Origin: an uncultured Bacilli bacterium
GTDB lineage: Bacteria > Bacillota_I > Bacilli_A > RF39 > UBA660
NCBI GenBank assembly: GCA_947628345.1
Contig: CANQZM010000001.1
Coordinates: forward strand, 2,534-66,533
Reading direction: 5' to 3'
DNA: 64,000 bases
In this document: positions 1 to 64,000 of the stretch, in pieces
How positions within the stretch are numbered: the stretch's first letter is position 1
How the letters are laid out: each line of letters opens with the position of its first letter
Notes under the pieces: generated by a model
The model's database searches: none
The model's input: the letters and a program-made list of their open reading frames with translations, nothing else
Told to the model about the DNA's origin: nothing
Program-made: the position numbers and the translations under genes

Positions 1-474
1 TATTTTATTCTGTTTTCTAGTTTTTTGAATATCTATTATTCTTTGATTAGATGAACCTTTAAAACGTAACATTGGATTAGATAATTCTTCTTTAAATTGA
101 CCATCTACTAAAATATCAATATATTTAAACACCTCATAATCTTTAATATCTTCATATAAAAAACCTGTCCAAATCCATATTGATTTATCTTTATATTTTT
201 CTTTAAAAGCCTTAGCTAATTTAGTAGTGCCTTCTATATTTTTTGAGTGAAGTGCTTCTCCACCTAAAATAGATAGCCCAGCAATATAGTCTTTATCACA
301 TAAATCTAATACTTTTTGAATAGTCTCATCTGTAAATTCTTTACCTCCATTAAAATCATGAGTTTCTGGATTAAAGCAATTTTTACAATGAAAACTGCAT
401 CCTTGCATAAAGATTGAAACCCTAACTCCTGGACCATTTGATATATCCATTTTTCTAATTTTATTGTAACGCAT
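1..474 (-). CDS. nrdG: Anaerobic ribonucleotide reductase activating protein NrdG (radical SAM); C-terminus cut by window start
   Basis: Reverse translation from ATG at 472-474 gives MRYNKIRKMDISNGPGVRVSIFMQGCSFHCKNCFNPETHDF... with a CxxxCxxC radical SAM cluster; sits directly downstream of nrdD. Confidence 0.8.
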   Translation of the reverse strand, partial: MRYNKIRKMDISNGPGVRVSIFMQGCSFHCKNCFNPETHDFNGGKEFTDETIQKVLDLCDKDYIAGLSILGGEALHSKNIEGTTKLAKAFKEKYKDKSIWIWTGFLYEDIKDYEVFKYIDILVDGQFKEELSNPMLRFKGSSNQRIIDIQKTRKQNKI

Positions 475-475
475 T

Positions 476-2635
476 TTACTCCTCTGCATCCTTGTTATCT
501 ATATGCATAACACGTTCTTTAATTTCTTGGGTTCTTCCTTTATTCCAAAAATTACTACCAATGTAACCACAAGTACGTCTAGCAACATTTAATTTATCAT
601 GATCTCTGTTACCACAGTTTGGACAATACCATTCTAAATCATCATCAATTAAGATTTCTCCTGTATAACCACATTCTTGACAATAATCTAATTTTGTATT
701 TAATTCAGCATACATTATATTATCATAAATAAATGTAATTACTTCTAAAACAGACTCTAAATTATTACTTAGATTAGGTGTTTCAATATAACTAATTGCA
801 CCACCTGGACTAAGTTTTTGGAATTCACTTTCTAGTTTCAATTTAGAGAAAGCATCAATTTCTTCAAAAACAGGAACATGGTAAGAATTTGTAATATAAT
901 CACGATCAGTAATTCCTTTAATTATTCCAAAGCGGTCTTTTAAGCATTTAGCAAATTTATAAGTAGTAGATTCAATTGGTGTTCCATATACACTGTAATC
1001 AATTTTTTCTACTTCTTTCCATTCATTACATTTATCAACTAAATGTTGCATTACAGCTAAACCAAATTCTTTACCTTTACCATTATCTGTATGAGAATGT
1101 CCTGTCATAAATTTAACACATTCATAAAGTCCAGCATATCCTAATGAAATTGTTGAATATCCATTATGTAATAATTCGTGGATACTTTCTCCTTTTTTAA
1201 GTCTAGCTAAAGCTCCATATTGCCATAAGATAGGAGCAACATCTGAGGTTACTTTACTTAATCTTTTATGTCTTATTTGTAAAGCTCTATGGCATAGTTC
1301 TAGTCTTTCATCTATGATTTTCCAGAATAAATCCATATCTTTATCTGCTGATAAAGCTACATCAACTAAGTTGATAGTAACAACACCTTGATTAAATCTA
1401 CCATAATATTTAGGTTTACCATTTTCATCTACATAAGGAGTTAAGAAAGATCTACAACCCATACATGGATAACATTGTCCATTACCATTTTTATCAATCT
1501 TAAGTTGTTTCATCATTTTTTCAGAAATATAATCAGGTACCATACGTTTAGCTGTACATTCAGCTGCTAACTTTGTTAGATAATAGTATTTACTATCTTT
1601 ATGGATATTATCCTCTTCTAGAATATATAAAAGTTTAGGGAAAGCTGGTGTAATATAAACACCTTTTTCATTTTTCATTCCTTGAATTCTTTGTTTTAAT
1701 ACTTCTTCAATTAGCATTGCTAATTCTTCTTTATATTCTTCTGTTTCACCCAAATACATACAAACACTTAAGAATGGTGCTTGACCATTAGTTGTTGTCA
1801 TAGAATTAATTTGATATTGGAAGGTTTGAACTCCATCTGTAATTTCTTTAGCTAAATCTTCAGCAACAAATTTCTCAACTTGAGCTTTAGTTAATTTTCT
1901 AGCTTTGTACTTTTTCTCATAAGCTTCTTTACTTGAACGAATAAATGGAGCAAGATGCGTTAATGTAATTGTACAACCTCCATATTGACTTGAATTAACT
2001 GCCGTAATTAATTGCGTTGCGATAGTCATAGCTGTTAAGAATCGGTGTGGTTTTTCAATCATTACATCGTTTATATTCGTTCCATTTTGTAACATATCCT
2101 CTAAGTCAATTAAATCACAATTATGTAATGCATTTTGTGCGAAATAATCAGCATCATGGAAATGAATAATTCCTTCATCATGAGCTTTAACAATGTCTTC
2201 TGGTAATAAAAATCTTCTTGTAATATCGGTACTAGTAATACCTGCTAAATAATCTCTTTGAGTTGTAACAACTTTAGCATTCTTATTAGAATTTTCTGTA
2301 TTCCAATATTCACTTTCACCATCAATCAACTCTTTAATAGCTAAATCTGTAGTATTACTCTTTCTAACTAATTCTCTTGTATAACGATAAGTAATATATT
2401 TTTTAGCTAAAGCATACTTACCTATAGACATTAATTTCATTTCAATAATATCTTGTATATCTTCCACTAGAATTCTTTTTTTACCTAGTTTTTCTATATA
2501 TTTAATAATATTTTTTATTTGTGTTCCAGAAGCTTGATCTTCTTCATCTACTTCCATATTAGCTTTGTTTATAGCATTTTCAATTTTTTCTGGACAATAG
2601 TCTACCATATGTCCATCACGTTTAATTACTTTCAT
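476..2635 (-). CDS. nrdD: Anaerobic ribonucleoside-triphosphate reductase NrdD (class III RNR)
   Basis: 740-aa ORF with glycyl-radical C-terminus (RRTCGYIGS) and CxxC zinc motifs (CQECG, CPNCG); probable start MKVIKRDGHMVDY at 2635; ORF track extends to 2698. Confidence 0.9.
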   Translation of the reverse strand: MKVIKRDGHMVDYCPEKIENAINKANMEVDEEDQASGTQIKNIIKYIEKLGKKRILVEDIQDIIEMKLMSIGKYALAKKYITYRYTRELVRKSNTTDLAIKELIDGESEYWNTENSNKNAKVVTTQRDYLAGITSTDITRRFLLPEDIVKAHDEGIIHFHDADYFAQNALHNCDLIDLEDMLQNGTNINDVMIEKPHRFLTAMTIATQLITAVNSSQYGGCTITLTHLAPFIRSSKEAYEKKYKARKLTKAQVEKFVAEDLAKEITDGVQTFQYQINSMTTTNGQAPFLSVCMYLGETEEYKEELAMLIEEVLKQRIQGMKNEKGVYITPAFPKLLYILEEDNIHKDSKYYYLTKLAAECTAKRMVPDYISEKMMKQLKIDKNGNGQCYPCMGCRSFLTPYVDENGKPKYYGRFNQGVVTINLVDVALSADKDMDLFWKIIDERLELCHRALQIRHKRLSKVTSDVAPILWQYGALARLKKGESIHELLHNGYSTISLGYAGLYECVKFMTGHSHTDNGKGKEFGLAVMQHLVDKCNEWKEVEKIDYSVYGTPIESTTYKFAKCLKDRFGIIKGITDRDYITNSYHVPVFEEIDAFSKLKLESEFQKLSPGGAISYIETPNLSNNLESVLEVITFIYDNIMYAELNTKLDYCQECGYTGEILIDDDLEWYCPNCGNRDHDKLNVARRTCGYIGSNFWNKGRTQEIKERVMHIDNKDAEE

Positions 2636-2698
2636 TTTTAAAACCTGCCTCTCTTGTATTCTACAACCAAAGCATAGCACCTTTTTATAAAAATGCAA

Positions 2699-2714
2699 TG
2701 TTGCAATTGCAACA
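2699..2714. promoter_or_regulatory. Perfect 16-bp palindrome TGTTGCAATTGCAACA in divergent nrdD/crp-fnr intergenic region, just upstream of extended -10 TGtTATAAT (2727-2735)
   Basis: Read directly; position overlaps the -35 region of the + strand promoter, typical for a class II Crp/Fnr-type site. Confidence 0.35.
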
Positions 2715-2754
2715 GTTTACAAAAAATGTTATAATTTTTTTAAGAGGTGTAAAC

Positions 2755-3384
2755 ATGAATGAATTATTTCTTAATATTAGCAAGAATAATCAAGAAAAAA
2801 TATTAAAAATAACTGAATCTGACAACTTTACATTTAAAAAAAATACTAATATTTCAACATTAACTAATGATAATAATAATTTAATAATTATTACATCAGG
2901 AAAAATTCAATTAATTAGAAACGATTATAATGGTAATAGAATTATTATGAACGAATTTATAGAGGATGATATTATTGGTTCAATTATCATTCCTTTAGCT
3001 AATCAAGAATATGAATTAATCACTAAGGAAGATACCAATGTAATTGTAATGGATTATAATCGCATAATTAATTATAATGAAAATTGGTCTTATTATTATC
3101 AACAATTTATTAAAAATCTTTTAAATATAATTACCAATAAAATGAAAGAAAAAAATAACAGAATTGAAATATTAACGAAAAAAACTATTCGTGATAAATT
3201 ACTAGAATATTTTAAAATGGCAACTCAAAAAAGTGGTTCAAAAATTATTTATTTACCATATTCATTTTTAGAATTAGCTGAATATTTATCAGTTGATAGA
3301 AGTGCCATGTCTAGAGAACTAAAATATTTAAAAGAAGAAGGTTTTATTAAAGTTGATTACCGTAAAATTACACTTTTATACTAA
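2755..3384 (+). CDS. Crp/Fnr family transcriptional regulator (cNMP-binding domain plus C-terminal HTH)
   Basis: C-terminal HTH SVDRSAMSRELKYLKEEGFIKV; RBS AGAGG before ATG 2755 (ORF track starts 2698). Confidence 0.75.
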   Translation: MNELFLNISKNNQEKILKITESDNFTFKKNTNISTLTNDNNNLIIITSGKIQLIRNDYNGNRIIMNEFIEDDIIGSIIIPLANQEYELITKEDTNVIVMDYNRIINYNENWSYYYQQFIKNLLNIITNKMKEKNNRIEILTKKTIRDKLLEYFKMATQKSGSKIIYLPYSFLELAEYLSVDRSAMSRELKYLKEEGFIKVDYRKITLLY

Positions 3385-3385
3385 G

Positions 3386-5542
3386 TTATTTATTTGTAAT
3401 CAAACTTAAACTAACCTTCTCTTTTTCGATTGAAATATCATCTACATAGCAATCTACAATATCCCCAACGCTGAATAAATCTGATGGATGTTTTAGATAT
3501 TGATTACTCAATTTAGAAATATGGGCAAGTCCATCATTATGTAAACCTATATCAATAAATAAACCAAAATCAACCACATTTCTGACTGTTCCTTGTAACT
3601 TCATACCTATTACTAAATCTTTTATATCTAAAACATCACTTTTTAAAAGTGGTTGAGGCATATAATCTCTTGGATCTAAATTAGGTTTTTTTAAAGAAGC
3701 AATTACATCATTTAAAGTATATTCATCAGTATTTAATTTTTGAGCATACTCTTTAACAGAAAGTGAATTTAATTTATCAATTAATTCTGGTTTACCAATA
3801 TTTTCTTTGCTATAACCCAATTCATTCAATAAATTAATGGCAATACCATAGCTTTCGGGATGAATAGCCGTAGCGTCTAAAATATTATCGCCATCAATAA
3901 TACGTAAAAAACCAATAGCTTGTTGATAAGTCTTATCAGTCAAAATTTTCTTCTTTTTGATTTCTTCACGCGACGTTATTTTACCATTACTTTCACGATA
4001 ATTAATTATTTTTTCAATAGTTTTTTTGGTTAAACCTGATACATATTTTAGTAGTGAAAAAGATGCAGTATTGATATTTACTCCTACACTATTAACACAT
4101 TTTTCAACTACAAAATCTAAAGAATCAGTTAATTTTTTTTGACTAACATCATGTTGATAAAGTCCCACACCAATTCCTTCTGGCGGAATTTTTACTAATT
4201 CTGCTAAAGGATCCTGAAGTCTTCTACCAATACTTACTGCGCTACGTTTTTCAACAGCTAAATCCGGAAATTCTTCAAGTGCAATAGGTGATACTGAATA
4301 GATTGATGCGCCTGCTTCAGAAACAATTACATACTTACAATTTAAGTTGTATTCTTTAATCATCTCTGCACAAAACTTTTCTGATTCACGAGAGGCTGTT
4401 CCATTACCAATGGCAATAATATCAACATGATACTTCTTTATTAGGTTAACAACTATTTCTTTAGATAATTTAATCTGCTTTGATTCTTGACCTTTAATAA
4501 AAGGCTTTATAACTGTAGAATCTAAATATTTACCATTTTTATCAACAACGGCTAATTTACAACCATTAACATATCCTGGATCAAAAGCTAAAACAATTTG
4601 TTCTTTCATAGGTGGAGTTAGCAATAAAGCCTCTAAATTTTTACCAAAGTTATCTATAGCACTATTTTCTCCTTTTTCAGTTAATTCACTACGTACTTCT
4701 CTTTCAATAGAAGGAGCAATCAATCTTTTATAAGCATCTTCTATAGCCTCTTTAATATAGTCAACTACAAAGCTACTATTATTTTTAATTAGCTTTTTCT
4801 CCAAAAAATCTAAAATACCTGTTTTATCAACATCAATAGAGACTGTTAAGACTTTTTCACTTTCACCACGATTAAGAGCTAATATTCGATGAGGTTTAAT
4901 TGATTTAATTGATTCATTATAATCATAGTACATTTCATAAATTTTACCATCATCTTTAGCATTCTTTTTTAAAGAAGATACAATAATTCCATTTTTATAG
5001 AAATAAGATCTAATATATTTACGGTAACTAGCATTATCACTAATCCATTCAGCAATAATGTATTTAGCTCCTTCAACACATTTATCTGATGGTAAATCTT
5101 CTTTTACAAATTTAGCAGTTAAATCTAAAATACTGCCCTTAGTAGGAAAAGCCATCATCATTTTGGCTAAAGGTTCTAAGCCATTCTTAATAGCTTCTGT
5201 TGCTTTAGTCTTTTTCTTTTCCTTATATGGTCTATATAAATCTTCTACTTCTATTAATTTCGAACATTTTAAAATATTTTCTTTTAAATCCTCTGTAAGC
5301 AAGCCCTTTTCATCAATTAATCTAATAACATCTTCTTTTCTTTTTAATAAATTAACTTGATATTCATATACTTCATTAATTTTTTTGATAGTTTCTTCAT
5401 CTAAAGCACCAGTTGCTTCTTTTCTATATCTAGCAATAAAAGGTATGGTATTTCCATCACTCAATAAATCTAGTACTGTTTTAACTTGTGCTTCCCTTAT
5501 ATTTAAATCTTGACTAATTTCTTTAATTATTTTCTCATTCAT
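3386..5542 (-). CDS. tex: Transcription accessory protein Tex (YqgF/HhH/S1 domains)
   Basis: 718 aa; C-terminal S1 domain (GMKLQGTVRNVVDFGLFIDIG), YqgF-like and HhH regions. Confidence 0.9.
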   Translation of the reverse strand: MNEKIIKEISQDLNIREAQVKTVLDLLSDGNTIPFIARYRKEATGALDEETIKKINEVYEYQVNLLKRKEDVIRLIDEKGLLTEDLKENILKCSKLIEVEDLYRPYKEKKKTKATEAIKNGLEPLAKMMMAFPTKGSILDLTAKFVKEDLPSDKCVEGAKYIIAEWISDNASYRKYIRSYFYKNGIIVSSLKKNAKDDGKIYEMYYDYNESIKSIKPHRILALNRGESEKVLTVSIDVDKTGILDFLEKKLIKNNSSFVVDYIKEAIEDAYKRLIAPSIEREVRSELTEKGENSAIDNFGKNLEALLLTPPMKEQIVLAFDPGYVNGCKLAVVDKNGKYLDSTVIKPFIKGQESKQIKLSKEIVVNLIKKYHVDIIAIGNGTASRESEKFCAEMIKEYNLNCKYVIVSEAGASIYSVSPIALEEFPDLAVEKRSAVSIGRRLQDPLAELVKIPPEGIGVGLYQHDVSQKKLTDSLDFVVEKCVNSVGVNINTASFSLLKYVSGLTKKTIEKIINYRESNGKITSREEIKKKKILTDKTYQQAIGFLRIIDGDNILDATAIHPESYGIAINLLNELGYSKENIGKPELIDKLNSLSVKEYAQKLNTDEYTLNDVIASLKKPNLDPRDYMPQPLLKSDVLDIKDLVIGMKLQGTVRNVVDFGLFIDIGLHNDGLAHISKLSNQYLKHPSDLFSVGDIVDCYVDDISIEKEKVSLSLITNK

Positions 5543-5744
5543 TTTTACACCTCGTGTTTATCATTTATTTTTTATATAATTTTGTTAGTATATTATATAA
5601 AGTATAAGGAGTTTGTCTTGATAGCTCGTATTTTATCTCCTATTTATACATTTTACTCTATTTCTATTAAAAATGAAAGTTCTTTTCTTAATAACACTTA
5701 TATAATAAATAAAGAATGAATCCACCAACCAAATTCATTCTTTA

Positions 5745-6050
5745 TTATTCATAATCATGATGTTGCATCTTCTGAATTCTTTGTTTAATCATAGTGATTA
5801 ATTTTGTAGGACCATTTATTTTATTTAAAACTAATAAACTATCCTGTAATTTTGTCTTTAATGATAATTCTTTATCAATTTTACTAGCTTCTAGGCGATA
5901 ATTAAAATTAGGAATAGGATTAGTTTCTATAAAATTACGAATATATAATTCAATATCTTTTAAAACATAAACTTTTAAATCATATTGGTCCATTTCTCTT
6001 ACACCATAATAGGCTCCTACTAAATATTTAAATTCATCTTGTAATTCCAT
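5745..6050 (-). CDS. Hypothetical protein (101 aa)
   Basis: ORF only. Confidence 0.4.
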   Translation of the reverse strand: MELQDEFKYLVGAYYGVREMDQYDLKVYVLKDIELYIRNFIETNPIPNFNYRLEASKIDKELSLKTKLQDSLLVLNKINGPTKLITMIKQRIQKMQHHDYE

Positions 6051-6074
6051 AATTTCATCTCCTATGACATAGTC

Positions 6075-6721
6075 CTATTTTGCACTTCTTAAGACTTCTA
6101 CTGTAATATTTTTTTCAATACCACTCTTATTTTCTATCGTATTAGTAAGCATATCAATTAAAAAGGTTTTTCCAAGACCAATTTGAGAGCCTCGATCTAA
6201 TGCTATAGCTAAAACATTATTTCCTAAGGAAGAATTCTTAATTCGTAGAATAGACCAAATTGGAATTTCTTTCCCTACTGCGACAATTCTAACATTTCCA
6301 TATTGTTCATCATTATAATATAATTTTCCATCATTAATGTTGATTCCCGCAGCAGTTGTTCCATAACAACCTCGACAGTTAGCATTGTAAAAGCTCATTG
6401 TTCCTGTATAAGTATCTAAAACTGAAGTATCTTCTTCTGACTGTTTTTTTTTTCCTTATTAGCTTCTAAATTTATATTATCGGTCTTTTCAGTAACTATT
6501 TCTTGATTGTTGTCTTCTTCTTCATCATTTACTAAAACATCACTTCTACTATCATCTATAGTTGCAACAGCAACTTCTTCTTGTTTAGAAATCAAATTAG
6601 AAGCTAATACCTTAGTATCAATACTAGCATCAATTGTCTTTGTACTAACATTAACAGTTAATAATACAACGGGTATTAAGGATGCTAATAATATATTTAT
6701 TAATTTTATTATTTTTTTCAT
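6075..6721 (-). pseudogene. Secreted 3D-domain (MltA-like) cell-wall protein, reading frame broken at an A10 homopolymer (6444-6453)
   Basis: ORF 6416..6721 encodes a signal peptide (MKKIIKLINILLASLIPVVLL). ORF 6075..6398 encodes a 3D domain (AIALDRGSQIGLGKTFLIDM). Inserting one A in the A10 run fuses them in frame (…EKKKQSEEDTSVLDTYTGTMSFYNANCRGC…). Confidence 0.6.
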
Positions 6722-6817
6722 AAAAAAACTCCTTGTATAAATATGTTAACACATATACACAGAGTTTACAATATATTGACAGAAATTGCCATTTATATAC
6801 ATGTATATTTTAGTAAA

Positions 6818-7873
6818 TTATTTTTTAATACAAGTATAGCCACCAGATGTCATTTCTGATTCAATTATACCAATATCTTGGTATAAATAAAATTCCTGAA
6901 AATAAGTTCCACCAGCTTCAGTATATGCAGTAGTTGCTTTTTTAACATCAATTTTAGCATAATCCAAAATTTGTTTACTAGTATTAATTCCATCTTTTAA
7001 ACTACAACTGATAGTAACTCCACCTAAATTTTTAGCCCCTTGTTGTAAAGTTAAACATTCTTCATTTAAAGTTTTTAACTCGTCTTTATCCTTCAACTTA
7101 TCACCTGTATGAATTAATGTATAGGTCATTTTAGTTAGTTTACTATCACTAAAATCAAATAAAACATTAGTATTTATATCTAAAGTATCAGTAGTTTTCT
7201 TATTACTACACTCTAAAACACCTGTTGTAATTTGTTGTTGAGTTCGTTTTGTTTGAAAATCACTAACAAAATCAGATATCTGTGGTAAAAAGTAAATCAT
7301 AACCATTAAACCAATAAGTAAGATTGCTGCAAAGACACGTTTAAAAGTAGTAGGTCCATCATTTTTACCACCTTTATTATTTTCAGCATCTACTGATTTC
7401 GCAGGTGGAATGTTTTGCTCTTTATTATTTGGTTGAGATTGTTTATCTTTTAATTGTTGCTCTGCTAACTTTTTCTTAGCTTCTTCTTGTTGTTTTAATA
7501 ACATTTGTTGTTGGGCTTGTTGTTGAGCTAATAATTGTTGCTGCCTTAATTTTTCTTCAGCCTGTTTTTTTTGTGCCAAAATAGCCTCTTGTTGACGTTG
7601 CATACGTAACTGTTCATCTTTCAAAGCTTGTTGCTGTTGTTGTTGCAATTCAAGTTGCTTTTTTCTTTGTAAGTCTTCTTGTTGTTTTTTCAACTCCTCC
7701 ATCATTTGAATTTGTTGTTCCTTGGTTAAATTTTTTATACGCTCCATTTGTTCAGCTAAAGCTTCTTCGTCGCCTTTTACGACTTCTTCAACATCTTCAG
7801 AAGAAATCATGCTTTTATCCTTAGGTTCTTCTACTACAGGTTGTACTTGTTCTTTTTCATTCTTTTTAACCAT
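6818..7873 (-). CDS. Hypothetical membrane-anchored protein with Gln/Lys-rich coiled-coil N-terminal region, one TM helix and a Cys-containing C-terminal domain
   Basis: 351 aa; QQQQQQ/LKQQEE low-complexity segment; TM segment FAAILLIGLMVMIYFL. Confidence 0.5.
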   Translation of the reverse strand: MVKKNEKEQVQPVVEEPKDKSMISSEDVEEVVKGDEEALAEQMERIKNLTKEQQIQMMEELKKQQEDLQRKKQLELQQQQQQALKDEQLRMQRQQEAILAQKKQAEEKLRQQQLLAQQQAQQQMLLKQQEEAKKKLAEQQLKDKQSQPNNKEQNIPPAKSVDAENNKGGKNDGPTTFKRVFAAILLIGLMVMIYFLPQISDFVSDFQTKRTQQQITTGVLECSNKKTTDTLDINTNVLFDFSDSKLTKMTYTLIHTGDKLKDKDELKTLNEECLTLQQGAKNLGGVTISCSLKDGINTSKQILDYAKIDVKKATTAYTEAGGTYFQEFYLYQDIGIIESEMTSGGYTCIKK

Positions 7874-7888
7874 ATTGCCATCTCCCTT

Positions 7889-8521
7889 TTACTCTCTTAA
7901 ACTATCTATTTGTCTTTGAAAATCATCACTACTAGTTATATAGCTACCTGATACCAAGATATCACACTCTTGGCAATACTCTTTTGTACTATTATTTACG
8001 CCTCCATCAACACTAATTAATGCCTTACTTTTGTATTCATTTAACAATGTTCTTAACTCTTTAATTTTTGTCTCTGTTTCTACTATGAAGGCTTGTCCAC
8101 CCATTCCTGGTTCTACAGACATCACTAAAATAATATCTAATAACGGTAAATATGGAACTAATTCTTTTACTTCTGTATCAGGTTTTATGGCAAGGCCACA
8201 TTTGATCCCACAGTTTTTAATTAATTTTAAATTAGCTTCAATATCATCATCTATTTCTAAATGAATAGTAATATACTCAGTATTTAATAAAGCATAATTT
8301 AAAATGTATTTTTTAGGTGATTTAACCATCAAATGAACATCTAATCTTTTAGAAGTATATTTATAAATATGACGCATTTCTCTAAATGGCATTGTTTTAT
8401 TTTTTACAAACTTACCATCCATTACATCTAAATGAATATAATCAGTATTAGTATTATCTAATTTTTTTAAATCATTAATAATATCTTTACTACTCAAAAA
8501 AGAAGTTGAAATTAACACCAT
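7889..8521 (-). CDS. rpe: Ribulose-phosphate 3-epimerase
   Basis: HLDVMDG, HLMV, VMSVEPGMGGQAF motifs. Confidence 0.9.
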   Translation of the reverse strand: MVLISTSFLSSKDIINDLKKLDNTNTDYIHLDVMDGKFVKNKTMPFREMRHIYKYTSKRLDVHLMVKSPKKYILNYALLNTEYITIHLEIDDDIEANLKLIKNCGIKCGLAIKPDTEVKELVPYLPLLDIILVMSVEPGMGGQAFIVETETKIKELRTLLNEYKSKALISVDGGVNNSTKEYCQECDILVSGSYITSSDDFQRQIDSLRE

Positions 8522-8522
8522 A

Positions 8523-9350
8523 TCACTTTCTTTCTATAAACTTTAAATAATTATTATATCTACTTCTAATAATATTATTAGCATTAACTGCTTCTTTTAC
8601 CATACAGTTTTGTTCATTATTATGCATGCAATCTTTATATGCACATTTATATTTTTTAAATTCAACAAAAGCATCCCTAATTTCAGATGAGTTGTAATCA
8701 TTAAATTCTAAGGCGGAAAAACCAGGTGTATCTAATATCTTCTTATTATCTAACTCAAATAATTCCACTACCTTAGTAGTATGTTTACCTCGTCCTAAAG
8801 CTTTAGATATCTCTCCTGTTTTTAACTGCCAATTAGGATTTAATTTGTTAAGCAACGTAGATTTGCCAGCTCCAGTTTGGCCAGTAAAAACACTAGTTTT
8901 ATTTTCTAAAAGTTGATTTATTTTAACTAAATCTGTATTATAAACAACAATGTAGCCTATTTGTTCATAATAAGCTAAAATTGTTTTAATGTTATTTAAT
9001 TCTTTTTCTGATATTAAATCACTTTTAGTAATACAAATAATTGGTTTAACATGATGTAATTCCATTAAAATAATTAATTTGTCTAATAAATTAAGTGATA
9101 AATTAGGTGTAATTAAACTAGTTACCAAAAAAGCTTGATCAATATTAGCAACCCTTGGACGTTCAAAAGAATTTTTTCTAGGTAAAATTTCCTGGATTAC
9201 TTTTTTTTCTTCATCAAAGATAACATAATCCCCTACTCGTGGAGTAATTTGGTCTTTCCTAAATTTACCACGACATTTACAAGCAATAGTTTCTAGACCA
9301 CAACTAACTACATGCAAATCGCTTATTATTTTAATAATTTGACCCTTCAT
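8523..9350 (-). CDS. rsgA: Ribosome small subunit-dependent GTPase A
   Basis: GQTGAGKSTLLNKL P-loop, circularly permuted GTPase motifs, C-terminal zinc Cys cluster. Confidence 0.9.
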   Translation of the reverse strand: MKGQIIKIISDLHVVSCGLETIACKCRGKFRKDQITPRVGDYVIFDEEKKVIQEILPRKNSFERPRVANIDQAFLVTSLITPNLSLNLLDKLIILMELHHVKPIICITKSDLISEKELNNIKTILAYYEQIGYIVVYNTDLVKINQLLENKTSVFTGQTGAGKSTLLNKLNPNWQLKTGEISKALGRGKHTTKVVELFELDNKKILDTPGFSALEFNDYNSSEIRDAFVEFKKYKCAYKDCMHNNEQNCMVKEAVNANNIIRSRYNNYLKFIERK

Positions 9351-9366
9351 TTAACCTCCCTGATTA

Positions 9367-11142
9367 TTAATCACTACTAGAAGAACCCTCAGTATCTGTC
9401 GTTTCATCAGTATTGTTATTATTTGGTTTTTTATTATTATCAGTTGTTTCAGTTGGTTTAGCAGCAACTTCAACAGTTAAAGTGGTTCCTTCAATTATTT
9501 CTGAACCAGCGATACGTGACTGACTAATTATTTTACCTGGTGAATACTGATTAGTTTCAACATAGACTGTCTTTAAAGTTAATTTATATTTAGTACAGAA
9601 AGCTGCAGCATCATCAATACTATATCCTTCAGCAACCATATCTGGGAAAACTTCAACAATATTAGGAATATATAAAGTAATTGAGTCTCCTTCTTTTACT
9701 TCTGATCCTTCAGCCAAAGATTGTCCAATAATTTCTTGTTCATCATAATTACTTCCGGTAACATCTTTTTTCTCGATATTTACTTTTAATTTATATTGAG
9801 TTTGGAGAATAGTTTGAACTTCAATATAATTTTTACCTGTATAATCTTCTAATTTATATGTTTTCTTGCCTGTTGATTTATATAGCGTAACCTTACTACC
9901 TATTTTTACTACCTTACCCTTTTTAGGATTTGTTTTAATAATTCTTCCTTTATCTACAGTATCACTACTTTGAGTTTTAATATCAACATTTACTTCTAAG
10001 CCTAAATCCTCTAGTTTATCAGTAGCCTTACTAACAGTTAATCCTTTAACACTAGGTATAGTAACAGTCTTGGCTTTAGTAAAATGTGGTACTATAAAGA
10101 AAATAGTTAGGAAAATTAAGATAATAGCACCTAAAACACAAGACAAAATGATAATAACTTTTTTACTTTTTTTGTCATCGCTGTCTTCTTCATCTATTTT
10201 TTCAGCAATTTGTTGTTCTTCTGTTTCGTTTTCCAATTCTTCTAATTTTTTAATTCTTTTAGTATTTTCTATTTCATGTTCTGGATATTTATAAACAAGT
10301 GGATCTTCGTTAATTCTTTCATCATCAAGTGCAGTTAATAAATCATCATGCATTTGTTGAACACTATCATAACGATTTTTAGGATTTTTAGCTGTAGCCT
10401 TTAAAATAATATTTTCAATACTTTGTGGAATATTATTATTATCTTCTTTTAAACTAGGAAGTGGTTCTTTCATATGTTTCAAGGCTATTTCAACAGCATT
10501 ATCACCTTTAAATGGTAATTTACCGGTTAATAATTCATAAAAAATAATACCAAGTGAATATATATCACTTTTAGTAGTTGAACCCTTACCACTAGCTTGC
10601 TCCGGTGGTAAATAATGAACTGAACCCATCACTGAATTGGTTTGAGTAAGTTGAGTTGAATTAAGAGCCATAGCAATTCCAAAATCAGTAATTTTAACTT
10701 GACCGTCATCTTGAATCATGATATTTTGTGGTTTCAAATCACGATGGATAATATATGAATCATGGGCATGAGCCATTCCATCAGTAAGTTGTAACATAAT
10801 ATCAATACTTTCAGATAAAGTAAGATTGCCCCTTCTTTTTAGTAATTGTTTTAAAGTTTTTCCTTCAACATATTCCATTACAATATAGTAAAGTCCATCG
10901 TCTTCACCAACATCATACATCTGAACAATATTAGGATGTGAAAGACTAGAAGCTGATAATGCTTCTCGTTGGAAACGTCTTACAAATTTTTCATCGTTAG
11001 ATAAATCCCCTCTTAGTACCTTAATAGCCACATTACGATCTAATATTTCGTCATAACCAAGGTAAACATTAGCCATGCCACCTTCACCAATATTTTTGAT
11101 AACTTCATATCTATCGTTAATTTTTTGCCCCTTTGTTATCAT
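9367..11142 (-). CDS. prkC: Ser/Thr protein kinase PrkC with TM segment and PASTA repeats
   Basis: Hanks kinase motifs (HRDLKPQN, DFGIA), TM helix, three PASTA-like repeats. Confidence 0.9.
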   Translation of the reverse strand: MITKGQKINDRYEVIKNIGEGGMANVYLGYDEILDRNVAIKVLRGDLSNDEKFVRRFQREALSASSLSHPNIVQMYDVGEDDGLYYIVMEYVEGKTLKQLLKRRGNLTLSESIDIMLQLTDGMAHAHDSYIIHRDLKPQNIMIQDDGQVKITDFGIAMALNSTQLTQTNSVMGSVHYLPPEQASGKGSTTKSDIYSLGIIFYELLTGKLPFKGDNAVEIALKHMKEPLPSLKEDNNNIPQSIENIILKATAKNPKNRYDSVQQMHDDLLTALDDERINEDPLVYKYPEHEIENTKRIKKLEELENETEEQQIAEKIDEEDSDDKKSKKVIIILSCVLGAIILIFLTIFFIVPHFTKAKTVTIPSVKGLTVSKATDKLEDLGLEVNVDIKTQSSDTVDKGRIIKTNPKKGKVVKIGSKVTLYKSTGKKTYKLEDYTGKNYIEVQTILQTQYKLKVNIEKKDVTGSNYDEQEIIGQSLAEGSEVKEGDSITLYIPNIVEVFPDMVAEGYSIDDAAAFCTKYKLTLKTVYVETNQYSPGKIISQSRIAGSEIIEGTTLTVEVAAKPTETTDNNKKPNNNNTDETTDTEGSSSSD

Positions 11143-11888
11143 TATACTTCACCTTCTTTTTCGCGAATTAAATATGCTACTGATATATTATCAGTTCCAC
11201 CACGATTATTAGCCTTACGAATTAAACGTATTACTTTTTCTTCAATATCCATATCTTCACTCAGCAGTACTTTTTCTATTTGACTTGCTTCTAACATATT
11301 AGTAAGACCATCACTACAAAGCATAATTTCATCAATTTCCATATCACAATCAAAAATATCAACATCAACTGTTGTTGAAGCTCCTAAGGCTTTCATAAGC
11401 ACATTCTTTTTAGGATGATCTTTAGCTTCTTCTTTAGTTAACTCTCCAGCAGAAACTAATAAATTGACTAAGGTATGATCATAAGTAACCTTATGTAGAG
11501 TACTATCTTTCATCACAAACCCAGATGAATCACCAATATTACCAAACAATAAATAATCTTTAGTTAATATTGCCATAACTAAAGTTGTTCCCATACCCTT
11601 ACTTTCAGGATGAGTTTTTTCATATTGAAAAATTAATGTATTAATTTCATTTACACAATCTCTAATCCAATTTACTGAATCAACTTTACTCATATTTAAA
11701 AATGTTTCATTAAAATGTTTACCTAAATAACTAATAGCAATTGATGAAGCTACTTCTCCAGCTGAATGTCCTCCCATACCATCTGCTACAGCCATTAAAT
11801 AATCATTATTAGCATTTTTAACAATTATGACACTATCTTCATTATGATCTCTAACTTTACCTGCATCAGTTAGATAAAATGATTTCAT
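11142..11888 (-). CDS. stp: PP2C-family Ser/Thr phosphatase Stp/PrpC
   Basis: DGMGGH and DGLT motifs; overlaps prkC start. Confidence 0.9.
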   Translation of the reverse strand: MKSFYLTDAGKVRDHNEDSVIIVKNANNDYLMAVADGMGGHSAGEVASSIAISYLGKHFNETFLNMSKVDSVNWIRDCVNEINTLIFQYEKTHPESKGMGTTLVMAILTKDYLLFGNIGDSSGFVMKDSTLHKVTYDHTLVNLLVSAGELTKEEAKDHPKKNVLMKALGASTTVDVDIFDCDMEIDEIMLCSDGLTNMLEASQIEKVLLSEDMDIEEKVIRLIRKANNRGGTDNISVAYLIREKEGEV

Positions 11889-12910
11889 AGACTTTCCTCC
11901 TTACTTCTTAGTTGTCCACACGCCGCACTTATCTTACTACCAAATTCCCGTCTGATTGTTACGTTAACTTTATTCTTTTTTAGTATATCATAAAATTTCA
12001 TAATTTGTATAGTTTTACTACGATTAAATTCTAAATTTTCAGTATCATTGTAAGGAATTAAGTTTACATAGGCATTCATTCCTTTAATTAAATTCGCCAA
12101 TTCTTGAGCATGCTGTTGTTGATCATTAATTCCATCTAATAAAATATATTCAAATGTGAGACGACGATTAGTTTTTTTTAGATATTTTTTTAAAACCTGC
12201 ATTAATTCAGATAAAGGATAAACTTTATTAATTGGCATCAATTTATCCCTAAGTTCATTATTTGGGGCATGCAGTGAAATAGCTAAATTAACTTGATAAT
12301 TAAAATTCATAAATTCTTCAATTTTGGGAATTATTCCACAAGTGGAAATAGTAATATGTCTACTTCCTATTTGTAATCCCTTAGGATGATTAATTATTTT
12401 AATAAAACGAATTACATTATCATAATTATCAAATGGCTCTCCAATTCCCATTACAACCACATGACTAATTCTTTCTTTAATATCTTCTTCTACTTGTAGT
12501 ATTTGTAATACCATCTCATAAGTATTAAGATTTCGTACTTTTTTACGACGACCACTTTCACAAAACTTACAACCCATGTTACAACCAACTTGGCTAGAAA
12601 CACATATACTATTACCATAATCATGACGCATCAAAACAGCTTCAATATATTCACTATCATAAAGTTTAAATAAATATTTATTAACATCAACATCTTTTTC
12701 AACTTTAACTAACTCCAATTTCTTTAAACTATAATCTTTAGCTAGTTCATCTAAAATATCTTTTTTAATATTAGTTACTTTATTATAACTATTAATTCTT
12801 TTTTGATATAACCAACTAAATAATTGATCTGCATGAAATTTTTTACAATTATGAGATAAAAAATATTCTTCTAATTGGTCTATATCTAAATTATAAATTG
12901 ATTCCATCAT
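11885..12910 (-). CDS. rlmN: 23S rRNA/tRNA m2A methyltransferase RlmN (radical SAM)
   Basis: CNMGCKFCESG cluster; conserved rlmN-stp-prkC-rsgA-rpe order. Confidence 0.9.
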   Translation of the reverse strand: MMESIYNLDIDQLEEYFLSHNCKKFHADQLFSWLYQKRINSYNKVTNIKKDILDELAKDYSLKKLELVKVEKDVDVNKYLFKLYDSEYIEAVLMRHDYGNSICVSSQVGCNMGCKFCESGRRKKVRNLNTYEMVLQILQVEEDIKERISHVVVMGIGEPFDNYDNVIRFIKIINHPKGLQIGSRHITISTCGIIPKIEEFMNFNYQVNLAISLHAPNNELRDKLMPINKVYPLSELMQVLKKYLKKTNRRLTFEYILLDGINDQQQHAQELANLIKGMNAYVNLIPYNDTENLEFNRSKTIQIMKFYDILKKNKVNVTIRREFGSKISAACGQLRSKEESL

Positions 12911-12924
12911 ACCACTTCCATAAA

Positions 12925-13794
12925 TTATTTAACTTCTTCAAACTTTTTTTGTTTTTTATTTTCTAATCTTTCCTTTTCTTTTTCAAGTTCTTTTAAACTT
13001 TTCTCAGGTGTTGGCATTTCTTCAGGCAACATTCCCCCAATATCTTGAATAGCTTTTCGTACCTTTTTCCCAACTTCGTAATGAACAGATTTAGCATTAT
13101 TTTCGCCTTGCACATTATCCCGAATTAATCTTTGTTTTGTTTGATTTATTCTAAATAGATTAGCCACTAATTCATCTTCATTCATATTATCTAGTATATC
13201 TTCTCTATAACGTAATTTTTTTCTTTTAAAAATATCATCAGCAGTTTCACCATTATATAATCCCCTATAACCCGCATTATGAAATTCTGCCATATTTTTA
13301 ACGCCAGCAGATGAAGCAACTTTTTGAAGTGTATAATTGCCTTGCTTAGTTAATTTTCTTTGATAGAATCTTTTTTCATCATCCGATAGCGAATCATATT
13401 CTTGCTCTGTAATTTCTTGTTTTCTTGTTTGAATAGCAAAATAAGTTTGAGCAAGTGCTATACTTTCTTTTCTAGAATCTCCATTTTGAGCAATCAGATA
13501 ACAAGCATATCTTGATAGTTCATAATCATCAATTGTTTTTGTAGCACCTTTAGGCATATCTATCGTTTTGCCGATGTCGGCAAAATGATCATCAATGTTA
13601 TTATTGCTTAACTTACAAGCACTTTTTGCTTTGTCAATAACACCTACAAAGTTGCTCCACTTTGAGTATTCAAGTGTTACCATTAACTCACGAGCGAGCC
13701 AATATTCATTTCCATATTCATCTAAATGTTTTATACTTTCAAAATTACTATCACTATATTTATTATCTAAAACTTTATTTATCATGTAAGTCAC
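12925..13794 (-). CDS. dinD: DNA-damage-inducible protein D (DinD)-like / Bro-N family protein
   Basis: Strong recalled similarity to E. coli DinD across its length (LSRYACYLIAQNGD, QTYFAIQTR, NAGYRGLYNG, ANLFR, MPEEMPTP). Confidence 0.7.
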   Translation of the reverse strand: MTYMINKVLDNKYSDSNFESIKHLDEYGNEYWLARELMVTLEYSKWSNFVGVIDKAKSACKLSNNNIDDHFADIGKTIDMPKGATKTIDDYELSRYACYLIAQNGDSRKESIALAQTYFAIQTRKQEITEQEYDSLSDDEKRFYQRKLTKQGNYTLQKVASSAGVKNMAEFHNAGYRGLYNGETADDIFKRKKLRYREDILDNMNEDELVANLFRINQTKQRLIRDNVQGENNAKSVHYEVGKKVRKAIQDIGGMLPEEMPTPEKSLKELEKEKERLENKKQKKFEEVK

Positions 13795-14069
13795 TTCCTT
13801 ATTATTTATTTTAACAAAATCAGTTCTTTAATTAATTCTTTTTGAGACATCTTACATAAGTGATTTATAACATTATTATATTATCTTTCATAATATTTTC
13901 CCTAGTTATATCGTAATTTTTGATGTTCTTCTTCAAAGTTTTAGCATTACATGAATCAACAATAAATCCGTATCTTCAGTTGATATTTATAAAATTTTGT
14001 TGAGTTCTTCATACACCCCATTATACTAGAAAACCAAATAAAAAGATAGTCGTAACTATCCCTATAATT

Positions 14070-14603
14070 TTATTCAATTTTTAATGATGCAATCATCTTA
14101 TCAAAATTTTTATTACACTCTTTAGCTTTAGTCTTAGTTAAGTAAGTTGATTGATTAATAACTTCTATACTATATAATTTATCATCATAATTAATCGCAT
14201 AATAACTTATAGTAGGTTTAGATCTAACTGTTGTAAAATAATCCCATTTACTCTTATTAATAGTTTTAGTTTTTATCTTTTCAATTATGAATCCATTTTC
14301 TTCTAAATTTGCTTTAGTATTAGTTAAAAATTCTTTATTACTATTAGTTTTATTAATACAAATTGTTCCACAAGTACTTTCTTTATAACTCATTCGATAA
14401 ATTTTATCACAACTAGTATCTTCAAACTCATTCATTCCCATAACAACTTTATACTTCAGTTTATCCATTGTTTCAATATGTTGTCTACTTCTATAAAATA
14501 AGAAAAAAGCTCCTACTGATATTGTTATAACAATTAGAAAAATTATGATATTTTTTCTAGTACGATGAATTTGGAAAGAGTAACTAAAATATTTATTAGA
14601 CAT
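14070..14603 (-). CDS. Hypothetical membrane-anchored protein (177 aa)
   Basis: N-terminal TM helix; no recognised domain. Confidence 0.4.
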   Translation of the reverse strand: MSNKYFSYSFQIHRTRKNIIIFLIVITISVGAFFLFYRSRQHIETMDKLKYKVVMGMNEFEDTSCDKIYRMSYKESTCGTICINKTNSNKEFLTNTKANLEENGFIIEKIKTKTINKSKWDYFTTVRSKPTISYYAINYDDKLYSIEVINQSTYLTKTKAKECNKNFDKMIASLKIE

Positions 14604-14623
14604 ATTACCAACTCCTCTAAATA

Positions 14624-15271
14624 TTAATTATCGTTTCTATTACCAAATAACTCCAACAATCTAATAAATATATTGATAAAATCCAAATATAATTGGAATG
14701 CACCAAAGACTGCGGCTTTATCTTCATCAAAAGCAGCTACTAAATATTTAATTTTATTGATATCATAAGCTACATAACCCAAGAAAATTACTATTACTAG
14801 TAGTGATAAACCTAGTTCTAAGCCACTACTTTTAAAGATAAATATATTTAAAATAGAAATAATTATTGAGGCAATAAGAGCTACAAATAAAACTGTTCCT
14901 ATTTTTGTAATATCTTTTTTCGTCTTATAACCATATAAAGCCAGTAATCCAAATAAAATTGATGTTACTAAAAAGACCAAAATAATTGTTTTCATTTGAT
15001 AAGCTAAAAATATTGTTCCAAAAGTAATTCCAGTAACTATTGAATATATTAAATAAAATATTTTAAGCATTGTAGGACTAAGCTTGTTAATAAACATTGA
15101 CATCACAAAGGCAACTACTAGTTCTAATATACAAATAGGAATAATTCCTACACTTAAAATTTTAACTAGTAAAACAGGATTTAAAGACAAAGCATACCCT
15201 GAAATGAATGTAACTAATAACCCAATAAATAGCCAACTAAATAATTTTGAATAAACTCTATTTTCCATATT
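14624..15271 (-). CDS. Bax inhibitor-1/YccA family membrane protein
   Basis: 7 predicted TM helices, BI-1-type C-terminal region; start MENRVYSKLF. Confidence 0.6.
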   Translation of the reverse strand, partial: NMENRVYSKLFSWLFIGLLVTFISGYALSLNPVLLVKILSVGIIPICILELVVAFVMSMFINKLSPTMLKIFYLIYSIVTGITFGTIFLAYQMKTIILVFLVTSILFGLLALYGYKTKKDITKIGTVLFVALIASIIISILNIFIFKSSGLELGLSLLVIVIFLGYVAYDINKIKYLVAAFDEDKAAVFGAFQLYLDFINIFIRLLELFGNRNDN

Positions 15272-15296
15272 ATCACCTCTATCTAATTTTAACATA

Positions 15297-16226
15297 TTAA
15301 ATTTTTTTCCACAAATTTTTGTTATATTCTTTTTTTTCAATTAACTCTTCTAGTGCTTTTTTAACACCTGGTAAATCCTCTTTATAAGTTACTCCATACC
15401 AAGTTGCAGTAGTTTTAATAACATCCACTGTAGCAAATTTATCTTGAATACTATCAAATAAAACATCTGGTATTAAGTATTCAAAATCTGCCAAATGATC
15501 TCTATTGTTAGCTAAATATTCTGGAAATTTTTGCTCAATATAATCAAATATGGTTGGATTAAATAGCATCATATTTAAAGATACCAAAGTTCCTTCTAAA
15601 ACAGTAAAACTATTAGTTCCATTAAGTGGTTTAGCAATAATTTCTCCATTTACTCTTTCAATACTACTTTCTGTTAGTTTAACTAATTTATCATTTTTTA
15701 CTTCACAAACAGCTCGTTTAACTGCCCCATTTTCTGTCATTGTATTTTCTACTTTATAACCAACTAAACCATAGTGCTGTTGTGGATCACTTTCTTGTTT
15801 TTTAGTTAAAAATTCATATGCCTTGATATAAGCATCTTTTCCTAAGAAATCATCAGCATTAATAGTAGCAAATGATCCTTTTATATGATCCTTACAGCAT
15901 AGAATCGCATGAGCTGTTCCTAGTGGTTTTACTCTTGTTTTTAATTCATCATAACCAGCGGGTAAATTATCATTCTTTTGAAAACAATACTCTACTTTTA
16001 TATAAGGTTCTACTCTCTTTCCTATTGTTTCTTTAAAAATTTCATAATTTTCTTCTTTTATTAAAAATACAACTTTATTAAATCCCGCTTCAATAGCATC
16101 ATGAATAGCATAATCTATTAAAAATTCACCATTAGGTCCCATTGGTTGAATTTGTTTTAAACCTCCAAATCTACTTCCCATACCACCTGCTAAAACTAAT
16201 AAAGTAATTTCATTTTCTTTCTGCAT
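15297..16226 (-). CDS. Sugar-phosphate nucleotidyltransferase (NTP_transferase fold)
   Basis: LAGGMGSRFG signature at N-terminus. Confidence 0.6.
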   Translation of the reverse strand: MQKENEITLLVLAGGMGSRFGGLKQIQPMGPNGEFLIDYAIHDAIEAGFNKVVFLIKEENYEIFKETIGKRVEPYIKVEYCFQKNDNLPAGYDELKTRVKPLGTAHAILCCKDHIKGSFATINADDFLGKDAYIKAYEFLTKKQESDPQQHYGLVGYKVENTMTENGAVKRAVCEVKNDKLVKLTESSIERVNGEIIAKPLNGTNSFTVLEGTLVSLNMMLFNPTIFDYIEQKFPEYLANNRDHLADFEYLIPDVLFDSIQDKFATVDVIKTTATWYGVTYKEDLPGVKKALEELIEKKEYNKNLWKKI

Positions 16227-16227
16227 T

Positions 16228-16602
16228 TTAAAGTCTCCCTTCTAATTTATTATCTACTTTTTCTGCTAATTTATGAAGTGCATCACTTAAACTTTCACTA
16301 GTACTTGTAATAATATCATTCCAAACTAAATTATCATTATATTCTCCTATCATCATTTTATTTTTGATAGTTACAAAAAATTCTTTTTCATTCATCAAAT
16401 AAGTAATAAATAAAGCTTTCTCAGAACTTAGACAATCATAAAGGTTTGGATAATCTTTTATAAAATTTAAATTAGCTTCATCTAATTGTTCAATATCTAT
16501 ATAATTATTTGTTTCATCTTTCTCACTTAAAGATCCAATTAATTTATTCTGATTATTTTTTCTAATAAATAAATTATAACCATTTATTATTTTATCTTCC
16601 AT
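16228..16602 (-). CDS. Hypothetical protein (124 aa)
   Basis: ORF only. Confidence 0.35.
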   Translation of the reverse strand: MEDKIINGYNLFIRKNNQNKLIGSLSEKDETNNYIDIEQLDEANLNFIKDYPNLYDCLSSEKALFITYLMNEKEFFVTIKNKMMIGEYNDNLVWNDIITSTSESLSDALHKLAEKVDNKLEGRL

Positions 16603-16611
16603 AAAACCTCC

Positions 16612-18711
16612 CTATACTTTAGTTAATTTCTTATGATTTTTCATTAACTTTTTAATATTATATGGATGTTTAAAAGCTACACTAACTAAACTATTAGTAA
16701 CTTCTACCACTCTACCTGCACCAAAAGTTTCATGATAAACATAATCTCCTACTTGATAATCAATATCATCTGTTCTAAATACATCTTCAGATTGCAATTT
16801 AGAAACAACTTTATTTTCATGTCCTAATTCAATATTACTTTCAATTAACTTTGGATCAATCTCAGAAATAAACCTACTAGGTGGATTAATCTGATCCTTA
16901 CCAAACAAAGTTCTCCTTTTAGCATTAACTAGATAAAGATGACTTTTAGCTCTAGTAATAGCAACATAACATAATCTTCTTTCTTCTTCTAGTTCATCAC
17001 TTTCCATTAAAGAATTCATATGAGGAAAAATTCCCTCTTCCATTCCTACTACAAAAACATAATCAAATTCTAAACCCTTAACAGAATGAACAGTCATTAA
17101 ACTAATTCTATTTAAATCATCTTTATACTCTTCTACATCACTAATTAGACTAATTTCTAATAAAAAATCTTCTAAAGAAATTAATCCTTCTCTTTCTTCA
17201 AAGGACTTAGTAATTGATTTAAATTCCTCTAAATTTTCTATTCTAATTTCACTTTCTAAAGTATTATCACTTTCTAATTCTTGTCTTAATCCAGATAATT
17301 CAAGAACTTTATCAATTAATTCAGTTAACGTTAACTCTTCTGATAATTTACGTAACTGTTCAATAATTTCTTTAAACTCTAACTCTTTTCCTGATGAAAT
17401 AATTTCATAAATACTTTTATTTTCTAAGTCTGCTTGTTTAGTTAAATTTTCTATTGTTTTTAGACCAATACCTCTTTTAGGGGTATTAATAATTCTAATT
17501 AGACTAACGTTATCTTTAATATTATGAATTAGTCTTAAGTAAGCAATTAAGTCTTTAATTTCTTTTCTATTATAGAAATAAAAACTACCAACCACTCTAT
17601 AAGGCATATTTTCTTTTAACATTTCTTCTTCTAAAATACGAGATTGGGCATTAGTACGATATAAAACTGCTATATCCTGATAAGAAACACTTTTATTACT
17701 TAATTCTTTTACTTTTCTGATAACATACTGTGCTTCATCGCGTTCATTATAAGCTCGGTAATAGTTAATTTTTTCACCCAAGCCATTAGAAGTCCATAAC
17801 TTTTTATCTTTTCTCAATTTATTATTTTTAATAACACCATTAGCTGCATCTAAAATATTTTGGGTTGAACGATAATTTTCTTCAAGTAAAATTATTTTAG
17901 CGTCTTTATAATCTTTTTCAAAGTTTAAGATATTTTTATAATTAGCACCTCTAAAAGAATAAATTGATTGGTCATTATCTCCTACACAACAAATATTACG
18001 ATACTTTTCACTAATCATCTTAGTAAGAATATACTGAGCTTCATTAGTATCTTGATACTCATCAATTAAAATATATTGAAAATGATCTTGGTATTTTTCT
18101 AAAATATCTTTATATTTTCTAAATAAAATAATAGGTAATATTAATAAATCATCAAAATCTACAGAATTATTTTTCTTAAGTTTTTCTTCATATTTATTAT
18201 ATACTTTTAAAACTACTTTTTCATATTCACTATTAGCATATTTTTCATAATCTATTGGTAAAATCATTTCATTTTTACAACTACTAATTTTATTTCTAAT
18301 AGATCTTGGATTATATATTTTAGGATCATAATTTAATTCTTTTAAAATTTTCTTAATAACAGTTAAAGAATCATCACTATCCATAATTACAAAATTACGG
18401 TCATATCCCAAAATGTTACTATTTTCTCTTAAAATTTTAAGTCCAAAACTATGAAAAGTTGATACTTGAATATATTTGGAATCTTCACCAATTAATCTAT
18501 CTAAGCGTTCTTTCATTTCTTTAGCCGCTTTATTAGTAAAGGTAATAGCTAAAATATTATAAGGACTAATGTTATTTTCTTTTATCAAATAAGCAATCTT
18601 TGTTGTTAAAACTCTTGTTTTACCGCTACCAGCTCCTGCTAAAATTAGAAGAGGTCCTTGATTATATAAAACTGCTTCTTTTTGATAATCATTTAACTTA
18701 TCTATGTTCAT
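16612..18711 (-). CDS. pcrA: ATP-dependent DNA helicase PcrA/UvrD
   Basis: LILAGAGSGKTRVLT Walker A, UvrD helicase motifs, 699 aa. Confidence 0.9.
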   Translation of the reverse strand: MNIDKLNDYQKEAVLYNQGPLLILAGAGSGKTRVLTTKIAYLIKENNISPYNILAITFTNKAAKEMKERLDRLIGEDSKYIQVSTFHSFGLKILRENSNILGYDRNFVIMDSDDSLTVIKKILKELNYDPKIYNPRSIRNKISSCKNEMILPIDYEKYANSEYEKVVLKVYNKYEEKLKKNNSVDFDDLLILPIILFRKYKDILEKYQDHFQYILIDEYQDTNEAQYILTKMISEKYRNICCVGDNDQSIYSFRGANYKNILNFEKDYKDAKIILLEENYRSTQNILDAANGVIKNNKLRKDKKLWTSNGLGEKINYYRAYNERDEAQYVIRKVKELSNKSVSYQDIAVLYRTNAQSRILEEEMLKENMPYRVVGSFYFYNRKEIKDLIAYLRLIHNIKDNVSLIRIINTPKRGIGLKTIENLTKQADLENKSIYEIISSGKELEFKEIIEQLRKLSEELTLTELIDKVLELSGLRQELESDNTLESEIRIENLEEFKSITKSFEEREGLISLEDFLLEISLISDVEEYKDDLNRISLMTVHSVKGLEFDYVFVVGMEEGIFPHMNSLMESDELEEERRLCYVAITRAKSHLYLVNAKRRTLFGKDQINPPSRFISEIDPKLIESNIELGHENKVVSKLQSEDVFRTDDIDYQVGDYVYHETFGAGRVVEVTNSLVSVAFKHPYNIKKLMKNHKKLTKV

Positions 18712-18841
18712 TTTTTAACCTACTTCCTATTTTAATTATATCCTATTTATGAAAAAAGGCAAAGAAAAAGTGTCAATTACTAATTTATAGACAACTTAAA
18801 ACAGTTAGCATTTCTTAATATACTAACTGTTTTTCTATACA

Positions 18842-19849
18842 TTATATATTTAATAACTCATCTAACTTTGTTCTATTATTGACAGAATTATACGTAATTA
18901 TTGGCTTTATCTGAGAATCCTCTTCCTCTATAAAATCATCTTCATTAATTTCTTGTTCAGTTTGTACTATTACCTCTTCAGAAAAATCATCTTTACTATC
19001 TTCTACTTCATCTTCAATATTAATCATATTAGTTTTATCTTGATTATTTTTTAAAATATCCAAAACTAATTTATAATCATCTAAAGTAAGCATATTTTCA
19101 TACTCTTTAATTAATTTTTGATCTATATCCATTTTTTCTTCTAAAGTAACTGTTGCTTGTTTTTGATCAACAACTTTTTTTACTAATACTGGTGGAGTTA
19201 TTTCTACAATACCAGCAATATTTTTTTTAAGCGGAACTTTAACGTATTTAGTTATGACTTTTTCTACTTCTTCTTTTTTCTGAGTTGCTCTAATAAATTT
19301 ATAAATAAGTAAAAATAGTAACCAAACTATAAATACTATACTACTTAAGCTAATCAAAGCTGCAACTTGTTCATTCCCATAAATTGAGCTTTGATCAAAA
19401 ATATCAAGTTTTTTAATATGTACAATATTTAAAATCAGCACCAAGAAATAATGCATAATACAAAATATAAAGGTATTAATAACTTTTAATAATTTATCTT
19501 CTTTATAATTAAAAATAGTAAACCATAAAATAATATTAGTTATAATTATAGCTCCTAAATAAATTGCTACATTAGGGAAGTAAAAAACAATAAAGAAGTT
19601 ATTCATCATATAATCAACCATACTTTTCAAAGATGTTTTATATAACACAATAATAGCAATTATACTTAACACATAAAGACCTATAAATAATAATTTAGTT
19701 GCTTTAGCATTCTTCTTATTTACTGTTAAAAATATGAAAGCCAAAAATATTAAAGCAAAAATTGCAATTATATAAATTTTTGAAGATGATGCAACATCAA
19801 CAAAAATTTTAAGTTTTTCAAAAAATGACAAATTGTTCATCATCTTCAA
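18842..19849 (-). CDS. Hypothetical polytopic membrane protein with acidic C-terminal tail
   Basis: Multiple TM helices; no recognised domain. Confidence 0.4.
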   Translation of the reverse strand: MKMMNNLSFFEKLKIFVDVASSSKIYIIAIFALIFLAFIFLTVNKKNAKATKLLFIGLYVLSIIAIIVLYKTSLKSMVDYMMNNFFIVFYFPNVAIYLGAIIITNIILWFTIFNYKEDKLLKVINTFIFCIMHYFLVLILNIVHIKKLDIFDQSSIYGNEQVAALISLSSIVFIVWLLFLLIYKFIRATQKKEEVEKVITKYVKVPLKKNIAGIVEITPPVLVKKVVDQKQATVTLEEKMDIDQKLIKEYENMLTLDDYKLVLDILKNNQDKTNMINIEDEVEDSKDDFSEEVIVQTEQEINEDDFIEEEDSQIKPIITYNSVNNRTKLDELLNI

Positions 19850-19863
19850 CCCCCTTTTTATAA

Positions 19864-20523
19864 TTATTCAATAGACTCTAATTCTGATATATAAATAGTT
19901 TGTGTCTTACTATCATTATTAGTACATGTAACTAATGTCAGTGTTGTTCTATTTTGATTTCTATAAACAGCTATATGACCAATTTTATCAACTTTATAAA
20001 TATTAACAATTTTATATGTATATACTTTATCGTTATATTTTATCTTTAATTCATCATCAACAGCAAGTTTATATAAATCGTTAAAAAATGAATTCCAGGC
20101 AGTTCCCGAATGTCCAGCAATAATTAAATTACCTTTAGCTACATTTGGATAATCAGATTCTTTTACAACTAACAAATTCTTATCTACATCATTTAAACTT
20201 GATTCCTTAGGATAAAATCCTTTGGAAAAATTAAGTTTAGGTATCTCTAAATATCCAATGTACTTATTTGGATCCATTTCTTGTTCTGGAATTCCTTCAT
20301 CGCCATTATGAATATTTTCCTCTTCTTCTTTTATATTTTCCTCATTTTTACTGTAAAAAACGTTACTCATATAATCATATACCATAACTTTTTTACTCAT
20401 AATATAGTTATATGAAAGAAAGAATCCACCTATTATAATCATAATAGTACCTATACAAGCTACTAAACTAGGTGAGATTCTTTTTTTACTTTTATTATTA
20501 TCCTTGTCTACGTTTGTATACAT
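19864..20523 (-). CDS. Sortase family transpeptidase
   Basis: N-terminal TM anchor, IIAGHS, TLVTCT catalytic Cys motif. Confidence 0.75.
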   Translation of the reverse strand: MYTNVDKDNNKSKKRISPSLVACIGTIMIIIGGFFLSYNYIMSKKVMVYDYMSNVFYSKNEENIKEEEENIHNGDEGIPEQEMDPNKYIGYLEIPKLNFSKGFYPKESSLNDVDKNLLVVKESDYPNVAKGNLIIAGHSGTAWNSFFNDLYKLAVDDELKIKYNDKVYTYKIVNIYKVDKIGHIAVYRNQNRTTLTLVTCTNNDSKTQTIYISELESIE

Positions 20524-22396
20524 ATCCTATACCAGTTATCATAATAGCGATACCTAAAGTGTAGAACAATATATTATTAGATCCTGTATTAGGAACTTCT
20601 ACGTAACATTCATTATCATCTAAACCACCATTTTCACATGTTTTAGGAACATCTTTAATAGTAATTTGATAAGATAAATGTTGATTATCAATTGTGAATG
20701 ATTGCTTTTCTTCATTTAAGAAATAACCATTTGGAGCTTCAACTTCTTCTACAGTATAAGTTCCATCTGCTAAATCCTTTAATACATAAGTTTCTTTTGT
20801 TGAAGTAAATCTAGCAACTTCTTCACCTTTTTCATTAGTAACTACAATTACTGCCCCTGCTAAAAGATTACCAGTTGCACTATCTACTTTAGCAATAGTT
20901 ACAGTTCTATCTTTTGGAGTATTATAAAATTTAACTTCTACTGATTTTGATGAATCACTTAATGTAAATGTTTCTTTTTCAGTACTTAATTCATATCCAG
21001 CTGGAGCTTCAACTTCTTCTACGGTATAAGTTCCATTTGATAATCCTGTAATACTATTACCATTAATAGATGTAGTAATTCTTTTTATTTCATTACCATT
21101 TGCATCTTTAATCGCTAATACAGCTCCTGCAACTGGTTGATTAGTTTTCTTATCTAATTTTTTAATTGTTACCACTGATGATTTTGCTTTATTGTAAAAT
21201 TTAACTTCAGCATTTCTAACAGAATCAGTAATAGTAAATGTTTCTTTAGTTGTACTTAATTCATATCCTGTTGGTGCTGTTACCTCTTCCACTGTATAAG
21301 TACCATTTGCAAGATTGTCTAGCTTATATGCAGATGAAGTTGATGTAAATTTAGCAATCTCTGTACCACTGGCATTTTTAACTACTAATACAGCTCCAGA
21401 AACTACAGCATTAGTATCCTTATCCAACTTTAAGATACTAGCAGTTGCTGGTGTAGGTGTTGGAGTTGGTGTTGAAGCAGGTGTTGGTGTAGATACTGGT
21501 GTAGATTTAGGTCTAGTTGCCTTTACTGTAAGTGAATCAGTAACATCTTTAGATTCAGTATCTAATACCACAATTGGTTGAACGCTACTATCTTTAGGAT
21601 TATACTTATAAGCTTTATTTACTGTTCCAGAAGCCTCAATTTTAACCTTAACTGACTCAGTTTTACCCTCTTTTATACTACTTACTGGAATTCCAATTTT
21701 AAATTTTTCACTAGAAGTAAATGATGATTGAGCTTTTCCATGAACATCAACTACAACTGTTCCTGTTGGTGCTCCAGAAACTGAAACTTTATATTTTCCT
21801 TTGATATTTTTCGCATTAGCATCAATTGCTTTAGTTACATACCATTGTCCATCAGAAGTTAAAGACATTGTATTGGTACTAACTTTAGCATTTAATGATG
21901 GGTTCTCATAACCCTTACTTTTAGCAGTTTTAGCACCACTAACTAATGATTTGATATACTTCCTTAAACCATTAGAATCAGATCCTGTTGATCTAAATGC
22001 TTTGGATAAATTAGAACTTCCAGTAGTATCATCTAAATACCACCAAACTGCTGCTTGAGTAATATAAATATCTTTATTTTTATTACCCGTAAATGATTTA
22101 TTTGGATAACCATTTTCCAAAATATATGCAAATCCAGCATCCATTTGTCCTTCTAAATATTCTTTAATATTAGAAGCGGTTGCCTTATGTAAGTCTAAAC
22201 AATATGCATATCCACCACCACTTAATGGTTTAATATGGAATCTAACCCCTGCAATATACTTAGGTAACCATGTAGCAGTACCTATAGAGACAGATGATTT
22301 AGCCGCATCTGCAGTTTGTAAGTTACTAAACATAACTACTGTTGCTAAAACAAAGGTTGCAATAATTTTACTTATTTTTGAAATTTTGTTTTTCAT
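20498..22396 (-). CDS. Sortase-anchored surface adhesin with N-terminal thioester (TQXA) domain, Pro/Thr linker, three Cna-B/SpaA-type repeats and a (S/P)PxTG-like sorting signal
   Basis: Signal peptide; Cys in AYCLDLHK and Gln in YITQAAVWWY (TQxA(I/V)W); three GTYTVEEVxAPxGYELS repeats; C-terminal VPNTG plus hydrophobic helix plus KRRQG. Confidence 0.7.
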   Translation of the reverse strand: MKNKISKISKIIATFVLATVVMFSNLQTADAAKSSVSIGTATWLPKYIAGVRFHIKPLSGGGYAYCLDLHKATASNIKEYLEGQMDAGFAYILENGYPNKSFTGNKNKDIYITQAAVWWYLDDTTGSSNLSKAFRSTGSDSNGLRKYIKSLVSGAKTAKSKGYENPSLNAKVSTNTMSLTSDGQWYVTKAIDANAKNIKGKYKVSVSGAPTGTVVVDVHGKAQSSFTSSEKFKIGIPVSSIKEGKTESVKVKIEASGTVNKAYKYNPKDSSVQPIVVLDTESKDVTDSLTVKATRPKSTPVSTPTPASTPTPTPTPATASILKLDKDTNAVVSGAVLVVKNASGTEIAKFTSTSSAYKLDNLANGTYTVEEVTAPTGYELSTTKETFTITDSVRNAEVKFYNKAKSSVVTIKKLDKKTNQPVAGAVLAIKDANGNEIKRITTSINGNSITGLSNGTYTVEEVEAPAGYELSTEKETFTLSDSSKSVEVKFYNTPKDRTVTIAKVDSATGNLLAGAVIVVTNEKGEEVARFTSTKETYVLKDLADGTYTVEEVEAPNGYFLNEEKQSFTIDNQHLSYQITIKDVPKTCENGGLDDNECYVEVPNTGSNNILFYTLGIAIMITGIGYVYKRRQG

Positions 22397-22633
22397 AACA
22401 ATTTCCCCCTCAAACTTGTGGCTATATTATACCACTAATTATTTTTTTTTGCAAGTTTTATTTTTTTATAATTTGCTGTATGTATCTATATTATATATTT
22501 TTTTACAATTTTTTCAAGTAAATAATTGAATTTTTGTAGTAATATTACACTTTTTATTTAAAATACTACTCAAATAAAACATTAACCTTTTTATAAAGTC
22601 ACACATATAATACTATGATTGAAAGGAGAATAT

Positions 22634-23257
22634 ATGAAAAAATTTATTATTTATGCAGTTAGTGGGGTTATTATCTTATTTTTAGCTTTTTTAGTATTAT
22701 TTGATTTTAATAAGGATTCTAATAATAAACAATTAGAAAAAGTCACTTTAGCAGAAGTCGCTCATACCATTTTTTATGCGCCACAATATGTTGCCATAGA
22801 AAAAGGATACTTTAAAGACTATGGAATTGATATTGATCTAGTTTTAACATCAGGAGCTGATAAAGTAACTGCAGCCGTATTATCAGGAGATGCTGATATT
22901 GGTTTCTGCGGAAGTGAAGCAACAATTTATGTCTATAATGGTGGTGAAAAAGATTATCTTAAAACTTTTGCACAACTTACCCAAAAAGATGGTACTTTCT
23001 TGGTATCTAGAAAAAAAATAGATAATTTTACTTTAAATGACTTAAAAGGAAAAACTATTATTGGTGGTCGTGCTGGTGGTATGCCTGAAATGACTTTTGA
23101 ATATGCCTTAAGACAAAATGGAATTAACCCAAAAAAAGATGTCAATATTGATACATCTGTTGCCTTTGCCGCTATGAGTGGAGCATTTATTGGTGGGCAA
23201 GGAGACTTTGTTACACTATTCGAGGATAGTGCAATAATAATTACTCTCTATCATTAA
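22634..23257 (+). pseudogene. 5' portion (about 207 codons) of an NMT1/SsuA-type ABC substrate-binding protein gene, interrupted after ...GDFVTLFE
   Basis: Lipoprotein/TM N-terminus, NMT1-like region; the rest of the gene resumes in frame at 44558. Confidence 0.7.
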
Positions 23258-23287
23258 AGATAAATAGAATATAACTATTAGATTTTT

Positions 23288-25297
23288 TTATTTTATTACA
23301 TCTTTTCTTTTACCATCTATAATGACGTATTCTTCATTGACTTTAGGATCAAATACATAAGTAGCTTCTTCTGTGTCACTATTACTATCTTCATTTATTA
23401 AATTATTTTCTTTCTTTATAGAATTTTGATTATAGTTAAAAAATATTCTTTCTAATTTATTTTTTATTTCTTCTTTTGTAAATGGTTTTGCTATATAATC
23501 AATAAAACCTTCTTCTTCATACCTTTCTTTAGCACCTGATACTGCATCTGCAGTTAGTGCTATTACTGGAATATTAAAATCTTGATCTTCTTTTAATTTT
23601 CTTAAAGTAGTTTCTCCACTCATTTCTGGCATCATAATATCCATTAGAATTAAATCATATTTTTCGCCTTTGTTAATCTTATCTAGGCATTGCTCTCCAC
23701 TTTCACTCTCGTCTACAATATATCCTAAACTCTCTAAATGTTTTCTGGCTACTTTTATATTTAATTTATTGTCATCTACTACTAATACTTTCTTATTACT
23801 ATTTTGTTTCTCATAGATATCACTTGACTCTGGTTTTATAATTTCTATTTCGGTTTGTGATGTATTTTGATTTTCCTGTATTGGGTTTACCATTTTGCTT
23901 ATTTTTTGAGGAATTTGTACTACAAATATCGAACCCTCTCCAAATTGAGATTGCACATTAATATGCCCTCCCATCATGTCAACTAAGGCTTTAGTAATTG
24001 CAAGTCCTAATCCTGTTCCTTCGGTGGTTGTATTTTTTTCCACATCAAGTCGTTCAAATTTAGTAAATAATTTATTGATATTTTCAGCTTTTATTCCTCT
24101 ACCTGTATCTTGAACACTTATGATTAACATACATTTATCATTTTGATTGATACATTTTGTATTTAAGGTTATTGTACCTTTTTCGGTATACTTAATTGCA
24201 TTGGTAAGTAGATTATTGGCAATTTCTTTGATATGAGCCTTATCTCCCAATAACTCACAAGGAATATCTGGAGCAAAATTTATTTTAAAGTCAATTGGTT
24301 TATCTCCAATTCTAGTTGCTGTAACACGTGCCATTTTTTCTATTTCTTCTACATAATTATATGGTATTTCTACTATTTCCATTTTTTCACTTTCGATTTT
24401 GTTTATATCTAAAATATTACCTACTATTTCTAGTAATGTTTGAGATGCATTTTGAATATCTTCTGTATCTTCAATTACTTCTTTTGGAACTTGTTCTTTA
24501 TAACTTGCGATATCCTCTGAAAGTCCTACAATTGCATTAAGTGGTGTTCTAATCTCATGTGACATACTAGATAAGAAATCACTTTTAGCACGATTAGCTT
24601 TTTCTGCTGTATTTTTTGCAAGTTCCATTTCTCTTAACATCTTTAAATCAGGATTTTCTATTGTAAAATACATTAACAAAACAATAACAGACTCAACACA
24701 ATCTATTATTACAATATCAGGATATTGATTCTGTATGATTATTGATATTGTCGCACCAATCATAAATAAAAATAATGGTAAAGCTTTCTTTTTATCCAAT
24801 TTATTTAATTTTGTTAATATAATAATAAATAATAATATTGAAACTATACCTGATAAAGTATATATTACTTTAACATCTAATCCATGTGTATAAAAAATCA
24901 TTTTATCCATATTTATATATATCTCTTGGGGTAAAAAATATAATAGTATATATATAATAATTGTAGTAACTAATAAACATTTTACGTATACATCCTTATA
25001 TTTCAAATTAGAAATTATACATAAGTATGCAAGTAATAAGGTACCATATGCAAAATAATAAATTAGATATGTTTTTAGTACAAATGTTGATATATATAAT
25101 GGCAAGAAATTATAATTGTATGATACATAATCAGCAAGTAAATGAAATATTAATCCAATTAAATTTAATATTAAAAGTAATCTATATAGTTTATTTTCTT
25201 CGTTATTAATCCTTTTTTTAGAAAAATATATAAATGAAAGCCCTATCATAAATAAGATACATATTATTACAGCAAATGTCATTTTAGTTATAACCAT
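23288..25297 (-). CDS. Hybrid sensor histidine kinase/response regulator with N-terminal multi-TM sensor domain
   Basis: H-box SHEIRTPLNAI, HATPase_c G-boxes, C-terminal receiver (LVVDDN...DLILMDIMMP). Confidence 0.8.
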   Translation of the reverse strand: MVITKMTFAVIICILFMIGLSFIYFSKKRINNEENKLYRLLLILNLIGLIFHLLADYVSYNYNFLPLYISTFVLKTYLIYYFAYGTLLLAYLCIISNLKYKDVYVKCLLVTTIIIYILLYFLPQEIYINMDKMIFYTHGLDVKVIYTLSGIVSILLFIIILTKLNKLDKKKALPLFLFMIGATISIIIQNQYPDIVIIDCVESVIVLLMYFTIENPDLKMLREMELAKNTAEKANRAKSDFLSSMSHEIRTPLNAIVGLSEDIASYKEQVPKEVIEDTEDIQNASQTLLEIVGNILDINKIESEKMEIVEIPYNYVEEIEKMARVTATRIGDKPIDFKINFAPDIPCELLGDKAHIKEIANNLLTNAIKYTEKGTITLNTKCINQNDKCMLIISVQDTGRGIKAENINKLFTKFERLDVEKNTTTEGTGLGLAITKALVDMMGGHINVQSQFGEGSIFVVQIPQKISKMVNPIQENQNTSQTEIEIIKPESSDIYEKQNSNKKVLVVDDNKLNIKVARKHLESLGYIVDESESGEQCLDKINKGEKYDLILMDIMMPEMSGETTLRKLKEDQDFNIPVIALTADAVSGAKERYEEEGFIDYIAKPFTKEEIKNKLERIFFNYNQNSIKKENNLINEDSNSDTEEATYVFDPKVNEEYVIIDGKRKDVIK

Positions 25298-25355
25298 ATT
25301 ATCACCTACAATTACTACTGTAATTATTGTAACATATAAATTAAAAAAAGAGAAT

Positions 25356-27245
25356 TTATTTTCTCTTTACCTTTTCCTTATTTTCTAATAAGTTTGATTT
25401 ATCTATATAAATAAATCCTTCTGTTTCTTTTGACAAAAATTCTGTATCTCTTTTTCCTGATGGTTTATATGGAAAATTATTTCTAATTTTAAAATACATT
25501 GGTACCATATCAATATTATTATATTGCTTATATAATATTTCTTGAAATTCGGATAATCTATTTGCTAGTTGTTCATAATCTTTATATTTATCCTCAAATT
25601 CTTTAGCAAATATGATATGTAACCCTAAATCTTTTGAACCATTTTCATTAGGTTTTCCAATGCAATCACAATCAGTAACATCAGTTAAAGATCTAATTGG
25701 CGTTTCTATATCAAAATTATATATTTTCTTATCATTTACTATTGTATAGTCTTCTTTTCTTCCCTCTACAAATAAATCGCCATTTGAAGCCATATAACCA
25801 ATATCTCCAGTACAATTCCATTTACGTCCATATTCATCATAATGAAAATATTGGTCTGTAGCTTCTTTATTATTAAAGTATTCTAACATTCCACAAGGAG
25901 TATTAACTAATATATTACCTCTTTGTCCATATTTTAATTCGTTAAAATCATCATCAAAGATAGAAACAATAACACCAGGAATAGGTAACGCTACTGAACC
26001 TATATGGTGTTCAACATATTGAGATGGACTAGTAACAGTAGCTCCGCACTCACATTGCCCATATCCAGCAGTTAACTTTGAGTTACAGCCCATTTTCTTC
26101 CAGTTTGCCTCTATTTTTTCTTTGACTTCACGGGATAATGGTTCTCCTCCTTCAAATGGATTGCCTAAGTGTGTTAATTTTTTACCTTTAATTAACTTTT
26201 CATCAAGAAATCCTTCATACATACTGGTTGGAGCAACAGTATAATCAATTTTATGCTTAATAATGTTATTTACAAATACATCTCTTTCAAATCTAGGATC
26301 TTGAAATACAATTAATCCACTATGTAATCCAAGATGAATAGATGTATTTAACCCAGTTGAATACCAAGGTGGAATTATTTGATACATTTTTTCTCCTCTA
26401 TTTAAATCAAATTTATTAGCATTATAAGATAATACCGAATTTTGAAAACTATCATGTGATAAAACGATAGCCTTAGAAGCACCAGTAGTACCAGATGAAT
26501 ATACCATACATAATGGATAATCTTTTTCATATTCAAAAGTTTTAGGTATTGCTTGATATTTACCATCCTTTATAAATTGATTCCACCACAATTCATTAGC
26601 ATAATTAATTTTTATTTTATCTTTACTAGTAATAAATCTTAAAGGGCTAGAATTTAGAGTTGGTATGACGATAACCTTCTTTATAGATGATTTATCTATA
26701 GCACTTTTTATTTGTGGATAAAATGTATCCATAACAATCAAAGTATCACTATTACATTCTGCTATTCTATCTATCATTTGATCGTGTTCAAAATATGGGG
26801 CCATTAAATTAGCTACAGCTCCAATTTTAGCAAGAGCATAAACTGAATAAACAAGTTCTGGTATACCAGCACAACAAATAGTAACATAATCTTTCTTTTT
26901 AATTCCATATTCGACAAATGATTTTGCTGCTTTATCGATATTATTAAATAACTTCTGATACGATATATTAGCAAAGAAAAATTCAAGTGCTTGTTGATTA
27001 AGATAGTTCTTATTATTATAAATTATATCTTGATAAATTGTCATGTTGTTATTTATATCATAAAATTTATCCATATTATAATGATTTTGCCATGGTCTAT
27101 CAATAGTTGGATAACCAGTGTTAAAATCAAATGTTTTCCCAATATTAATATCTTTTAATATTTCTTTTTTCTTTTCTTCATTGATATGTTTAGAATTAAT
27201 TACTTGTCTTTTTAATAATTCAAGTTCTTTTATTTTATTATTCAT
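25356..27245 (-). CDS. AMP-dependent synthetase/ligase (acyl-CoA synthetase-like)
   Basis: AMP-binding motif YSSGTTGASKAI. Confidence 0.7.
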   Translation of the reverse strand: MNNKIKELELLKRQVINSKHINEEKKKEILKDINIGKTFDFNTGYPTIDRPWQNHYNMDKFYDINNNMTIYQDIIYNNKNYLNQQALEFFFANISYQKLFNNIDKAAKSFVEYGIKKKDYVTICCAGIPELVYSVYALAKIGAVANLMAPYFEHDQMIDRIAECNSDTLIVMDTFYPQIKSAIDKSSIKKVIVIPTLNSSPLRFITSKDKIKINYANELWWNQFIKDGKYQAIPKTFEYEKDYPLCMVYSSGTTGASKAIVLSHDSFQNSVLSYNANKFDLNRGEKMYQIIPPWYSTGLNTSIHLGLHSGLIVFQDPRFERDVFVNNIIKHKIDYTVAPTSMYEGFLDEKLIKGKKLTHLGNPFEGGEPLSREVKEKIEANWKKMGCNSKLTAGYGQCECGATVTSPSQYVEHHIGSVALPIPGVIVSIFDDDFNELKYGQRGNILVNTPCGMLEYFNNKEATDQYFHYDEYGRKWNCTGDIGYMASNGDLFVEGRKEDYTIVNDKKIYNFDIETPIRSLTDVTDCDCIGKPNENGSKDLGLHIIFAKEFEDKYKDYEQLANRLSEFQEILYKQYNNIDMVPMYFKIRNNFPYKPSGKRDTEFLSKETEGFIYIDKSNLLENKEKVKRK

Positions 27246-27692
27246 ATTTCACCTAAACTCTTTCTAATTTCTAATACCGCTCGAAATTAATTTGTATTAT
27301 AATAAGTCAAAATCTATTTGTCAATATTAAGTTTTTTTTCTAAATTAGCTTCATATCGTTCTTTTTGTGTTGTAAACAAATCATCTAGTACAGATAAGTA
27401 ATTAAAATCAGCAAAAGTATTGATTAAAGAAGAATGACAATCAATTAAAGTATAATCATAATTTTTTTATATTTTTTAAACAATTTCTCAATATTCTTTG
27501 TCTATTCATAGCACTACATTAATTAAACTTAAATCCATTGCAAATAAATTTAAACTTGCTAGAATTAAATAAATATTTTTTGCATGATGCAAAATGATTG
27601 CTGTGAGTTTATATAACTACCATTTATAGGTGTTGAGATAGTAGTATATTTTTTTAAACTCTAGTAATTCATATATATAGTGTTAATCTAAA

Positions 27693-27719
27693 AATACACT
27701 TCCAGATGGAAGTGTATTC
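27693..27719 (-). terminator. Perfect hairpin AATACACTTCCA-GAT-GGAAGTGTATT followed by a T-run on the minus strand (downstream of the MMPL gene)
   Basis: Read directly. Confidence 0.5.
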
Positions 27720-27741
27720 GGTAAATCTTTTTTTCAACATT

Positions 27742-30700
27742 TTACTTTTTAGTTTCTTTATAATAACCTTTTCGACAAATTAATTTATCTGTGGTAGCTA
27801 ATACACCAGGTAATAGAAATAATATTAATACTACTGCTGCAAATGTACCTTGTGAAATAGTTTCACATATTTTAGCAGCAATTGCTGAGGCAAAGTTAGC
27901 TACTACTAGTGTTACAATAACTAATATAGAAGAAGAACTAATAATAGTGTGAATAGACTTATTATAAGCATTAATTATAGAATTTTTAATATTCATAGTC
28001 AATCTAGATTCTCGATAATAGGATGTATAAACAATTGCATAATCTATAGTTGCTCCCATAAGTATTGCTTGAACAATCAATAAAGATATAAAATACTCTG
28101 AACCCCCTGTTAATGAAATAGCACTCATTGTAATATAAACAGCTGTTTGGATAATTAACACTAAAACAAATGGAATAATTAAATCTTTAAATGTTATTGC
28201 CACTACAATAAATATAAAAATCATTGTTAATATAGTAATTTTATTCAATTCGTTATTAAATGTTTTACTCATTTCAACTGCCATAGGAGAGTTCCCTACT
28301 ACATAAACATCATCATTTTTATCAACTTTACTTTTTATTCTATTTACAAACTTATAGGTATCTTTATCTTCAAAAGCATATTTTGTATTAAGTACCACTC
28401 TTGAATACTTATCTGAAACAATTAATTTTTTTGATTTATTAACTATTTTTTTAGCATCAGTTATAATAGTTCTTTTTTCATTATCAATAAAATTATCAAA
28501 TTTACTATCTTTTAAAATATTAACATTTAAATAATTAATAAATTCTTCAATAGTCATCTTCCATTTTTCATTATATTCTCTATTACTTCCATAATACATA
28601 TAAACTAAATCTAATAGAGATTTATCTAAGTTATTACTTAAAATACTTAATGTTTTAAAAGCTTCTGTTGTACTATATTTTATATTATTTATAGAGTTAT
28701 CCATTAAATCATTAATAGTAGTTAATTTCTGCTTTTTAATATCATCAAAACTAGAAGCATATTCCTTATTATTCATAACATCTTTAATAATAAAATCAAC
28801 ATAATTATATAAAGAAATAGCTTGATTAGATTGAATATATTTGGAATTATATAAACTAAATAATAATTTCGTTATATCATTATCAATACCTAGTAGTGAA
28901 CTTAATTGTGAAGATGTATATTTTATTTGGCTTATGGTCGAATTCATAACTTCTTTTACCAAAGATAATTCATTGACTGATGAGGTAGATAATTTTCCTT
29001 TTAATAATTCATTTTCCTTATTATTCAATATTAAGTTTACAAATTCTAAAGGTGTTAATGTGGTTTGTTGATGATAGTAATCATAAGCACCAAATATCAT
29101 ATTTACTGTTGATGCATTAGTAATTGTTATAGTACTTATTTCTTGGTAATTATAAACTGTATTAGTATTATTGACTAATAGATATGCTAAGTTTAAAGTT
29201 TCATTTTTTTCAACTAAGTATTGAGCTAGTAATGGATTATTTTTATTTTCATAAAGAAAGTTAATTAAATTTTTAATAGATATCTTTACGTTAGTTAAAT
29301 TATTAGCATCATGATATCCATATATTACACTTATAACACTTTGATTTATATTTGGATTTAATGATGATAAAGCTATTACTAAATCACTCATCTTATACTG
29401 TGTAGTAGCATTTTCCATAATATATTGAGCAACTTTTAACTCTGCTATTGTATCTGATAATTCTTCATTGGATGATATTATAGTTAATACTTTATTTACA
29501 AAATCTTTAGGAGTCAAAGAAGTATCAAGAATATATTTATCTAATAACGATTGTACTGTTGGATCTATCTCAAACATTGAATATAGTGATGACTTTGGTA
29601 ATGATGTTTTATAATAAGTAGTTAATTTTGGAATGTTCGTTAAAAGTTTTTGCACCTTAGAATCACTAAAATAAGATTGATAAGTCGGATTTTTCGCAAT
29701 TTCTTGGGCAGCATTAGCAAAGTCATTTAAAGTTAATAAAGTATTTGAATAATATCCTGTATAGCAATAATATAAAAGTGATATAGAGTCATTATCTAAA
29801 CTAATCCCTAAATTATCAAGACTCTTTTTCATATTATCCTTATCTAATTCAACATTTATATTCTGATTATTACTTAAGGTTTGTAAAATAGTTAATTTTT
29901 GAATAGACTTATCATCAAACATATTTTTATAAGCTGCATTACTAGACATTTCTAGAGCAAAGGTAGAAAATTCATTTAATGTCAATTTAGTATTACTTTC
30001 TATTGTGGTTCTATAAAACAAGAATAATTGTTCTATTAAATCTTTATCTATACCAAAAATATTAGCTAGTTCTTGAGAAGTCATTTTTTTATTTATTTTA
30101 GAAAAATCAGTAAAACTTTGTAATTGTTTTAATTTAGAAATCGTTGTTTTATCTAATCTTGTTGAATATTTTGGATCATTAGCTACATCATTAAGCATAA
30201 AATTTACAAATTCTTTAATTGTCATAGTAGTATTTAAATTTTTACTATTATAGTAAATTAAAATATTTTTAGCATCATCTTCATTCATACCTAAAATTTG
30301 GGCAATTTCTTGAGTAGTTCTTGGTTTAGTTATTAAAGATGCTGAGGTAAAGTTTTCAAGTAACTCTAAATTATCTTTTGTTTCCTGATTTAAAGAATTA
30401 TTAAACTTATTATTAGTATAAATATCTGATTTAATAAATGAAATAAACTCATTTAAAGTCATTTTATTGCTTTTATCTTGATTATAATAGTTATAGTAAA
30501 TAAGTTTAATTAAGTAATCATCTATTTCTACATTTTGTCCTAAATCTTTAAATTTCTTATTTAACTCATCATAAGCTAACTTTTCATTGATTGTATTAGA
30601 ATAGCACAATACTTGATCTATTTTTTGATCTTTTTCTAATTCTTTACAATACTTAGAAATTATATCTTCATATTTATTATTATATACAATAGCTATTTGA

Positions 30701-31821
30701 TTGGTAGCTGGAAAAACTTTACCTACTTTATCTTGTTCTGAACCCGTATATAAAATATTAATATTTCCTTTTAATAAATAAGATAATACAAACAATACTA
30801 ATAATAAAGAGGCTTGAATAAATCTAGTTTTATATATAATTCTACCTAATTTAGTTAAATTAAAATTAGGAGCTTTTTTCTTGGTTTTAGCTATTAAATC
30901 ATCAAAAATTAAAAGTAAAGCAGGTAAACAGAAAAATATACTTACAAGACTTAATAGAACTCCTTTAGCAAGGACAAAGCCTAAATCTTTACCAATTGTA
31001 AAACTCATAAATACAAGTGCAATTAATCCTACAATTGTTGTAATAGAACTACTAGATATAGATTTAAATGATTGATATAGAGCTTCTTTCATGGCTTCTA
31101 TTTTATTAGAATGATTTTCTTTTTCCTGTTTATATCTATTTGATAACATAATAGAATAATCCATAGACAAGGCTAATTGTAAAATAGCTACAATAGAATT
31201 TGTTATTGAAGAAACACTATCAAACATAATATTAGTACCTTTATTGATAAATATAGCTATTCCAATGGAAATTAAATATAACCATGGTTCAACATAAGAT
31301 TCACTGAGTATTATTAATATAATCATTGCAAACGTAATAGCAAGTACAACAATCCATAATTGTAAAATAGGTTTGTTTTCATCATAAATTGAACCACTCA
31401 TTCCCGCAGTCTTAAAATGATTTTTAACATCATTGTAAACGTTTGTTGCAGTTTTAGATTGTGCATAATCATCTACATTCAAAACATATAAAGTATAATT
31501 CTTTTGATTATATTGCTTCGTATCTGCATAATCAACAGAACTTACTCCATTAATATTTTTTAATTTCTTTAGGATATCTTTTTTTTCATTACTAGAAAGT
31601 CCTTTAAACATAACATTCAATATAGAAGAATCTTGTTCAATAAATTCTTTTTCCATAATATCTTTACCAATTTTGGTTTCAGATGTCGCTGGTAAATATT
31701 TCATAATATCTTCATTGATATCAACCTTGGTTGAAAAATATAAACCTACTGCTGCTAAAATAATAAATAATGATAAAAAGAAATATCTTCCTTTCACTAT
31801 AAAATCTGTGATTTTTTTCAT
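27742..31821 (-). CDS. MMPL/RND-superfamily membrane protein with a giant extracytoplasmic insert of about nine ~75-aa tandem helical repeats
   Basis: Two multi-TM MMPL-like halves flank about 800 aa containing repeated modules (L/M)T(L/I)xEFxxF...KLxxLQ...S..EL...GID.D....L..YY; start MKKITDF at 31821 with RBS GAAAGGAAGGA. Confidence 0.65.
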   Translation of the reverse strand: MKKITDFIVKGRYFFLSLFIILAAVGLYFSTKVDINEDIMKYLPATSETKIGKDIMEKEFIEQDSSILNVMFKGLSSNEKKDILKKLKNINGVSSVDYADTKQYNQKNYTLYVLNVDDYAQSKTATNVYNDVKNHFKTAGMSGSIYDENKPILQLWIVVLAITFAMIILIILSESYVEPWLYLISIGIAIFINKGTNIMFDSVSSITNSIVAILQLALSMDYSIMLSNRYKQEKENHSNKIEAMKEALYQSFKSISSSSITTIVGLIALVFMSFTIGKDLGFVLAKGVLLSLVSIFFCLPALLLIFDDLIAKTKKKAPNFNLTKLGRIIYKTRFIQASLLLVLFVLSYLLKGNINILYTGSEQDKVGKVFPATNQIAIVYNNKYEDIISKYCKELEKDQKIDQVLCYSNTINEKLAYDELNKKFKDLGQNVEIDDYLIKLIYYNYYNQDKSNKMTLNEFISFIKSDIYTNNKFNNSLNQETKDNLELLENFTSASLITKPRTTQEIAQILGMNEDDAKNILIYYNSKNLNTTMTIKEFVNFMLNDVANDPKYSTRLDKTTISKLKQLQSFTDFSKINKKMTSQELANIFGIDKDLIEQLFLFYRTTIESNTKLTLNEFSTFALEMSSNAAYKNMFDDKSIQKLTILQTLSNNQNINVELDKDNMKKSLDNLGISLDNDSISLLYYCYTGYYSNTLLTLNDFANAAQEIAKNPTYQSYFSDSKVQKLLTNIPKLTTYYKTSLPKSSLYSMFEIDPTVQSLLDKYILDTSLTPKDFVNKVLTIISSNEELSDTIAELKVAQYIMENATTQYKMSDLVIALSSLNPNINQSVISVIYGYHDANNLTNVKISIKNLINFLYENKNNPLLAQYLVEKNETLNLAYLLVNNTNTVYNYQEISTITITNASTVNMIFGAYDYYHQQTTLTPLEFVNLILNNKENELLKGKLSTSSVNELSLVKEVMNSTISQIKYTSSQLSSLLGIDNDITKLLFSLYNSKYIQSNQAISLYNYVDFIIKDVMNNKEYASSFDDIKKQKLTTINDLMDNSINNIKYSTTEAFKTLSILSNNLDKSLLDLVYMYYGSNREYNEKWKMTIEEFINYLNVNILKDSKFDNFIDNEKRTIITDAKKIVNKSKKLIVSDKYSRVVLNTKYAFEDKDTYKFVNRIKSKVDKNDDVYVVGNSPMAVEMSKTFNNELNKITILTMIFIFIVVAITFKDLIIPFVLVLIIQTAVYITMSAISLTGGSEYFISLLIVQAILMGATIDYAIVYTSYYRESRLTMNIKNSIINAYNKSIHTIISSSSILVIVTLVVANFASAIAAKICETISQGTFAAVVLILFLLPGVLATTDKLICRKGYYKETKK

Positions 31822-31972
31822 AATTTTCCTTCCTTTCAAGTGCATAAGCTCTACTATATCACCTATCATTTTATTCGTAAATATCAAAAATATTGTTTGT
31901 GTCAAAATTTTTACTTTTTTTTGAATTTTATCAAAATTATGATATACTACTTCTTAGATGGGAGTTGATTAT

Positions 31973-32521
31973 ATGAAAGTAAAAGGGATAAATTCTTCTT
32001 CTAGAAAGACTAAAGAAAAAATTAGACACGCTTTTGCAGAACTTCTTTCGGAGAAGAAAAGTTTGAACAAATTGACGGTGACAGATTTAGTTATGAAGGC
32101 AGATATAACAAGAAGTGCCTTCTATACACATTATGACAATATTTATGAAATTGCCAAAGAATTTCAAGAAGAAAGTCTTGCTATTTTTGTTGAGAACATG
32201 AAAAAGGCACAATCTATTGCAGATATAAATCTTTATTTCGATGAGATTAAGAACTATTTAGAAGCTAATGAAGAAATTTATACAATGATTTTATCTAGTA
32301 AAGATCCTCTTCTTTTTATAGAATCTTTTAGTGAAGTTATCTCGAAAAATTTATATAACTTATTAAAACAAAAAAATATCAACAACCTAGAATTTCATAT
32401 TCCATTTTTTGTAGATGGTTGTATGCATCTAATAATTAAACATTATCGAAAAGAAGTTCCATATTCTCTTGATGAAATTATAAATTATATGAAATTAATG
32501 TTTAAACGATTATTTTTGTAG
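31973..32521 (+). CDS. TetR/AcrR family transcriptional regulator
   Basis: N-terminal HTH (LTVTDLVMKADITRSAFYTHY); divergent to the MMPL gene. Confidence 0.7.
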   Translation: MKVKGINSSSRKTKEKIRHAFAELLSEKKSLNKLTVTDLVMKADITRSAFYTHYDNIYEIAKEFQEESLAIFVENMKKAQSIADINLYFDEIKNYLEANEEIYTMILSSKDPLLFIESFSEVISKNLYNLLKQKNINNLEFHIPFFVDGCMHLIIKHYRKEVPYSLDEIINYMKLMFKRLFL

Positions 32522-32572
32522 TAAATTAGGATCATTAAAGAAAAAGAAACTATGTATTAGTCTCTTTTTATA

Positions 32573-33493
32573 TTATCCCATTACTTCTCCACCATTATTG
32601 TGGATAACTTGACCTGTCATATAACTAGAATCATCTGATGCTAAAAACACAAATGTTGGAGCTAATTCACAAGGCATAGCACCTCTTGCCATCGCAGCAT
32701 TTGATCCCAATGAAGGAATCTTTTCTTTTACCCAACAAGCTGGTTGTAAAGGTGTCCAAAAAAAGCCTGGAGCTATAGCATTTACACGGATGTTTTTTAA
32801 AGCTAAATTTCTAGCTAAAGCTCTAGTAAATCCCACAATAGCCCCTTTTGTTGTAACATAATCTATTAATTGTGGATCTCCATAAAATGTAGTTACAGAA
32901 CTTAAATTGATAATTGATGCCCCTGATTTTAAATATGGTAATACCGCTTTAGTCAAATAAAACATTCCATAAACATTGACTTTCATTGTACGATCAAATT
33001 GTTCATCACTAATTGAGGCAAGTTCATCTTGCTGATATTGTACACCGGCATTATTTACTAAAATATCTATTTTTCCAAAAACATTTAAAGTAGTATCAAC
33101 AATTTGTTTACAAAATTTCTTATCCGAAATATCCCCAGACATGATGATACATTCTCCACCAAGTTTTTCAATATATTGTTTTGTATATTGTGCATCTTTA
33201 TGTTCATTATAATATGGTATTACAAGCTTAGCCCCTTCTTTAGCAAACGCAACAGCGGCAGCTCTACCTAAACCACTATCTCCTCCTGTAATAATCGCTA
33301 CCTTATTTTTAAGTTTTCCACTTCCAACATAATTAGGATTATCAAAGATAGGTAAAGGTTTCATTAAATATTCCATCCCAGGCTGAGTATTTTGGGATTG
33401 TTCTGGTGCTAGAATCTTATATTCTGTACTTCTAATTCCATTTGGATAAAAGTATTGATAATATTGATTTCCATATTGATAATCAAAATTCAT
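32573..33493 (-). CDS. SDR-family NAD(P)-dependent oxidoreductase (general stress protein 39-like)
   Basis: TGGDSGLGRA Rossmann motif, NNAG, S...Y...K catalytic triad region. Confidence 0.75.
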   Translation of the reverse strand: MNFDYQYGNQYYQYFYPNGIRSTEYKILAPEQSQNTQPGMEYLMKPLPIFDNPNYVGSGKLKNKVAIITGGDSGLGRAAAVAFAKEGAKLVIPYYNEHKDAQYTKQYIEKLGGECIIMSGDISDKKFCKQIVDTTLNVFGKIDILVNNAGVQYQQDELASISDEQFDRTMKVNVYGMFYLTKAVLPYLKSGASIINLSSVTTFYGDPQLIDYVTTKGAIVGFTRALARNLALKNIRVNAIAPGFFWTPLQPACWVKEKIPSLGSNAAMARGAMPCELAPTFVFLASDDSSYMTGQVIHNNGGEVMG

Positions 33494-33567
33494 TATTTTT
33501 CCTCCTCAACTAAATATAGTATATGAGAAGACTTAAAAATGTGACCATTTAGACTAAATTTAATCAA

Positions 33568-35271
33568 TTATAAATAACAATTAACCTGGTAATAAACTGT
33601 ATATCTTTTTGTACCTTTAGTATCATATCCTCTTTTAAACTCATAAGTATTTTTTAAATAAGAACATAATAATGGCTTTTTATAACTTTCTCTGTAAGAT
33701 AAAAAGATATCTAATCTTACTATATTATTATCATTATTAATCTTAGAAACTTTTATATAATTAAGTATCAAACTAATTATTTTATTTATCGTAGATTGAG
33801 AATTAACCTTTAACTTTACAATATCTTCAAATTCTTTAGTTATATTGTCTACTTTGTCTATCTTTTTCTGTGAATTTTTAAGTATATTAATCTCTTTAGT
33901 AAGTTTATTTATGTTATCATTAAACATATTATTTTTTATCATAAACTCATCATTAGATAAACTACCTTGAATATTAAGTTCTAATATTTTATCTTTTTTT
34001 ATATAAAGTTTGTCTAACTCTTTTTTTCTGGTAATAATTTCTTCTTTAAGTTCTTTATCTATTTCTACGCATTTATAACAATTTATAAGAACATCAATAA
34101 TCTTATCAGAATTAATTGATAATTTTTCAATTAAATTTTTAAAAATATAATCTAATTCTGATTCCCTAATATTAGGTGAATCACAAGTAGTTTTACCATT
34201 TTTAAGATACTCTCCACAAACCCATGTTATATCATCTCTACTTTTTCTAAACTTTCTTCTATAAAAGGCTGTATTATGATCTTTACAATAAATTTTAGCA
34301 CTATATAAATATCTATTTGTATAAATCTCTTTATCTTGATTCCGACACTTAAAAGCCTTTTTTCTTGAAATTAACCGTTTATTAGCTCTTTCCCATAAAT
34401 CTTCTGAAACTATTGGAGGAATTTTAACTTTATCTTCTTGGATAATCCAATTATCCTTTTCAAAATATTTTATTTTCTTAGTCATATAATCTACTACTTC
34501 CGACTTTCTTGCACAATAGTAACCCTTATACTTAGGATTTTCAATCATTCTAGAAATTGTTGAAACATACCACTTATGACCTTGATGATTTTTGTTGCTT
34601 TCACTATTTAAAATTTTTACAATTTTAGAAAGAGATAATTCTTCTATGGCATAGTATTCATATATTTGCTTAATTAAACTAGCTTCATCTGGAATAATAT
34701 TTAAAAAACCCGTGTTCTTATCTTTTTTATAACCATAAAGTAAATTATTTCCAAGTATTTCTCTACGTTCTATAGCCCTATTCATTCCAAATCTAACACG
34801 TTCTGATAAACGTCTAATCTCATCTTGAGCCATGGAAGCCATTATAGTAAGTCGAAGTTCAGAATCAGGCATAGCTGTATTTATATTATCATTTACAAAT
34901 AACACAGCTACACCATATGACAAAAGTTCCCTAGTATATTTAATACTATCAAGAGTATTTCTAGAAAATCTAGAAATTTCTTTTGTAATAATCAAATCAA
35001 AATTACCCTGTCTAGCATCTTCAATCATCTTCATAAAATTATCTCTTTTTATATCACTAGTACCAGTTATTCCATCATCTACATATCCTGTTATATAAGT
35101 CCATTGAGGATTTTTCTTTATATACTCCTCAAAATGTTCTACTTGATTTTGTAGAGATTTTTTTTGTTCATGAGAATCAGTTGATACTCTGGCATAATCA
35201 GTAACTTTAAGCTTTATATTAGTAAGTGATATTCCCATATTAAGTTTTTTTCTAACATCATACAAATCCAA
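33568..35271 (-). CDS. Large serine recombinase (resolvase N-terminal domain, recombinase domain, zinc ribbon, coiled coil)
   Basis: YARVSTDSHEQKKSLQNQ catalytic Ser region, recombinase domain, Cys cluster CKDH...C; TTG start preceded by AGGAGG. Confidence 0.8.
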   Translation of the reverse strand: MDLYDVRKKLNMGISLTNIKLKVTDYARVSTDSHEQKKSLQNQVEHFEEYIKKNPQWTYITGYVDDGITGTSDIKRDNFMKMIEDARQGNFDLIITKEISRFSRNTLDSIKYTRELLSYGVAVLFVNDNINTAMPDSELRLTIMASMAQDEIRRLSERVRFGMNRAIERREILGNNLLYGYKKDKNTGFLNIIPDEASLIKQIYEYYAIEELSLSKIVKILNSESNKNHQGHKWYVSTISRMIENPKYKGYYCARKSEVVDYMTKKIKYFEKDNWIIQEDKVKIPPIVSEDLWERANKRLISRKKAFKCRNQDKEIYTNRYLYSAKIYCKDHNTAFYRRKFRKSRDDITWVCGEYLKNGKTTCDSPNIRESELDYIFKNLIEKLSINSDKIIDVLINCYKCVEIDKELKEEIITRKKELDKLYIKKDKILELNIQGSLSNDEFMIKNNMFNDNINKLTKEINILKNSQKKIDKVDNITKEFEDIVKLKVNSQSTINKIISLILNYIKVSKINNDNNIVRLDIFLSYRESYKKPLLCSYLKNTYEFKRGYDTKGTKRYTVYYQVNCYL

Positions 35272-35283
35272 ATTATATCCTCC

Positions 35284-35452
35284 TAATATTATTGAATTCT
35301 TTTAAGATATGTTCTTCTGTATATTTGAACATTTTATATGATATTTTTTGTTCATCAAATAATTGTTTATTTAAAAAAAGAGCTACTTCTAATATTATTT
35401 CTGTATTCTTATTTTTTACTTCTACAATTTTAGTAAAATCATTAAAATTCAT
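35284..35452 (-). CDS. Small protein (about 56 aa) immediately upstream of the serine recombinase, possible recombination directionality factor
   Basis: Strong RBS GAGGAG before ATG at 35452; translationally coupled to the recombinase. Confidence 0.35.
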
Positions 35453-35543
35453 GTAAATTCTCCTCTATTTTAAATTATGAAATAAGTAAGAAAATAATAC
35501 TTTAAGAAAAAATTTAACATTGCAAACATTTTTCTAAAAAAAA

Positions 35544-35578
35544 GAGTCTAATGAATTTTTTTCACTTCATTAGAACTC
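35544..35578 (-). terminator. Hairpin GAGTCTAATGAA/TTCATTAGAACTC downstream of the 35601..36305 gene
   Basis: Read directly. Confidence 0.4.
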
Positions 35579-35600
35579 ATTTAATTTATATTATTTAAGA

Positions 35601-36305
35601 TTATCTTGACTTTGCCCCATCGTTACCATATTGTGTACTATATTTATAAGATTTTTCAATAAAGCCAATTAAATTTTCAATTTCTTCACCAAATTGCGGT
35701 CCTTCATAAAAACTTCCGTCTTTATGTTCATTTACTGTTTGTTTTCCTACTTGTGCACTATACAAATCATACATTTCTTTTAACTCATCATATTCAACTG
35801 TATTATCATATTGGAAGTCAGGGTTTGTTCTTCTTTCTTGCCAAATATAAAACGGAATACTTACACTCTTACAAAGAATTTTCTTTTTTATTTCAGACAT
35901 ATCGCCCTTTGGATCATGGTATTCTGCTATTCCAGTACGATAGCCTATTTCTTGCCACATATTGTATAGTTCCGGAATATCTTGTAATACTTTTGCTATT
36001 CCCGAACCTCTTAAATTAATCATTTCCTTTAATTCATCATGTGCTTTCTTTACATGTTCATCAAACTTAAAAATTTCAAAATGTGTATATAAAGAGTTTG
36101 TTCCATTATCATTTTTCTTTTCTGGATAACCATTTTCCTGATAATACTGATTCTTGTATGATAATAACTTTCCTAATTCTACTTCACAATCCATTATTTC
36201 ATAAAAATTAGGATCTGTATTTGGATTACTTCTTATCCAATCATTAATGCCTTTCATTCTTTCTGATAATTTGTCTGCCATAACATCAAGTGTTTGTTTT
36301 TCCAT
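35601..36305 (-). CDS. Hypothetical protein (234 aa)
   Basis: ORF only. Confidence 0.4.
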   Translation of the reverse strand: MEKQTLDVMADKLSERMKGINDWIRSNPNTDPNFYEIMDCEVELGKLLSYKNQYYQENGYPEKKNDNGTNSLYTHFEIFKFDEHVKKAHDELKEMINLRGSGIAKVLQDIPELYNMWQEIGYRTGIAEYHDPKGDMSEIKKKILCKSVSIPFYIWQERRTNPDFQYDNTVEYDELKEMYDLYSAQVGKQTVNEHKDGSFYEGPQFGEEIENLIGFIEKSYKYSTQYGNDGAKSR

Positions 36306-36399
36306 AAAACTTAAAGCCTCCTGTCAATAATATTTAACTGTATTATACTATTTAATTTTTTTTTGTCAAATTTATGCTTTACAAATTGTGATTATCAAG

Positions 36400-36700
36400 C
36401 GAAAATTTCCCAACTATTATTGTGAATAACTTGACCTGTCATATAACTAGAATCATCTTCATAAAATTATCTCTTTTTACATCACTAGTACCAGTTATTC
36501 CATCATCTACATATTCTATTATATAAGTCCATTAGGGATTTTTCTTTATATTCTCCTAATGTTATTGAATTCTTTTAAGATATGTTCTTCTGTATATTTG
36601 AACATTTTATATGATATTTTTTGTTCATCAAATAGTTGTTTGTTTAAAAAAGCTACTTATAATACTATTTCTGTATCATTAAATTTTATATTTTCATCTT
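36400..36700. repeat. Degenerate, internally deleted second copy of the right end of the upstream island: SDR 3' end, recombinase 5' end and recombinase upstream region
   Basis: 36405-36455 matches 32590-32640; 36456-36560 matches 35028-35130; 36562-36690 matches 35287-35415; all near-identical by eye. Confidence 0.6.
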
Positions 36701-36806
36701 TCATAATATTTCTCATCATGAAGTCCCCTTTAATTAACATTATGAAATTTAAAATAAAACAACACTAATAAAAAACAGTACCTACCCTATAAAGTACTGT
36801 TTATTT

Positions 36807-38117
36807 TTATCGTTTTCTTGTATTAGAATCATTAATTAATCTATCTAACTGTTCGTTATTAATATATATTACTCTACCTCCAGCAGGATTAATTATACGA
36901 TTGCCAAACACTACCCATATTGCATCCATTGGTGTATTTGGCATACTAGCTGCTCCATCTGTGAAAATCACTTTGTTTTCTACACGTTTAGAAAATGCAT
37001 TTATTGCGACTTCAAAGTTAGTACCTCCACCACCAGAAAAAGATAAATTATCAATATCTGTTATATTTTTAATTTCTGAAAAACCATAAAATTTTGTATC
37101 AAAACAGCCTACTTTTACTTTAGATACACTTAAAATATTTTTACATTCTCTTAAAAAATTTCTAAGGAGCGTTTTATTAATAGAACCACTAGTATCTAAA
37201 AGTATTTCTGTTTCTGGATTTGGTAATTCTTCTAAATGTGCGGTTAAAACTCCATCTTCTATACTAGCATTTTGGTATGACCAATCAACATCATATTTAA
37301 TAGCCTCCTTCAATAACTTGCGCCAGTCTAAAAGAGGATTTGCTATACCGATATCACTAATAGTTATTTTGTCACTATTTGTTTTATTCCCATAGCCATG
37401 TGATTCATTTACTAAAGATTCTCTAAGTTCTTCTAATCGTTTTTTGTATTCTATTCGATTTTGTTGATATCCTTCCCTTTCTCCTAATTCAGTAAGTTTG
37501 TTAATAATTTCTTTTTTCTGCTTACTTAATGAATCGTTCATAGGTTCATTATTTTGGGAATTTTTATCATAAGCTTTGGACCATAGTTCGTGAGTGTCAT
37601 GCCCAACTTTATTTATCTCTTTTTGTACTTTAGATTGTCCAGTAGAATTTGACTTTGTTTCAGAATTATTTTGATTATTTGATTGTTCTTGATTGTCTGT
37701 TTGATTACTAGTATTTTCTTTTTGTTCTTTCTTTTCTTGTAAAAGTTTTTGATAAAGCTCCTCGACATCATAGTTTCCGGCATAAGGAATATCAATTGCA
37801 CCTTTAATTAGTGGTAATCCATCTTTTTTTAAATTAGCATTTAATACTCCATCAGCAGCCATATTCCATATTTCAGGATCTTTATCTTTGCACCTTTCGA
37901 TATGATTATAACCTATATGCCCAAGTTCATGAGCAAATACAAATATTTGTTCATCAGCAGTAAGATTTTTTAAAAATTCTGGATTATAGTAAATATTATC
38001 ACCATCAGTTGCAGCCGTTTCAATTGATTTATCAGAAATAAAGCAAGTGTTAGCTATGATACTTCCAAATGGTGAATATTTTACTAATAATCTTCGTTTA
38101 ATATAATCTATATCCAT
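36807..38117 (-). CDS. DUF2201-type protein: N-terminal putative zinc metallopeptidase (HExxH) plus C-terminal VWA domain
   Basis: FAHELGHIGYNH HExxH motif; MIDAS-like DTSGS in the C-terminal half; usual partner of AAA_5 MoxR ATPases. Confidence 0.7.
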   Translation of the reverse strand: MDIDYIKRRLLVKYSPFGSIIANTCFISDKSIETAATDGDNIYYNPEFLKNLTADEQIFVFAHELGHIGYNHIERCKDKDPEIWNMAADGVLNANLKKDGLPLIKGAIDIPYAGNYDVEELYQKLLQEKKEQKENTSNQTDNQEQSNNQNNSETKSNSTGQSKVQKEINKVGHDTHELWSKAYDKNSQNNEPMNDSLSKQKKEIINKLTELGEREGYQQNRIEYKKRLEELRESLVNESHGYGNKTNSDKITISDIGIANPLLDWRKLLKEAIKYDVDWSYQNASIEDGVLTAHLEELPNPETEILLDTSGSINKTLLRNFLRECKNILSVSKVKVGCFDTKFYGFSEIKNITDIDNLSFSGGGGTNFEVAINAFSKRVENKVIFTDGAASMPNTPMDAIWVVFGNRIINPAGGRVIYINNEQLDRLINDSNTRKR

Positions 38118-38125
38118 ATCTAATG

Positions 38126-38527
38126 TTAAATTTGTACAAGCAAAGAATATACTTCATCATTTATTTTTCTAGTATTTAAATCTAAGCAAGTAACAATCAC
38201 TAAACAATTTTTAGGTAATTCAAATGTAGCTATTTTCTTATATTTAAGTATTTCAATAAATTTTACTTGTTCATCTTCATCTACTTCATTTATATTATCA
38301 ATAATCAAAATAGTATAACTTTCTTTACTTTTGTCAATTAACTCTTTATACCAAGTTGGAGGACAAAAAGTCGTTTCTTCATAATGTCCATTTAACTCTT
38401 TTTTATCTATGTTAGCTTTTAGTATTATTGAATTTTCAAAAGCCACAGAAGGTACACCTGGTATAAGTAAATTGCAACCACCCATTTCAATATATTTTTC
38501 TAATAAATCCAATCTTTCTTGACTCAT
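38126..38527 (-). CDS. Hypothetical protein (133 aa) between the MoxR-like ATPase and the VWA/peptidase gene
   Basis: ORF only; overlaps the upstream gene by 4 bp (operon). Confidence 0.4.
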   Translation of the reverse strand: MSQERLDLLEKYIEMGGCNLLIPGVPSVAFENSIILKANIDKKELNGHYEETTFCPPTWYKELIDKSKESYTILIIDNINEVDEDEQVKFIEILKYKKIATFELPKNCLVIVTCLDLNTRKINDEVYSLLVQI

Positions 38528-40128
38528 TTTTTTATACCTCCTTGTGATAAATTATCAGCCATTTGTAATTCACTCAAATATTCTAATCTGCTTTCATCAC
38601 CATGAGTCCACATAGATTCAAAGGCTGCTTTTGGTTCTGCTCCGACCCGTTTCATAAAATCCCGTACTACTGAAAAGTTTTTATCATCAACTGAAGATAA
38701 TCCAACAGCTGTTGCAAATTTTTGAGCTGTATCCATTTCAAAATCTTCATCTGAATAATTATGGTTTAGCACATCTTCAACACTTATTACGTATTGACTT
38801 GTAAACCAAATAAAATCAGATGTTAAATCCTCTCCAATTAAAGCCCGTAACATTTCTGGTTGTTTGGTTTTATATAGTATTTTAGAAGCCAATTCCCATT
38901 TACGGGGATCTGCATTAGGTTTTTTACCAGTAAATGGTGTTCTTAATACATCTTCTCCACTATATGATTTATAAGCTATATATGCATAAATAGATGGATG
39001 AATTTTAGCATTTGGTTTTTCTACATCATAATTTAATCTTTCATAATTTTCTTCTGGAGTAGTCGCCCATTTTAACCAACTATTAACAGTTGTATTAATA
39101 TAAACATGAGCAAATCTATTATATAAAGGTTCTGCCAATTGATTGGCTGCTAAAGAATCCTCTAGATCATTTCCAGCCGCTACTATTCTAGCATTAGGTG
39201 GTAGTTTCCATATACCATTAATTTCTTTATCTAAAACTATATTAAAGGCCATTCCTTGAATTGAAGGAAGTGCGTTGGTAAGTTCGTCAAAAAATACAAT
39301 GTGAATTTTATCCGGTTCTTTTTCACATTTTTCTTTTATTTTAGAATACCAAGTAGGTGGTATATCAATCATTTCCCCTGTTGTAGCATTATATACACTT
39401 TTGCCATTTAAACTATCTGGAGTAGCATTTCTCATATATATAATTTCGCATTCTGGATCAAATTGTTTTACTCTTGCTGACTTACCATCACCAGATTTAC
39501 CATGCAAAAATATAGGAACAGAACTTTCTAAAGCACCTCTAATAATCTCTTCTTCTGTTACACGACTAAAATCAAAGCCATAAGGATTCCTTTGCCTTTT
39601 TGATTTAGTATTATTTAGGTTGTCTAATTGATCTAAATTCCTACTGGTAGGAATTATTTCCTTTGAAAAAAAAGTATCCGTATATTTATTTATATCTGTT
39701 TTACTAAAATCACCACGATAATTATTATCATTTTGAAATTGAACACCTGCAAAAAGAATATATTTAGCAAGAGCTACATCTTTTACTTTATCAACTAACC
39801 ATATAATAGGTTCAACCTTAATCCAATATGGTTGACCTACAATTATTGTTGTACCATTAGATAGTTGGTCTCCTGCACTATTAGTATCTGCAGTAAAACG
39901 AATATACTTACTACCATTATATACGTATTCTAAAAATTCACGTTTTTTAAATTGTTCATTATAACTATCATATGCTACTGAATCAGTTGTATATTTTTTT
40001 CCTGTGATTTTTGAATCTAAAATACCATTATTATAAGCTTGTTCTAATATATCTTGCTTAGATTGTTCTTCAACCCACTGAGGGAATTCTCCATATTGTA
40101 CTTCAAGAATTCCTTGGCGACCTCTCAC
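38524..40128 (-). CDS. MoxR-like AAA+ ATPase (AAA_5) with about 200-aa unknown N-terminal domain; no own ATG start for about 230 codons; in frame with the DGR VR ORF upstream
   Basis: Walker A FLHGKSGDGKSARV, Walker B IVFFDEL, sensor AAGN. The ORF is open in frame upstream to the TAA at 40207-40209 within the VR. Only a GTG without RBS at 40128. Confidence 0.7.
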   Translation of the reverse strand: MRGRQGILEVQYGEFPQWVEEQSKQDILEQAYNNGILDSKITGKKYTTDSVAYDSYNEQFKKREFLEYVYNGSKYIRFTADTNSAGDQLSNGTTIIVGQPYWIKVEPIIWLVDKVKDVALAKYILFAGVQFQNDNNYRGDFSKTDINKYTDTFFSKEIIPTSRNLDQLDNLNNTKSKRQRNPYGFDFSRVTEEEIIRGALESSVPIFLHGKSGDGKSARVKQFDPECEIIYMRNATPDSLNGKSVYNATTGEMIDIPPTWYSKIKEKCEKEPDKIHIVFFDELTNALPSIQGMAFNIVLDKEINGIWKLPPNARIVAAGNDLEDSLAANQLAEPLYNRFAHVYINTTVNSWLKWATTPEENYERLNYDVEKPNAKIHPSIYAYIAYKSYSGEDVLRTPFTGKKPNADPRKWELASKILYKTKQPEMLRALIGEDLTSDFIWFTSQYVISVEDVLNHNYSDEDFEMDTAQKFATAVGLSSVDDKNFSVVRDFMKRVGAEPKAAFESMWTHGDESRLEYLSELQMADNLSQGGIKK

Positions 40129-40169
40129 TTCGTTCGAGGCGATTTTAGAGATTAAAGAGTAAGGTATAG

Positions 40170-40243
40170 CTGGGCGAGCTCCAACATTACGTCCATTAAC
40201 ATCGCTTTAGTCCCTATCACCATTATCATCAACCGCGCGCGCG
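40170..40243 (-). other. DGR variable repeat (VR), 74 bp
   Basis: Identical to 41747..41820 except 8 positions, all of which are adenines in the other copy on the minus (sense) strand (7 A to G, 1 A to T). Differences fall on positions 1 and 2 of AAY codons in one frame. Confidence 0.85.
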
Positions 40244-40455
40244 TATCCGCTATCCGGTGTTTTCGTCCACCAAGCTCCTGTTCTGTCTTTTAAATTATTT
40301 CCTTCATTAGTATAACATGTTGATGATACATACCCACCAAGTAATATAGAAAAATCTGTTATAGCACATTTAGTTCCATATTTTTTAAACATGTCTAATC
40401 GATTTTCACTAAATATTTGATCATTCTCTAAGAATGTAAAGTTACTCATATACAT
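40207..40455 (-). CDS. Small ORF (about 80 aa) whose 3' end carries the first half of the VR; ends at a TAA inside the VR; likely the N-terminal part of a DGR target fused or read through into the MoxR-like ATPase
   Basis: MSNFTF...LLGGYVSST...GAWWTKTPDSGYARAVDDNGDRD*; RBS GGTGA before ATG 40455. Same frame as 38524..40128, separated only by a TAA that is also present in the TR. Confidence 0.5.
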   Translation of the reverse strand: MYMSNFTFLENDQIFSENRLDMFKKYGTKCAITDFSILLGGYVSSTCYTNEGNNLKDRTGAWWTKTPDSGYARAVDDNGDRD

Positions 40456-40499
40456 CACCAATTATATAATAACATACTTTTAATTTGTATAAATAAATT

Positions 40500-41567
40500 T
40501 TAAATTTCCTTTACAAAAATTATGTCAAGTTTAAACTTGATACTTTCATGAGTTATTTTTATGTGATTATAAAAAGCATTTTTTCTTTGAAATATATATT
40601 CTTCATCAACTATTCCTTTATTATATAACTTATTTAATGTTTTTATATGTTTTTTCATTCGTTGTTTTGATGATGCTCGCAATTTTACTATGATTTTCCC
40701 AGTATTACTTAAAATATGCCTATAGCCCAAAAAATCTATACCATTTTTTAGTTCACCTATTTGTGTTTTTTCATTAAGTTTCAAATCTAAAAATTGCTGA
40801 CAAAATGATTCTATTTCTTGCTTACATTTAACTAAATAACCCTTATCTCTATGAATTAAAATCATGTCATCCATATAACGTACATAATATTTTATTTTTA
40901 ATTGCTCCTTTATAAAATGATCTAACTTATTTAAATAGAATAAAGCAAACCATTGACTCGATTGATTACCAAGTGGTAAACCTCTAGTTGCATTATCTGG
41001 CTGTTCTTTAATTATTTTTCTGATTATCCACATTTCATCATCAGAAAAATTTATCTTTTCTAACATTCTTAGTAATATATCATGATTTATACTAGGAAAA
41101 TATTTTCTAATATCACACTTTAAAAAATATATTTTATTGTTTTGATTCTTAAAATATTCTGTTCTTAAAAATTTATGTAGTCTTTTTATTGCAAAAGTTG
41201 TACCTTTTTCTTTTCGGCAAGCACAGTTATCATATATTAATCTTTTATCTATTTTAGATTTTAAACACACATCACAAAAGCATCTAATTACCACTCTATC
41301 TTTAAAAGGTAAGGCTTCTATTAATCGTTGTTTTGGCTCATAAATGTAAAATTTTTTATATTTGCCCAATTTATATTTTTTAGTAGTTAATTCTTTAATT
41401 AAAATATTTAAATTAATTGCTAAATTGGACTCAAATCTAATGACTTCACCCTTGTGTTGTTTAGACTTTCTACAATTTTTATATGCATCATATAAATTTT
41501 CAAAAGTAAAAATTTCATCTAAAGTCATACTTACCTCCAAAAAATAAACACTCCTTATAACGCCCAA
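40500..41567 (-). CDS. Diversity-generating retroelement reverse transcriptase
   Basis: RT motifs: FYIYEPKQRLIEALPFKDRVV, FLKCDIRKYFPSI, DGR-specific motif 4 LGNQSSQ ((I/L/V)GxxxSQ), catalytic YVRYMDD, thumb FLGYR. Flanked by TR and VR. Confidence 0.85.
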   Translation of the reverse strand: MGVIRSVYFLEVSMTLDEIFTFENLYDAYKNCRKSKQHKGEVIRFESNLAINLNILIKELTTKKYKLGKYKKFYIYEPKQRLIEALPFKDRVVIRCFCDVCLKSKIDKRLIYDNCACRKEKGTTFAIKRLHKFLRTEYFKNQNNKIYFLKCDIRKYFPSINHDILLRMLEKINFSDDEMWIIRKIIKEQPDNATRGLPLGNQSSQWFALFYLNKLDHFIKEQLKIKYYVRYMDDMILIHRDKGYLVKCKQEIESFCQQFLDLKLNEKTQIGELKNGIDFLGYRHILSNTGKIIVKLRASSKQRMKKHIKTLNKLYNKGIVDEEYIFQRKNAFYNHIKITHESIKFKLDIIFVKEI

Positions 41568-41746
41568 AGAGTTATTAAACTCATTGTTTGTGTGAGTGTT
41601 TTAATTCTTCCACCGCACTAAGTATAAACTTTTAGCGGTTAGAAAAGAAGAAAATTCCTTCACCTTACAATACTGATATATCTTATATAAAATATATTTC
41701 TCTGATCTGTTTTCTGAATCTATAAAAAATTCCTTCAAAAGTGAAT

Positions 41747-41820
41747 CTGGGCGAGCTCCAACATTACGTTTATTAACATTGTTTTAGTTCCTATTACCAT
41801 TATTATCTACCGCGCGCGCG
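41747..41820 (-). other. DGR template repeat (TR), 74 bp, about 180 bp upstream of the RT gene
   Basis: See VR: carries A at all 8 mismatched positions; AAY-rich in the VR coding frame; begins with (CG)5 and ends with GGAGCTCGCCCAG in sense orientation. Confidence 0.85.
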
Positions 41821-41895
41821 ACCAAAAGCCACGAAAAAACACAACGCTCTAAAAATAAATTTTCTTCTTAATTAAAGGCCTTTCAACCTAAAATC

Positions 41896-42480
41896 CTAAT
41901 TCTTTTTTTTCCATCTATTATCATCACTTTTTTTCCAGGCAACAATTAAGTTAATTACTTCTGCTAATTGCATTGATATCTGCTTATATTGTTTTAATAA
42001 AATGCACCCACAACTTTGCGCTAACATTGCTATATAGCCCAATAATTTTAATTTAACAATTGCCTCTTTTTGATAACTTTCTCTTTTTAATTTATTTGCA
42101 GAAGAATCCATTCTAATAAAATTTGTTTCTAGTAAATTTTCGATTGTATCTAAACAGTAGTTTTGCATTCTATTAACAAATACTCCTCTAAATTTTTTAG
42201 GTGATTTTTCTGTTACTGTAATTACATAGGAGCATAATTTTTTAGCTACTGTAATAACAACCAATTCATTGGCATTATAAGGTATTTTCTCGATTGTTTT
42301 TAAATCTTGATCATCTGCCTCTACTCTTTCTTTTACCCTTTTTTCATAAAACTTTGAATTTTCCGCCATAGCTATTCCCTTTTTTATTGCTATAACATCA
42401 TCTATACTATTTGCTTTTTTAGTAACAACATTAATTTCTTTAGGAATTTTTAAATTCTTTGCTCTACTAACTTGTTCCAT
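41896..42480 (-). CDS. avd: Avd-like accessory variability determinant (four-helix-bundle, 23S rRNA IVS protein family) with N-terminal extension
   Basis: Position immediately upstream of TR-RT (canonical avd-TR-RT order). C-terminal ~120 aa resemble Avd helices (IPKKFRG..., LKLLGYIAMLA...). Confidence 0.55.
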   Translation of the reverse strand: MEQVSRAKNLKIPKEINVVTKKANSIDDVIAIKKGIAMAENSKFYEKRVKERVEADDQDLKTIEKIPYNANELVVITVAKKLCSYVITVTEKSPKKFRGVFVNRMQNYCLDTIENLLETNFIRMDSSANKLKRESYQKEAIVKLKLLGYIAMLAQSCGCILLKQYKQISMQLAEVINLIVAWKKSDDNRWKKKN

Positions 42481-42602
42481 GATACCACAGCCTTATTTAT
42501 AATTAATATTAACAAGCAAGTCACTATCATTATAACAGAAAAAATACAACTTTATTTAAAGTTTACATATTTTATAATTATTAGAAAGACATCTTTGTAT
42601 TT

Positions 42603-43672
42603 AAAAACAAGCTTAACGGCTTGTTTCCTAAATTGAAATTTCAACCGCACCACTAGGTGCGGCTTTTTGATACAATAAAGGAGCCAATCCCGGCAAGGAG
42701 GCTCCTATATGAATTATAAACAATTAACTAAAGAAAAGAAAGCACAAATTGATATTTTACTTGAACAAGGACTATCTATGAGAAAAACAGCTGAAATATT
42801 AGGAATATGTCATTCTACTATCTCTAGATATAAAGCTAATATTTATAAGAAAAGAAAAATAGATATTCATGAAAAGTATGATATTTTTATGCATTATCTA
42901 TATACACACTATGATTATAAAACTTGTTCTATTGAAGTTTGTGTTCATAAATTTAAAAAGACTCATTTAAATGCTAAAAGTCCATCTGTTAAACAAGTAT
43001 ATAATTGGATAAATGAAGGTAAAATTAAACTTAATAAAAAAGATTTATGTTATAAAAAACGAAGAGGAAAGAAAACATCAATGATGAATCATACAAAATG
43101 GAACATAGATCACAAAACTGTACTTCCAATAAGCTTAAGACCTAAATATATCAATAAAAGAGATGAATTAGGACATTTAGAAATAGATTCTATTTTAGGT
43201 AAAAGAAATGAATATGATTCAGTTATTTCTATAGTAGATAGATGTTCAAGAAAAGTATGGTTAATAAAGTCTGAATACAAAAATGAATACTATACAGATA
43301 AAATTATATATGAATATATAATAAGAAACGAAATAAAAGTAAAATCCATTACTGTAGATAATGGATTAGAGTTTCAAGCTTTAGGATTAACAGCTAAAAA
43401 GCTTGGAGTAAAACTATATAAATGTGATCCATACTGTTCCTTTCAAAGAGGAACCAATGAAAGGACCAATGCTTTAGTAAGAAGATTTATTCCAAAAGGA
43501 AATTCTATGAAGAATGTAACACAGTATTATCTAGATAATATTAGTTTTGAAATAAACAGTATGCCACGTAAATTATTTGACTATAAATGTGCTTATGATA
43601 TAGAATTAAAATATAAATAAAATGGTGCGGTTGAAATTACAATAAAGAAAAACAAGCTTAACGGCTTGTTTT
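42603..43672 (+). mobile_element. IS30-family insertion sequence (about 1.07 kb). Ends carry inverted repeats ...AATTTCAACCGCACC/GGTGCGGTTGAAATT... and identical 24-bp hairpin elements AAAAACAAGCTTAACGGCTTGTTT
   Basis: Single DDE transposase ORF with flanking repeats read directly; exact termini uncertain. Confidence 0.6.
42709..43620 (+). CDS. IS30-family transposase
   Basis: N-terminal HTH (LSMRKTAEILGICHSTISRY), DDE region, 303 aa. Confidence 0.75.
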   Translation: MNYKQLTKEKKAQIDILLEQGLSMRKTAEILGICHSTISRYKANIYKKRKIDIHEKYDIFMHYLYTHYDYKTCSIEVCVHKFKKTHLNAKSPSVKQVYNWINEGKIKLNKKDLCYKKRRGKKTSMMNHTKWNIDHKTVLPISLRPKYINKRDELGHLEIDSILGKRNEYDSVISIVDRCSRKVWLIKSEYKNEYYTDKIIYEYIIRNEIKVKSITVDNGLEFQALGLTAKKLGVKLYKCDPYCSFQRGTNERTNALVRRFIPKGNSMKNVTQYYLDNISFEINSMPRKLFDYKCAYDIELKYK

Positions 43673-43677
43673 ATAAA

Positions 43678-44433
43678 CTATTTTATAATAGATTCTAATG
43701 CCAGAGTAATCATATCATTTAGGCTTTTTTCTCGTTCTTCGCCACTTAAAACTTTTTTACTATATTTTGAATCTACTGCAGTCAAAATACAAGCTGCTTC
43801 TTTTTCAAAATGATTTGCTATATGAAATAAACCAAATGCTTCCATTTCCTCTGCTACTACATCTAAGTCTTTAGGGATTCTATTTAATACTCTATCATAG
43901 TCAATATATGGACCAAATACATCCATAGTAGTTATATCTCCAACATGAAGTTTATAATTTAATTCTTCTGCTGTTTCCATAATAGTATTATTTAAAGAAT
44001 TTGAAGGATAAGTAACATGCCCTTCATAATTATCAAATGTATAAGCAAAATTTGACTCTGAATAAGATCTATTTGCTAAAATAAGATCAGGCACATTTAT
44101 AGTTGGTTTTAATGCTCCACATGTACCTATTCTGATAATTTTTTCAACGTCAAAGTAATGAAATAACTCAAAAGCATAAATACCCATACTTGGCATTCCC
44201 ATTCCTGATGCCATAACAGTTATTCTAACCCCTTTATAAAATCCTGTATAACCTAACATATTTCTCAAATTGGCAACATTCTTATTATCTATTGTAAAAT
44301 TTTCTACTATTGCATCATCTAAGAAAGTTTCTGCAATATATTTAGCTCTTAATGGATCTCCTGGCATTAATACAAGTGGAGCTATATCACCTTCTTTTGC
44401 ATTAATATGGATTGGTTCTTCTCCTATAAACAT
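43678..44433 (-). CDS. deoD: Purine nucleoside phosphorylase, DeoD-type
   Basis: Near-identical N-terminal segment to E. coli DeoD (VLMPGDPLRAKYIAETFLDDA...GMGMPS). Confidence 0.85.
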   Translation of the reverse strand: MFIGEEPIHINAKEGDIAPLVLMPGDPLRAKYIAETFLDDAIVENFTIDNKNVANLRNMLGYTGFYKGVRITVMASGMGMPSMGIYAFELFHYFDVEKIIRIGTCGALKPTINVPDLILANRSYSESNFAYTFDNYEGHVTYPSNSLNNTIMETAEELNYKLHVGDITTMDVFGPYIDYDRVLNRIPKDLDVVAEEMEAFGLFHIANHFEKEAACILTAVDSKYSKKVLSGEEREKSLNDMITLALESIIK

Positions 44434-44557
44434 AATTATCGCCTCCTAATTATAATTTTAACAAACTTTTTTAAGTTATAATATATTTTTAATTGATTAT
44501 ATACATTATTAGACACTTTTTTAGTAATATTAGAAACTTCTTATTGTTGCATTAAGA

Positions 44558-44962
44558 GAACCTAATGCTACAGAAGTAGAACAACAAGGATATGGGCATG
44601 TCGTAGCTAGTGTTGGTTCTTTAGGTGGTGTAGTTCCATATACATCTTATTCTGCAAGAATCAGCTATTTAAATAATCATAAAGAATTAATCTCTAATTT
44701 CGATAAAGCTATTCAAAAAGGATTAGATTATGTTAAAAATCATTCAGATAAAGAAGTAGCAAAAACTATTCTAAAACAATTCCCAGATACATCTTTAAAT
44801 GATTTAACTAGTGCAGTTAAAAGATATAGAGAAAATGATACTTGGCCTGATACAACAAAATTCAGTGAAGAATCATTTAATCATTTACAAGATATAATGA
44901 TTGATAGTGGTGACTTAACAAAAAAAGTTGATTATAGTAAGTTGATCTATAATGAAGAATAA
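44558..44962 (+). pseudogene. 3' portion of the interrupted NMT1/SsuA-type ABC substrate-binding protein gene (continues ...PNATEVEQQGYGHVVASVG...)
   Basis: Open frame begins right after an in-frame TAG at 44531. Stop overlaps the ATG of the downstream ABC ATPase (ATGAAGAATAA). Confidence 0.7.
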
Positions 44963-45369
44963 AATTTTAAGTATTCAGCATTTGAAAAAAAGCTATCATG
45001 ATAAGAAAAGTGAAATTAAAGCTTTAGAAGATATAACATTTGATGTTTATGATAAAGAATTTATTTCAATAGTAGGACCAAGTGGATGTGGAAAGTCAAC
45101 AATACTTTCCATTCTTTCTATGTTAGAAAAAAAATCTGGGGGAATGTTCCATTTAAAAGATAATATTACTATCGGTTACATGTTACAACAAGATTCCCTA
45201 TTCTTTTGGAGAACTATTTTAGATAATTGTTTAATTGGTTTAGAAGTAACTAATAAGTTAAATGAAGAAAGTAAACAATATGTATTAGATTTACTAAAAA
45301 CTTATGGATTATATGAATTTAAAGATAAATATCCATCTAGTTTATCTGGAGGTATGAGACAAAGAGTTG
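44952..45369 (+). pseudogene. 5' part of ABC transporter ATP-binding protein (Walker A through LSGGMRQRV), truncated by a 10.4 kb insertion
   Basis: GPSGCGKST Walker A, Q-loop, ends LSGGMRQRVE*; Walker B and H-loop continue at 55771. Confidence 0.8.
45360..45369. repeat. Left copy of 10-bp direct repeat CAAAGAGTTG flanking the 10.4 kb island
   Basis: Identical 10-mer at 55761..55770. Joining the flanks reconstitutes ...GGMRQRVALIRTLAIKPD... Confidence 0.7.
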
Positions 45370-45425
45370 AATGAATAAAGTATAGACACTATAAAAATAA
45401 ATTTGCATCTAAAAAAAGTAAATTA

Positions 45426-46298
45426 TTACTTTTTCTTATCAATCTTATTAGTAACATATATAGTTACATATTTAATATTAAGAGTTCTATGTCTTATAAT
45501 ATCTTTTTTTAAATTATTTTCTATTCTACTAACTTGTTTTAAATTGAGTTTAGAATCAAGCTCTAAATTTAATTGTAATTTATAATAAGCTCCATATTTT
45601 ATTAAACTTATTTCTGTATTTTTTATACCTTTTTTAGAATTAATAAAATCTCTTACTTTATTAATTTTATCATTATCTTCTTCAATTTCTCCAATAAGGG
45701 ATAAAGAATTATCTATAATTATAGTAAATGAAGTTTTTAAAATAACTATACCTATTAAAATTGAGCCTATAATATCTGAATACTTTAATATATAAAATTT
45801 ATTTGAAAATTGTAATAAAATTGTAATTATAGCAACTCCTATTGTAGAATACAAATCTGCCATTGATTCTTTTACTGAAGTTATTAAAACTTGACTATTT
45901 ATCTTATTACCTATTTTATGCATTATAATTATTGCGCTTAATTTTAATATAAATACAACTGAAAGTAATATTAATACAGTAATAGGTGGAATTGTAGACT
46001 TCTTAAAAAAACTACTAATAATTATATAAATACCTAATAATAATAGTACTATTCCTATAAATAAATTAGTTAGATATTCTACTTTTCCAAAACCAAAAGG
46101 ATGATATTTAGTTGGTTTCTTTTTTGATATTTTAGCTCCTATCAAACAAACAATATCAGTAATAAAATCACTCAAAGTATGCATACCATCTGCAAATAAA
46201 GATCCTAAATTTAATATTACTCCACCAACTATTTTAATAACTGAAATAACAAAATTATTAATCATACTATAAATTAATACTTTAAATTCAAGCTTCAT
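45426..46298 (-). CDS. Cation diffusion facilitator (CDF) family metal efflux transporter
   Basis: Six TM helices with HxxxD (MHTLSDFITD) plus C-terminal cytoplasmic domain. Confidence 0.7.
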   Translation of the reverse strand: MKLEFKVLIYSMINNFVISVIKIVGGVILNLGSLFADGMHTLSDFITDIVCLIGAKISKKKPTKYHPFGFGKVEYLTNLFIGIVLLLLGIYIIISSFFKKSTIPPITVLILLSVVFILKLSAIIIMHKIGNKINSQVLITSVKESMADLYSTIGVAIITILLQFSNKFYILKYSDIIGSILIGIVILKTSFTIIIDNSLSLIGEIEEDNDKINKVRDFINSKKGIKNTEISLIKYGAYYKLQLNLELDSKLNLKQVSRIENNLKKDIIRHRTLNIKYVTIYVTNKIDKKK

Positions 46299-46372
46299 AT
46301 ATTACCACCTTAATAGTATTTTATCACAAATCACATTAAAAATAAGATTATATTAATCTTACTTTACAATTA

Positions 46373-46600
46373 TTATGTATTTTTGTAATTTATTTTTTCT
46401 AATTCTTTTAAACTTTTTTCATCTTCTGATAATTCAGAATATTCTTCTTCTGTTATTTCCTGACGTCTTGTTTGTACTGCAAAATATGTTTGTCCAAGTG
46501 CCACATTTTCTTTTCTAGAATCTGCATTTTGTACATTTAGGTAACATGCATAACGAGATAGTTCATAATCATTAATTAATTTTGATGCACCTTTTGGCAT
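46373..46600 (-). pseudogene. Truncated DinD-like fragment (75 codons) inside the island
   Basis: MPKGASKLINDYELSRYACYLNVQNADSRKENVALGQTYFAVQTRRQEITEEEYSELSEDEK matches the central part of the 12925..13794 protein. Confidence 0.6.
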
Positions 46601-46726
46601 AGATATCGTTTTGTCGATATCGACAAAATGATCTTTAATATTAATACTACTATTAATACAAGCATTTTTAGCTTTAAAATATTTAAATTTAATTTTTTCT
46701 AAGAAAAAAAGAAGATTATATTAATC

Positions 46727-47524
46727 TTACTTTACAAATTTTTCATATATTTTTGTAGTATAATCATACCCTTCCATTCGTAGATGTTTAATTTTTCTTT
46801 TAACAGATGAATTTATTTCACTATTTCCATTACAGGTTATATATTCTCCGTCTGACATAATTAATAACTCATTATCACAAATATTATCAGGTATAATAGA
46901 TACTTTTCTATTTTCAGGTATTATAACAGATCTTGTTAAAGTATTATAGCACTTGTTATTTATTGGACCAATAGGAGTTATTTGAATAGTATGTAAATCA
47001 TTATAAACAATAGACCCACTATAACTTAAATTTTGAGCAGTTGAACCAAATGATGTAGATAATAAAATCCCATCACCAATAAACTTTTCAAGTAATTTTT
47101 CATTTATATAAATATTAAGACTTATAGTTTTATTATCTTTTCTTTTTATAACGACTTCATTAAGAGATTGTAATTTTATATTATTATTAGAATTACAAAT
47201 ATCAGTTTGTAGAGTTCCAATTTTTTCTATATTATAATCATTATTTTGTAGTGATTTTAAAAATTTATCTATATCAGTTGGTTTTATATCTTGTGCAAAA
47301 CCAAGAGTACCTGTATTAACACCAAGATAATATATGTCTTCATTAAAATTACAATTTCTAACCATTTGTAAAAATGAACCATCTCCACCTACTGCAATAC
47401 CTAAATCAAAATCTTTACAAACTATTTCATAACCATACTCTGTTAATTTCTTTTGTAATAAATTTACAACATCTTTCGTTCCTTCTTTGGTATAATTCGG
47501 AAATAACTTTATTTTCTTTATCAT
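46727..47524 (-). CDS. nadK: NAD kinase
   Basis: GGDGSFL motif, DGILLSTSFGSTAQNLS, NE..I.R. Confidence 0.8.
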   Translation of the reverse strand: MIKKIKLFPNYTKEGTKDVVNLLQKKLTEYGYEIVCKDFDLGIAVGGDGSFLQMVRNCNFNEDIYYLGVNTGTLGFAQDIKPTDIDKFLKSLQNNDYNIEKIGTLQTDICNSNNNIKLQSLNEVVIKRKDNKTISLNIYINEKLLEKFIGDGILLSTSFGSTAQNLSYSGSIVYNDLHTIQITPIGPINNKCYNTLTRSVIIPENRKVSIIPDNICDNELLIMSDGEYITCNGNSEINSSVKRKIKHLRMEGYDYTTKIYEKFVK

Positions 47525-47529
47525 ACGTA

Positions 47530-48372
47530 TTACCTCCTGTATCTATATAATACACTAGGTCTATGTCCTTCCCCTGTTTTAACTTTTTCCGTTTTCTCTA
47601 CTTTATCTGCAATTATCCTTCTAAATGCAGGAGCTAATAATTTCTTATTTAAAATAACTTCATATACTTGTTGTAAATCTCCTAAAGTAAAATATTCTGG
47701 CATCATATTAAATACAATATCTGTATAATTTAATTTATTTCTAAGTCTTTCTAATCCAGTTAAAATTACTATAGGATGATCAAAAGCAAGATAGTCATTT
47801 TTCTTTGTACTAAATTTATATCTATCTGTTGTCTTTTCTTTTAATTTTTTTTCTAATTCTATAGAAAAACTAACATCTCCATTATCTAGAGTAATAAAAA
47901 CACTATTATCTTTTTCTTCATATAAAGTAATATCAAACCATGATGCATTATTACTTATTTTTTGATCTAATCTATTCTTATCTACTAAAGCTATGTAAGA
48001 AGAAGATATAACTCTCATTCTAGGATCTCTATTAATATCATCAAATGTATATAATTGCTCTAAATAAATATTAGATAAACCTGTTTCTGTTTTTAAAACT
48101 CTCTTAGCACACTCTTCTAAAGTTTCTTCCTTAGGTTTTAAAAAACCTCCAGGTAGACACCACATACCTTTATATGGATAGTCATCTCTTTTAGCAAGTA
48201 AAATACTCATCTTTTTTTTTGATGTCTTACGGTAATTATCCTGTTTACTTGATGATACACTAATAAGTATAATATCTGTAGTCATTGAAAGTCTTTCAAA
48301 TTTATTAGGATCATAATTTTTTAAAAATTCTTCTTCTGTTTTATACTGCATAATATCACCTCTTATATACAC
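47530..48372 (-). CDS. nrtR: NrtR-like Nudix-related transcriptional regulator (Nudix domain plus C-terminal winged HTH)
   Basis: Nudix box GGFLKPKEETLEECAKRVLKTETGL; C-terminal FTLGDLQQVYEVILNKKLLAPAFRRI typical of NrtR; within an NAD gene cluster. Confidence 0.6.
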   Translation of the reverse strand: MYIRGDIMQYKTEEEFLKNYDPNKFERLSMTTDIILISVSSSKQDNYRKTSKKKMSILLAKRDDYPYKGMWCLPGGFLKPKEETLEECAKRVLKTETGLSNIYLEQLYTFDDINRDPRMRVISSSYIALVDKNRLDQKISNNASWFDITLYEEKDNSVFITLDNGDVSFSIELEKKLKEKTTDRYKFSTKKNDYLAFDHPIVILTGLERLRNKLNYTDIVFNMMPEYFTLGDLQQVYEVILNKKLLAPAFRRIIADKVEKTEKVKTGEGHRPSVLYRYRR

Positions 48373-48459
48373 TTTGATTACAACACATAATTAAATATTT
48401 CTATCATTTTGTTTATAATTTTTATACTTATTTTTCCACCATATACCTATCATAATAAT

Positions 48460-49023
48460 TTATAAATACAATTTCTCATTTTTTATAAAATTAAGTACTT
48501 CTTTATCTATCATTTTCTTATACTTATCTAAATTACTTCTAATTAGACTTGATGATATATTAGAAAATGGAATATTTGCAAATACTATATTTTTATAATT
48601 TAAAATATTTTTATTAATATTTTTTAAATCGTTATTTCTATTTATAACTAATAATTTAAAATTAGATAATATGTATTCATAGTTCTTCCAAGTCGTAATT
48701 TCTGATAAATTATCAGTACCACATATAAAATATATTTCATCATCCTTATATTTATTTTTAAAATAATTTAGGGTTTGATAAGTATAAGTTAAATTATTTT
48801 TAATCTCATAGTCAGATATTTCTAAATTATCATATCCTTCTATCATAATTTCAATCATATCATATCTAATTTTAGCATCTATTAAATCATTCTTTTTATA
48901 TTTATTGCCAGTTGGTACATATATAACTTTATCTATATAATTGTTTTTTATTAAATTTAGTGCTATATCTTTATGCATCTTATGTGGAGGATTAAAACAA
49001 CCACCAAATATTCCGATTCTCAT
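48460..49023 (-). CDS. nadD: Nicotinate-nucleotide adenylyltransferase
   Basis: MRIGIFGGCFNPPHKMH (HxGH-type) N-terminus. Confidence 0.8.
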   Translation of the reverse strand: MRIGIFGGCFNPPHKMHKDIALNLIKNNYIDKVIYVPTGNKYKKNDLIDAKIRYDMIEIMIEGYDNLEISDYEIKNNLTYTYQTLNYFKNKYKDDEIYFICGTDNLSEITTWKNYEYILSNFKLLVINRNNDLKNINKNILNYKNIVFANIPFSNISSSLIRSNLDKYKKMIDKEVLNFIKNEKLYL

Positions 49024-49038
49024 AACTATACCTCCATT

Positions 49039-50961
49039 TTAATTATTTATATCGTTTAACCAATCTGTATAATCACTATCACTAGGCATTCTAAGATCTC
49101 CTCTAGGTGATAGGCTAATAGTGCCTACTTTTACTCCATCTGGTATACAACTTCTTTTAAATTGTTGAGTAAAGAATCTCTTAATAAAGAATTTTAACCA
49201 TTTTAATATTTCATCTTCACTATAATCTTTAAAGGTCTTTTTAGCTATAAGGTATATTTTCTTTGGTGAAGCTCCATATCTTAAAAAGTGATATAAAAAG
49301 AAATCATGTAATACATAAGGACCTACAGAATTTTCTGTTAATTGGGTTATTTTTCCGTTTTTATCAGGTGGCAATAATTCCGGAGATATAGGGGTGGCTA
49401 AAATATCTAAAATTGTATTTTTTCTTAATTCATTATTCTCATTTAGAGCAACATATTCTACTAGATATCTAACTAAAGTTTTAGGAATTGATGTATTTAC
49501 TGCATACATACTCATATGATCTCCATTATAGGTACACCATCCTAGAGCAAGCTCTGACAAATCTCCAGTACCAATAACTAAAGCATTTTCTTTATTTGCA
49601 ACATCCATTAATATTTTTGTTCTTTCTCTTGCCTGAGTGTTTTCATATGTAATATCATGAGTATTAACATCATGATCAATATCTTTAAAATGAACTAGGC
49701 AGGCTTCTTTTATATTAACTTCTTTTAAAGTCACATTATAACTTTTTATAAAATTAACGGCATTAGTATAAGTTCTATCAGTAGTACCAAATCCTGGCAT
49801 TGTAATAGCAATAATATTTTTATTATCAATACCTAACTTTTTAAAAGCTTCTACAATTACTAAGAAAGCAAGTGTTGAATCAAGTCCTCCAGATACCCCT
49901 ATAACACATTTATTCATACCGGTATATTTGATTCTTTTAGCTAAAGCAGATGCTTGAATATTAAATATTTCTTCACATCTTTCTTTCCTTTTCAAATCGT
50001 TTTTAGGAACAAATGGATATGGGCTGTACTCTCTTACTATATCTTTTTTATTATCTTTGATATCTATACTAACTCTTATATAATCTAAATCCGTTACAAC
50101 ACCCATATAACTAATATCTTTATATCTATTATTCATAATTTTAAATACATCAATATCTTCATAAATCATATTTGAATTAAAATCAAATCTTTTATTTTCT
50201 TTTAAAATTGTACCATTTTCTGCAATCATAGCATGACCTGAAAATAAGACATCTGTAGTAGATTCATTAACTCCACTAGAAGTATAAATATATGCAGATA
50301 TTGTTTTGGCAGATTGCATTTTAACTAGATTTTTACGATATTCATATTTACCTACTATTTCATTACTACTAGATAAATTAAATATTATACTTGCACCATT
50401 TAAAGTATGATTATTACTAGGAGGAAAGTTACACCATAAATCTTCACATATTTCTATAGCAAAAGATATTGCTTTATTATCTTTATCTTCAAATATAATA
50501 TTAGTAGTAAATGGTATTTTTTCTTTATCTATTTCTATATAATTTTCTCTTTTATTATTACTAGAAGCAAACCATCTTTTTTCATAAAATTCTGAATAAT
50601 TAGGTATATATGTTTTTGGAACTATACCAATTATTTTTCCTCTTGTTATAACAATACCACAATTAAATATTTGATTTTCTGCTCTAATAGGTGCACCAAC
50701 TATAGAAATAATATCTAAGTCTTTAGTTTCTCTACAAATTAATTTTAGACATTCAAGTGACTTTTCTAATAATAAATCTTGTAAAAATAAATCGCCACAT
50801 GTATACCCAGTTATAGATAACTCTGGAAATGAAATTATATCTATATCTTTTTTATAAGCATTTTTTATCTGTTTAATAATTTCTTTGGTATTATACTCTG
50901 TATTAGCAACTTTTAACTCAGGTACAACTGCACCTACTCTTATATATCCATATTCTTTCAT
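49039..50961 (-). CDS. nadE: Glutamine-dependent NAD+ synthetase (nitrilase domain plus NAD synthase domain)
   Basis: 640 aa; N-terminal CN-hydrolase region with catalytic Cys (EICEDLW); C-terminal SGGLDS PP-loop. Confidence 0.85.
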   Translation of the reverse strand: MKEYGYIRVGAVVPELKVANTEYNTKEIIKQIKNAYKKDIDIISFPELSITGYTCGDLFLQDLLLEKSLECLKLICRETKDLDIISIVGAPIRAENQIFNCGIVITRGKIIGIVPKTYIPNYSEFYEKRWFASSNNKRENYIEIDKEKIPFTTNIIFEDKDNKAISFAIEICEDLWCNFPPSNNHTLNGASIIFNLSSSNEIVGKYEYRKNLVKMQSAKTISAYIYTSSGVNESTTDVLFSGHAMIAENGTILKENKRFDFNSNMIYEDIDVFKIMNNRYKDISYMGVVTDLDYIRVSIDIKDNKKDIVREYSPYPFVPKNDLKRKERCEEIFNIQASALAKRIKYTGMNKCVIGVSGGLDSTLAFLVIVEAFKKLGIDNKNIIAITMPGFGTTDRTYTNAVNFIKSYNVTLKEVNIKEACLVHFKDIDHDVNTHDITYENTQARERTKILMDVANKENALVIGTGDLSELALGWCTYNGDHMSMYAVNTSIPKTLVRYLVEYVALNENNELRKNTILDILATPISPELLPPDKNGKITQLTENSVGPYVLHDFFLYHFLRYGASPKKIYLIAKKTFKDYSEDEILKWLKFFIKRFFTQQFKRSCIPDGVKVGTISLSPRGDLRMPSDSDYTDWLNDINN

Positions 50962-50984
50962 ATAAATCTCTCCTCCTAATTATT

Positions 50985-51575
50985 TTATATTTTAAAATAT
51001 TGTTTAGATTTTTCTAATGTGTATTTAGAATTAATGTCTTTTATATAACCTAACTCTACTAATTCTAAAGCTTCTTCATATCTACATTCAAAATATTTAA
51101 TAAACTCATCTTTGTCTAGATTTTGTTTTTTTACTCTTTTACAATCTAGAGCCAAATAACTATAATTATAAGCACTCATACAGCCTTGGTCCTGATAATA
51201 ACTATCTAAAAACTGCATTTTTTTTGGAACATAACCTGTTTCCTCTGTTAATTCTCTTATGGCTGCTAAAACAGGAGTCTCAGCTTGTTCAATATAACCT
51301 GCTGGAAGTTCTACTCCTACGGTTTCTTTAGTGTTAACTCGCGGTTGAACAACTAATATTGTATTATTATCTACAGTAACAGGTAAGATGATAGCTGCAC
51401 TACCATCAGTACCATTCTTTAGTAATTTTTCTCTTGGGATTACTTTTCCATTATTTAATTTATAATATTTTTTTTCAATACTTAGAAAAGTAGATTTATC
51501 AGATGAGTTTATCACTTCTACAGTTTTAAGTTCGTTAATGTAATCTCTTAACTCTTCTAATTTTTCTTTTCGCAT
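50985..51575 (-). CDS. Nudix hydrolase, ADP-ribose pyrophosphatase-like
   Basis: Nudix box LPAGYIEQAETPVLAAIRELTEETGY. Confidence 0.65.
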   Translation of the reverse strand: MRKEKLEELRDYINELKTVEVINSSDKSTFLSIEKKYYKLNNGKVIPREKLLKNGTDGSAAIILPVTVDNNTILVVQPRVNTKETVGVELPAGYIEQAETPVLAAIRELTEETGYVPKKMQFLDSYYQDQGCMSAYNYSYLALDCKRVKKQNLDKDEFIKYFECRYEEALELVELGYIKDINSKYTLEKSKQYFKI

Positions 51576-53050
51576 GGTTTTTTCACCTTTTGATATCCGC
51601 TATTTTCCATTGCAGTTGTTGCCGCATTACTCATTGCTTCAAATAACATATATTCTTTTAACTTTCTTTCTTCTTCTGATAAATCAACATAGTATTTATG
51701 AGGATTATCTATATCTGTAATTCTATCAGTTAAAGTTTCATATTCTTCTTGGCAATAAGCTTGTTTTTCTTTAATTGTTGGTTCATTATAAACTAATTTT
51801 CCATTTATAAATATAGGTACTTGTAATTCTCTTAGCATATAATCATCAATAGTTGTTTTTTTCCAAGGATCTACATCAGATACTAACGTATATTGTTTTT
51901 TTGAAATTATTTCATCATCACGGGCTATGACATCTCCTAATACTTTACCACTATCATTATCATAGAATCTATATACTTTTTTAACTCCTGGATTAGTTGT
52001 TTTTACAGTATCTCCACTAACTTTAATTTTAGGTATTTTTTCTCCATCCTTTTCTATAGCTACTAATTTATAAACTCCATTTAATCTTTCTTTAGAAGCA
52101 GATATATTATCCCCTGCTCCTATTGAATCAATCACTGCCCCTTTATTTAACATATTATTAATTGAATATTCATCTAAGCCATTAGATAGACAGATTGTAG
52201 CATCATGATAGCCTGCATCTACAAGCATTTGTTTAGCAGCTTTTGATAAATATACTAAATCACCACTATCTATTCTAACTCCTTTTAATTTATATCCTCT
52301 AGGTTCAAGATATTCACGACTTACTCTAATAGCATTAGGAATACCACTTTTTAAAGTATCATATGTATCTACCAAAAATACACAGTTATCTGGATGTGAT
52401 TTGGCATATGCTAAAAATGCTTCATATTCATAATCTGCTTCCTGAACAAAAGAATGTGCCATAGTACCAAGTACAGGAATATCGTATTTTTTACCAGCTA
52501 AAACATTACTAGTTCCTTTGCAGCCACCAATAAAAGCATTTTTACTAGCTTCTACTGCAGAATCACTTCCACGTGCTCTTCTTGCACCAAACTCCATTAC
52601 AGGAATATCTTTTGCAGCTGCAGTTACTCTTTTAGCTTTTGTTACTACTAAACCTCCATGATTAAAATTAGCAAGTAAGGCTGTTTCAATTATTTGAGCT
52701 TCTATCATATTAGCTTTTACAGTTAAAACTGGTTCATTTGGAAATGCTGCAGTACCATCTGGCATAGCATAAACATCGCCTGTAAATTTTAAATCTTTTA
52801 AATAAGTTAAAAATTCTTCACTAAAACTACCTGTTGTTCTAAGAAAGTTTATATCATCTTCTGTAAATTTAAAATTTTGTAAATATTTTATTGTCTCATC
52901 AAGTCCTCCTGTCATGGTATATCCTCCATTAAATGGATTAGTTCTGAAAAAGATATCAAAATATGCTTTTTCCTCCTTCTTTCCAGCATCAAAATATGCT
53001 TGAGCCATTGTTAATTCATAAAAATCTGTCATCATTGTTTTATTTTCCAT
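51557..53050 (-). CDS. pncB: Nicotinate phosphoribosyltransferase
   Basis: 497 aa; NAPRTase family conserved regions (GTMAHSF, phosphoribosyl-binding segment). Confidence 0.8.
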   Translation of the reverse strand: MENKTMMTDFYELTMAQAYFDAGKKEEKAYFDIFFRTNPFNGGYTMTGGLDETIKYLQNFKFTEDDINFLRTTGSFSEEFLTYLKDLKFTGDVYAMPDGTAAFPNEPVLTVKANMIEAQIIETALLANFNHGGLVVTKAKRVTAAAKDIPVMEFGARRARGSDSAVEASKNAFIGGCKGTSNVLAGKKYDIPVLGTMAHSFVQEADYEYEAFLAYAKSHPDNCVFLVDTYDTLKSGIPNAIRVSREYLEPRGYKLKGVRIDSGDLVYLSKAAKQMLVDAGYHDATICLSNGLDEYSINNMLNKGAVIDSIGAGDNISASKERLNGVYKLVAIEKDGEKIPKIKVSGDTVKTTNPGVKKVYRFYDNDSGKVLGDVIARDDEIISKKQYTLVSDVDPWKKTTIDDYMLRELQVPIFINGKLVYNEPTIKEKQAYCQEEYETLTDRITDIDNPHKYYVDLSEEERKLKEYMLFEAMSNAATTAMENSGYQKVKKPCEKKN

Positions 53051-53105
53051 AATTAATCTCTCCTTTTCTTTTTAATATTTTATTAATAACATCTTTTAAA
53101 AAAAA

Positions 53106-53690
53106 TTATCTTTTTTTAACTAACTTTATTCCTTGTTGTTCCATAAGTAAATACGCTGCATCTATATAATTTTTCCTTACATCTTCTGCATATGTTGCAA
53201 CAGCATCTTGATGAACTCTAATGTTAACATCTCTATTTACTTGATCATAGTAATTTGCAAGTCCCATTGCTCCATTAAATACGCATATATCTGTACAACA
53301 ACCTACTATATCAACATTTTTAATATTATTGGCATCCCTTACAAATTTTCTAAAAGCAGGTGCTTCCATAAAACTTGTTGAATTCTTTTCAATTAAAACT
53401 GTATTATCTAAACCCAAATATTCAGATAGTTCATCAACTACTAGTTCTTCCCCACTACCTCTAACACAATGTGGTGCTGGAAATCTTTTATGTTCAATTG
53501 AATCCTTTTCGTGTGTATCTTTAATAAATACAATTAAGTTTCCATTTTGGTGGGATTCTTTAATTAATTCAATTTGTCTAGGTATTATGTTACCTATCTT
53601 ATTATCATGTAAAACTCCTTTCTTTACAAAACCGTTAACCATATCTACAACGATTAACATTCCATTATAACATTGTAAATTCTTTATCAT
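53106..53690 (-). CDS. pncA: Nicotinamidase/isochorismatase-family cysteine hydrolase
   Basis: VVDMVNGF, K residue, catalytic Cys in CCTDICV. Confidence 0.7.
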   Translation of the reverse strand: MIKNLQCYNGMLIVVDMVNGFVKKGVLHDNKIGNIIPRQIELIKESHQNGNLIVFIKDTHEKDSIEHKRFPAPHCVRGSGEELVVDELSEYLGLDNTVLIEKNSTSFMEAPAFRKFVRDANNIKNVDIVGCCTDICVFNGAMGLANYYDQVNRDVNIRVHQDAVATYAEDVRKNYIDAAYLLMEQQGIKLVKKR

Positions 53691-54107
53691 AATATCCTCC
53701 CTTTTTGTTATTAACTATTTATTAATAACACTTTTTAAAAATTATACAAGTTTTCTCACTTGTTATTAACATTATATTAATAACAAAACAATTTGTCAAC
53801 ACTTTTTTTGAATTTTTTTTATTTTTTTTACAATAAGTAATAAAATTAATATTCTTTACTTTAAATTTATAAAATATACTATACTGAATATTAATTTTAT
53901 ATTTTTGAAAGGTGATTATATGAAATATAATATTATAGATATTATAGATAAAGATTTAACCGATAAAAAAATAGAGGAAATAATTAATAATAAATTATAT
54001 AAAATTATTGAATTTATGGAGTTAAATGCTAATATTTATGAATAATTGGTATAATGGTATCGGTTATAAATTTAACTTAAAAATTAATTATTGCCTTAAA
54101 AGTAAAG

Positions 54108-55718
54108 GTGATAATAATGAATGAAATGAAAAAGAAATTATTAAGAGTTGGTATTTATTTAAGACTATCTGATGAAGATAATGATAAACAAAATAAATTG
54201 GATAACAGTGAATCAATTAAAAATCAAAGAAATCTACTTCTAGGAGAAATAGAAAAAAGATCTGAATTTCTTCTAGTAGATGAATATTGTGATGAAGATT
54301 TATCAGGCGCAGGAACTTATAGACCAGAATTTGAACGACTTATAAGAGATTGTGAAAATGGTAAAATAGATGTAATTTTATGTAAGAGTCAATCAAGATT
54401 TTCAAGAGATATGGAAATTATAGAAAAGTATTTACATAATAAATTTATCGAATGGGGAGTAAGATTTATAAGTTTTTCTGATAATGCTGATACAGCTAAT
54501 ATTGGTAATAAAAAATCAAGACAAATTAATGGCCTAGTAAATGAATGGTATTTAGAAGATGTATCTAACAATATTCGTAGTGCTTTTAAAACCAAAATGG
54601 AACACGGAGAATTTATTTCTCCCTTTGCTTCATTTGGCTACGAGGTACCAAATTTTGATAATAATAAATTAGTAGTTGATTCTGTAGCTGCAGAAATAGT
54701 AAAAGAGATTTTCAATCTATATTTAATGGGAATGGGTTTTACAGCTATAGCAAAGTATTTAAATAATAAAAATATACCTTCTCCATCTCTATATAAATAT
54801 CAAAAAGGTATTAAATTAAATATTATTAGTAATAGACCTAGAGAAGAAATAAAATGGAGTGCAAATGCTATTAAAACAATATTAACTAATGAAGTTTATT
54901 TAGGACATTTAATCCAAGGAAAAAGAACTACTGTTAGTTATAAAAATCATAAGATTAAAAGCAAAGATAAAAGTGAATGGATAAGAATAGAAAACACGCA
55001 TGAAGCAATCATAGATGAAGATACATTTAATAAAGTTCAAATAGCTATAAAAGAAAGAACTAAACCTATAAAACAAACAGGTCTTGCTCATATTTTTTCT
55101 GGAAAAGTATTTTGTCTTGAATGTAATCAATATATGAGAAAAAAGAATTCTTCAAAACACGAATATTTACAATGCTCAAATAATCGTGATGGTTATAATG
55201 ACTGTATTAATAAACAATCAATTAGATATGATAAATTAGAAAATATAATTTTAAATGAAATCAATAAAAAAATTTGTAAATATTATAATGAAGAAAAATT
55301 AGAAGATTTAGATAAACTAAATAAAAATAATAAATTCACTGATAAAATAAAAGCCTTAAAAAAACAAAGAGAAGAAGTCAGTAATAGCATTGCAAAAATA
55401 AAAAAATATCTAAAAAAACTTTATGAAGATAAAGTAAATGGTATTATTACAGTTGAACAATTCAAAGACTTAATAAAGGATTACAATAAAGATAATGATA
55501 TTTATAAAGATAATCTTAAATCTATTGAAAGTGAAATTTCTTATTATATAAAAAAAAAAGAAAATGTAAAAAAGACTAAGAAAAAATTTAGTAAATATAA
55601 AAATCTTAATAGTTTAAATAAAGTTATTGTAGATGAATTTATTGATAAAATCTATATTGGAAAGTTAAATAAAAAATTAAATAGTAGAGATATTCAAATA
55701 AAATGGAATTTTAAATAA
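54108..55718 (+). CDS. Large serine recombinase (integrase of the NAD island)
   Basis: IYLRLSDEDN...SQSRFSRD resolvase domain, recombinase domain, Cys-rich zinc ribbon (CLECNQY...CSNNRDGYNDC), C-terminal coiled coil. Confidence 0.85.
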   Translation: MIIMNEMKKKLLRVGIYLRLSDEDNDKQNKLDNSESIKNQRNLLLGEIEKRSEFLLVDEYCDEDLSGAGTYRPEFERLIRDCENGKIDVILCKSQSRFSRDMEIIEKYLHNKFIEWGVRFISFSDNADTANIGNKKSRQINGLVNEWYLEDVSNNIRSAFKTKMEHGEFISPFASFGYEVPNFDNNKLVVDSVAAEIVKEIFNLYLMGMGFTAIAKYLNNKNIPSPSLYKYQKGIKLNIISNRPREEIKWSANAIKTILTNEVYLGHLIQGKRTTVSYKNHKIKSKDKSEWIRIENTHEAIIDEDTFNKVQIAIKERTKPIKQTGLAHIFSGKVFCLECNQYMRKKNSSKHEYLQCSNNRDGYNDCINKQSIRYDKLENIILNEINKKICKYYNEEKLEDLDKLNKNNKFTDKIKALKKQREEVSNSIAKIKKYLKKLYEDKVNGIITVEQFKDLIKDYNKDNDIYKDNLKSIESEISYYIKKKENVKKTKKKFSKYKNLNSLNKVIVDEFIDKIYIGKLNKKLNSRDIQIKWNFK

Positions 55719-55760
55719 TCTTACTCAATTAATAGTTAAGATTTGTGTCTTCATAACATT

Positions 55761-55770
55761 CAAAGAGTTG
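55761..55770. repeat. Right copy of 10-bp direct repeat CAAAGAGTTG
   Basis: See 45360..45369. Confidence 0.7.
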
Positions 55771-56102
55771 CTTTAATCAGAACTTTAGCCATCAAACCAG
55801 ATATTTTACTTTTAGATGAACCTATGTCTGCTCTAGATTATCAATCCCGTCTTGCTATTAGTGATGATATTTATAAAATTATTAAAAATGAAGGTAAAAC
55901 CGCTATTATGGTAACTCATGATATTGCAGAGGCTATTAGTATGTCAGATAGGGTCATTGTTTTAACAAAGCGACCATCTAAAGTAAAAAGTATATATGAA
56001 ATTAATCTAACAGATAAATCAACTCCTATAAATAATAGAAAATGTAAAGAATTTTCTACTTACTATGATACTATTTGGAGGGATTTAGATGTCCACATTT
56101 AG
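55771..56102 (+). pseudogene. 3' part of the interrupted ABC ATP-binding protein (Walker B ILLLDEP, D-loop SALD, H-loop)
   Basis: ALIRTLAIKPDILLLDEPMSALD...VTHDI; in frame with 44952..45369 once the island is removed. Confidence 0.8.
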
Positions 56103-56880
56103 TGAAGAACATAAAAAGTATTTAAAAAGACAGCGTCGAGAAAAAATCATTATCTTTATCTTTAGATTATTAATAATTGTGACCTTTTTAATAGGTTGGG
56201 AGTTACTATCTAGATATCATATTATTAATACTTTCTTATCTTCTAGTCCTACTAATGCTATAAAAACCACTATTGATTTATTTAAAGATGGTAGTTTATT
56301 TAAACACATTGGAATTACTTTATATGAGGTATTAATTAGTTTTGGAATTGCTTCTATTTTTGGTCTTATAATTGCAACCATTTTATGGAGTAATAAAATT
56401 TTATCAAAAATAATAGATCCATATTTAACAATATTAAATTCTTTACCAAAAGTTGCTTTAGGTCCTTTAATAATTATATGGGTTGGAGCTAGTATTAACT
56501 CTATAATATTTATGGCTTTATTAATTAATACTTTTATTACAATTATTAATATTTATAATGGGTTTATTTCTACTAATAAAAATTATATTACTTTATTAAA
56601 ATCATTAAAGGCCACCAAAAGACAAATCTTTTTTAAAGTAGTCTTACCAAGTAATTATGTTACTGTTATAAATGCTTTAAAAATAAATATCTCTATGAGT
56701 TTAATTGGTGTTATTATGGGAGAACTATTAGTATCTAAAAATGGATTAGGATACCTGATAATGTATGGTTCTCAAGTATTTAATATTGATCTTGTTATTA
56801 CTTCTGTTGTTATATTAGGTATTATTTCTTATTTAATGTATTTTATAATTGATAAAATTGAACAACATATAAGAAGATAA
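56089..56880 (+). CDS. ABC transporter permease (SsuC/TauC-like)
   Basis: Six TM helices; EAA-like loop region; overlaps ATPase stop. Confidence 0.75.
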   Translation: MSTFSEEHKKYLKRQRREKIIIFIFRLLIIVTFLIGWELLSRYHIINTFLSSSPTNAIKTTIDLFKDGSLFKHIGITLYEVLISFGIASIFGLIIATILWSNKILSKIIDPYLTILNSLPKVALGPLIIIWVGASINSIIFMALLINTFITIINIYNGFISTNKNYITLLKSLKATKRQIFFKVVLPSNYVTVINALKINISMSLIGVIMGELLVSKNGLGYLIMYGSQVFNIDLVITSVVILGIISYLMYFIIDKIEQHIRR

Positions 56881-56884
56881 AGTT

Positions 56885-56920
56885 AAAAGTTGGTTAAAAT
56901 GAAACCAACTTTTAATTTTT
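56885..56920. terminator. Bidirectional rho-independent terminator hairpin AAAAGTTGGTT-loop-AACCAACTTTT with flanking T/A runs
   Basis: Read directly between convergent genes. Confidence 0.55.
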
Positions 56921-56944
56921 ATTACTTTTTGATTTACTACAAAA

Positions 56945-57808
56945 CTATTTTTTATTTTCCAATTTTTCTTTTTTCTCTAAATATTGATAGTTAAGATTAT
57001 TTTGATTACTAATTACTGTTTTACCAAGTTTTTGCTCTAAATTATCTCTTGCCACTTTAGAAACATTACCTCCCATTTTAGCAATAACTTTATTTTGTTC
57101 TAAACCATAAGGCTTATGCTCCTTAGCAAGTTCACGAGTAGCAATTTCTCCTAAATCAGTAAGAACAATTTCTATATCAGACATGTTATCTCTTAATGAT
57201 TCTTTTCTTATACCTTTATATGATTTATATTCACCTGTTTTCATACCCGACCATTCTTTATATATCTCATTAGTTAGAATTCCATATTCATAATCTTTTG
57301 AAACACCTCCCTCTTTCCATATATCAGTTAATTTATTTCTGTCTAATATACCTTTTAATCTAGCTTCAATCCATTTATCAGAATATCCCCTTTTCCGGTA
57401 ATAATTAATTGCTCTTTTAATAGCAATTTCAGGATCAAATACCTCATCGATTCTTTCACTACCTAAATTTGCAAGCCAAAGTTTAAAAGGCTCAGCTTTA
57501 GGCGAAGGAACAGATTCTATAAGTCTTAATATTCCTTTAGTATCTAATGTGTCAGTAGAATAACTTTTTCCATCTTTTTTAGATTTCATTTTCAGTTGTA
57601 CACATTTTGTGGACAACTCACTCTGTTCTTCTTCAGTCATTCTTTTCTTTAACATATTCCAATAATTTCTTGGATTGTTACTTTCAGTTAAATCACTTAT
57701 TACATCTACTACGCTAAAATAATATTCTTCTTTTTCACTATCCCAAACACTTCTGATTTCTTTACCATCAAATAGATTTGAGATTGTTTCTAATTTGTTT
57801 TGATTCAT
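56945..57808 (-). CDS. Bro-N domain / DinD-like protein, paralog 2
   Basis: About 55% identical by eye to 60268..61125; N-terminal Bro-N-like (IRSVWDSEKEEYYFSVVDVISDLT); start MNQNKLET at 57808 with RBS AGGAGG (ORF track starts 57859). Confidence 0.65.
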   Translation of the reverse strand: MNQNKLETISNLFDGKEIRSVWDSEKEEYYFSVVDVISDLTESNNPRNYWNMLKKRMTEEEQSELSTKCVQLKMKSKKDGKSYSTDTLDTKGILRLIESVPSPKAEPFKLWLANLGSERIDEVFDPEIAIKRAINYYRKRGYSDKWIEARLKGILDRNKLTDIWKEGGVSKDYEYGILTNEIYKEWSGMKTGEYKSYKGIRKESLRDNMSDIEIVLTDLGEIATRELAKEHKPYGLEQNKVIAKMGGNVSKVARDNLEQKLGKTVISNQNNLNYQYLEKKEKLENKK

Positions 57809-57842
57809 ATAAATCCTCCTTAATAATGGCATTATATAATAA

Positions 57843-57854
57843 GAACATTTGTTT
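57843..57854. promoter_or_regulatory. GAACATTTGTTT (GAAC-N4-GTTT, clostridial LexA/Cheo-box-like) overlapping a TTGACA -35 upstream of Bro-N paralog 2
   Basis: Motif read directly; identical 70-bp promoter region duplicated at 61148-61212. Confidence 0.45.
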
Positions 57855-57977
57855 GACAATATATTCTTTAAATTATTTTAAATTTAATACAAAAAAGCAA
57901 ACATAAATAGTCTGCTTATAAAAATTTTTTTCTAAAAATATCTATTCCTATATTCTTTAGTATACTATAAACTTCTT

Positions 57978-59024
57978 TTAGAATGGTAATTTTCCTTCAT
58001 ATACATATATCCAAGAATAATTATCGCTAATTTGGCATAATTCATTATCTAGTTTAACCTTAATTAATTTATCTTTAATTTGATCAAATTGTTTCTTTGA
58101 TATTGTTTTTTCGATTATCTTATCATCTCTAATCTCTAAAATTCCCATACCAGCCCAAAAATCAACCATAGATGAGGAGTTAGAAGCTAAATGTAACCAT
58201 AGTTCTCCACCTGCTCCTAAACCGAATGAGCCAAGTAAAGGAATCAAATTATCTTGCTCGAAATACTCTTTTCCTCTTAATTCGTAGTCGATATCCAAAA
58301 ACGCTTCATTAAGAGTTCTTGAATTATATATATATTTACTTCTTTCTTCATCAGATATATTAGTTAAATCTTCTTTACCATTCCACATAATATTGGTTTC
58401 AGCTCTCTTTAATCTAATTTCTTTTTCTTCATCAGATAAGGTATTAAATCTTTCTTGAACTTCAGGTAAATAATCATACATTTTTGTTAATAATTCTTCT
58501 CTATCATAAAAATCTCTAGCCAAAACAACGCTTAAATCTATAGGATATTTTGTTTTATTATTTACAAAATCGATTAATTGTTTAAACACTTTATTATATT
58601 TATCCATACCTTCTTGTGGTGTATTATTCATGTAAGTTAATGCTACTTCTTCTGATTCAAACTCTATTTGAGTTCTTTTTTCTTGAGATTCAGCAATTGG
58701 CAAAACATATTCCATTAAATATTTTATAGTAAATATTTCCGCCCAATCAGGTTCAGGATATGTTGGAGACCAAAAATGCTTGTATCCTCCAAAACAAAAG
58801 CAAAATAAGAAATTTAGGTTGTTGTTTAATATAATATCTACTTTTTCTTCAGTATACTTCTTTGCATCTTCATATTGTGCTTTCCTAGACCATTTTCTTG
58901 AAAATAATCTATTAAGTATTTTATCTTTAATATCTTTGCCTTCAAGTTTATTTGTTTGAATGTTATTAAAGTTTAGTAATTCGTTATTAACAAATTCATT
59001 TACTTTTATATCTAATTCATTCAT
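57978..59024 (-). CDS. Hypothetical protein (348 aa)
   Basis: ORF with RBS AGGGAG; no recognised domain. Confidence 0.45.
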   Translation of the reverse strand: MNELDIKVNEFVNNELLNFNNIQTNKLEGKDIKDKILNRLFSRKWSRKAQYEDAKKYTEEKVDIILNNNLNFLFCFCFGGYKHFWSPTYPEPDWAEIFTIKYLMEYVLPIAESQEKRTQIEFESEEVALTYMNNTPQEGMDKYNKVFKQLIDFVNNKTKYPIDLSVVLARDFYDREELLTKMYDYLPEVQERFNTLSDEEKEIRLKRAETNIMWNGKEDLTNISDEERSKYIYNSRTLNEAFLDIDYELRGKEYFEQDNLIPLLGSFGLGAGGELWLHLASNSSSMVDFWAGMGILEIRDDKIIEKTISKKQFDQIKDKLIKVKLDNELCQISDNYSWIYVYEGKLPF

Positions 59025-59145
59025 TGTATCAACTCCCTTAATTAATTATATCATTAATCTCATAATCTTAATACCAGTGGCAGAAATAAATACTTTATTT
59101 TACTAAATATCTTTTTAATATTTAAAGCAATTTACTGGTTTAACT

Positions 59146-59268
59146 CAAATTTATTGTATTCTTCATCACTTACAGGTTTTAACCAAAAATTCCCTGTATC
59201 TTAACCAGGACTTCTACTGCAATATGACTAAACCAAAAGTCTTTTCTTACTCCATGCTAATGTTTTAT
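59146..59268 (-). repeat. Cupin-gene 3'-end remnant, copy 1 (most degenerate, about 123 bp)
   Basis: Alignable by eye to 62654..62775; overlaps the last codons of the inositol monophosphatase gene. Confidence 0.6.
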
Positions 59269-60042
59269 ATACTTTTCCACTTTTTGTAATATTTTTGAAT
59301 GTGATATTCCATTTGTAATAATAGCTCCTTTTATATCACTATCATATCGCTGTTGTTCACCATATATATTTGTCACTTTACCACCTGCTTCTGTAACAAT
59401 AAGATAAGATGCCGCTAAATCGCAATTACCATGACTAGTTCCTGGAAATATATCACATGAAAAATCTCCTGTTGCAATAGCCATACAACTTCTTGCAACA
59501 CTTCCAATGGATGAAATCGTTGAAGAAGATTTTAATTCCTTTAGTAGAGATACCTCATCGATTATATCGTTATTAAATATTTCAATATTAGTTCTATACC
59601 CTAAATCACCTAAGCTTTTATCATTTACGTGAATTCTAACATTATTGCAATAAGCACCCTCTCCTTTTATTGCAGAGTACATTTTATCTTCATTTGCATT
59701 ATATACTACTCCAACAATAGGCTCACCATTATGAACTAAAGCTAAGGAAAATACAAATACTGGAATATGATTAACATACATACCTGTTCCATCTAAGGGA
59801 TCACATACCCATACATACTCTGAATCTTTTTTATAACTCTCTTCTTCACCATTGACTGAATGATCCTTATATTTTTCTTTTACTTTTTCAATTAGGTAAC
59901 TATTTATTTTCTTATCTACAAGTGTAACAACAGTTTTATCTTCTTTATAGTTTAAATCCATATTATCATTATAATATTCCAACATTATTTTTCCTGCACA
60001 TAAGGCAATTTCTTTAGCAAACTCTAAATACTCATTAAGCAT
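59257..60042 (-). CDS. Inositol monophosphatase family protein
   Basis: WVCDPLDGT motif and metal-binding residues. Confidence 0.75.
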   Translation of the reverse strand: MLNEYLEFAKEIALCAGKIMLEYYNDNMDLNYKEDKTVVTLVDKKINSYLIEKVKEKYKDHSVNGEEESYKKDSEYVWVCDPLDGTGMYVNHIPVFVFSLALVHNGEPIVGVVYNANEDKMYSAIKGEGAYCNNVRIHVNDKSLGDLGYRTNIEIFNNDIIDEVSLLKELKSSSTISSIGSVARSCMAIATGDFSCDIFPGTSHGNCDLAASYLIVTEAGGKVTNIYGEQQRYDSDIKGAIITNGISHSKILQKVEKYIKH

Positions 60043-60060
60043 ATTACTCTCCTCCTATAA

Positions 60061-60255
60061 CTTATCATATTCTTCATCACTTACTGGTTCTAACCAAACA
60101 TTCTCTATATCTTCACCAGGTATTTCTACTGCAATATGGCTAAACCAAAAATTTTTCTTGCTCCATGAAAATGTTTCTCATTTGCAGGTATTACTACAAC
60201 ATCTCCTGGAGATAGTTTTTGTACATATTTTCTTTCCTCCTGATAGGAGGCTAAT
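60061..60255 (-). repeat. Cupin-gene 3'-end remnant, copy 2 (about 195 bp)
   Basis: Alignable to 62654..62850 including ...CCTGGAGATAGTTTTTGTACAT... Confidence 0.6.
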
Positions 60256-60267
60256 ATTTTAGCAAAT

Positions 60268-61125
60268 CTATTTTTTATTTTCTATTTTTTCTTTTTCATC
60301 TATATATTGATAGTTTAATTTGTTTTGATTGGTAATAACTGATTCTCCAAGTAGACTTTCAATTTCATCTCTTGTGTTTTTAGCAACTTGTCCACCTGCA
60401 TGAGCAACTTTTATATTTTCTTTTAATCCTTTAGGTTTCGTTTTCTTTGCTAGTCTCTTTGTTACTTCTTCACTTATATCAGTTAGAGATACTTCTATAT
60501 TATCCATGTTATCTCGAAGGGCCTCTTTACGAAGACCTTTGTACTCCTTATATTGTTTTGCAGTCATTCCAGACCAAGTTTTATATATTTCATTTGTTAA
60601 AATTGCAAATTCTTTACTTTCAGTAATGCCATTTTCTTTCCATACATCAGTAAGTTCTTTTCTATCTTGAATACTTTGCATTCTTTTAGTAATCCATTTT
60701 TCTTCATAACCTTTGGCTCTATATAAATCAATTGCCCTTTGTGCTGCGATTGATGGATCAAATATTTCATCAATTCTTTCACTACCTAATTTCGCTAACC
60801 ATTGTTTTATAGGTTCTGCATTTTTACTCGGAATAGATTCAATTATTCTAAACATATTTTCAATATCAACTACATCAGTTAAACGATATTTGCCATCCTG
60901 AGCTTTAAGTTTCAACTGGTCACAATTTGTGACCGTTTCATTTCCCTCATCTTTTAGTCGACCTTTTAATACATTCCAGTAGTGTCTAGGATTTTTACTA
61001 TCAGTTAGAACTCTTACAATATCAACTACACTAATATAATATTTTTCTTCTTTCTTATCCCACACGGTTCTAATTTTTTCATTATTAAATACTTTGTTGA
61101 TTAAATGCATTTTATCTTGATTCAT
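60268..61125 (-). CDS. Bro-N domain / DinD-like protein, paralog 1
   Basis: N-terminal Bro-N-like (IRTVWDKKEEKYYISVVDIVRVLT); C-terminal half similar to the DinD C-terminus (AHAGGQVAKNTRDEIE); RBS AGGAGG. Confidence 0.65.
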   Translation of the reverse strand: MNQDKMHLINKVFNNEKIRTVWDKKEEKYYISVVDIVRVLTDSKNPRHYWNVLKGRLKDEGNETVTNCDQLKLKAQDGKYRLTDVVDIENMFRIIESIPSKNAEPIKQWLAKLGSERIDEIFDPSIAAQRAIDLYRAKGYEEKWITKRMQSIQDRKELTDVWKENGITESKEFAILTNEIYKTWSGMTAKQYKEYKGLRKEALRDNMDNIEVSLTDISEEVTKRLAKKTKPKGLKENIKVAHAGGQVAKNTRDEIESLLGESVITNQNKLNYQYIDEKEKIENKK

Positions 61126-61159
61126 TCAAAACCTCCTTGATAAAAATATTATATAATAA

Positions 61160-61171
61160 GAACATTTGTTT
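61160..61171. promoter_or_regulatory. GAACATTTGTTT LexA-box-like motif overlapping TTGACA -35 upstream of Bro-N paralog 1
   Basis: Identical to the site at 57843. Confidence 0.45.
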
Positions 61172-61258
61172 GACAATATATTCTTTAAATTATTTTAAAT
61201 TTAATACAAAAAAGCAAACTACATAAATAATTTGTTTGTAAATTTTTAAATTTTTTCT

Positions 61259-61455
61259 GATCTAATTTATTATATTCTTCATCTGTAACTGGTTCTAACC
61301 ACTCGTTTGAAGTTTCTACACCTGGTACTTTTTCGGCAATATGACTAAACCAAAAATTGAGTACCATACCAATGTTTAACATTTGAAGAAATTATTACAA
61401 TATCACCTAGAGATAATTTTTGTACTGGCTTTCCGTTTTCTTGATAGGATGGTAT
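61259..61455 (-). pseudogene. Cupin-gene 3'-end remnant, copy 3 (about 197 bp; stop mutated, spurious 65-aa ORF 61185..61382)
   Basis: Encodes ...NFWFSHIAEKVPGVETSNEWLEPVTDEEYNKLD, matching the C-terminus of the 62654..63076 cupin. Confidence 0.65.
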
Positions 61456-61465
61456 TTTATCAAAT

Positions 61466-62413
61466 TTATTTTGAAACTAAGAAGTTCATTACTAAATCAA
61501 TTAGGATATCTTTTTCTTTAGGGTTAGATTGTGCAATGAGTAACGTAATTGCAACAAGTGTATTGTTATCAATAATTTGTCCTTTTTCACTATACAAAAT
61601 ATTATAGAATTTTAAGAAATATATAAATAACGTGGCTGCTATTCTTTTGTTTCCATCAATAAAAATATGATTCTTAGTTATTAAATATAAGAAATTAGCT
61701 GCTTTTTCTTGAATAGTAGGATACAAGTCTTTTCCATCAAAAGATTGATAGATATCACCTATTATAGATTTTAAACCTTCATTTCTTTCAAGAGCAAATA
61801 AATCACTATCATTTCCAAATTTGAGTTGACTAACTATATTCTTACAATCTTCATAGGTGATTTTTTTATTATTTTTAGTTCCATTTGGTTTAGATATTTT
61901 TTTATGATCATAATCGTCAAGTAAATTTAAAGCATTTGAGTAATTATTTATTACTTTAATTATTTCTTGAGCTTCTGTTCCTTTTAATTCAGTATCTATT
62001 CTACCTGCAATATCTATTAACTTAATCGTTTTTTCAAGATATTCTAATCTTTTCTGATTAACAGCATAACCATTAATCATATAATCTTTTAATACGTTAT
62101 TTGCCCATTTTCTAAAAATAACACCGTTTTTAGATTTTACACGATAACCAACACTTATAATCATATCAAGGTTATAGTAATCAATATTTCTTTTAACATT
62201 TCTATTACCTTCTTTTTGAACTGTCGCAAATTTTGCGACACTTGAATCATCTAATTCTTCTTTTAAAGCATTATTAATATGTTTACCAATTGTTTTTATA
62301 TCTCTATCATATAATTTTGCTAATTGTTCTCTATTAAGCCATACAGTTTCATCTTTCATATTGACTTCCAATTTAACATTTTGATTTTCAAATAATATAA
62401 TTTCATTTTTCAT
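61466..62413 (-). CDS. RhuM-family N-terminal domain plus Fic/Doc-type C-terminal domain protein
   Basis: N-terminus typical of RhuM (ETVWLNREQLAKLYDRDIKTIGKHI, YYNLDMIISVGYRV); C-terminal Doc-type motif HIFIDGNKR. Confidence 0.65.
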   Translation of the reverse strand: MKNEIILFENQNVKLEVNMKDETVWLNREQLAKLYDRDIKTIGKHINNALKEELDDSSVAKFATVQKEGNRNVKRNIDYYNLDMIISVGYRVKSKNGVIFRKWANNVLKDYMINGYAVNQKRLEYLEKTIKLIDIAGRIDTELKGTEAQEIIKVINNYSNALNLLDDYDHKKISKPNGTKNNKKITYEDCKNIVSQLKFGNDSDLFALERNEGLKSIIGDIYQSFDGKDLYPTIQEKAANFLYLITKNHIFIDGNKRIAATLFIYFLKFYNILYSEKGQIIDNNTLVAITLLIAQSNPKEKDILIDLVMNFLVSK

Positions 62414-62555
62414 TTTTATTGTTTCCTTTCTTTTGATTTATCATATTTATTAACTGGTTTTGTCATTTGTCAAATATTCTTCTCTTACTATGTAAAATTT
62501 TAAATATGTTATGACATTATCACCAGAATATAAATTAGTTATTATTTTAATATAA

Positions 62556-62567
62556 AAACATTTGTTC
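62556..62567. promoter_or_regulatory. AAACATTTGTTC (reverse complement GAACAAATGTTT) LexA-box-like motif upstream of the RhuM/Fic-Doc gene
   Basis: Motif read directly. Confidence 0.35.
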
Positions 62568-62653
62568 GTCAATGCTTTTTCGTTATTTTAAAATATTTTA
62601 TTAGACGCAAGAAAAAACAAACCATGTAACTGGTCTGTTTTTCAGTTTCCTAA

Positions 62654-63076
62654 TTAATCTAATTTATTATATTCTTCATCTGTAACTGATTCTAACCAAA
62701 CATTCTCCGTTTCTTCACCTGGTACTTCTACTGCAATATGACTAAACCAAGAGTCTTTTCTTGCTCCATGCCAATGTTTAACATTTGCAGGAATTACTAC
62801 AATATCTCCTGGAGATAGTTTTTGTACATCTTTCCCTTCTTCCTGATAATATCCGAATCCAGCTGTGCAAATTAATACTTGTCCTCCACCAGATTTGGCT
62901 TTATGAATATGCCAATTATTTCTACAAGAGGGTTCAAAAGTTACGTTGGCAAAACTAATTCCGTTATATGTTTTAGCTAACATATTAATATAGCTTTGTC
63001 CACTAAAATATTCAGCAAAAGCATCATTTGGTTGTCCTAATCCAAAGACATTTAATTTATCAAATTCTTGCCTTTT
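62654..63076 (-). CDS. Cupin domain protein (intact copy; source of the repeated 3' fragments)
   Basis: Cupin motifs HIHKAKSGGGQVLICTAG and GDIVVIPANVKHWHGA. Confidence 0.7.
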   Translation of the reverse strand, partial: KRQEFDKLNVFGLGQPNDAFAEYFSGQSYINMLAKTYNGISFANVTFEPSCRNNWHIHKAKSGGGQVLICTAGFGYYQEEGKDVQKLSPGDIVVIPANVKHWHGARKDSWFSHIAVEVPGEETENVWLESVTDEEYNKLD

Positions 63077-63404
63077 CATTGTTATCTTCACTCCCATAAA
63101 CTTCTTCTATTAAAGGAAAGGTACTCCAAGCCTTAGGCCATCCAGAGTAAAATGCAAGTTGCGTTACTACTTCAACAACTTCTTCTTTTGTAAGTCCATG
63201 TTCTTTTCCGATTGCAAGATGGCTTTTTAATTGTGGAAATAATCCTTGTGCAAATAATGCTGATATAGTAATTAAACTTCTGTCCCTTGCTGATAATTTA
63301 TCTTCTCTTGACCATACCTCCCCAAATAATACATCATCATTTAACTCTGCAAATTTAGGTGCAATATTACCTAACCTATCTCTACCTGCTGTTTGTTTTT
63401 TCAT
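63060..63404 (-). CDS. Carboxymuconolactone decarboxylase (AhpD-like) family protein
   Basis: CMD-family pattern SARDRSLITISALFAQG...HLAIGKEHGLTKEE. Confidence 0.65.
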   Translation of the reverse strand: MKKQTAGRDRLGNIAPKFAELNDDVLFGEVWSREDKLSARDRSLITISALFAQGLFPQLKSHLAIGKEHGLTKEEVVEVVTQLAFYSGWPKAWSTFPLIEEVYGSEDNNEKARI

Positions 63405-63522
63405 TATTCATCACCTTCCAAACTTTTAAATTTTATAAAATTGAATTATATCTATATTATCATATAAATAAATATGAACTGCATCAGGAATAATCATTAG
63501 TTCCTTATTACTTGAATAATTA

Positions 63523-64000
63523 CTATTTGTCTATAACTTTCTTAATCTGTTCTAGTGAAATTGGACCTACTCTTAAAATTTTGACTTCTTCAGAAGTACA
63601 ATCCACAATCGTACTTGCCATTGAAAAAGAAACTTTTCCTTCCATAATTCCATCTAAAAGAGGGCACGATTTTTCTATTTCATCTAAATTGGTACATTCA
63701 GGGCTTCCACTTTTATTAGCACTTGTCATAAATATTGGACTTTCTGTTTTTTTAATCAATTCTTTTATTGAATCTGATGTAGCCATTCTTACAGCAATTG
63801 TTGCTTTACCATTTGTAACATATTCTGGCAAAATATTATTTTTCTTTAAAACCAGAGTAATTGGACCAGGCATAAATGCCTTAATTATTTTTTCTGCCGT
63901 TTCATTTACAATTGCTATACTTTTTATCTGCTCCTCATTTGCACACATAACAGGAAAAGGTTTATTTGCAGAGCGTTTTTTTACTTCAATTAGTTTATAA
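63523..64000 (-). CDS. tsaC: L-threonylcarbamoyladenylate synthase (YrdC/Sua5 domain); N-terminus beyond window end
   Basis: YrdC-domain motifs (PGPITLVL, IAVRMATS, MTSANKSG). Confidence 0.7.
   Translation of the reverse strand, partial: YKLIEVKKRSANKPFPVMCANEEQIKSIAIVNETAEKIIKAFMPGPITLVLKKNNILPEYVTNGKATIAVRMATSDSIKELIKKTESPIFMTSANKSGSPECTNLDEIEKSCPLLDGIMEGKVSFSMASTIVDCTSEEVKILRVGPISLEQIKKVIDK

Follow-up and report, generated by a model that had tools for sequence, protein, structure and literature searches.

Interruption of a gene by an island that carries its own large serine recombinase (LSR) is known from the gin element of Bacillus cereus ATCC10987, which is inserted in gerE and encodes the LSR GirC and the directionality factor (RDF) GirX (PMC5595907). 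Gin is similar to the islands described here: it is a non-phage island in a short coding region, its att sites are imperfect inverted repeats around a central dinucleotide, its cargo varies by strain, its authors read it as a composite of different elements and its route of transfer is unexplained (PMC5595907). In contrast to the present case, gin encodes three recombinases, as against one and the scar of a second in island 1, its target is a developmental regulator instead of a transporter gene, and its sporulation-programmed excision was demonstrated experimentally, whereas the present islands are known from sequence alone (PMC5595907). It was also described that LSRs integrate into conserved genes, that distant LSRs converge on the same target gene and that alignments of att sites allow the central dinucleotide to be deduced (Durrant et al., 2022; PMC10083194). 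The enriched targets which that study highlights are a Mg-chelatase/ATP-dependent-protease gene and DNA-competence genes, and the phrase "ABC transporter" is absent from its main text (PMC10083194). Several independent recombinase-bearing elements in one gene cluster, as observed here, occur in the nif genes of heterocystous cyanobacteria like Calothrix NIES-4101 (XisA, XisC and XisF elements); these are vertically fixed and excised in terminal differentiation (PMC11249958). In skin, SPbeta and skinCd, with the recombination proteins SpoIVCA, SprA-SprB and CD1231-CD1234, a small RDF sets the direction (PMC4191935, PMC5499854, PMC5025042). Like the present islands, they interrupt a gene precisely by means of an LSR, and the gene can be restored exactly. 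They derive from prophages and are linked to the mother cell, whereas the present islands carry no phage genes apart from a DGR, are polymorphic and have reached many species by horizontal spread.

SCCmec and composite SCC elements, which use the serine recombinases CcrAB/CcrC, likewise form islands with cargo at a single chromosomal att site. As in island 1, tandem or composite arrays form and decay, and the recombinase is often internal and not terminal. SCC inserts at the 3' end of rlmH and spares this gene, whereas island 1 interrupts its target gene. SCC relies on CcrA and CcrB pairs or CcrC, whereas the present islands have one recombinase gene each, whose NCBIfam CcrB/CcrC matches of 83-96 bits (best 96 and 93) are far below the cut-off of 900.

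Two islands in one ABC transporter operon

The window, i.e., the whole analysed stretch of 64,000 nucleotides from an uncultured gut bacterium, contains an operon for a substrate-binding protein (sbp), an ATPase and a permease, a predicted nutrient transporter which is interrupted by two islands:

22634 to 23223, plus strand: sbp 5' fragment (codons 1-197, NMT1/SsuA-type ABC substrate-binding protein), from Pfam, alignment and blastn
44558 to 44962, plus strand: sbp 3' fragment (codons 197/198-330) that reads into the start of the ATPase gene, from alignment and blastn
44952 to 45369, plus strand: ABC ATPase 5' fragment (codons 1-139, the last of which encode the signature LSGGMRQRV), from Pfam and blastn
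about 45370 to 55760, no strand assigned: insertion 2, the LSR2 island of about 10.4 kb, from blastn and att comparison
55761 to 56880, plus strand: ATPase 3' fragment and intact permease (core repeat 55761-55770, ATPase codons to 56102, permease 56089-56880)

The initial annotation had proposed that one binding-protein gene is split by a large insertion, and this was borne out. Homology of the 5' piece (Pfam NMT1, E 2e-19) stops at E197 (base 23223) and restarts at 44558, with P198 at 44561. The rejoined protein of 330 amino acids aligns over 100% of its length, without a gap at the junction, to intact 330-aa homologues with 85-88% identity; the closest intact protein in a collection of 15 billion proteins is 88% identical. 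Insertion 1 (island 1) covers 23224-44557 (21,334 bp). The end at 44557 had been placed exactly, whereas the start had been set at 23258, 34 nt to the right of its true position, since the stop codon of a read-through tail had been taken as the limit: the open reading frame 22634-23257 has 207 codons, of which the last 10 (DSAIIITLYH*) read into island 1 with a stop at 23257. The sbp stop codon (44960-44962) overlaps the ATPase start at 44952. A second insertion in the same operon, which had also been predicted, was located within the ATPase gene. It cuts this gene after ...LSGGMRQRV in the ABC signature region, and the ATPase 5' reading frame terminates at 45374 inside it. The intact operon, expected from comparative genomics, is present in the relative L001, to which the window aligns by blastn in three collinear blocks (19233-23223, 44558-45369 and 55761-56856). 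NCBIfam gives only sub-threshold SsuA/Sao/Tau-like matches for the transporter, and no Rfam match, neither a riboswitch that would name the substrate nor another RNA, was found anywhere in the window.

The exact att sites of island 1 were mapped as follows:

23200 to 23250, plus strand: attL with B arm ...GACTTTGTTACACTATTC, GA at 23222-23223 and P' arm GGATAGTGCAATAATAATTACTCTC; 38 aligned attL junctions
44518 to 44575, plus strand: attR with P arm ...AGAAACTTCTTATTGTTGCATTAAGA, GA at 44558-44559 and B' arm ACCTAATGCTACAG...; 35 aligned attR junctions

The two sites have nothing in common but the dinucleotide GA. This is shorter than the core GAG[G/A]A suggested initially and is shared by all these junctions, with the consensus GTGACTTCTTATTCTTGCACTAAGA-GA-ACTTAGTGTAAGAGAATGAAGTCAC across the relatives, and by empty attB sites in relatives. 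The arms are symmetric, imperfect inverted repeats, and on either side TGCA lies 6 nt from the core. The reconstructed sites are ...TTGTTGCATTAAGA-GA-GGATAGTGCAAT... for attP1 and ...CTATTYGA-ACCTAATGC... for attB1, and the corresponding junction sequences read ...GTTACACTATTCGAACCTAATGCTACAG... (attB1) and ...CTTATTGTTGCATTAAGAGAGGATAGTGCAATAATAAT... (attP1). Both outer ends of island 1 are the arms of a single quasi-palindromic attP-type site, and GA is probably the cleavage and crossover dinucleotide. In island 2, the shared core has 10 bp (CAAAGAGTTG, 45360-45369) and is repeated at 55761-55770. Its P and P' arms are GTGTCT...CATT and AATG...AGACAC, the symmetry is CATTCAA-AGAG-TTGAATG, and attB and attP are identical over 10 bp. 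As in island 1, these arms are imperfect inverted repeats that enclose a central GA. A change in GC content or codon usage, which had been anticipated at the island limits, was not seen: GC is 0.25-0.28 in every block and GC3 0.08-0.21 throughout, without a compositional boundary.

Each island encodes one LSR, and that of island 1 is accompanied by two open reading frames:

33568 to 35271, minus strand: LSR1, large serine recombinase of 567 aa with Resolvase, Recombinase and Zn_ribbon_recom domains and the catalytic YARVSTDS motif
35273 to 35452, minus strand: conserved 59-aa open reading frame directly upstream of LSR1, 70-88% identical in at least 14 loci
35601 to 36305, minus strand: orf234, without family match
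54108 to 55718, plus strand: LSR2, 536 aa, with Resolvase, Recombinase and zinc-ribbon domains and DUF4368, ending 42 nt from attR

LSR1 matches PF00239 (1e-31), PF07508 (1e-20) and PF13408 (1e-8). Its catalytic domain matches PDB 3g13 (E 9e-39), where YARVSTDS is aligned with YCRVSTDS and the catalytic serine is kept. Both LSRs match the phrog_95 integrase (about 1e-103 to 1e-105). Together with the att architecture, the LSR domain set agrees with the earlier proposal of a serine recombinase as the agent, and LSR1 and LSR2 are probably the catalysts of the insertion of their own islands. Both islands are LSR elements by their domain set, inverted attP arms and conservative site-specific insertion. 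DUF4368 was tied to multi-targeting LSRs (PMC10083194), whereas LSR2, which contains this domain, was seen at a single site. The 59-aa frame ends 1 nt before the start codon of LSR1, and the Shine-Dalgarno region of LSR1 overlaps it; it is a candidate directionality factor or regulator. Neither this frame nor orf234 has a Pfam or PHROG match. Together, orf234, the small frame and the LSR form a minimal element of 2.9 kb, which is seen in the relative L021. The cargo of island 2 comprises a CDF transporter, NAD kinase, NrtR, NadD, NadE, Nudix, PncB and PncA. By Pfam and PHROG, neither island contains the relaxase, conjugation, phage structural or lysis genes which characterise an ICE, IME or prophage.

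Very probably, these are two unrelated islands, each inserted by its own LSR via conservative attP x attB recombination inside coding sequence. The family of island 1 integrates at one fixed sbp position (codon E197), probably with the crossover at the central GA. Island 2 has a terminal LSR, carries NAD-salvage genes and occupies one fixed place within the part of the ATPase gene that encodes the ABC signature.

Spread of the islands and state of the operon

Relatives of LSR1 (54-94% identity) occupy this one sbp site in all of 38 loci fetched from genomes of gut Bacilli, which shows site specificity. Pairwise identities of LSR1 and sbp are uncorrelated (Spearman 0.11, Mantel p 0.24), which rules out ancient vertical inheritance of island 1, and LSRs of 96-99% identity occur in hosts whose sbp is merely 49-61% identical. 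The island 1 family is spread by horizontal transfer among species of uncultured gut Bacilli. The flanks of the window and its closest relative L004 are mosaic in divergence (dS 0.7-0.8 left, 0.1-0.3 right), and the island shared by these two may have been transferred horizontally. The sbp alleles of three species, rejoined in silico, were found exactly as intact proteins, one of them in at least 1000 contigs, and truncated forms of them also exist. Therefore, presence of the island is variable within species. In one species a large share of the contigs carries interrupted alleles. The rejoined sbp of the window, i.e., the intact allele of its own species, is absent from the collection of 15 billion proteins, and the insertion may be fixed in this species. 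The rejoined ATPase of the window is likewise absent from this collection. In 11 loci the site of island 2 is filled; one of them is strain L002, and strains that share its exact sbp have this site empty. With the relatives included, the three-gene operon was struck at four or more sites.

The initial annotation had called the operon inactivated. This is true of the sequence as it stands, from which the transporter cannot be made. However, the fragments are intact and their dN/dS is 0.02-0.11 between the window and L004, which carries the same scarred island, so that the operon as sequenced is interrupted and not decayed. These values are as low as those against an intact orthologue. Among about 40 loci, nearly all have intact split fragments. 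Neither LSR gene is damaged, nor is any of the four att sites, and excision of both islands would therefore be possible. Island 1 interrupts a coding gene and carries a recombinase that could rejoin it, as intervening elements do. The low dN/dS, the intact fragments, LSRs and att sites and the high share of interrupted alleles in one species would fit domesticated intervening elements, i.e., reversible switches in which regulated, RDF-dependent excision of both islands keeps the operon functional; so would the conserved small frame directly upstream of LSR1, which is like the small RDFs paired with GirC or SprA. However, LSR1 and sbp do not co-diverge, and island 1 lacks the stable vertical association with its host that is a trait of programmed intervening elements. 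Presence or absence varies within species, therefore recent independent integrations explain the intact fragments equally well. The possible horizontal transfer of the island of the window and L004 also speaks against such a switch. A degenerate pattern of the free attP junction gave 0 matches in JGI metagenome contigs or IMG/VR, so that no excision product was seen there. Furthermore, we know of no differentiation programme for organisms of this lineage. Taken together, we regard domesticated switches as unlikely. The same doubt applies to the wider assumption that up to four or five LSR families with fixed sites in the sbp, ATPase or permease gene act as reversible switches and that RDF-controlled excision maintains the purifying selection.

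Modules and composite history of island 1

The copy of island 1 in the window is the largest among the fetched loci. The module boundaries were set by comparison with L004 (CANRKG010000003.1) and by internal repeats:

23288 to 27245, minus strand: cargo module 1, hybrid histidine kinase (23288-25297) and AMP-binding ligase (25356-27245)
27742 to 33493, minus strand: cargo module 2, MMPL (27742-31905, minus), TetR (31958-32521, plus) and SDR (32573-33493, minus)
36407 to 36775, minus strand: scar of a second SDR-LSR-small frame unit, from internal repeats; L004 carries the scar too
about 36777 to 42592, minus strand: DGR/VWA block, missing from L004, from profile matches, repeats and comparison with L004
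36807 to 38117: DUF2201 metallopeptidase-VWA gene in this block
between this gene and the AAA ATPase in this block: 133-aa open reading frame
38524 to 40128: AAA ATPase in this block
40207 to 40461: 84-aa VR-bearing open reading frame (VR 40161-40243)
40500 to 41567: DGR RT (RVT_1 8e-18)
41738 to 41820: DGR TR, 86% identical to VR 40161-40243
41896 to 42480: DGR Avd (bAvd 1e-5, below the Pfam cut-off)
about 42634 to 43643, plus strand: IS30-family insertion sequence (transposase 42709-43620) with terminal inverted repeats, missing from L004
43678 to 44433, minus strand: deoD-like purine nucleoside phosphorylase, adjoining the P arm, also in L004 and L039

The gene content listed by the initial annotation agrees with Pfam and NCBIfam, which identify the hybrid histidine kinase (HK), AMP-binding ligase, MMPL, TetR, SDR, LSR, AAA/VWA, RT/Avd, IS30 and PNP. 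The block of HK and ligase (about 23266-27664) is missing from the L004 element and present in same-species contigs. The strain occurs in the samples ERZ27249059, ERZ27249546, ERZ27249555, ERR14656726 and SRR11585416. Cargo module 2 is common to the window and L004 with about 94% nucleotide identity and is part of the layer MMPL-TetR-SDR-LSR1-small frame-orf234 (27665-36406). In most relatives the 3' end of LSR1 adjoins attL, whereas in the window 10.3 kb of cargo lie between them. RT, Avd and a TR/VR pair, whose differences within the matching core fall at TR adenines, identify the DGR. The IS30 transposase matches NF033563 with 201.6 bits (cut-off 80). The inverted repeats of the element are TTGAAATTTCAACCGCACC and GGTGCGGTTGAAATTACAA, and it is flanked by a duplication of 24-30 nt of the deoD terminator hairpin (42603-42632 and 43648-43677). 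In the relative L012, the cargo contains a MobC-like RHH open reading frame, judged by eye.

The scar consists of three parts: 36407-36458 resembles the SDR 3' end (92%), 36451-36563 resembles LSR1 codons about 45-83 (92%) and 36546-36775 resembles the small frame and its upstream region (80%), with the deletion joints at microhomologies. By eye, the interval from orf234 to the scar (36306-36406) showed no convincing P or P' arm that would mark an att remnant, and a local regex search gave no internal attP in the window. Only L034 has an intact internal attP, of the type found between tandem SCC elements; it lies beside a 3' LSR remnant, and L034 is thus a tandem array whose second LSR has decayed. 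For the window, a tandem-fusion history is conceivable; tandem fusion or internal duplication of the SDR-LSR-small frame segment would both fit a scar without internal attP.

In our model, the small frame and LSR1 would be the core of island 1, which would have been enlarged by accretion of cargo between LSR1 and attL (MMPL-TetR-SDR, then HK and ligase). A second, related LSR unit, tandem-fused or duplicated, would have brought deoD and then decayed to the 370-nt scar. The DGR/AAA/VWA block and the IS30-family element would be further accreted modules.

The initial annotation was right in regarding the 21.3 kb as composite, whereas the boundaries it drew are contradicted by the comparisons with L004 and L021. 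It had divided the insertion into an island of 23.3-35.5 kb, in which LSR1 would be rightmost, and a separate DGR block of 35.5-44.5 kb. The internal position of LSR1, the scar of a second LSR and the separable modules would suit two such side-by-side elements. This arrangement is nevertheless very improbable: the region around 35.5 kb lacks an att-like junction, 27665-36775 is a single contiguous block with 94% identity in L004, orf234 goes with LSR1 in the minimal element, the DGR block is limited at about 36777 and 42592, and the outer ends are matching arms of one attP. That the sbp pieces stem from different paralogues, or that the contig, which is probably metagenome-assembled, is mis-assembled or a binning chimera, is refuted almost beyond doubt by the single gap-free orthologue across the junction, by synteny kept on both sides and by the same junctions in independent assemblies of different runs (sbpN-HK in L086-L089; deoD-sbpC-ATPase-N-CDF in L090; LSR2-ATPase-C-permease in L081 and L082, 100% identical).

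Significance of the islands

Essentially, both islands are an ordinary, real and tidy case of site-specific island insertion, probably by their own LSRs. If the elements were switches after all, they would represent, in gut commensals with small genomes, an intervening-element system that is unconnected with sporulation or the development of heterocysts. There is a demand for LSRs with defined sites as tools for genome integration. For two uncharacterised LSR families of uncultured gut Bacilli, exact attB, attL and attR sites are now available, together with a putative attP and central dinucleotide. The island 1 family illustrates how a minimal recombinase unit of 2.9 kb may grow to a 21-kb island with a two-component kinase, a lipid-type exporter, a DGR and an insertion sequence. 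An annotation of this genome should describe the operon as one that mobile islands interrupt, not as pseudogene debris, and should list the NAD-salvage genes as island cargo. One ABC transporter operon is thus identified as a place where several LSR families land repeatedly.

Two insertions in one transporter operon

An open reading frame of 207 codons (22634-23257) encodes an NMT1/SsuA-type substrate-binding protein in its codons 1-197 (Pfam NMT1, 2e-19), and its last ten codons (DSAIIITLYH*) have no counterpart in homologues. The reading frame of this gene (sbp) picks up again at 44558 (...E-PNATEVEQQGYGHVVASVG...), and the stop codon of the 3' fragment overlaps the start codon of the ATPase gene. 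Fusion of the pieces at E197/P198 yields a protein of 330 aa, which aligns with more than 100 intact proteins (329-334 aa) over the full length, with 79-88% identity and no gap at the joint. The objection that the pieces derive from two paralogues is thereby removed, and the view of the initial annotation that they are one gene holds. The uninterrupted sbp-ATPase-permease operon expected among relatives was also found: one intact protein (P0013) is located in a locus running from pilin/sortase genes to sbp, ATPase (249 aa) and permease (266 aa) genes (L001, L003). Comparison of this locus type with the window by blastn gave three collinear blocks (19233-23223, 44558-45369 and 55761-56856); therefore, the window carries two insertions relative to that relative. 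For the first, previously placed at 23258-44557, the right end was exact but the left end lay 34 nt too far right.

Features of the two islands (window coordinates)
23224-44557: insertion 1 (island 1), 21,334 bp, in sbp, by blastn against the intact locus
33568-35271, minus strand: large serine recombinase (LSR) 1, 567 aa, with Resolvase, Recombinase and Zn-ribbon domains
36407-36775: scar of a second unit, inside the part common to the window and the closest island-1 relative (L004)
about 36777-42592: block with a diversity-generating retroelement (DGR), AAA and VWA genes, missing in the otherwise 94%-identical island of L004
about 42634-43643: IS30-family insertion sequence with terminal inverted repeats, absent from L004
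about 45370-55760: insertion 2 (island 2), which splits the ATPase gene behind ...LSGGMRQRV and spans 10.4 kb, by blastn against the intact locus
45426-53690: cargo genes of island 2 for NAD (PncA-like isochorismatase, PncB, Nudix, NadE, NadD, NrtR regulator, NAD kinase) and for a CDF transporter
54108-55718, plus strand: LSR2, 536 aa, with Resolvase, Recombinase and Zn-ribbon domains

An assembly artefact as source of the split structure was ruled out, since the junctions recur in other, independent assemblies from this strain lineage: the junction of the sbp 5' fragment with the hybrid histidine kinase gene in four, the stretch from deoD over the sbp 3' and ATPase 5' fragments to the CDF transporter gene in one, and the stretch from LSR2 to the permease gene at 100% identity. 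The window is AT-rich (26% GC) and shows no compositional step anywhere around the insertions, so that a GC discontinuity at their limits, proposed as a check, was not observed.

Recombinases and attachment sites

LSR1 and LSR2 share only 24% identity. In its catalytic domain, LSR1 is similar to PDB 3g13 (match at 9e-39) and keeps the catalytic Ser motif. A terminal position near an att site is usual for an LSR. LSR2 ends 42 nt from attR, and LSR1 is internal, with 10.3 kb between it and attL and 9.3 kb on the side of attR. LSR2 also has a DUF4368 match (26.4 bits, cut-off 25). This domain was tied to multi-targeting LSRs (Durrant et al., PMC10083194), whereas the LSR2 relatives were found at a single fixed site in 11 loci. 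The site lies in the ABC signature/Q-loop-proximal motif (LSGGMRQRVA), common to many ABC ATPase paralogues.

For insertion 1, attB of a relative reads ...TTATTT-GA-ACCAAC..., and the window has ...CTATTC-GA-GGATAGTGCAATAATAA... (attL) and ...TTATTGTTGCATTAAGA-GA-ACCTAAT... (attR), with GA alone in common. The aligned junctions of relatives give the consensus attP GTGACTTCTTATTCTTGCACTAAGA-GA-ACTTAGTGTAAGAGAATGAAGTCAC; attB and attP share GAAC in most of these loci and GA only in the window. On the element side, the arms form an imperfect inverted repeat in which TGCA stands six bases away from GA in either arm, the layout of an LSR attP. As GA is both the sole identity in the window and the symmetry centre of attP, we infer that it is the crossover dinucleotide of island 1. 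The junctions of insertion 2 share CAAAGAGTTG (45360-45369 and 55761-55770); the arms are inverted (GTGTCT...CATT / AATG...AGACAC) and the symmetry centre is also GA, inside CATTCAA-AGAG-TTGAATG.

One scan of species-representative genomes for LSR1 relatives revealed 76 loci, all of them in MAGs of uncultured gut bacteria with the label Bacilli, Mollicutes or Tenericutes. In 38 of the 76, an LSR1 homologue (54-94% identical) adjoins an sbp 5' fragment whose last codon is the same as in the window; a matching attR and sbp 3' fragment were also found in 35 loci. In most loci of the family, some 50-60 nt separate the LSR 3' end from attL. A conserved ORF of 59-64 aa is located directly upstream of the LSR and is followed, up to attR, by 0-7 kb of variable cargo (e.g., an ImmA/IrrE-like protein with a DUF4411 protein, an HD protein, RhuM or a hydrolase). 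The smallest element (2.9 kb, L021) consists of the LSR, the small ORF and orf234, an ORF with no family match. In another locus (L029:13144-13734), the sbp 5' fragment is oriented opposite to the remaining operon, which suggests an island-associated inversion.

Judged by sequence, both islands would be LSR integrative elements, as they show every sequence-level feature of this class; conjugation and phage genes are absent from them. Like gin, skin and SPbeta, they interrupt a gene which can be rejoined, but they lack the stable vertical association of these elements and, to our knowledge, no excision programme exists in their hosts. Like SCC, they form composites, although their recombinases are not Ccr-type.

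Layered build of island 1

L004 (CANRKG010000003.1), the closest relative, is a rabbit-gut MAG with a 94% identical LSR. It shares 27665-36775 (93.8%) and 43648-45394 (92%) of the window and lacks 23247-27664 (hybrid histidine kinase and ligase) and 36776-43647. The earlier idea of a composite was right, but the boundary at 35.5 kb was wrong, since L004 shares 27665-36775 unbroken. At least five layers are present, and one and the same attP-type site supplies the arms at both outer ends.

Three pieces joined at short microhomologies make up the scar: an SDR 3' end (52 nt, 92% to 32585-32636), a part of the LSR coding sequence (113 nt, 92% to 35023-35138), and the small ORF together with the region upstream of it (80% to 35273-35512). 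A related locus has an intact internal attP (P-GA-P', L034:880-960). On one side of this attP is a complete small ORF-LSR unit, and ahead of it come RhuM cargo and the 3'-terminal ~40 nt of an LSR gene. The locus is a tandem array of two family members (attR-E2-attP-E1-attL) at the sbp site, with the second LSR deleted. The scar of the window may have arisen likewise, from a second unit that has since decayed. deoD may have arrived with this now-dead unit, which fits with its position directly upstream of the LSR in L039.

The insertion sequence is flanked (42603-43677) by a direct duplication of 24-30 nt of the deoD terminator-like hairpin (AAAAACAAGCTTAACGGCTTGTTT), well above the 2-3 bp that IS30 usually duplicates; it resembles IS1630 of Mycoplasma fermentans. 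The DGR is ordered Avd, TR (41738-41820), RT and VR (40161-40243). The VR is located at the end of a short ORF (84 aa). Next in the block come an AAA ATPase (phrog_1297), a 133-aa ORF and a DUF2201 metallopeptidase-VWA protein. No homologues of the genes of this block were found in the other 80-odd loci. The repeat-rich MMPL protein (27742-31905) has 1387 aa compared to 1359 aa in a same-species contig (L086:14554-18633); the two differ in the length of the repeat region.

Mobility and a recurrent landing pad

We rejoined 16 interrupted sbp alleles in silico (that of the window and those of 15 relatives) and searched about 15 billion proteins for exact matches. Three were found as intact proteins, the L014-type in at least 1000 contigs (longest 1.37 Mb), the L012-type in 4 and the L007-type in 2; their truncated N-fragments occur in 7, 12 and 6 contigs, respectively. 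At the level of sequence, these paired forms confirm the predicted junction to the residue and show that presence of the LSR1-type element is polymorphic within species. No intact sbp or ATPase allele of the window's own species is recorded among these proteins, and every contig found of this species carries the insertion. Among the members of one 90%-identity cluster of sbp proteins (332 aa) are RagB/SusD proteins of Bacteroidota with 679 aa, probably a clustering artefact of the collection.

In the sequenced state, neither the binding protein nor the ATPase can be made; the permease gene is intact. Over about 40 loci, stops were found only in one sbp and one permease fragment, and dN/dS of the fragments is 0.02-0.11 against L004, the same as against the intact L001; the fragments are thus not in decay. 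Such a state fits recent independent integration, supported by the polymorphism within species, as well as reversible excision. The low values do not separate the two readings because the divergence of L004 from the window is a mosaic, with dS of 0.7-0.8 to the left of island 1 (pilin, sbp 5' fragment), 0.09-0.37 in island-1 genes, 0.11-0.30 to the right (sbp 3' fragment, ATPase, permease) and 0.81 in LSR2, and because the island-2 cargo differs. The mosaic suggests transfer of a large segment by homologous recombination and later replacement of island 2. An ancient association of LSR1 with sbp is contradicted by their uncorrelated pairwise identities in 24 genomes (Spearman 0.11, Mantel p 0.24) and by LSRs 96-99% identical in hosts with sbp merely 49-61% identical; the LSR1 family thus spreads horizontally and integrates independently.

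In relatives, tblastn maps place further LSR genes, distinct and 25-35% identical to LSR1 and LSR2, at other fixed places of the same operon.

Further integration sites in the operon
sbp codon ~147: at least 7 loci (L018, L020, L021, L028, L043, L044, L061)
permease codon ~208: at least 5 loci (L006, L009, L016, L041, L042)
sbp codon ~70-78: possible, L043
ATPase gene, LSR2 site: 11 loci with an insertion, among them L002, which shares an identical sbp with empty-site strains

The operon is thus a landing pad used by four or five LSR families. It is known that unrelated LSRs can converge on one target gene (PMC10083194); here, the pattern extends to at least four sites inside a single three-gene operon.

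A Bro-N/anti-repressor-like gene (56945-57859) is located just downstream of the permease gene, with a paralogue (~69% identity) 3 kb further on (~60263-61279); island 2 contains a 75-aa fragment of a Bro-N-related family (46373-46600, phrog_8036). Two strains of 94-97% identity (L080, L083) have different DNA left of 55743. An NrtR homologue was found outside the operon in L010.

The islands are of interest for their well-defined att sites, an unusually clear accretion history and an operon serving several LSRs as a landing pad. The cargo of island 2 is a near-complete set for NAD salvage and biosynthesis plus a CDF transporter; if these NAD genes are the only copies of the genome, a core cofactor pathway would reside on a mobile island.

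Follow-up and report, generated by a model that had tools for sequence, protein, structure and literature searches.

DGR-diversified MoxR-vWA (VMAP/iSTAND) ternary conflict systems have already been published (Kaur et al. 2020, PMC7159879; Dore et al. 2024, PMC10907252). In these systems, as in the locus described here, which lies within a 64-kb stretch of DNA (the window), a DGR adjoins a MoxR-type AAA+ ATPase and a vWA protein, a peptidase forms part of the system, and the variable domain has also been proposed to act as a cytoplasmic sensor. In the published systems, however, the variable repeat (VR) lies in a C-terminal FGS/C-lectin domain, usually on the vWA protein, whereas here it lies in an N-terminal DUF6273-like domain on the ATPase; their peptidase is a trypsin or caspase on the VMAP protein, here a Zn-metallopeptidase on the vWA protein; and their hosts are multicellular cyanobacteria or gammaproteobacteria, here unicellular low-GC gut Bacilli. 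Stop codons in the template repeat (TR) have not been reported for them. The locus does not satisfy the criteria for a VMAP ternary system, which are a VMAP protein and a vWA component ending in a variable FGS domain: the VR is N-terminal on the ATPase, the vWA protein carries a metallopeptidase but no VR, and the third protein (133 aa) matches no family.

N-terminal DUF6273 VR domains have likewise been published (PMC10743442). The DUF6273 DGR targets known from phages of gut Firmicutes, tentaclins among them (PMC10743442; PMC11792537), also carry the VR at the C-terminal end of the DUF6273 element, but they are phage structural or adhesion proteins that continue into Ig domains, while the protein described here is cellular, continues into an AAA+ ATPase and matches only the C-terminal half of DUF6273, inside a larger domain of 268 aa. 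CPR/DPANN targets (PMC10907252, PMC5758913) similarly join a hypervariable domain to an AAA-type NTPase in one polypeptide, albeit in the reverse order in the AAA ATPase-C-lectin fusions, where the VR is C-terminal, and with a different RT clade and different hosts. NorQ-NorD, RavA-ViaA and CbbQ-CbbO also pair a MoxR AAA+ protein with a vWA partner (encoded by an adjacent gene here), NorQ being the best structural match, but these are maturation chaperones without a variable domain, a DGR or a peptidase on the vWA protein.

Contingency loci phase-vary by repeat slippage or DNA inversion. By analogy, and without switching rates, the present locus shares with them a hypermutable site, heritable ON and OFF alleles that coexist naturally, and reversibility in principle; it differs in that the switch is a retroelement-templated nonsense codon, always coupled to a change in binding specificity. 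Under the textbook rule for DGRs, AAY template codons diversify without ever giving a stop (10.1101/2024.11.15.621889), and DGR surveys have thrown out loci with premature stops (PMC5758913). In the literature searched, neither TR-encoded stops, nor DGR phase variation, nor a VR on the ATPase was found.

The DGR and its repeat pair

All genes of the locus lie on the minus strand, along which the order is avd, TR, reverse transcriptase (RT) and target gene (Table 1). TR (41820..41747) and VR (40243..40170) differ at eight positions, every one a TR adenine (8/8), and the adenine-masked TR pattern matches only these two sites in 64 kb, with 0 matches expected by chance; a second TR or VR was sought across the window and none was found. 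At least 10 distinct VR alleles occur across samples alongside one constant TR, identical in the sister-strain contigs L079, L082, L083 and L087, and over eight alleles 79 of 84 VR substitutions fall at TR adenines and five elsewhere. Because the TR/VR differences are confined to TR adenines, an RT and a probable Avd are present, and there is a single TR and a single VR, the locus is a genuine DGR, and its VR diversifies in natural populations.

The RT translation contains LGNQSSQ and YMDD motifs; motifs of this type are typical of DGR RTs. The protein probably starts at the ATG at 41528, giving 342 aa, the length also called in sister contigs. Both family matches of avd are under the curated cut-offs; its position and size fit Avd, and all related DGR loci have it upstream of the TR. 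In this strain, an IS30 element is found 146 bp upstream of avd and might influence DGR expression. A GAT TCA/TTG CTT TTG AAG flank follows the TR in 15 of the 15 related DGRs aligned, and this 3' flank is inferred to be the IMH*/priming region.

Table 1. Features of the locus, with positions in the window.
Feature	Position	Strand	Details
avd (accessory variability determinant), 194 aa	41896..42480	(-)	Pfam bAvd E 1e-5; NCBIfam DivGenRetAVD E 4e-8
Template repeat TR, 74 nt	41747..41820	(-)	aligns to VR with 8 mismatches, all at TR adenines
In-frame TAA of TR (AAC TAA AAC)	41784..41786	(-)	lines up with the Trp conserved across the protein family
Conserved flank 3' of TR (ATTCACTTTTGAAGGAA...)	41725..41746	(-)	TR-VR homology stops here
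DGR reverse transcriptase	40500..41567	(-)	ORF of 355 aa from TTG; Pfam RVT_1 E 8e-18
5' piece of target gene, 80 codons + TAA	40207..40449	(-)	residues 1-80 of uninterrupted orthologue P0001
Variable repeat VR, target codons 70-94	40170..40243	(-)	74 nt; differs between samples at TR-adenine positions
TAA inside VR, present OFF state	40207..40209	(-)	same codon is TAG, TGA, TGT, TAT or TTC elsewhere
N-terminal 268-residue VR-bearing domain (putative ligand-binding sensor)	39646..40449	(-)	
MoxR/NorQ-like AAA+ ATPase module with helical C-terminal region	38524..39582	(-)	predicted fold, Walker motifs
133-aa protein, function unknown	38126..38527	(-)	start ATG and ATPase stop overlap (ATGA)
DUF2201 protein: N-terminal HExxH metallopeptidase + C-terminal VWA (DTSGS motif)	36807..38117	(-)	Pfam DUF2201_N E 2e-30, DUF2201 E 2e-12

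A composite target gene and its product

The target gene begins with an 80-codon ORF whose ATG lies at 40449 and which terminates within the VR, at TAA 40209..40207. Past this codon the frame continues without a stop for 26 codons, as far as GTG 40128, and then for another 534, ending at 38524. In the 534-codon ORF no in-frame ATG occurs before codon 232, so that 231 codons lack one; GTG 40128 is the only in-frame ATG, GTG or TTG within the first 120 codons, and no Shine-Dalgarno-like sequence was seen upstream of it. The search returned 2,648 homologues, more than 2,600 of them single uninterrupted proteins of about 640-645 aa that span the whole composite frame; for the best 120, coverage is close to 100% and length about 640-690 aa, or about 900 aa in a few. 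One uninterrupted homologue, P0001, is 98% identical, and across homologues the position of the VR stop is aligned to Trp, Cys or Tyr. Since more than 2,600 homologues are uninterrupted at about 645 aa, the fusion of VR module and ATPase is the normal gene; the target in the window, split into ORFs of 80 and 534 aa, is best explained as a null allele at present.

An alternative code in which TGA or TAA is read as sense was rejected, as neither occurs in frame among about 1,450-1,500 conserved codons of four species, and most long ORFs (33 of 42) terminate with TAA; Trp is always TGG. Signs of recoding were also lacking, with no Rfam family at gathering score in 35000-45000 and no hairpin downstream of the VR beyond what shuffled controls gave (z 0.84).

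Residues 1-268 are confidently modelled as one domain (pTM 0.88), apparently related to DUF6273 and without a solved structural relative. The DUF6273 model (PF19789) does not match the window's own protein at E up to 1, but it matches 13 of 23 homologues (best E 4.5e-6, only some above the 23.5-bit cut-off), with the matches confined to positions of about 103-169 in the 172-position profile, and the VR is placed at the end of this DUF6273-like part. In a Foldseek search of the PDB, the full-length model matched NorQ of the NorQD complex best (9qhg_E, E 6e-8, probability 1.0) and MCM proteins next. The ATPase translation contains Walker A (GKSGDGKS) and Walker B (FFDE) motifs; its score against Pfam AAA_5 is 17.8 bits for a cut-off of 22, the fusion has no NCBIfam match, and a PDB sequence search with the family profile gave none. 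Its assignment as MoxR-like is therefore a prediction that rests on the modelled fold, not on sequence.

The initial annotation, made from sequence alone, had described an 80-aa ORF meeting a TAA in the middle of the VR, 26 further open codons, a 534-aa ATPase ORF with no ATG for about 230 codons and only an RBS-less GTG, a TAA common to TR and VR, and a downstream 133-aa ORF and DUF2201 HExxH/VWA protein. All of this held, the TAA lying in the same register in both repeats. Its proposal that the ATPase is made as a fusion with the VR module is supported by orthologues that have no independent ATPase start. Its AAA_5 label held in part, the Pfam match being under threshold and the MoxR-like fold supporting the class, whereas its likening of the N-terminal module to DUF1566 is corrected to DUF6273.

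Open and closed alleles in natural populations

Within the species, the VR codon is closed in the window, L083/84 and L085 (TAA), in L082 (TAG) and in L080/81 (TGA), and open in L078 (TGT), L079 and L087 (TAT), L086 (TTC) and P0128 (Ser), a series that corresponds to the T-N-N outcomes expected when the adenines of TAA are mutagenised. Five of the 10 distinct alleles are OFF, near the fraction of 0.55 expected without selection, the stop probability predicted from a mean adenine substitution rate of 0.40. The sample of alleles is small and drawn from assemblies, some at only 2-5x coverage, and no read-level data were available. Between samples, and in three species, ON and OFF alleles from one hypermutable site are shown to coexist in nature. 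It is likewise shown between samples that retrohoming switches the fusion open or closed while altering nearby residues; an ON/OFF mix within a population and reversal within a lineage are not shown.

In-frame TR stops, at three codon positions in all, recur in about half of the DGRs related to this one (seen in L004, L007, L008, L009, L013, L017, L047 and L065; the false or mis-framed pairs L020, L066, L068, L142 and L156 of the automatic TR/VR finder were left out). These DGRs fall on separate branches of the RT tree and comprise about nine distinct stop-bearing TRs, two lineages having two stops each. No stop was found within the mutagenised core of about 33 classical DGRs of the same scan. 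Across related TRs, the codon at the Trp position is TGG, TGA, TAA or TAT, every one-step neighbour, and at the second stop site the TR of L009 has AAA where other TRs have TAA. Irreversible losses, by TR x VR deletion or indels, are also seen.

In a second species, whose TR has a TAA and a TGA, many distinct OFF alleles, on dozens of contigs, carry stops at exactly those codons. Among ON alleles in the species of L008, the TGA codon gives only Trp or Cys, and the TAA codon mostly Tyr, Ser, Leu, Phe or Cys. Most listed members there are ON, though about 80% OFF would be expected, an excess that argues for selection against OFF alleles in that species. Counts by protein cluster were judged biased and used qualitatively only, because every ON allele is a sequence of its own whereas the OFF alleles collapse to a single ATPase-only entry.

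Proposed mechanism and alternative explanations

The most plausible explanation, which we consider likely, is a chromosomal DGR whose TR-encoded stop switches a sensor-ATPase gene. The host would be a low-GC gut Bacilli-type bacterium, and the single target would be the first gene of a cassette, its product a cytoplasmic protein in which a DUF6273-related N-terminal domain is fused to a MoxR/NorQ-like AAA+ ATPase. As the TAA of the TR stands at the conserved Trp position, each mutagenic homing would write T-N-N there, leaving the gene open with Phe, Leu, Ser, Tyr, Cys or Trp and closed with TAA, TAG or TGA, the latter in roughly half of homing events. In the window the VR has kept TAA, and the next homing event could reopen the gene. 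The N-terminal domain is inferred, in the absence of function data, to be a diversified ligand sensor which, by analogy with MoxR-vWA conflict systems, would control the AAA+/VWA-peptidase pair. The OFF state is presumed to silence the sensor; given the overlap between the ATPase stop and the start codon that follows, it may reduce expression of the downstream genes as well.

A bolder reading, which remains possible, is that TR stops are a selected feature and that the DGR serves both as a specificity generator and as a bet-hedging phase switch. If so, each homing would either arm the cell with a new cytoplasmic sensor variant coupled to an AAA+/VWA-protease module or disarm it, the cost of self-reactive variants would be limited, and a retroelement would here do what allelic ON/OFF control does for an innate-immune-like receptor; pipelines that drop DGR targets with premature stops would then have removed a functional class.

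The strongest rival keeps the same mechanics but denies them a purpose: the untranslated TR of a 26% GC genome would have drifted from TGG through TGA to TAA (and from AAA to TAA at the other site), and OFF would be tolerated, not programmed, the cassette being dispensable most of the time. The one-step neighbours found at the Trp position, the AAA in L009, OFF frequencies near the no-selection expectation in two species and the occurrence of irreversible losses all speak for it. Against it, stops persist in about nine TRs, at three positions and on separate RT branches, with double stops in two lineages, and are absent from the mutagenised core of the classical DGRs; moreover, OFF strains keep the RT, avd and everything else in the 1.9-kb ORF intact. 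The balance tips against this rival, but only slightly. A decaying pseudogene of a dead DGR, with the TAA as a terminal inactivation, could appeal to the interrupted copy in the window and to the IS30 insertion upstream of avd, yet the sole lesion is a TR-templated codon, all TR-VR mismatches are at adenines, the RT, avd, TR and remaining 560 codons are intact, and sister strains with the same TR have open alleles; we regard it as highly improbable.

Two further alternatives can be almost entirely ruled out. A locus of two independent genes, one for an 80-aa VR protein and one for an ATPase translated from its own GTG, agrees with the split made by gene callers (P0121, 534 aa; P0123, 82 aa) but not with thousands of uninterrupted orthologues, with the folding of residues 1-268 as one domain or with a GTG that lacks a Shine-Dalgarno sequence in a frame without ATG for 231 codons. 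That assembly produced the stop artefactually, as a chimeric consensus of mixed VRs, is conceivable in that one population holds differing VRs, and variants can be merged by metagenome assemblers; however, stops at the same codon occur in at least five distinct VR haplotypes from independent samples and on dozens of contigs in the second species. Readthrough or recoding is opposed by TAA being the main genuine stop of this genome and by the lack of any recoding signal.

For the preferred explanation, a TR-encoded stop switching a sensor-ATPase gene, the suggestion of the initial annotation that homing could toggle the fusion ON (TNN) or OFF (TAA) is supported, the VR codon not being invariant between samples. 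Its phase-switch idea held as far as open/closed switching with change of neighbouring residues is concerned, while adaptive or regulated use is not shown, and its alternative of a recently inactivated target is disfavoured. The claim of novelty held only in part: the DGR/MoxR-vWA link and N-terminal DUF6273 VRs were known, whereas no description of the TR stop or of the VR on the ATPase turned up in the literature searched. The AAY no-stop rule is repeatedly broken in the DGR clade of this locus, with open and closed alleles at templated stops in natural populations, which raises the testable question of whether a DGR, besides diversifying, can act as an ON/OFF switch, and whether a potentially self-reactive sensor inside the cell would benefit from this.

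The three-gene cassette

The ATPase fusion, the 133-aa protein and the DUF2201 protein form a cassette conserved in 77 loci; the 133-aa gene directly follows the ATPase gene in almost all of them, and the DUF2201 VWA gene is third, two genes past the ATPase, in all complete loci. The 133-aa protein has no family match in Pfam, NCBIfam or PADLOC. Because no PADLOC defence-system model matches the cassette proteins, the biological role rests on analogy only; a marginal ZorA match of the DUF2201 protein (E 0.005) was disregarded. A phage origin was rejected: IMG/VR yielded just one relative, compared with 147 from genome contigs, and nearly all occurrences of the cassette are cellular. In gut Bacilli and relatives the analysis defines a large cassette of three genes that has not been characterised. 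The variable end of its N-terminal domain is inferred to point to a recognition function, with phages as candidates to test, and this domain alone forms about 2,800 clusters at 50% identity.

Organization of the locus and the fusion gene

The diversity-generating retroelement (DGR) and its target lie on the minus strand in the order avd, template repeat (TR), reverse transcriptase (RT) and target gene. The TR and the variable repeat (VR) differ at eight positions, all eight at TR adenines, and when the TR adenines are masked, the resulting pattern has no match in the window beyond these two sites, with 0 matches expected by chance. The target frame runs through 80 codons to a TAA, stays open for 26 more and enters a 534-codon ORF; the same TAA stands in the TR in the same register (AAC TAA AAC). 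Before codon 232 of the long ORF there is no in-frame ATG, and no Shine-Dalgarno sequence is found at the GTG that is its sole early alternative start.

Coordinates of the features in the window
Feature	Position	Strand	Remark
avd	42480..41896	minus	
TR	41820..41747	minus	74 nt
RT	41567..40500	minus	
Target gene start (ATG)	40449	minus	
VR	40243..40170	minus	codons 70-94 of target
TAA in VR	40209..40207	minus	
End of 534-codon ORF	38524	minus	
IS30-family element	42627-43647		
Transposase ORF of IS30-family element	42709-43620	plus	
Degenerate-copy mosaic	36407-36651, with 32585-32636, 35000-35129, 35273-35378		just downstream of DUF2201 gene

With the composite protein as query, 2,648 homologues were retrieved. 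The top 120 are mostly 640-690 aa long with a query coverage of about 100%, and one of them, P0001, is uninterrupted and 98% identical to the composite over 640 aa. In the homologue alignment, the stop of the window falls on a column occupied mostly by Trp, and otherwise by Cys or Tyr. Two separate genes at this locus are therefore ruled out, since homologues span the whole composite frame without interruption and the stop is aligned to this Trp/Cys/Tyr column. The initial annotation had described the 80-codon ORF, the TAA in both repeats, the 26 open codons, the 534-codon ORF and its RBS-less GTG accurately, and its proposal that the ATPase is translated as a fusion with the VR-bearing N-terminal module is upheld by the uninterrupted orthologues. 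The N-terminal domain is doubled ahead of the ATPase in some homologues (P0002, P0003, P0089, P0111 and P0117, of about 890-936 aa, and P0221-P0223) and tripled in P0229.

An AlphaFold2 model of an orthologue (pLDDT 80) shows a confident N-terminal region and an AAA+ module. The AAA+ module has Walker A and Walker B motifs and a below-threshold match to Pfam AAA_5; its best PDB match is NorQ of the NorQD complex, with MCM proteins next. No hydrophobic N-terminus can be read in the sequence, which makes a cytoplasmic location probable. The start of the downstream 133-aa gene, whose product has no family match, overlaps the ATPase stop (ATGA), and the third gene of the cassette encodes a DUF2201_N domain (HExxH) and a DUF2201 VWA domain bearing the motif DTSGS. 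Of the 77 genome loci gathered, essentially all contain the three-gene cassette; about 23 carry avd-TR-RT upstream, and many of those without it have tandem paralogues instead. The N-terminal domain family comprises 2,795 clusters at 50% identity. IMG/VR yielded just one relative. Two to four tandem sensor-ATPase paralogues, with a DGR absent or additional, occur at loci L060, L063, L065, L053, L068 and L074, and the four paralogues of L065 share identical 261-nt N-terminal segments; such arrays could be an alternative route to diversity.

ON and OFF alleles within the species

The 90%-identity cluster of P0001 contains five full-length proteins, several 80-aa N-terminal pieces and ATPase-only pieces of 533/534 aa. 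DNA of ten contigs from this cluster was compared with the window, to which the sister contigs are 98-99.5% identical outside the VR. The TR sequence is the same in every sister contig that includes it, except for one G-to-A change in L086. At the templated TAA site, every VR codon of the same-species alleles is T-N-N, and the target frame is either closed by a stop (OFF) or open (ON).

VR codon at the templated stop in alleles of the same species
State	Codon	Allele
OFF	TAA	window, L083/L084, L085
OFF	TAG	L082
OFF	TGA	L080/L081
ON	TGT (Cys)	L078
ON	TAT (Tyr)	L079, L087
ON	TTC (Phe)	L086
ON	Ser	P0128

Over eight alleles, 79 substitutions are at TR adenines versus 5 elsewhere, four of these five at one polymorphic G. 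At the mean TR-adenine substitution rate in these alleles, 0.40, and in the absence of counter-selection, 55% of homing products would be expected to have a stop here; 5 of the 10 distinct same-species alleles are OFF. No in-frame TGA or TAA was found in about 1,450-1,500 conserved codons, where Trp is always TGG, and TAA terminates 33 of 42 long ORFs; the genetic code of the organism is standard. The RT ORF is called short in two ON sister strains, at 243 aa (L079:1922-2653) and 246 aa (L087:767-1507), and the L087 RT gene differs from that of the window over about 35-70 nt. Damage to the RT is thus possible in some strains.

Stops in the TRs of related DGRs

Related loci comprised the 77 genome loci and 80 metagenome loci, the latter gathered with the RT as query, and TR/VR pairs were located by scripts. 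About 9 of the 19 distinct TRs among DGRs targeting this sensor-ATPase family carry in-frame stops. At the Trp position, where relatives' TRs have TGG or TAT, the stop is TAA in the window, L009 and L017 and TGA in L007 and L008; a TAA stands two codons after a conserved Val in L004, L007, L008, L013 and L047, and one codon after it in L065. In a neighbour-joining RT tree, without support values, the TAA-bearing TRs lie on separate branches, interleaved with those bearing TGG and TGA. About 33 classical DGRs from the same scan (target-avd-TR-RT order, C-lectin VRs) were taken as a control set. The mutagenised core is free of stops in all of them; in three, a stop is confined to the first aligned codon, on the margin of the TR-VR homology.

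At the site two codons past the conserved Val, several alleles have replaced the T of the templated TAA itself: the VRs of L004 (AGA) and L013 (CCG) and the homologous proteins P0082 (Gly), P0198 (Ala) and P0179 (Val). Such a non-adenine change is unusually frequent for one site; it might reflect point-mutation rescue of stop alleles, or the TR codon may have changed recently from AAA to TAA. The TR of L009 has AAA at this second site. A divergent clade (L097:931-5697, RT 58% identical) has the same avd-TR-RT-target layout and no TR stops; its 768-aa target combines an N-terminal VR (WYWLRSAYS...GCARPAL) with an AAA+ module, and the gene that follows encodes a 127-aa protein homologous to the 133-aa one.

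OFF alleles in other species and other routes of loss

The reference genomes L007 and L017 have a VR with TGA at a templated stop codon. In the species of L007, a mouse-gut Bacilli bacterium whose TR holds TAA plus TGA, a 536-aa ATPase-only ORF is found on dozens of contigs, and ten contigs compared carry distinct VRs, in which the first site reads TAG, TGA or TAA or the second reads TGA; two VR haplotypes have single-nucleotide deletions. By contig count, 43 of 59 listed cluster members are OFF, against an expected fraction of about 0.82, though contigs are not independent samples. ON alleles in the species of L008 have only Trp or Cys at the TGA-templated codon, and Tyr, Ser, Leu, Phe or Cys, with one Val, at the TAA-templated codon; OFF alleles are marked by short products of 90, 569 and 603 aa. 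Most listed members of this species are ON, which hints at possible selection against OFF alleles, but cluster listings under-count these.

One-nucleotide insertions or deletions, at TR adenine positions or runs, shift the target frame within the VR in L047:7226-7290, L073:7240-7300, L170, L174 and L176, and suggest that the RT may also make indels. In L169:2290-2520, and probably L014:6337-7210, avd and the TR upstream flank are joined to a mutated repeat followed by the VR downstream flank; recombination between TR and VR has deleted the RT and the first ~68 target codons, so that the target is irreversibly OFF and the DGR dead.

Mechanism and meaning of the templated stop

The DGR rewrites codons 70-94 of a sensor-ATPase. 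Owing to the templated TAA, every rewriting event yields either a nonsense allele or an open gene, the latter with Phe, Leu, Ser, Tyr, Cys or Trp at that codon, and natural populations commonly hold alleles of both kinds. The initial annotation had proposed that the TAA adenines are DGR substrates that toggle the fusion open or closed while adjacent residues are diversified. This holds between samples, the stop being one outcome of adenine mutagenesis, and the main reading stands at the level of sequence and population; switching within a population has not been shown. By analogy with published DGR-MoxR-vWA systems, the variable domain would bind a changing ligand, and the AAA+/VWA-metallopeptidase pair would in turn pass on or carry out the response. 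OFF alleles are inferred to be true nulls, because the first 80 residues are part of a single folded domain and no credible restart exists; since the ATPase stop and the following start codon overlap, the downstream genes may also be expressed less in these alleles.

Whether the TR stop is itself selected is a separate matter. It could be adaptive, as bet-hedging or as a safeguard against self-reactive variants, a reading that we regard as plausible and yet hold with less than even confidence. The alternative is that the stop reflects tolerated drift of an untranslated, AT-rich template and has not been selected.

Comparison with described systems

DGRs attached to MoxR-vWA ternary systems have been described by Kaur et al. 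(PMC7159879) and Dore et al. (PMC10907252). In those systems, unlike here, the bacterial hosts are multicellular and the VR belongs to an FGS/C-lectin domain at the C-terminus, in most cases that of the vWA protein; by its definition, the VMAP ternary family does not include the present system. C-lectin domain-AAA ATPase fusions have been noted in CPR bacteria (PMC10907252). Wu et al. found only three N-terminal VRs (PMC5758913), and VRs at the end of DUF6273 are known from tentaclins (PMC10743442), where they are N-terminal, and from Faecalibacterium prophage targets (PMC11792537). There is no mention of ATPases or stop codons in Roux et al. (PMC8144416), and a Bacteroides study (10.1101/2024.11.15.621889) repeats the rule that stops never arise from AAY codons. 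The suggestion that the arrangement is undescribed thus holds in part: DGR-MoxR-vWA links are published, and no paper on TR-encoded stop codons or DGR-driven ON/OFF alleles was found in the literature searched.

Flanking IS30 element and possible recombinase footprint

The IS30-family insertion lies 146 bp upstream of avd, with about 24 nt duplicated at its junctions, and is absent in the sister strains L079 and L086, in which a purine nucleoside phosphorylase gene abuts avd. The mosaic derives from the 3′ end of an SDR gene, the 5′ part of a serine recombinase gene and a 59-aa gene, at 88-96% identity, and resembles the footprint of a serine-recombinase element. Serine recombinase homologues also occur near the cassette in other loci, 3-5 kb downstream in L048, L051 and L067 and on the upstream side in L040.

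Follow-up and report, generated by a model that had tools for sequence, protein, structure and literature searches.

The window, a stretch of 64,000 nucleotides from an uncultured, low-G+C gut Bacilli bacterium, very probably contains an active diversity-generating retroelement (DGR) whose template encodes a stop codon, so that each rewriting of the target gene would either diversify its product or switch it off. The template repeat (TR) and the variable repeat (VR) both hold TAA in the reading frame of the target, and the window carries the OFF allele of this gene, while ON and OFF alleles coexist on near-identical backgrounds within the species. The template-encoded TAA, the OFF allele and the position of the VR, close to the N-terminal end of a long gene for an AAA+ ATPase, had all been overlooked in the original prediction, which described a complete DGR in the order avd-TR-spacer-RT. 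All of these components are present, in the order avd-TR-spacer-RT-VR (Table 1).

Table 1. Features of the retroelement and the genes downstream of it, in window coordinates
Feature	Position	Strand	Description
Avd-like accessory gene	41896..42480	minus	194 aa: N-terminal extension of ~70 aa and Avd-like C-terminal 110 aa
TR	41747..41820	minus	74 nt, 26 adenines, in-frame TAA at 41786..41784; ungapped alignment
Structured TR-to-RT spacer RNA (predicted), including the TR 3' end	41529..41750	minus	alignment of 15 family loci, covariation
DGR reverse transcriptase (RT)	40500..41528	minus	342 aa; motifs LGNQSSQ and YVRYMDD; Pfam RVT_1, E 7e-18
Target gene	38524..40449	minus	641 codons, broken by TAA at codon 81
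VR	40170..40243	minus	74 nt, target codons 68-92; ungapped alignment
In-frame TAA inside the VR	40207..40209	minus	unmutated copy of the TR codon; target OFF
Candidate IMH core, VR 3' end	40170..40185	minus	16 nt, invariant, G+C-rich, GTTGGAGCTCGCCCAG
133-aa ORF	38126..38527	minus	start overlaps the target stop; truncated paralogue of the target AAA core
Metallopeptidase-like and VWA-like protein	36807..38117	minus	436 aa; Pfam DUF2201_N, E 1.9e-30, and DUF2201 (VWA-like), E 2.2e-12
Terminator-like hairpin and T run	36773..36802	minus	closes the gene string from avd to the VWA gene

Exact ungapped alignment of the two repeats gives eight mismatches (repeat positions 13, 17, 26, 32, 39, 41, 50 and 51), and every one of them lies on an adenine of the TR, as had been predicted; seven are A>G and one is A>T. 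With 26 adenines among 74 nt, the coincidence of all eight with A has a chance probability of ~1e-4 (hypergeometric). The homology begins exactly at (CG)5, the 5' bound originally proposed, and ends with an invariant GTTGGAGCTCGCCCAG, past which the flanks part ways, the TR running into ATTCACTTT and the VR into CTATACCTT. This pattern of IMH and differing IMH*, a G+C-rich invariant end followed by unlike flanks, is kept across the related family, and the 3' repeat end is a candidate IMH with a predicted role in homing. In eight same-species VR alleles, none of the adenines 3' of repeat position 57 is mutated. Directly 3' of the VR, folding of the DNA (40185..40095) yields no hairpin or cruciform beyond chance (-6.9 kcal/mol, z = 0.35 against shuffles). 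The frame had been described as one of AAY codons free of stops, and this description fails: TAA occupies repeat codon 12 of both copies, and the TR also holds an AAA codon.

The RT carries both of the motifs predicted for it. Its best PDB match is chain 8ub7_A (E 1e-39, RT residues 3-295), which we take to be the DGR RT of Bordetella phage BPP-1, the entry title reading just 'Reverse transcriptase'. Other RT classes are far behind in the same search, at 9e-11 for group II and 9e-10 for retron RTs, placing the protein nearer to DGR RTs as expected, and the NCBIfam models for group II, Drt3a and retron RTs score it far under their cut-offs. In PADLOC, generic RT models are the sole matches, with none for the target, the 133-aa ORF or Avd. 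The exact 342-aa protein occurs in three other assemblies, where its start is called at the same ATG; the most likely start is therefore ATG 41528, with GGAGG ahead of it, and the spacer between TR and RT measures 218 nt, not the 180 bp first given. Upstream of the TR, the predicted Avd-like gene has the expected position and orientation and is also called in same-species contigs, while its profile matches are weak and under the curated cut-offs for both Pfam bAvd (E 1.1e-5, 26 bits against 40, residues 75-185) and NCBIfam DivGenRetAVD (E 4.2e-8, 33 bits against 80). The PDB contains no sequence match for this protein. Because the repeat pair is as described, the RT is of DGR type and an Avd-like gene lies upstream, the assignment of the locus as a real, active chromosomal DGR appears sound, and our high confidence covers it together with the explanation as a whole.

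The 218-nt spacer appears to form a conserved RNA structure, which is supported by covariation across 15 family loci. RNAalifold found 17 pairs with compensatory changes, 96.1% of the cells counted were paired against ~50% with the partners slid, and the observed covariation was reached in 0 of 500 shuffles. In helices H1/H2, the 3' end of the TR together with the adjoining flank (CC...TTCACTTT, 41750..41738) is predicted to pair with AAGGTGAA..GG (41666..41657), and further hairpins are placed at 41732-41716, 41697-41676, 41646-41606 and 41601-41546. The structure came out solely in comparative analysis: the single-sequence fold of TR plus spacer is no better than shuffles (z = -0.17), and no Rfam family was found in 36000-45000 at E up to 1. 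Such a covariation-backed RNA may serve as a ready model for the RNA elements needed by DGR RTs.

The TAA splits the target into two ORFs of the same frame, of 80 and 534 aa, and intact versions of 640/641 aa with ~98% identity exist in the same species. The full-length protein consists of an N-terminal variable module (~1-260) and a MoxR-like AAA+ ATPase (~290-640). Pfam AAA_5 remains under its cut-off (E 0.0036), and the predicted full-length structure matches the AAA+ domains of MCM, NorQ and dynein in Foldseek, with NorQ chains 9qhg_E and 9qhd_F among the top hits. In tblastn searches of cultured phages and plasmids, the C-terminal AAA+ half alone finds matches, including plasmid genes that carry the annotation 'MoxR family ATPase' and are 22-26% identical, and no annotated relative of the variable module was recovered. 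This module has no detectable C-type-lectin fold, and the VR is placed close to the start of the protein, not in a C-type-lectin (or Ig-like) fold at its C-terminus. As the target contains no hydrophobic segment (maximum KD19 1.21), it is apparently a soluble, cytoplasmic protein. The 133-aa ORF, which is kept at the same position in family loci, spans the Walker B to sensor-1 region without a Walker A and matches target residues 335-428 in BLASTP (E 3e-4); it has no match in Pfam, NCBIfam or PADLOC, and NCBIfam has none for the target or the VWA protein either. The last protein carries an HELGH motif and is presumed to be the partner of the target ATPase. A promoter scan of this A+T-rich DNA singled out no promoter because its matches were no commoner than in shuffles (43 against 48 expected).

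Alleles of the same species provide the most direct view of what the template stop does. The TAA of the TR is kept in eight of eight assemblies that hold the TR (the window and seven others), and in six of these seven the whole TR is identical to that of the window, the remaining one (L244) differing by G>A at position 31. VR codon 81, by contrast with this fixed template, is found in both states: it is a stop in the window and L251 (TAA), L247 (TAG) and L248/L249 (TGA), and a sense codon in L244 (TTC), L245 and L246 (TAT), L250 (TCT) and P0001 (a Cys codon). Leaving codon 81 aside, the eight independent VR alleles, which are assembly consensus sequences and several of them of low coverage, show 72 changes at adenine sites of the TR (28 to G, 25 to T, 19 to C) and a handful elsewhere, notably at position 31, so that VR variation is concentrated at TR-adenine sites as a DGR would have it. 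Over 1656 nt downstream of the VR, the window differs by at most 1 nt from the ON allele L246 and from the OFF allele L248 alike. In all OFF alleles the 551-552 codons downstream of the stop remain open.

Template stops are not confined to this species. The related family runs to hundreds of loci, and the sample from it comprises 47 loci with the TR-RT-VR layout and 34 distinct TRs among the matches listed, of which 12 hold in-frame stops by ungapped alignment; two more (L014 and L017) were judged by eye, and since L035 and L039 carry nearly the same TR, the count comes to ~13 of 34 among the matches listed. Three loci (L003, L004 and L005) have one common TR and three different VRs. It could be argued that the stops are functionless traces of an ordinary DGR in decay, in which G>A changes turned a Trp codon (TGG) of the TR into TAA and homing spread the defect. 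Many family TRs read TGG at the codon in question, which makes TGG>TGA>TAA a plausible mutational path; several family VRs are frameshifted, and L245, of the same species, has a truncated RT, so decay also happens. In addition, VR stops are retained at the neutral rate, with 4 observed against 4.6 expected in the window species (8 alleles), 7 against 6.5 in the family outside it (13 alleles) and 11 against 11.1 overall (21 VRs). However, none of 70 control DGR loci has an in-frame TR stop, against the ~13 of 34 family TRs among the matches listed, and the family stops occupy three or more codon positions (codons 6, 12 and 14 of the repeat, and others), use TAA, TGA and TAG, and belong to lineages whose RTs are 53-79% identical to that of the window. 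A decaying defect is also at odds with a TR TAA kept in all eight assemblies alongside Phe, Tyr, Ser and Cys ON alleles, with intact RT and avd genes, and with 552 open codons past the stop that show pN/pS ~0.2 in more diverged pairs. Decay is therefore unlikely as the explanation of the locus, although it has more in its favour than the other alternatives.

Two further alternatives are both very improbable. The stop might be read through or recoded, by an altered code, a suppressor tRNA or programmed read-through, with the gene always expressed. Some Bacilli-related lineages use code 4, in which TGA encodes Trp, and L001 and L052 have TGA where relatives have TGG. Against this, ON alleles hold four different amino acids at codon 81, the Trp codon in the target gene is TGG, the other window genes form long ORFs under table 11, and no tRNA or suppressor gene was found in the window; an altered genetic code was rejected since TAA, TAG and TGA all occur at this codon within one species. 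Alternatively, the 80-aa peptide and the 534-aa ATPase, initiated at GTG 40128, might be separate functional products, as gene callers annotate both ORFs in several assemblies; yet the stop cuts the variable module ahead of a conserved GARPA(L/I)PYS segment, coding sequence is conserved over the 26 codons from the stop to the GTG, GTG 40128 has no Shine-Dalgarno-like sequence ahead of it, and the gene is split at precisely the codon that is mutable in the TR. Least credible of all is an assembly artefact that joined TR-derived reads into the VR and imported TAA into a sense VR: TR and VR have exact ends in common and three assemblies of the window strain break inside the VR, but VR-specific bases flank the TAA closely on both sides, at position 32 (3 nt ahead of it) and position 39 (2 nt behind it), so that any read or k-mer over this codon carries VR-only bases and a TR/VR chimera is rejected, the same VR with TAA recurs in four assemblies, and other OFF alleles have TAG or TGA, which the TR lacks.

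In the preferred reading, an active DGR with a stop in its template, avd, TR, spacer and RT would presumably be transcribed as one RNA, within which pairing of the spacer with the TR 3' end may position the RT-Avd complex. The RT would copy the 74-nt TR into cDNA while misreading adenines, and the cDNA would replace the VR of the gene directly downstream of the RT, guided by the adenine-poor, G+C-rich repeat ends. As the two adenines of the TAA are mutable, each retrohoming would yield either a stop or a sense variant: if TAA, TAG or TGA is left or made, the protein would be truncated at residue 80, and if a codon for Phe, Leu, Ser, Tyr, Cys or Trp results, a full-length variant would be produced. 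The OFF state should be reversible because TR, RT, avd and the VR ends are intact. In the target, a hypervariable N-terminal module for binding would be joined to an AAA+ ATPase of the MoxR class, and its gene probably shares an operon with those of the truncated AAA paralogue and the VWA/metallopeptidase protein. The arrangement suggests that a diversified sensor is linked to an effector pair of ATPase and VWA protein.

Whether the cell profits from its template stops is a separate matter, and stops retained at the neutral rate fit a tolerated by-product as well as they fit a useful switch. It is possible, although we lean against it, that the stops are a selected feature, each retrohoming drawing either a new full-length sensor variant or a null allele. 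At any time, a large part of the population would then be OFF for a cytoplasmic sensor-ATPase-VWA system that may be costly or self-reactive, and retroelement-driven phase variation would be laid over hypervariation. Any benefit of the OFF states, and with it adaptive switching, is hypothetical. Since targets with premature stops are discarded in DGR surveys, a lineage of this kind would have escaped notice.

It has been stated as a design rule of DGRs that template adenines lie in AAY codons, so that mutagenesis of the targeted codons never gives nonsense codons (PMC7159879, PMC10907252). The window TR with its TAA and the natural VR alleles with TAA, TAG and TGA depart from this design, and a whole lineage of gut-bacterial DGRs breaks the rule. 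If switching is reversible and useful, DGRs would be ON/OFF switches as well as diversifiers, and pipelines that drop stop-containing targets would lose real, active elements. Moreover, the target architecture would carry the idea of intracellular sensors tuned by DGRs past the multicellular cyanobacteria and proteobacteria and into small-genome gut Bacilli.

Among known systems, the BPP-1 DGR (avd-TR-brt with the target mtd), prototype of the avd-TR-RT 'architecture B', likewise has an RT of the DGR clade with the TR directly upstream, differences between TR and VR that are specific to adenines, and a G+C-rich 3' repeat end that is invariant and past which the flanks diverge; its avd gene is paralleled in the window by the Avd-like gene with its weak profile matches. 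Both also have an RNA spacer adjoining the TR, which is functional in BPP-1 and may by analogy be so here. Unlike in BPP-1, the window element is chromosomal rather than in a phage, its target lies downstream of the RT with the VR near the N-terminus instead of the C-terminus, its repeat is just 74 nt long with an in-frame stop in the TR, no hairpin stands 3' of the VR, and the variable module has no detectable C-type-lectin fold.

In cyanobacteria and gammaproteobacteria, the MoxR-vWA (VMAP/iSTAND) ternary conflict systems couple a DGR-diversified module to a MoxR-class AAA+ ATPase and a VWA protein, to which the window locus offers a counterpart with its VWA-like protein and an ATPase that is MoxR-like by weak sequence matches and modelled structure. 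In those systems the variable FGS/CLec domain sits at the C-terminus, as a rule joined to the vWA component, and follows a 'strict architectural syntax' (Kaur et al. 2020, PMC7159879; Dore et al. 2024, PMC10907252). As in those systems, the window target is apparently cytoplasmic and a sensor role is plausible, but its variable module is N-terminal and fused to the ATPase itself, its host belongs to a small-genome gut Bacilli lineage rather than to multicellular bacteria, and searches of the locus with Pfam, NCBIfam and PADLOC gave no VMAP, EAD, trypsin, caspase or TIR component. NorQ/NorD-type pairs of MoxR AAA+ and VWA proteins offer another parallel, as the modelled C-terminal half of the target superposes on NorQ and a VWA-like protein is encoded adjacent to it. 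The differences are that AAA_5 stays under its cut-off, with no family membership at the sequence level, that the partner has a DUF2201_N metallopeptidase-like domain, and that the ATPase bears a DGR-diversified N-terminal module of 260 residues.

DGRs of CPR bacteria whose UVR4 targets match the Midasin AAA domain (Wu et al. 2018, PMC5758913) resemble the window, likened by description only, in combining an AAA_5/Midasin-type ATPase with an unclassified VR fold. The few DGRs with N-terminal VRs (PMC5758913) share its VR placement; with a VR that is N-terminal or internal, the IMH falls inside coding sequence. In category g of the same survey the P-loop motif is upstream of the VR, whereas in the window it is downstream. 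Template stops are not described there because candidates with premature stops were left out (PMC5758913). Finally, the outcome proposed here is like that of classical phase variation through slipped-strand repeats or invertible promoters, namely stochastic, heritable and presumably reversible ON/OFF switching of one locus in a clonal population. The mechanism would differ, being mutagenic retrohoming of a template stop rather than slippage or site-specific inversion, and every ON event at this locus would also yield a new protein variant.

In the window, the diversity-generating retroelement (DGR) lies on the minus strand, where exact alignment of its template repeat (TR) and variable repeat (VR) returned the coordinates, the 74-nt length and the eight mismatches of the original prediction. 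The upstream copy carries A at all eight mismatches (7 A>G, 1 A>T), as had been claimed, and with 26 A among 74 positions the probability of this by chance is ~1e-4. The homology starts precisely at (CG)5 and stops with GTTGGAGCTCGCCCAG, the bounds that had been proposed, beyond which the flanks diverge into ATTCACTTT in the upstream copy and CTATACCTT in the downstream copy. Positions 1-64000 average 26.4% G+C, and the repeat ends, (CG)5 and GGAGCTCGCCCAG, are extreme local G+C islands; tRNA and tmRNA genes are absent from this 64-kb window. The AAY-codon frame, which had been described as free of stops, is in fact interrupted by a TAA within each copy, the TR reading ARAVDNNGNRN*NNVNKRNVGARP and the VR ARAVDDNGDRD*SDVNGRNVGARP. 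Downstream of the reverse transcriptase (RT) gene, ORF calling gave an 84-aa ORF up to the VR TAA (40209..40207) and a 534-aa ORF from GTG 40128, which share one frame with that TAA as the sole stop between them. The read-through protein, used as a database query, retrieved 2561 relatives, including intact proteins of 640/641 aa with ~98% identity.

Features of the DGR and its surroundings in the window
Feature	Coordinates	Strand	Remarks
TR	41820..41747	-	74 nt
VR	40243..40170	-	74 nt
Target gene, TAA read through	40449..38524	-	641 codons, VR at codons 68-92
133-aa ORF after target	38126-38527	-	Truncated paralogue of target AAA core, BLASTP E 3e-4 to residues 335-428
IS30-family element with its flanking direct repeat	42603-43677
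IS30-family transposase ORF	42709..43620	+	NCBIfam transpos_IS30 E 2e-59
Large serine recombinase	33568-35271	-	Resolvase, Recombinase, Zn_ribbon_recom
Large serine recombinase	54108-55718	+	Resolvase, Recombinase, Zn_ribbon_recom

An origin of the TAA in misassembly was rejected, as the codon has VR-specific bases 3 nt ahead of it and 2 nt behind it, the same allele recurs in four assemblies, and the TAG and TGA found at this codon in other strains do not occur in the TR. Independent assemblies of the window's strain (L161, L162 and L163) end within the VR, right behind the TAA (40200-40205), a break that would be expected from heterogeneous reads at this site or from confusion of the assembly graph by the TR/VR repeat.

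At 90% identity, the cluster of the intact homologue comprises 15 versions of the same gene, of which five are full-length, six have 80-82 aa, two have 533-534 aa and two are fragments (68 and 262 aa). The DNA of eight members was compared for TR and VR. Every same-species contig holding the TR keeps its TAA; six TRs equal the window's, and that of locus L244 is one base off. In the VR, codon 81 is a stop in the OFF (truncated) alleles, namely TAA in the window and L251, TAG in L247 and TGA in L248/L249, and a sense codon in the ON (full-length) alleles, namely TTC in L244, TAT in L245 and L246, TCT in L250 and a Cys codon in the intact protein P0001. Apart from codon 81, 72 substitutions in the eight VR alleles fall on TR adenines (G 28, T 25, C 19) and few fall elsewhere, the confinement of heterogeneity to TR-A sites that had been put forward as a test, while adenines 3' of repeat position 57 are unchanged in all eight. 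Across the 1656 nt that follow the VR, at most one base separates the window from L246 (ON), and likewise from L248 (OFF, TGA), yet the three VRs differ at many positions; VR rewriting, with the ON/OFF change included, therefore took place recently compared with the divergence of the strains. The 551-552 downstream codons stay open in every OFF allele, with pN/pS of ~0.2 for the more diverged pairs. TR position 31 (window 41790) is G (AGG) in most assemblies and A in the TR of L244, and VR position 31 (window 40213) is A or C in several same-species VRs, the site being noted for L244, L245, L247, L250 and L251; either the TR is polymorphic in the species (AGA or AGG) or a non-adenine position is occasionally altered. 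At L245:2422-3153 (ERR14656726) the RT is called at 243 aa, not 342, and the target is full-length with Tyr at codon 81, which could be a strain with a disabled DGR and a target frozen ON.

Template-encoded stops extend beyond this species. RT scans of genome, viral and metagenome collections found, among the matches listed, many loci at 50-79% identity, most of them in MAGs of uncultured gut Bacilli and Clostridia. At least 47 of these listed loci have the TR-RT-VR layout, in which the target follows the RT as originally predicted, and together they carry 34 distinct TRs. In-frame stops occur in 12 distinct TRs by ungapped comparison and in L014 and L017 by eye, or ~13 of the 34 among the matches listed, the nearly identical TRs of L035 and L039 being merged. 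Several codon positions are affected, and TAA, TGA and TAG all occur; where the window has its stop, relatives read TGG, TAC, TAT, AAC, TGA or TAA. Assembled VRs of the listed family contain stops in nine loci and indel frameshifts in six more, whereas the control loci listed from the same scans, other DGRs whose VR precedes the RT, show in-frame stops in 0/70 TRs and 0/70 VRs. Under a neutral expectation, calculated allele by allele from the frequency of adenine mutation and from the A>G share observed, 4.6 of 8 TR stop codons in the window species should still be stops in the VR (4 observed), as should 6.5 of 13 in the rest of the family (7 observed). With 11 observed against 11.1 expected over all 21, stop-bearing VRs are not visibly purged, and the genes behind them are conserved. 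This combination fits frequent reversible switching better than decay, as a pattern rather than proof of benefit. In L009 (TR 44-121, VR 1625-1702) and L023 (TR 7706-7788, VR 9285-9367) the T of the template TAA has changed too (TAA>CCG and TAA>AGA), non-adenine changes exactly at the stop codon that could reflect selection for stop escape or misincorporation next to adenines. In L014, L017, L040, L053 and L060, 1-nt indels between VR and TR shift the target frame, and such VRs are a second common form of interrupted target in the family.

Between the repeats, the ORF encodes a protein that matches RVT_1 (E 7e-18) and carries the expected LGNQSSQ and YVRYMDD motifs. Its nearest solved structure is chain 8ub7_A (entry title 'Reverse transcriptase', E 1e-39 over residues 3-295), presumably the DGR RT of Bordetella phage BPP-1, with the RTs of group II introns (9e-11) and retrons (9e-10) far behind, in keeping with the original assignment. 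The RT probably starts at ATG 41528 behind GGAGG, giving 342 aa as called in three other assemblies, so that the TR-RT spacer is 218 nt instead of the 180 nt first proposed. The 194-aa ORF upstream of the TR has weak, sub-cut-off Avd matches (NCBIfam E 4e-8, Pfam bAvd E 1e-5). The neighbouring genes have housekeeping functions of the chromosome (NAD synthesis, purine nucleoside phosphorylase, ABC transporter) and do not make up a phage; two serine recombinases also flank the region, one of them ~1.5 kb past the point where the DGR-target operon ends. An IS30-family element separates the purine nucleoside phosphorylase gene from the avd-like gene and is edged by a 30-nt direct repeat (42603-42632 / 43648-43677, 93% identical) containing a terminator hairpin; its absence from same-species contigs L244 and L245 marks a recent insertion directly upstream of the DGR.

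The spacer appears to be a structured RNA. TR and spacer of 15 family loci align at 77% identity per column, and RNAalifold predicts eight spacer helices, 17 pairs of which show compensatory changes. By pair counting, 96.1% of cells are paired, against ~50% with partners slid by 1-3 columns, and the observed covariation was reached by 0/500 shuffles. In the first helices, the last TR bases and 3' flank (CC...TTCACTTT) pair with AAGGTGAA..GG ~80 nt downstream, a putative counterpart of the BPP-1 spacer RNA, which places RT-Avd at the end of the TR. The spacer matches no Rfam family, and the window has no BPP-1-type hairpin after the VR.

The C-terminal half of the target is an AAA+ ATPase, probably of the MoxR/AAA_5 kind: it has a weak Pfam match, the AlphaFold model (pLDDT 78) matches AAA+ domains of MCM, NorQ and dynein, and tblastn finds genes annotated 'MoxR family ATPase'. 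As it has no hydrophobic segment, the target is probably cytoplasmic. The 133-aa ORF lacks a Walker A motif, and its homologues are grouped into the 90% protein cluster of the target, an odd placement for genes that are separate. Next comes one protein that combines a DUF2201_N metallopeptidase domain with a DUF2201 VWA-like domain, and behind it a terminator-like site.

In the mechanism that we propose, a single avd-to-RT transcript would supply the TR RNA, held by the structured spacer. Judging from family membership and the allele spectrum, RT-Avd would copy it into adenine-mutagenised cDNA, which, from the limits of variation, would replace the VR within the bounds set by the adenine-free (CG)5 end on one side and by the invariant G+C-rich 3' end on the other. 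With T-A-A at template codon 81, homing gives either a stop or Phe, Leu, Ser, Tyr, Cys or Trp; stop and sense outcomes are both found in nature, and the theoretical peptide diversity of the ON class is ~4e12. By analogy, the N-terminal module may bind a ligand and control the ATPase and its VWA/metallopeptidase partner. The OFF states may simply be tolerated or may be put to use.

The element is a genuine, active DGR, in that respect of a known kind. Unusual in the lineage are the template stop codons that make natural OFF alleles, the N-terminal VR in a non-lectin-like module fused to a MoxR-like ATPase, and the short 74-nt repeat with a covariation-supported spacer RNA. The literature searched, in incomplete coverage, contained no description of template-encoded stops or DGR-driven ON/OFF alleles. 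Papers discussing DGR codon usage hold that mutagenesis cannot, or does not, create nonsense codons, and stop codons go unmentioned in the large survey of Roux et al. 2021. Wu et al. 2018 (PMC5758913) discarded candidates with premature stops, and reported N-terminal VRs as rare cases, as well as a Midasin-type AAA motif in CPR targets. DGR-diversified sensors are known in MoxR-vWA conflict systems of cyanobacteria and gammaproteobacteria (PMC7159879, PMC10907252), where an FGS/CLec domain at the C-terminus, in most cases that of the vWA protein, is the variable part; in the window, by contrast, the variable module is N-terminal, sits on the ATPase, has an unrecognised fold and belongs to small-genome gut bacteria.
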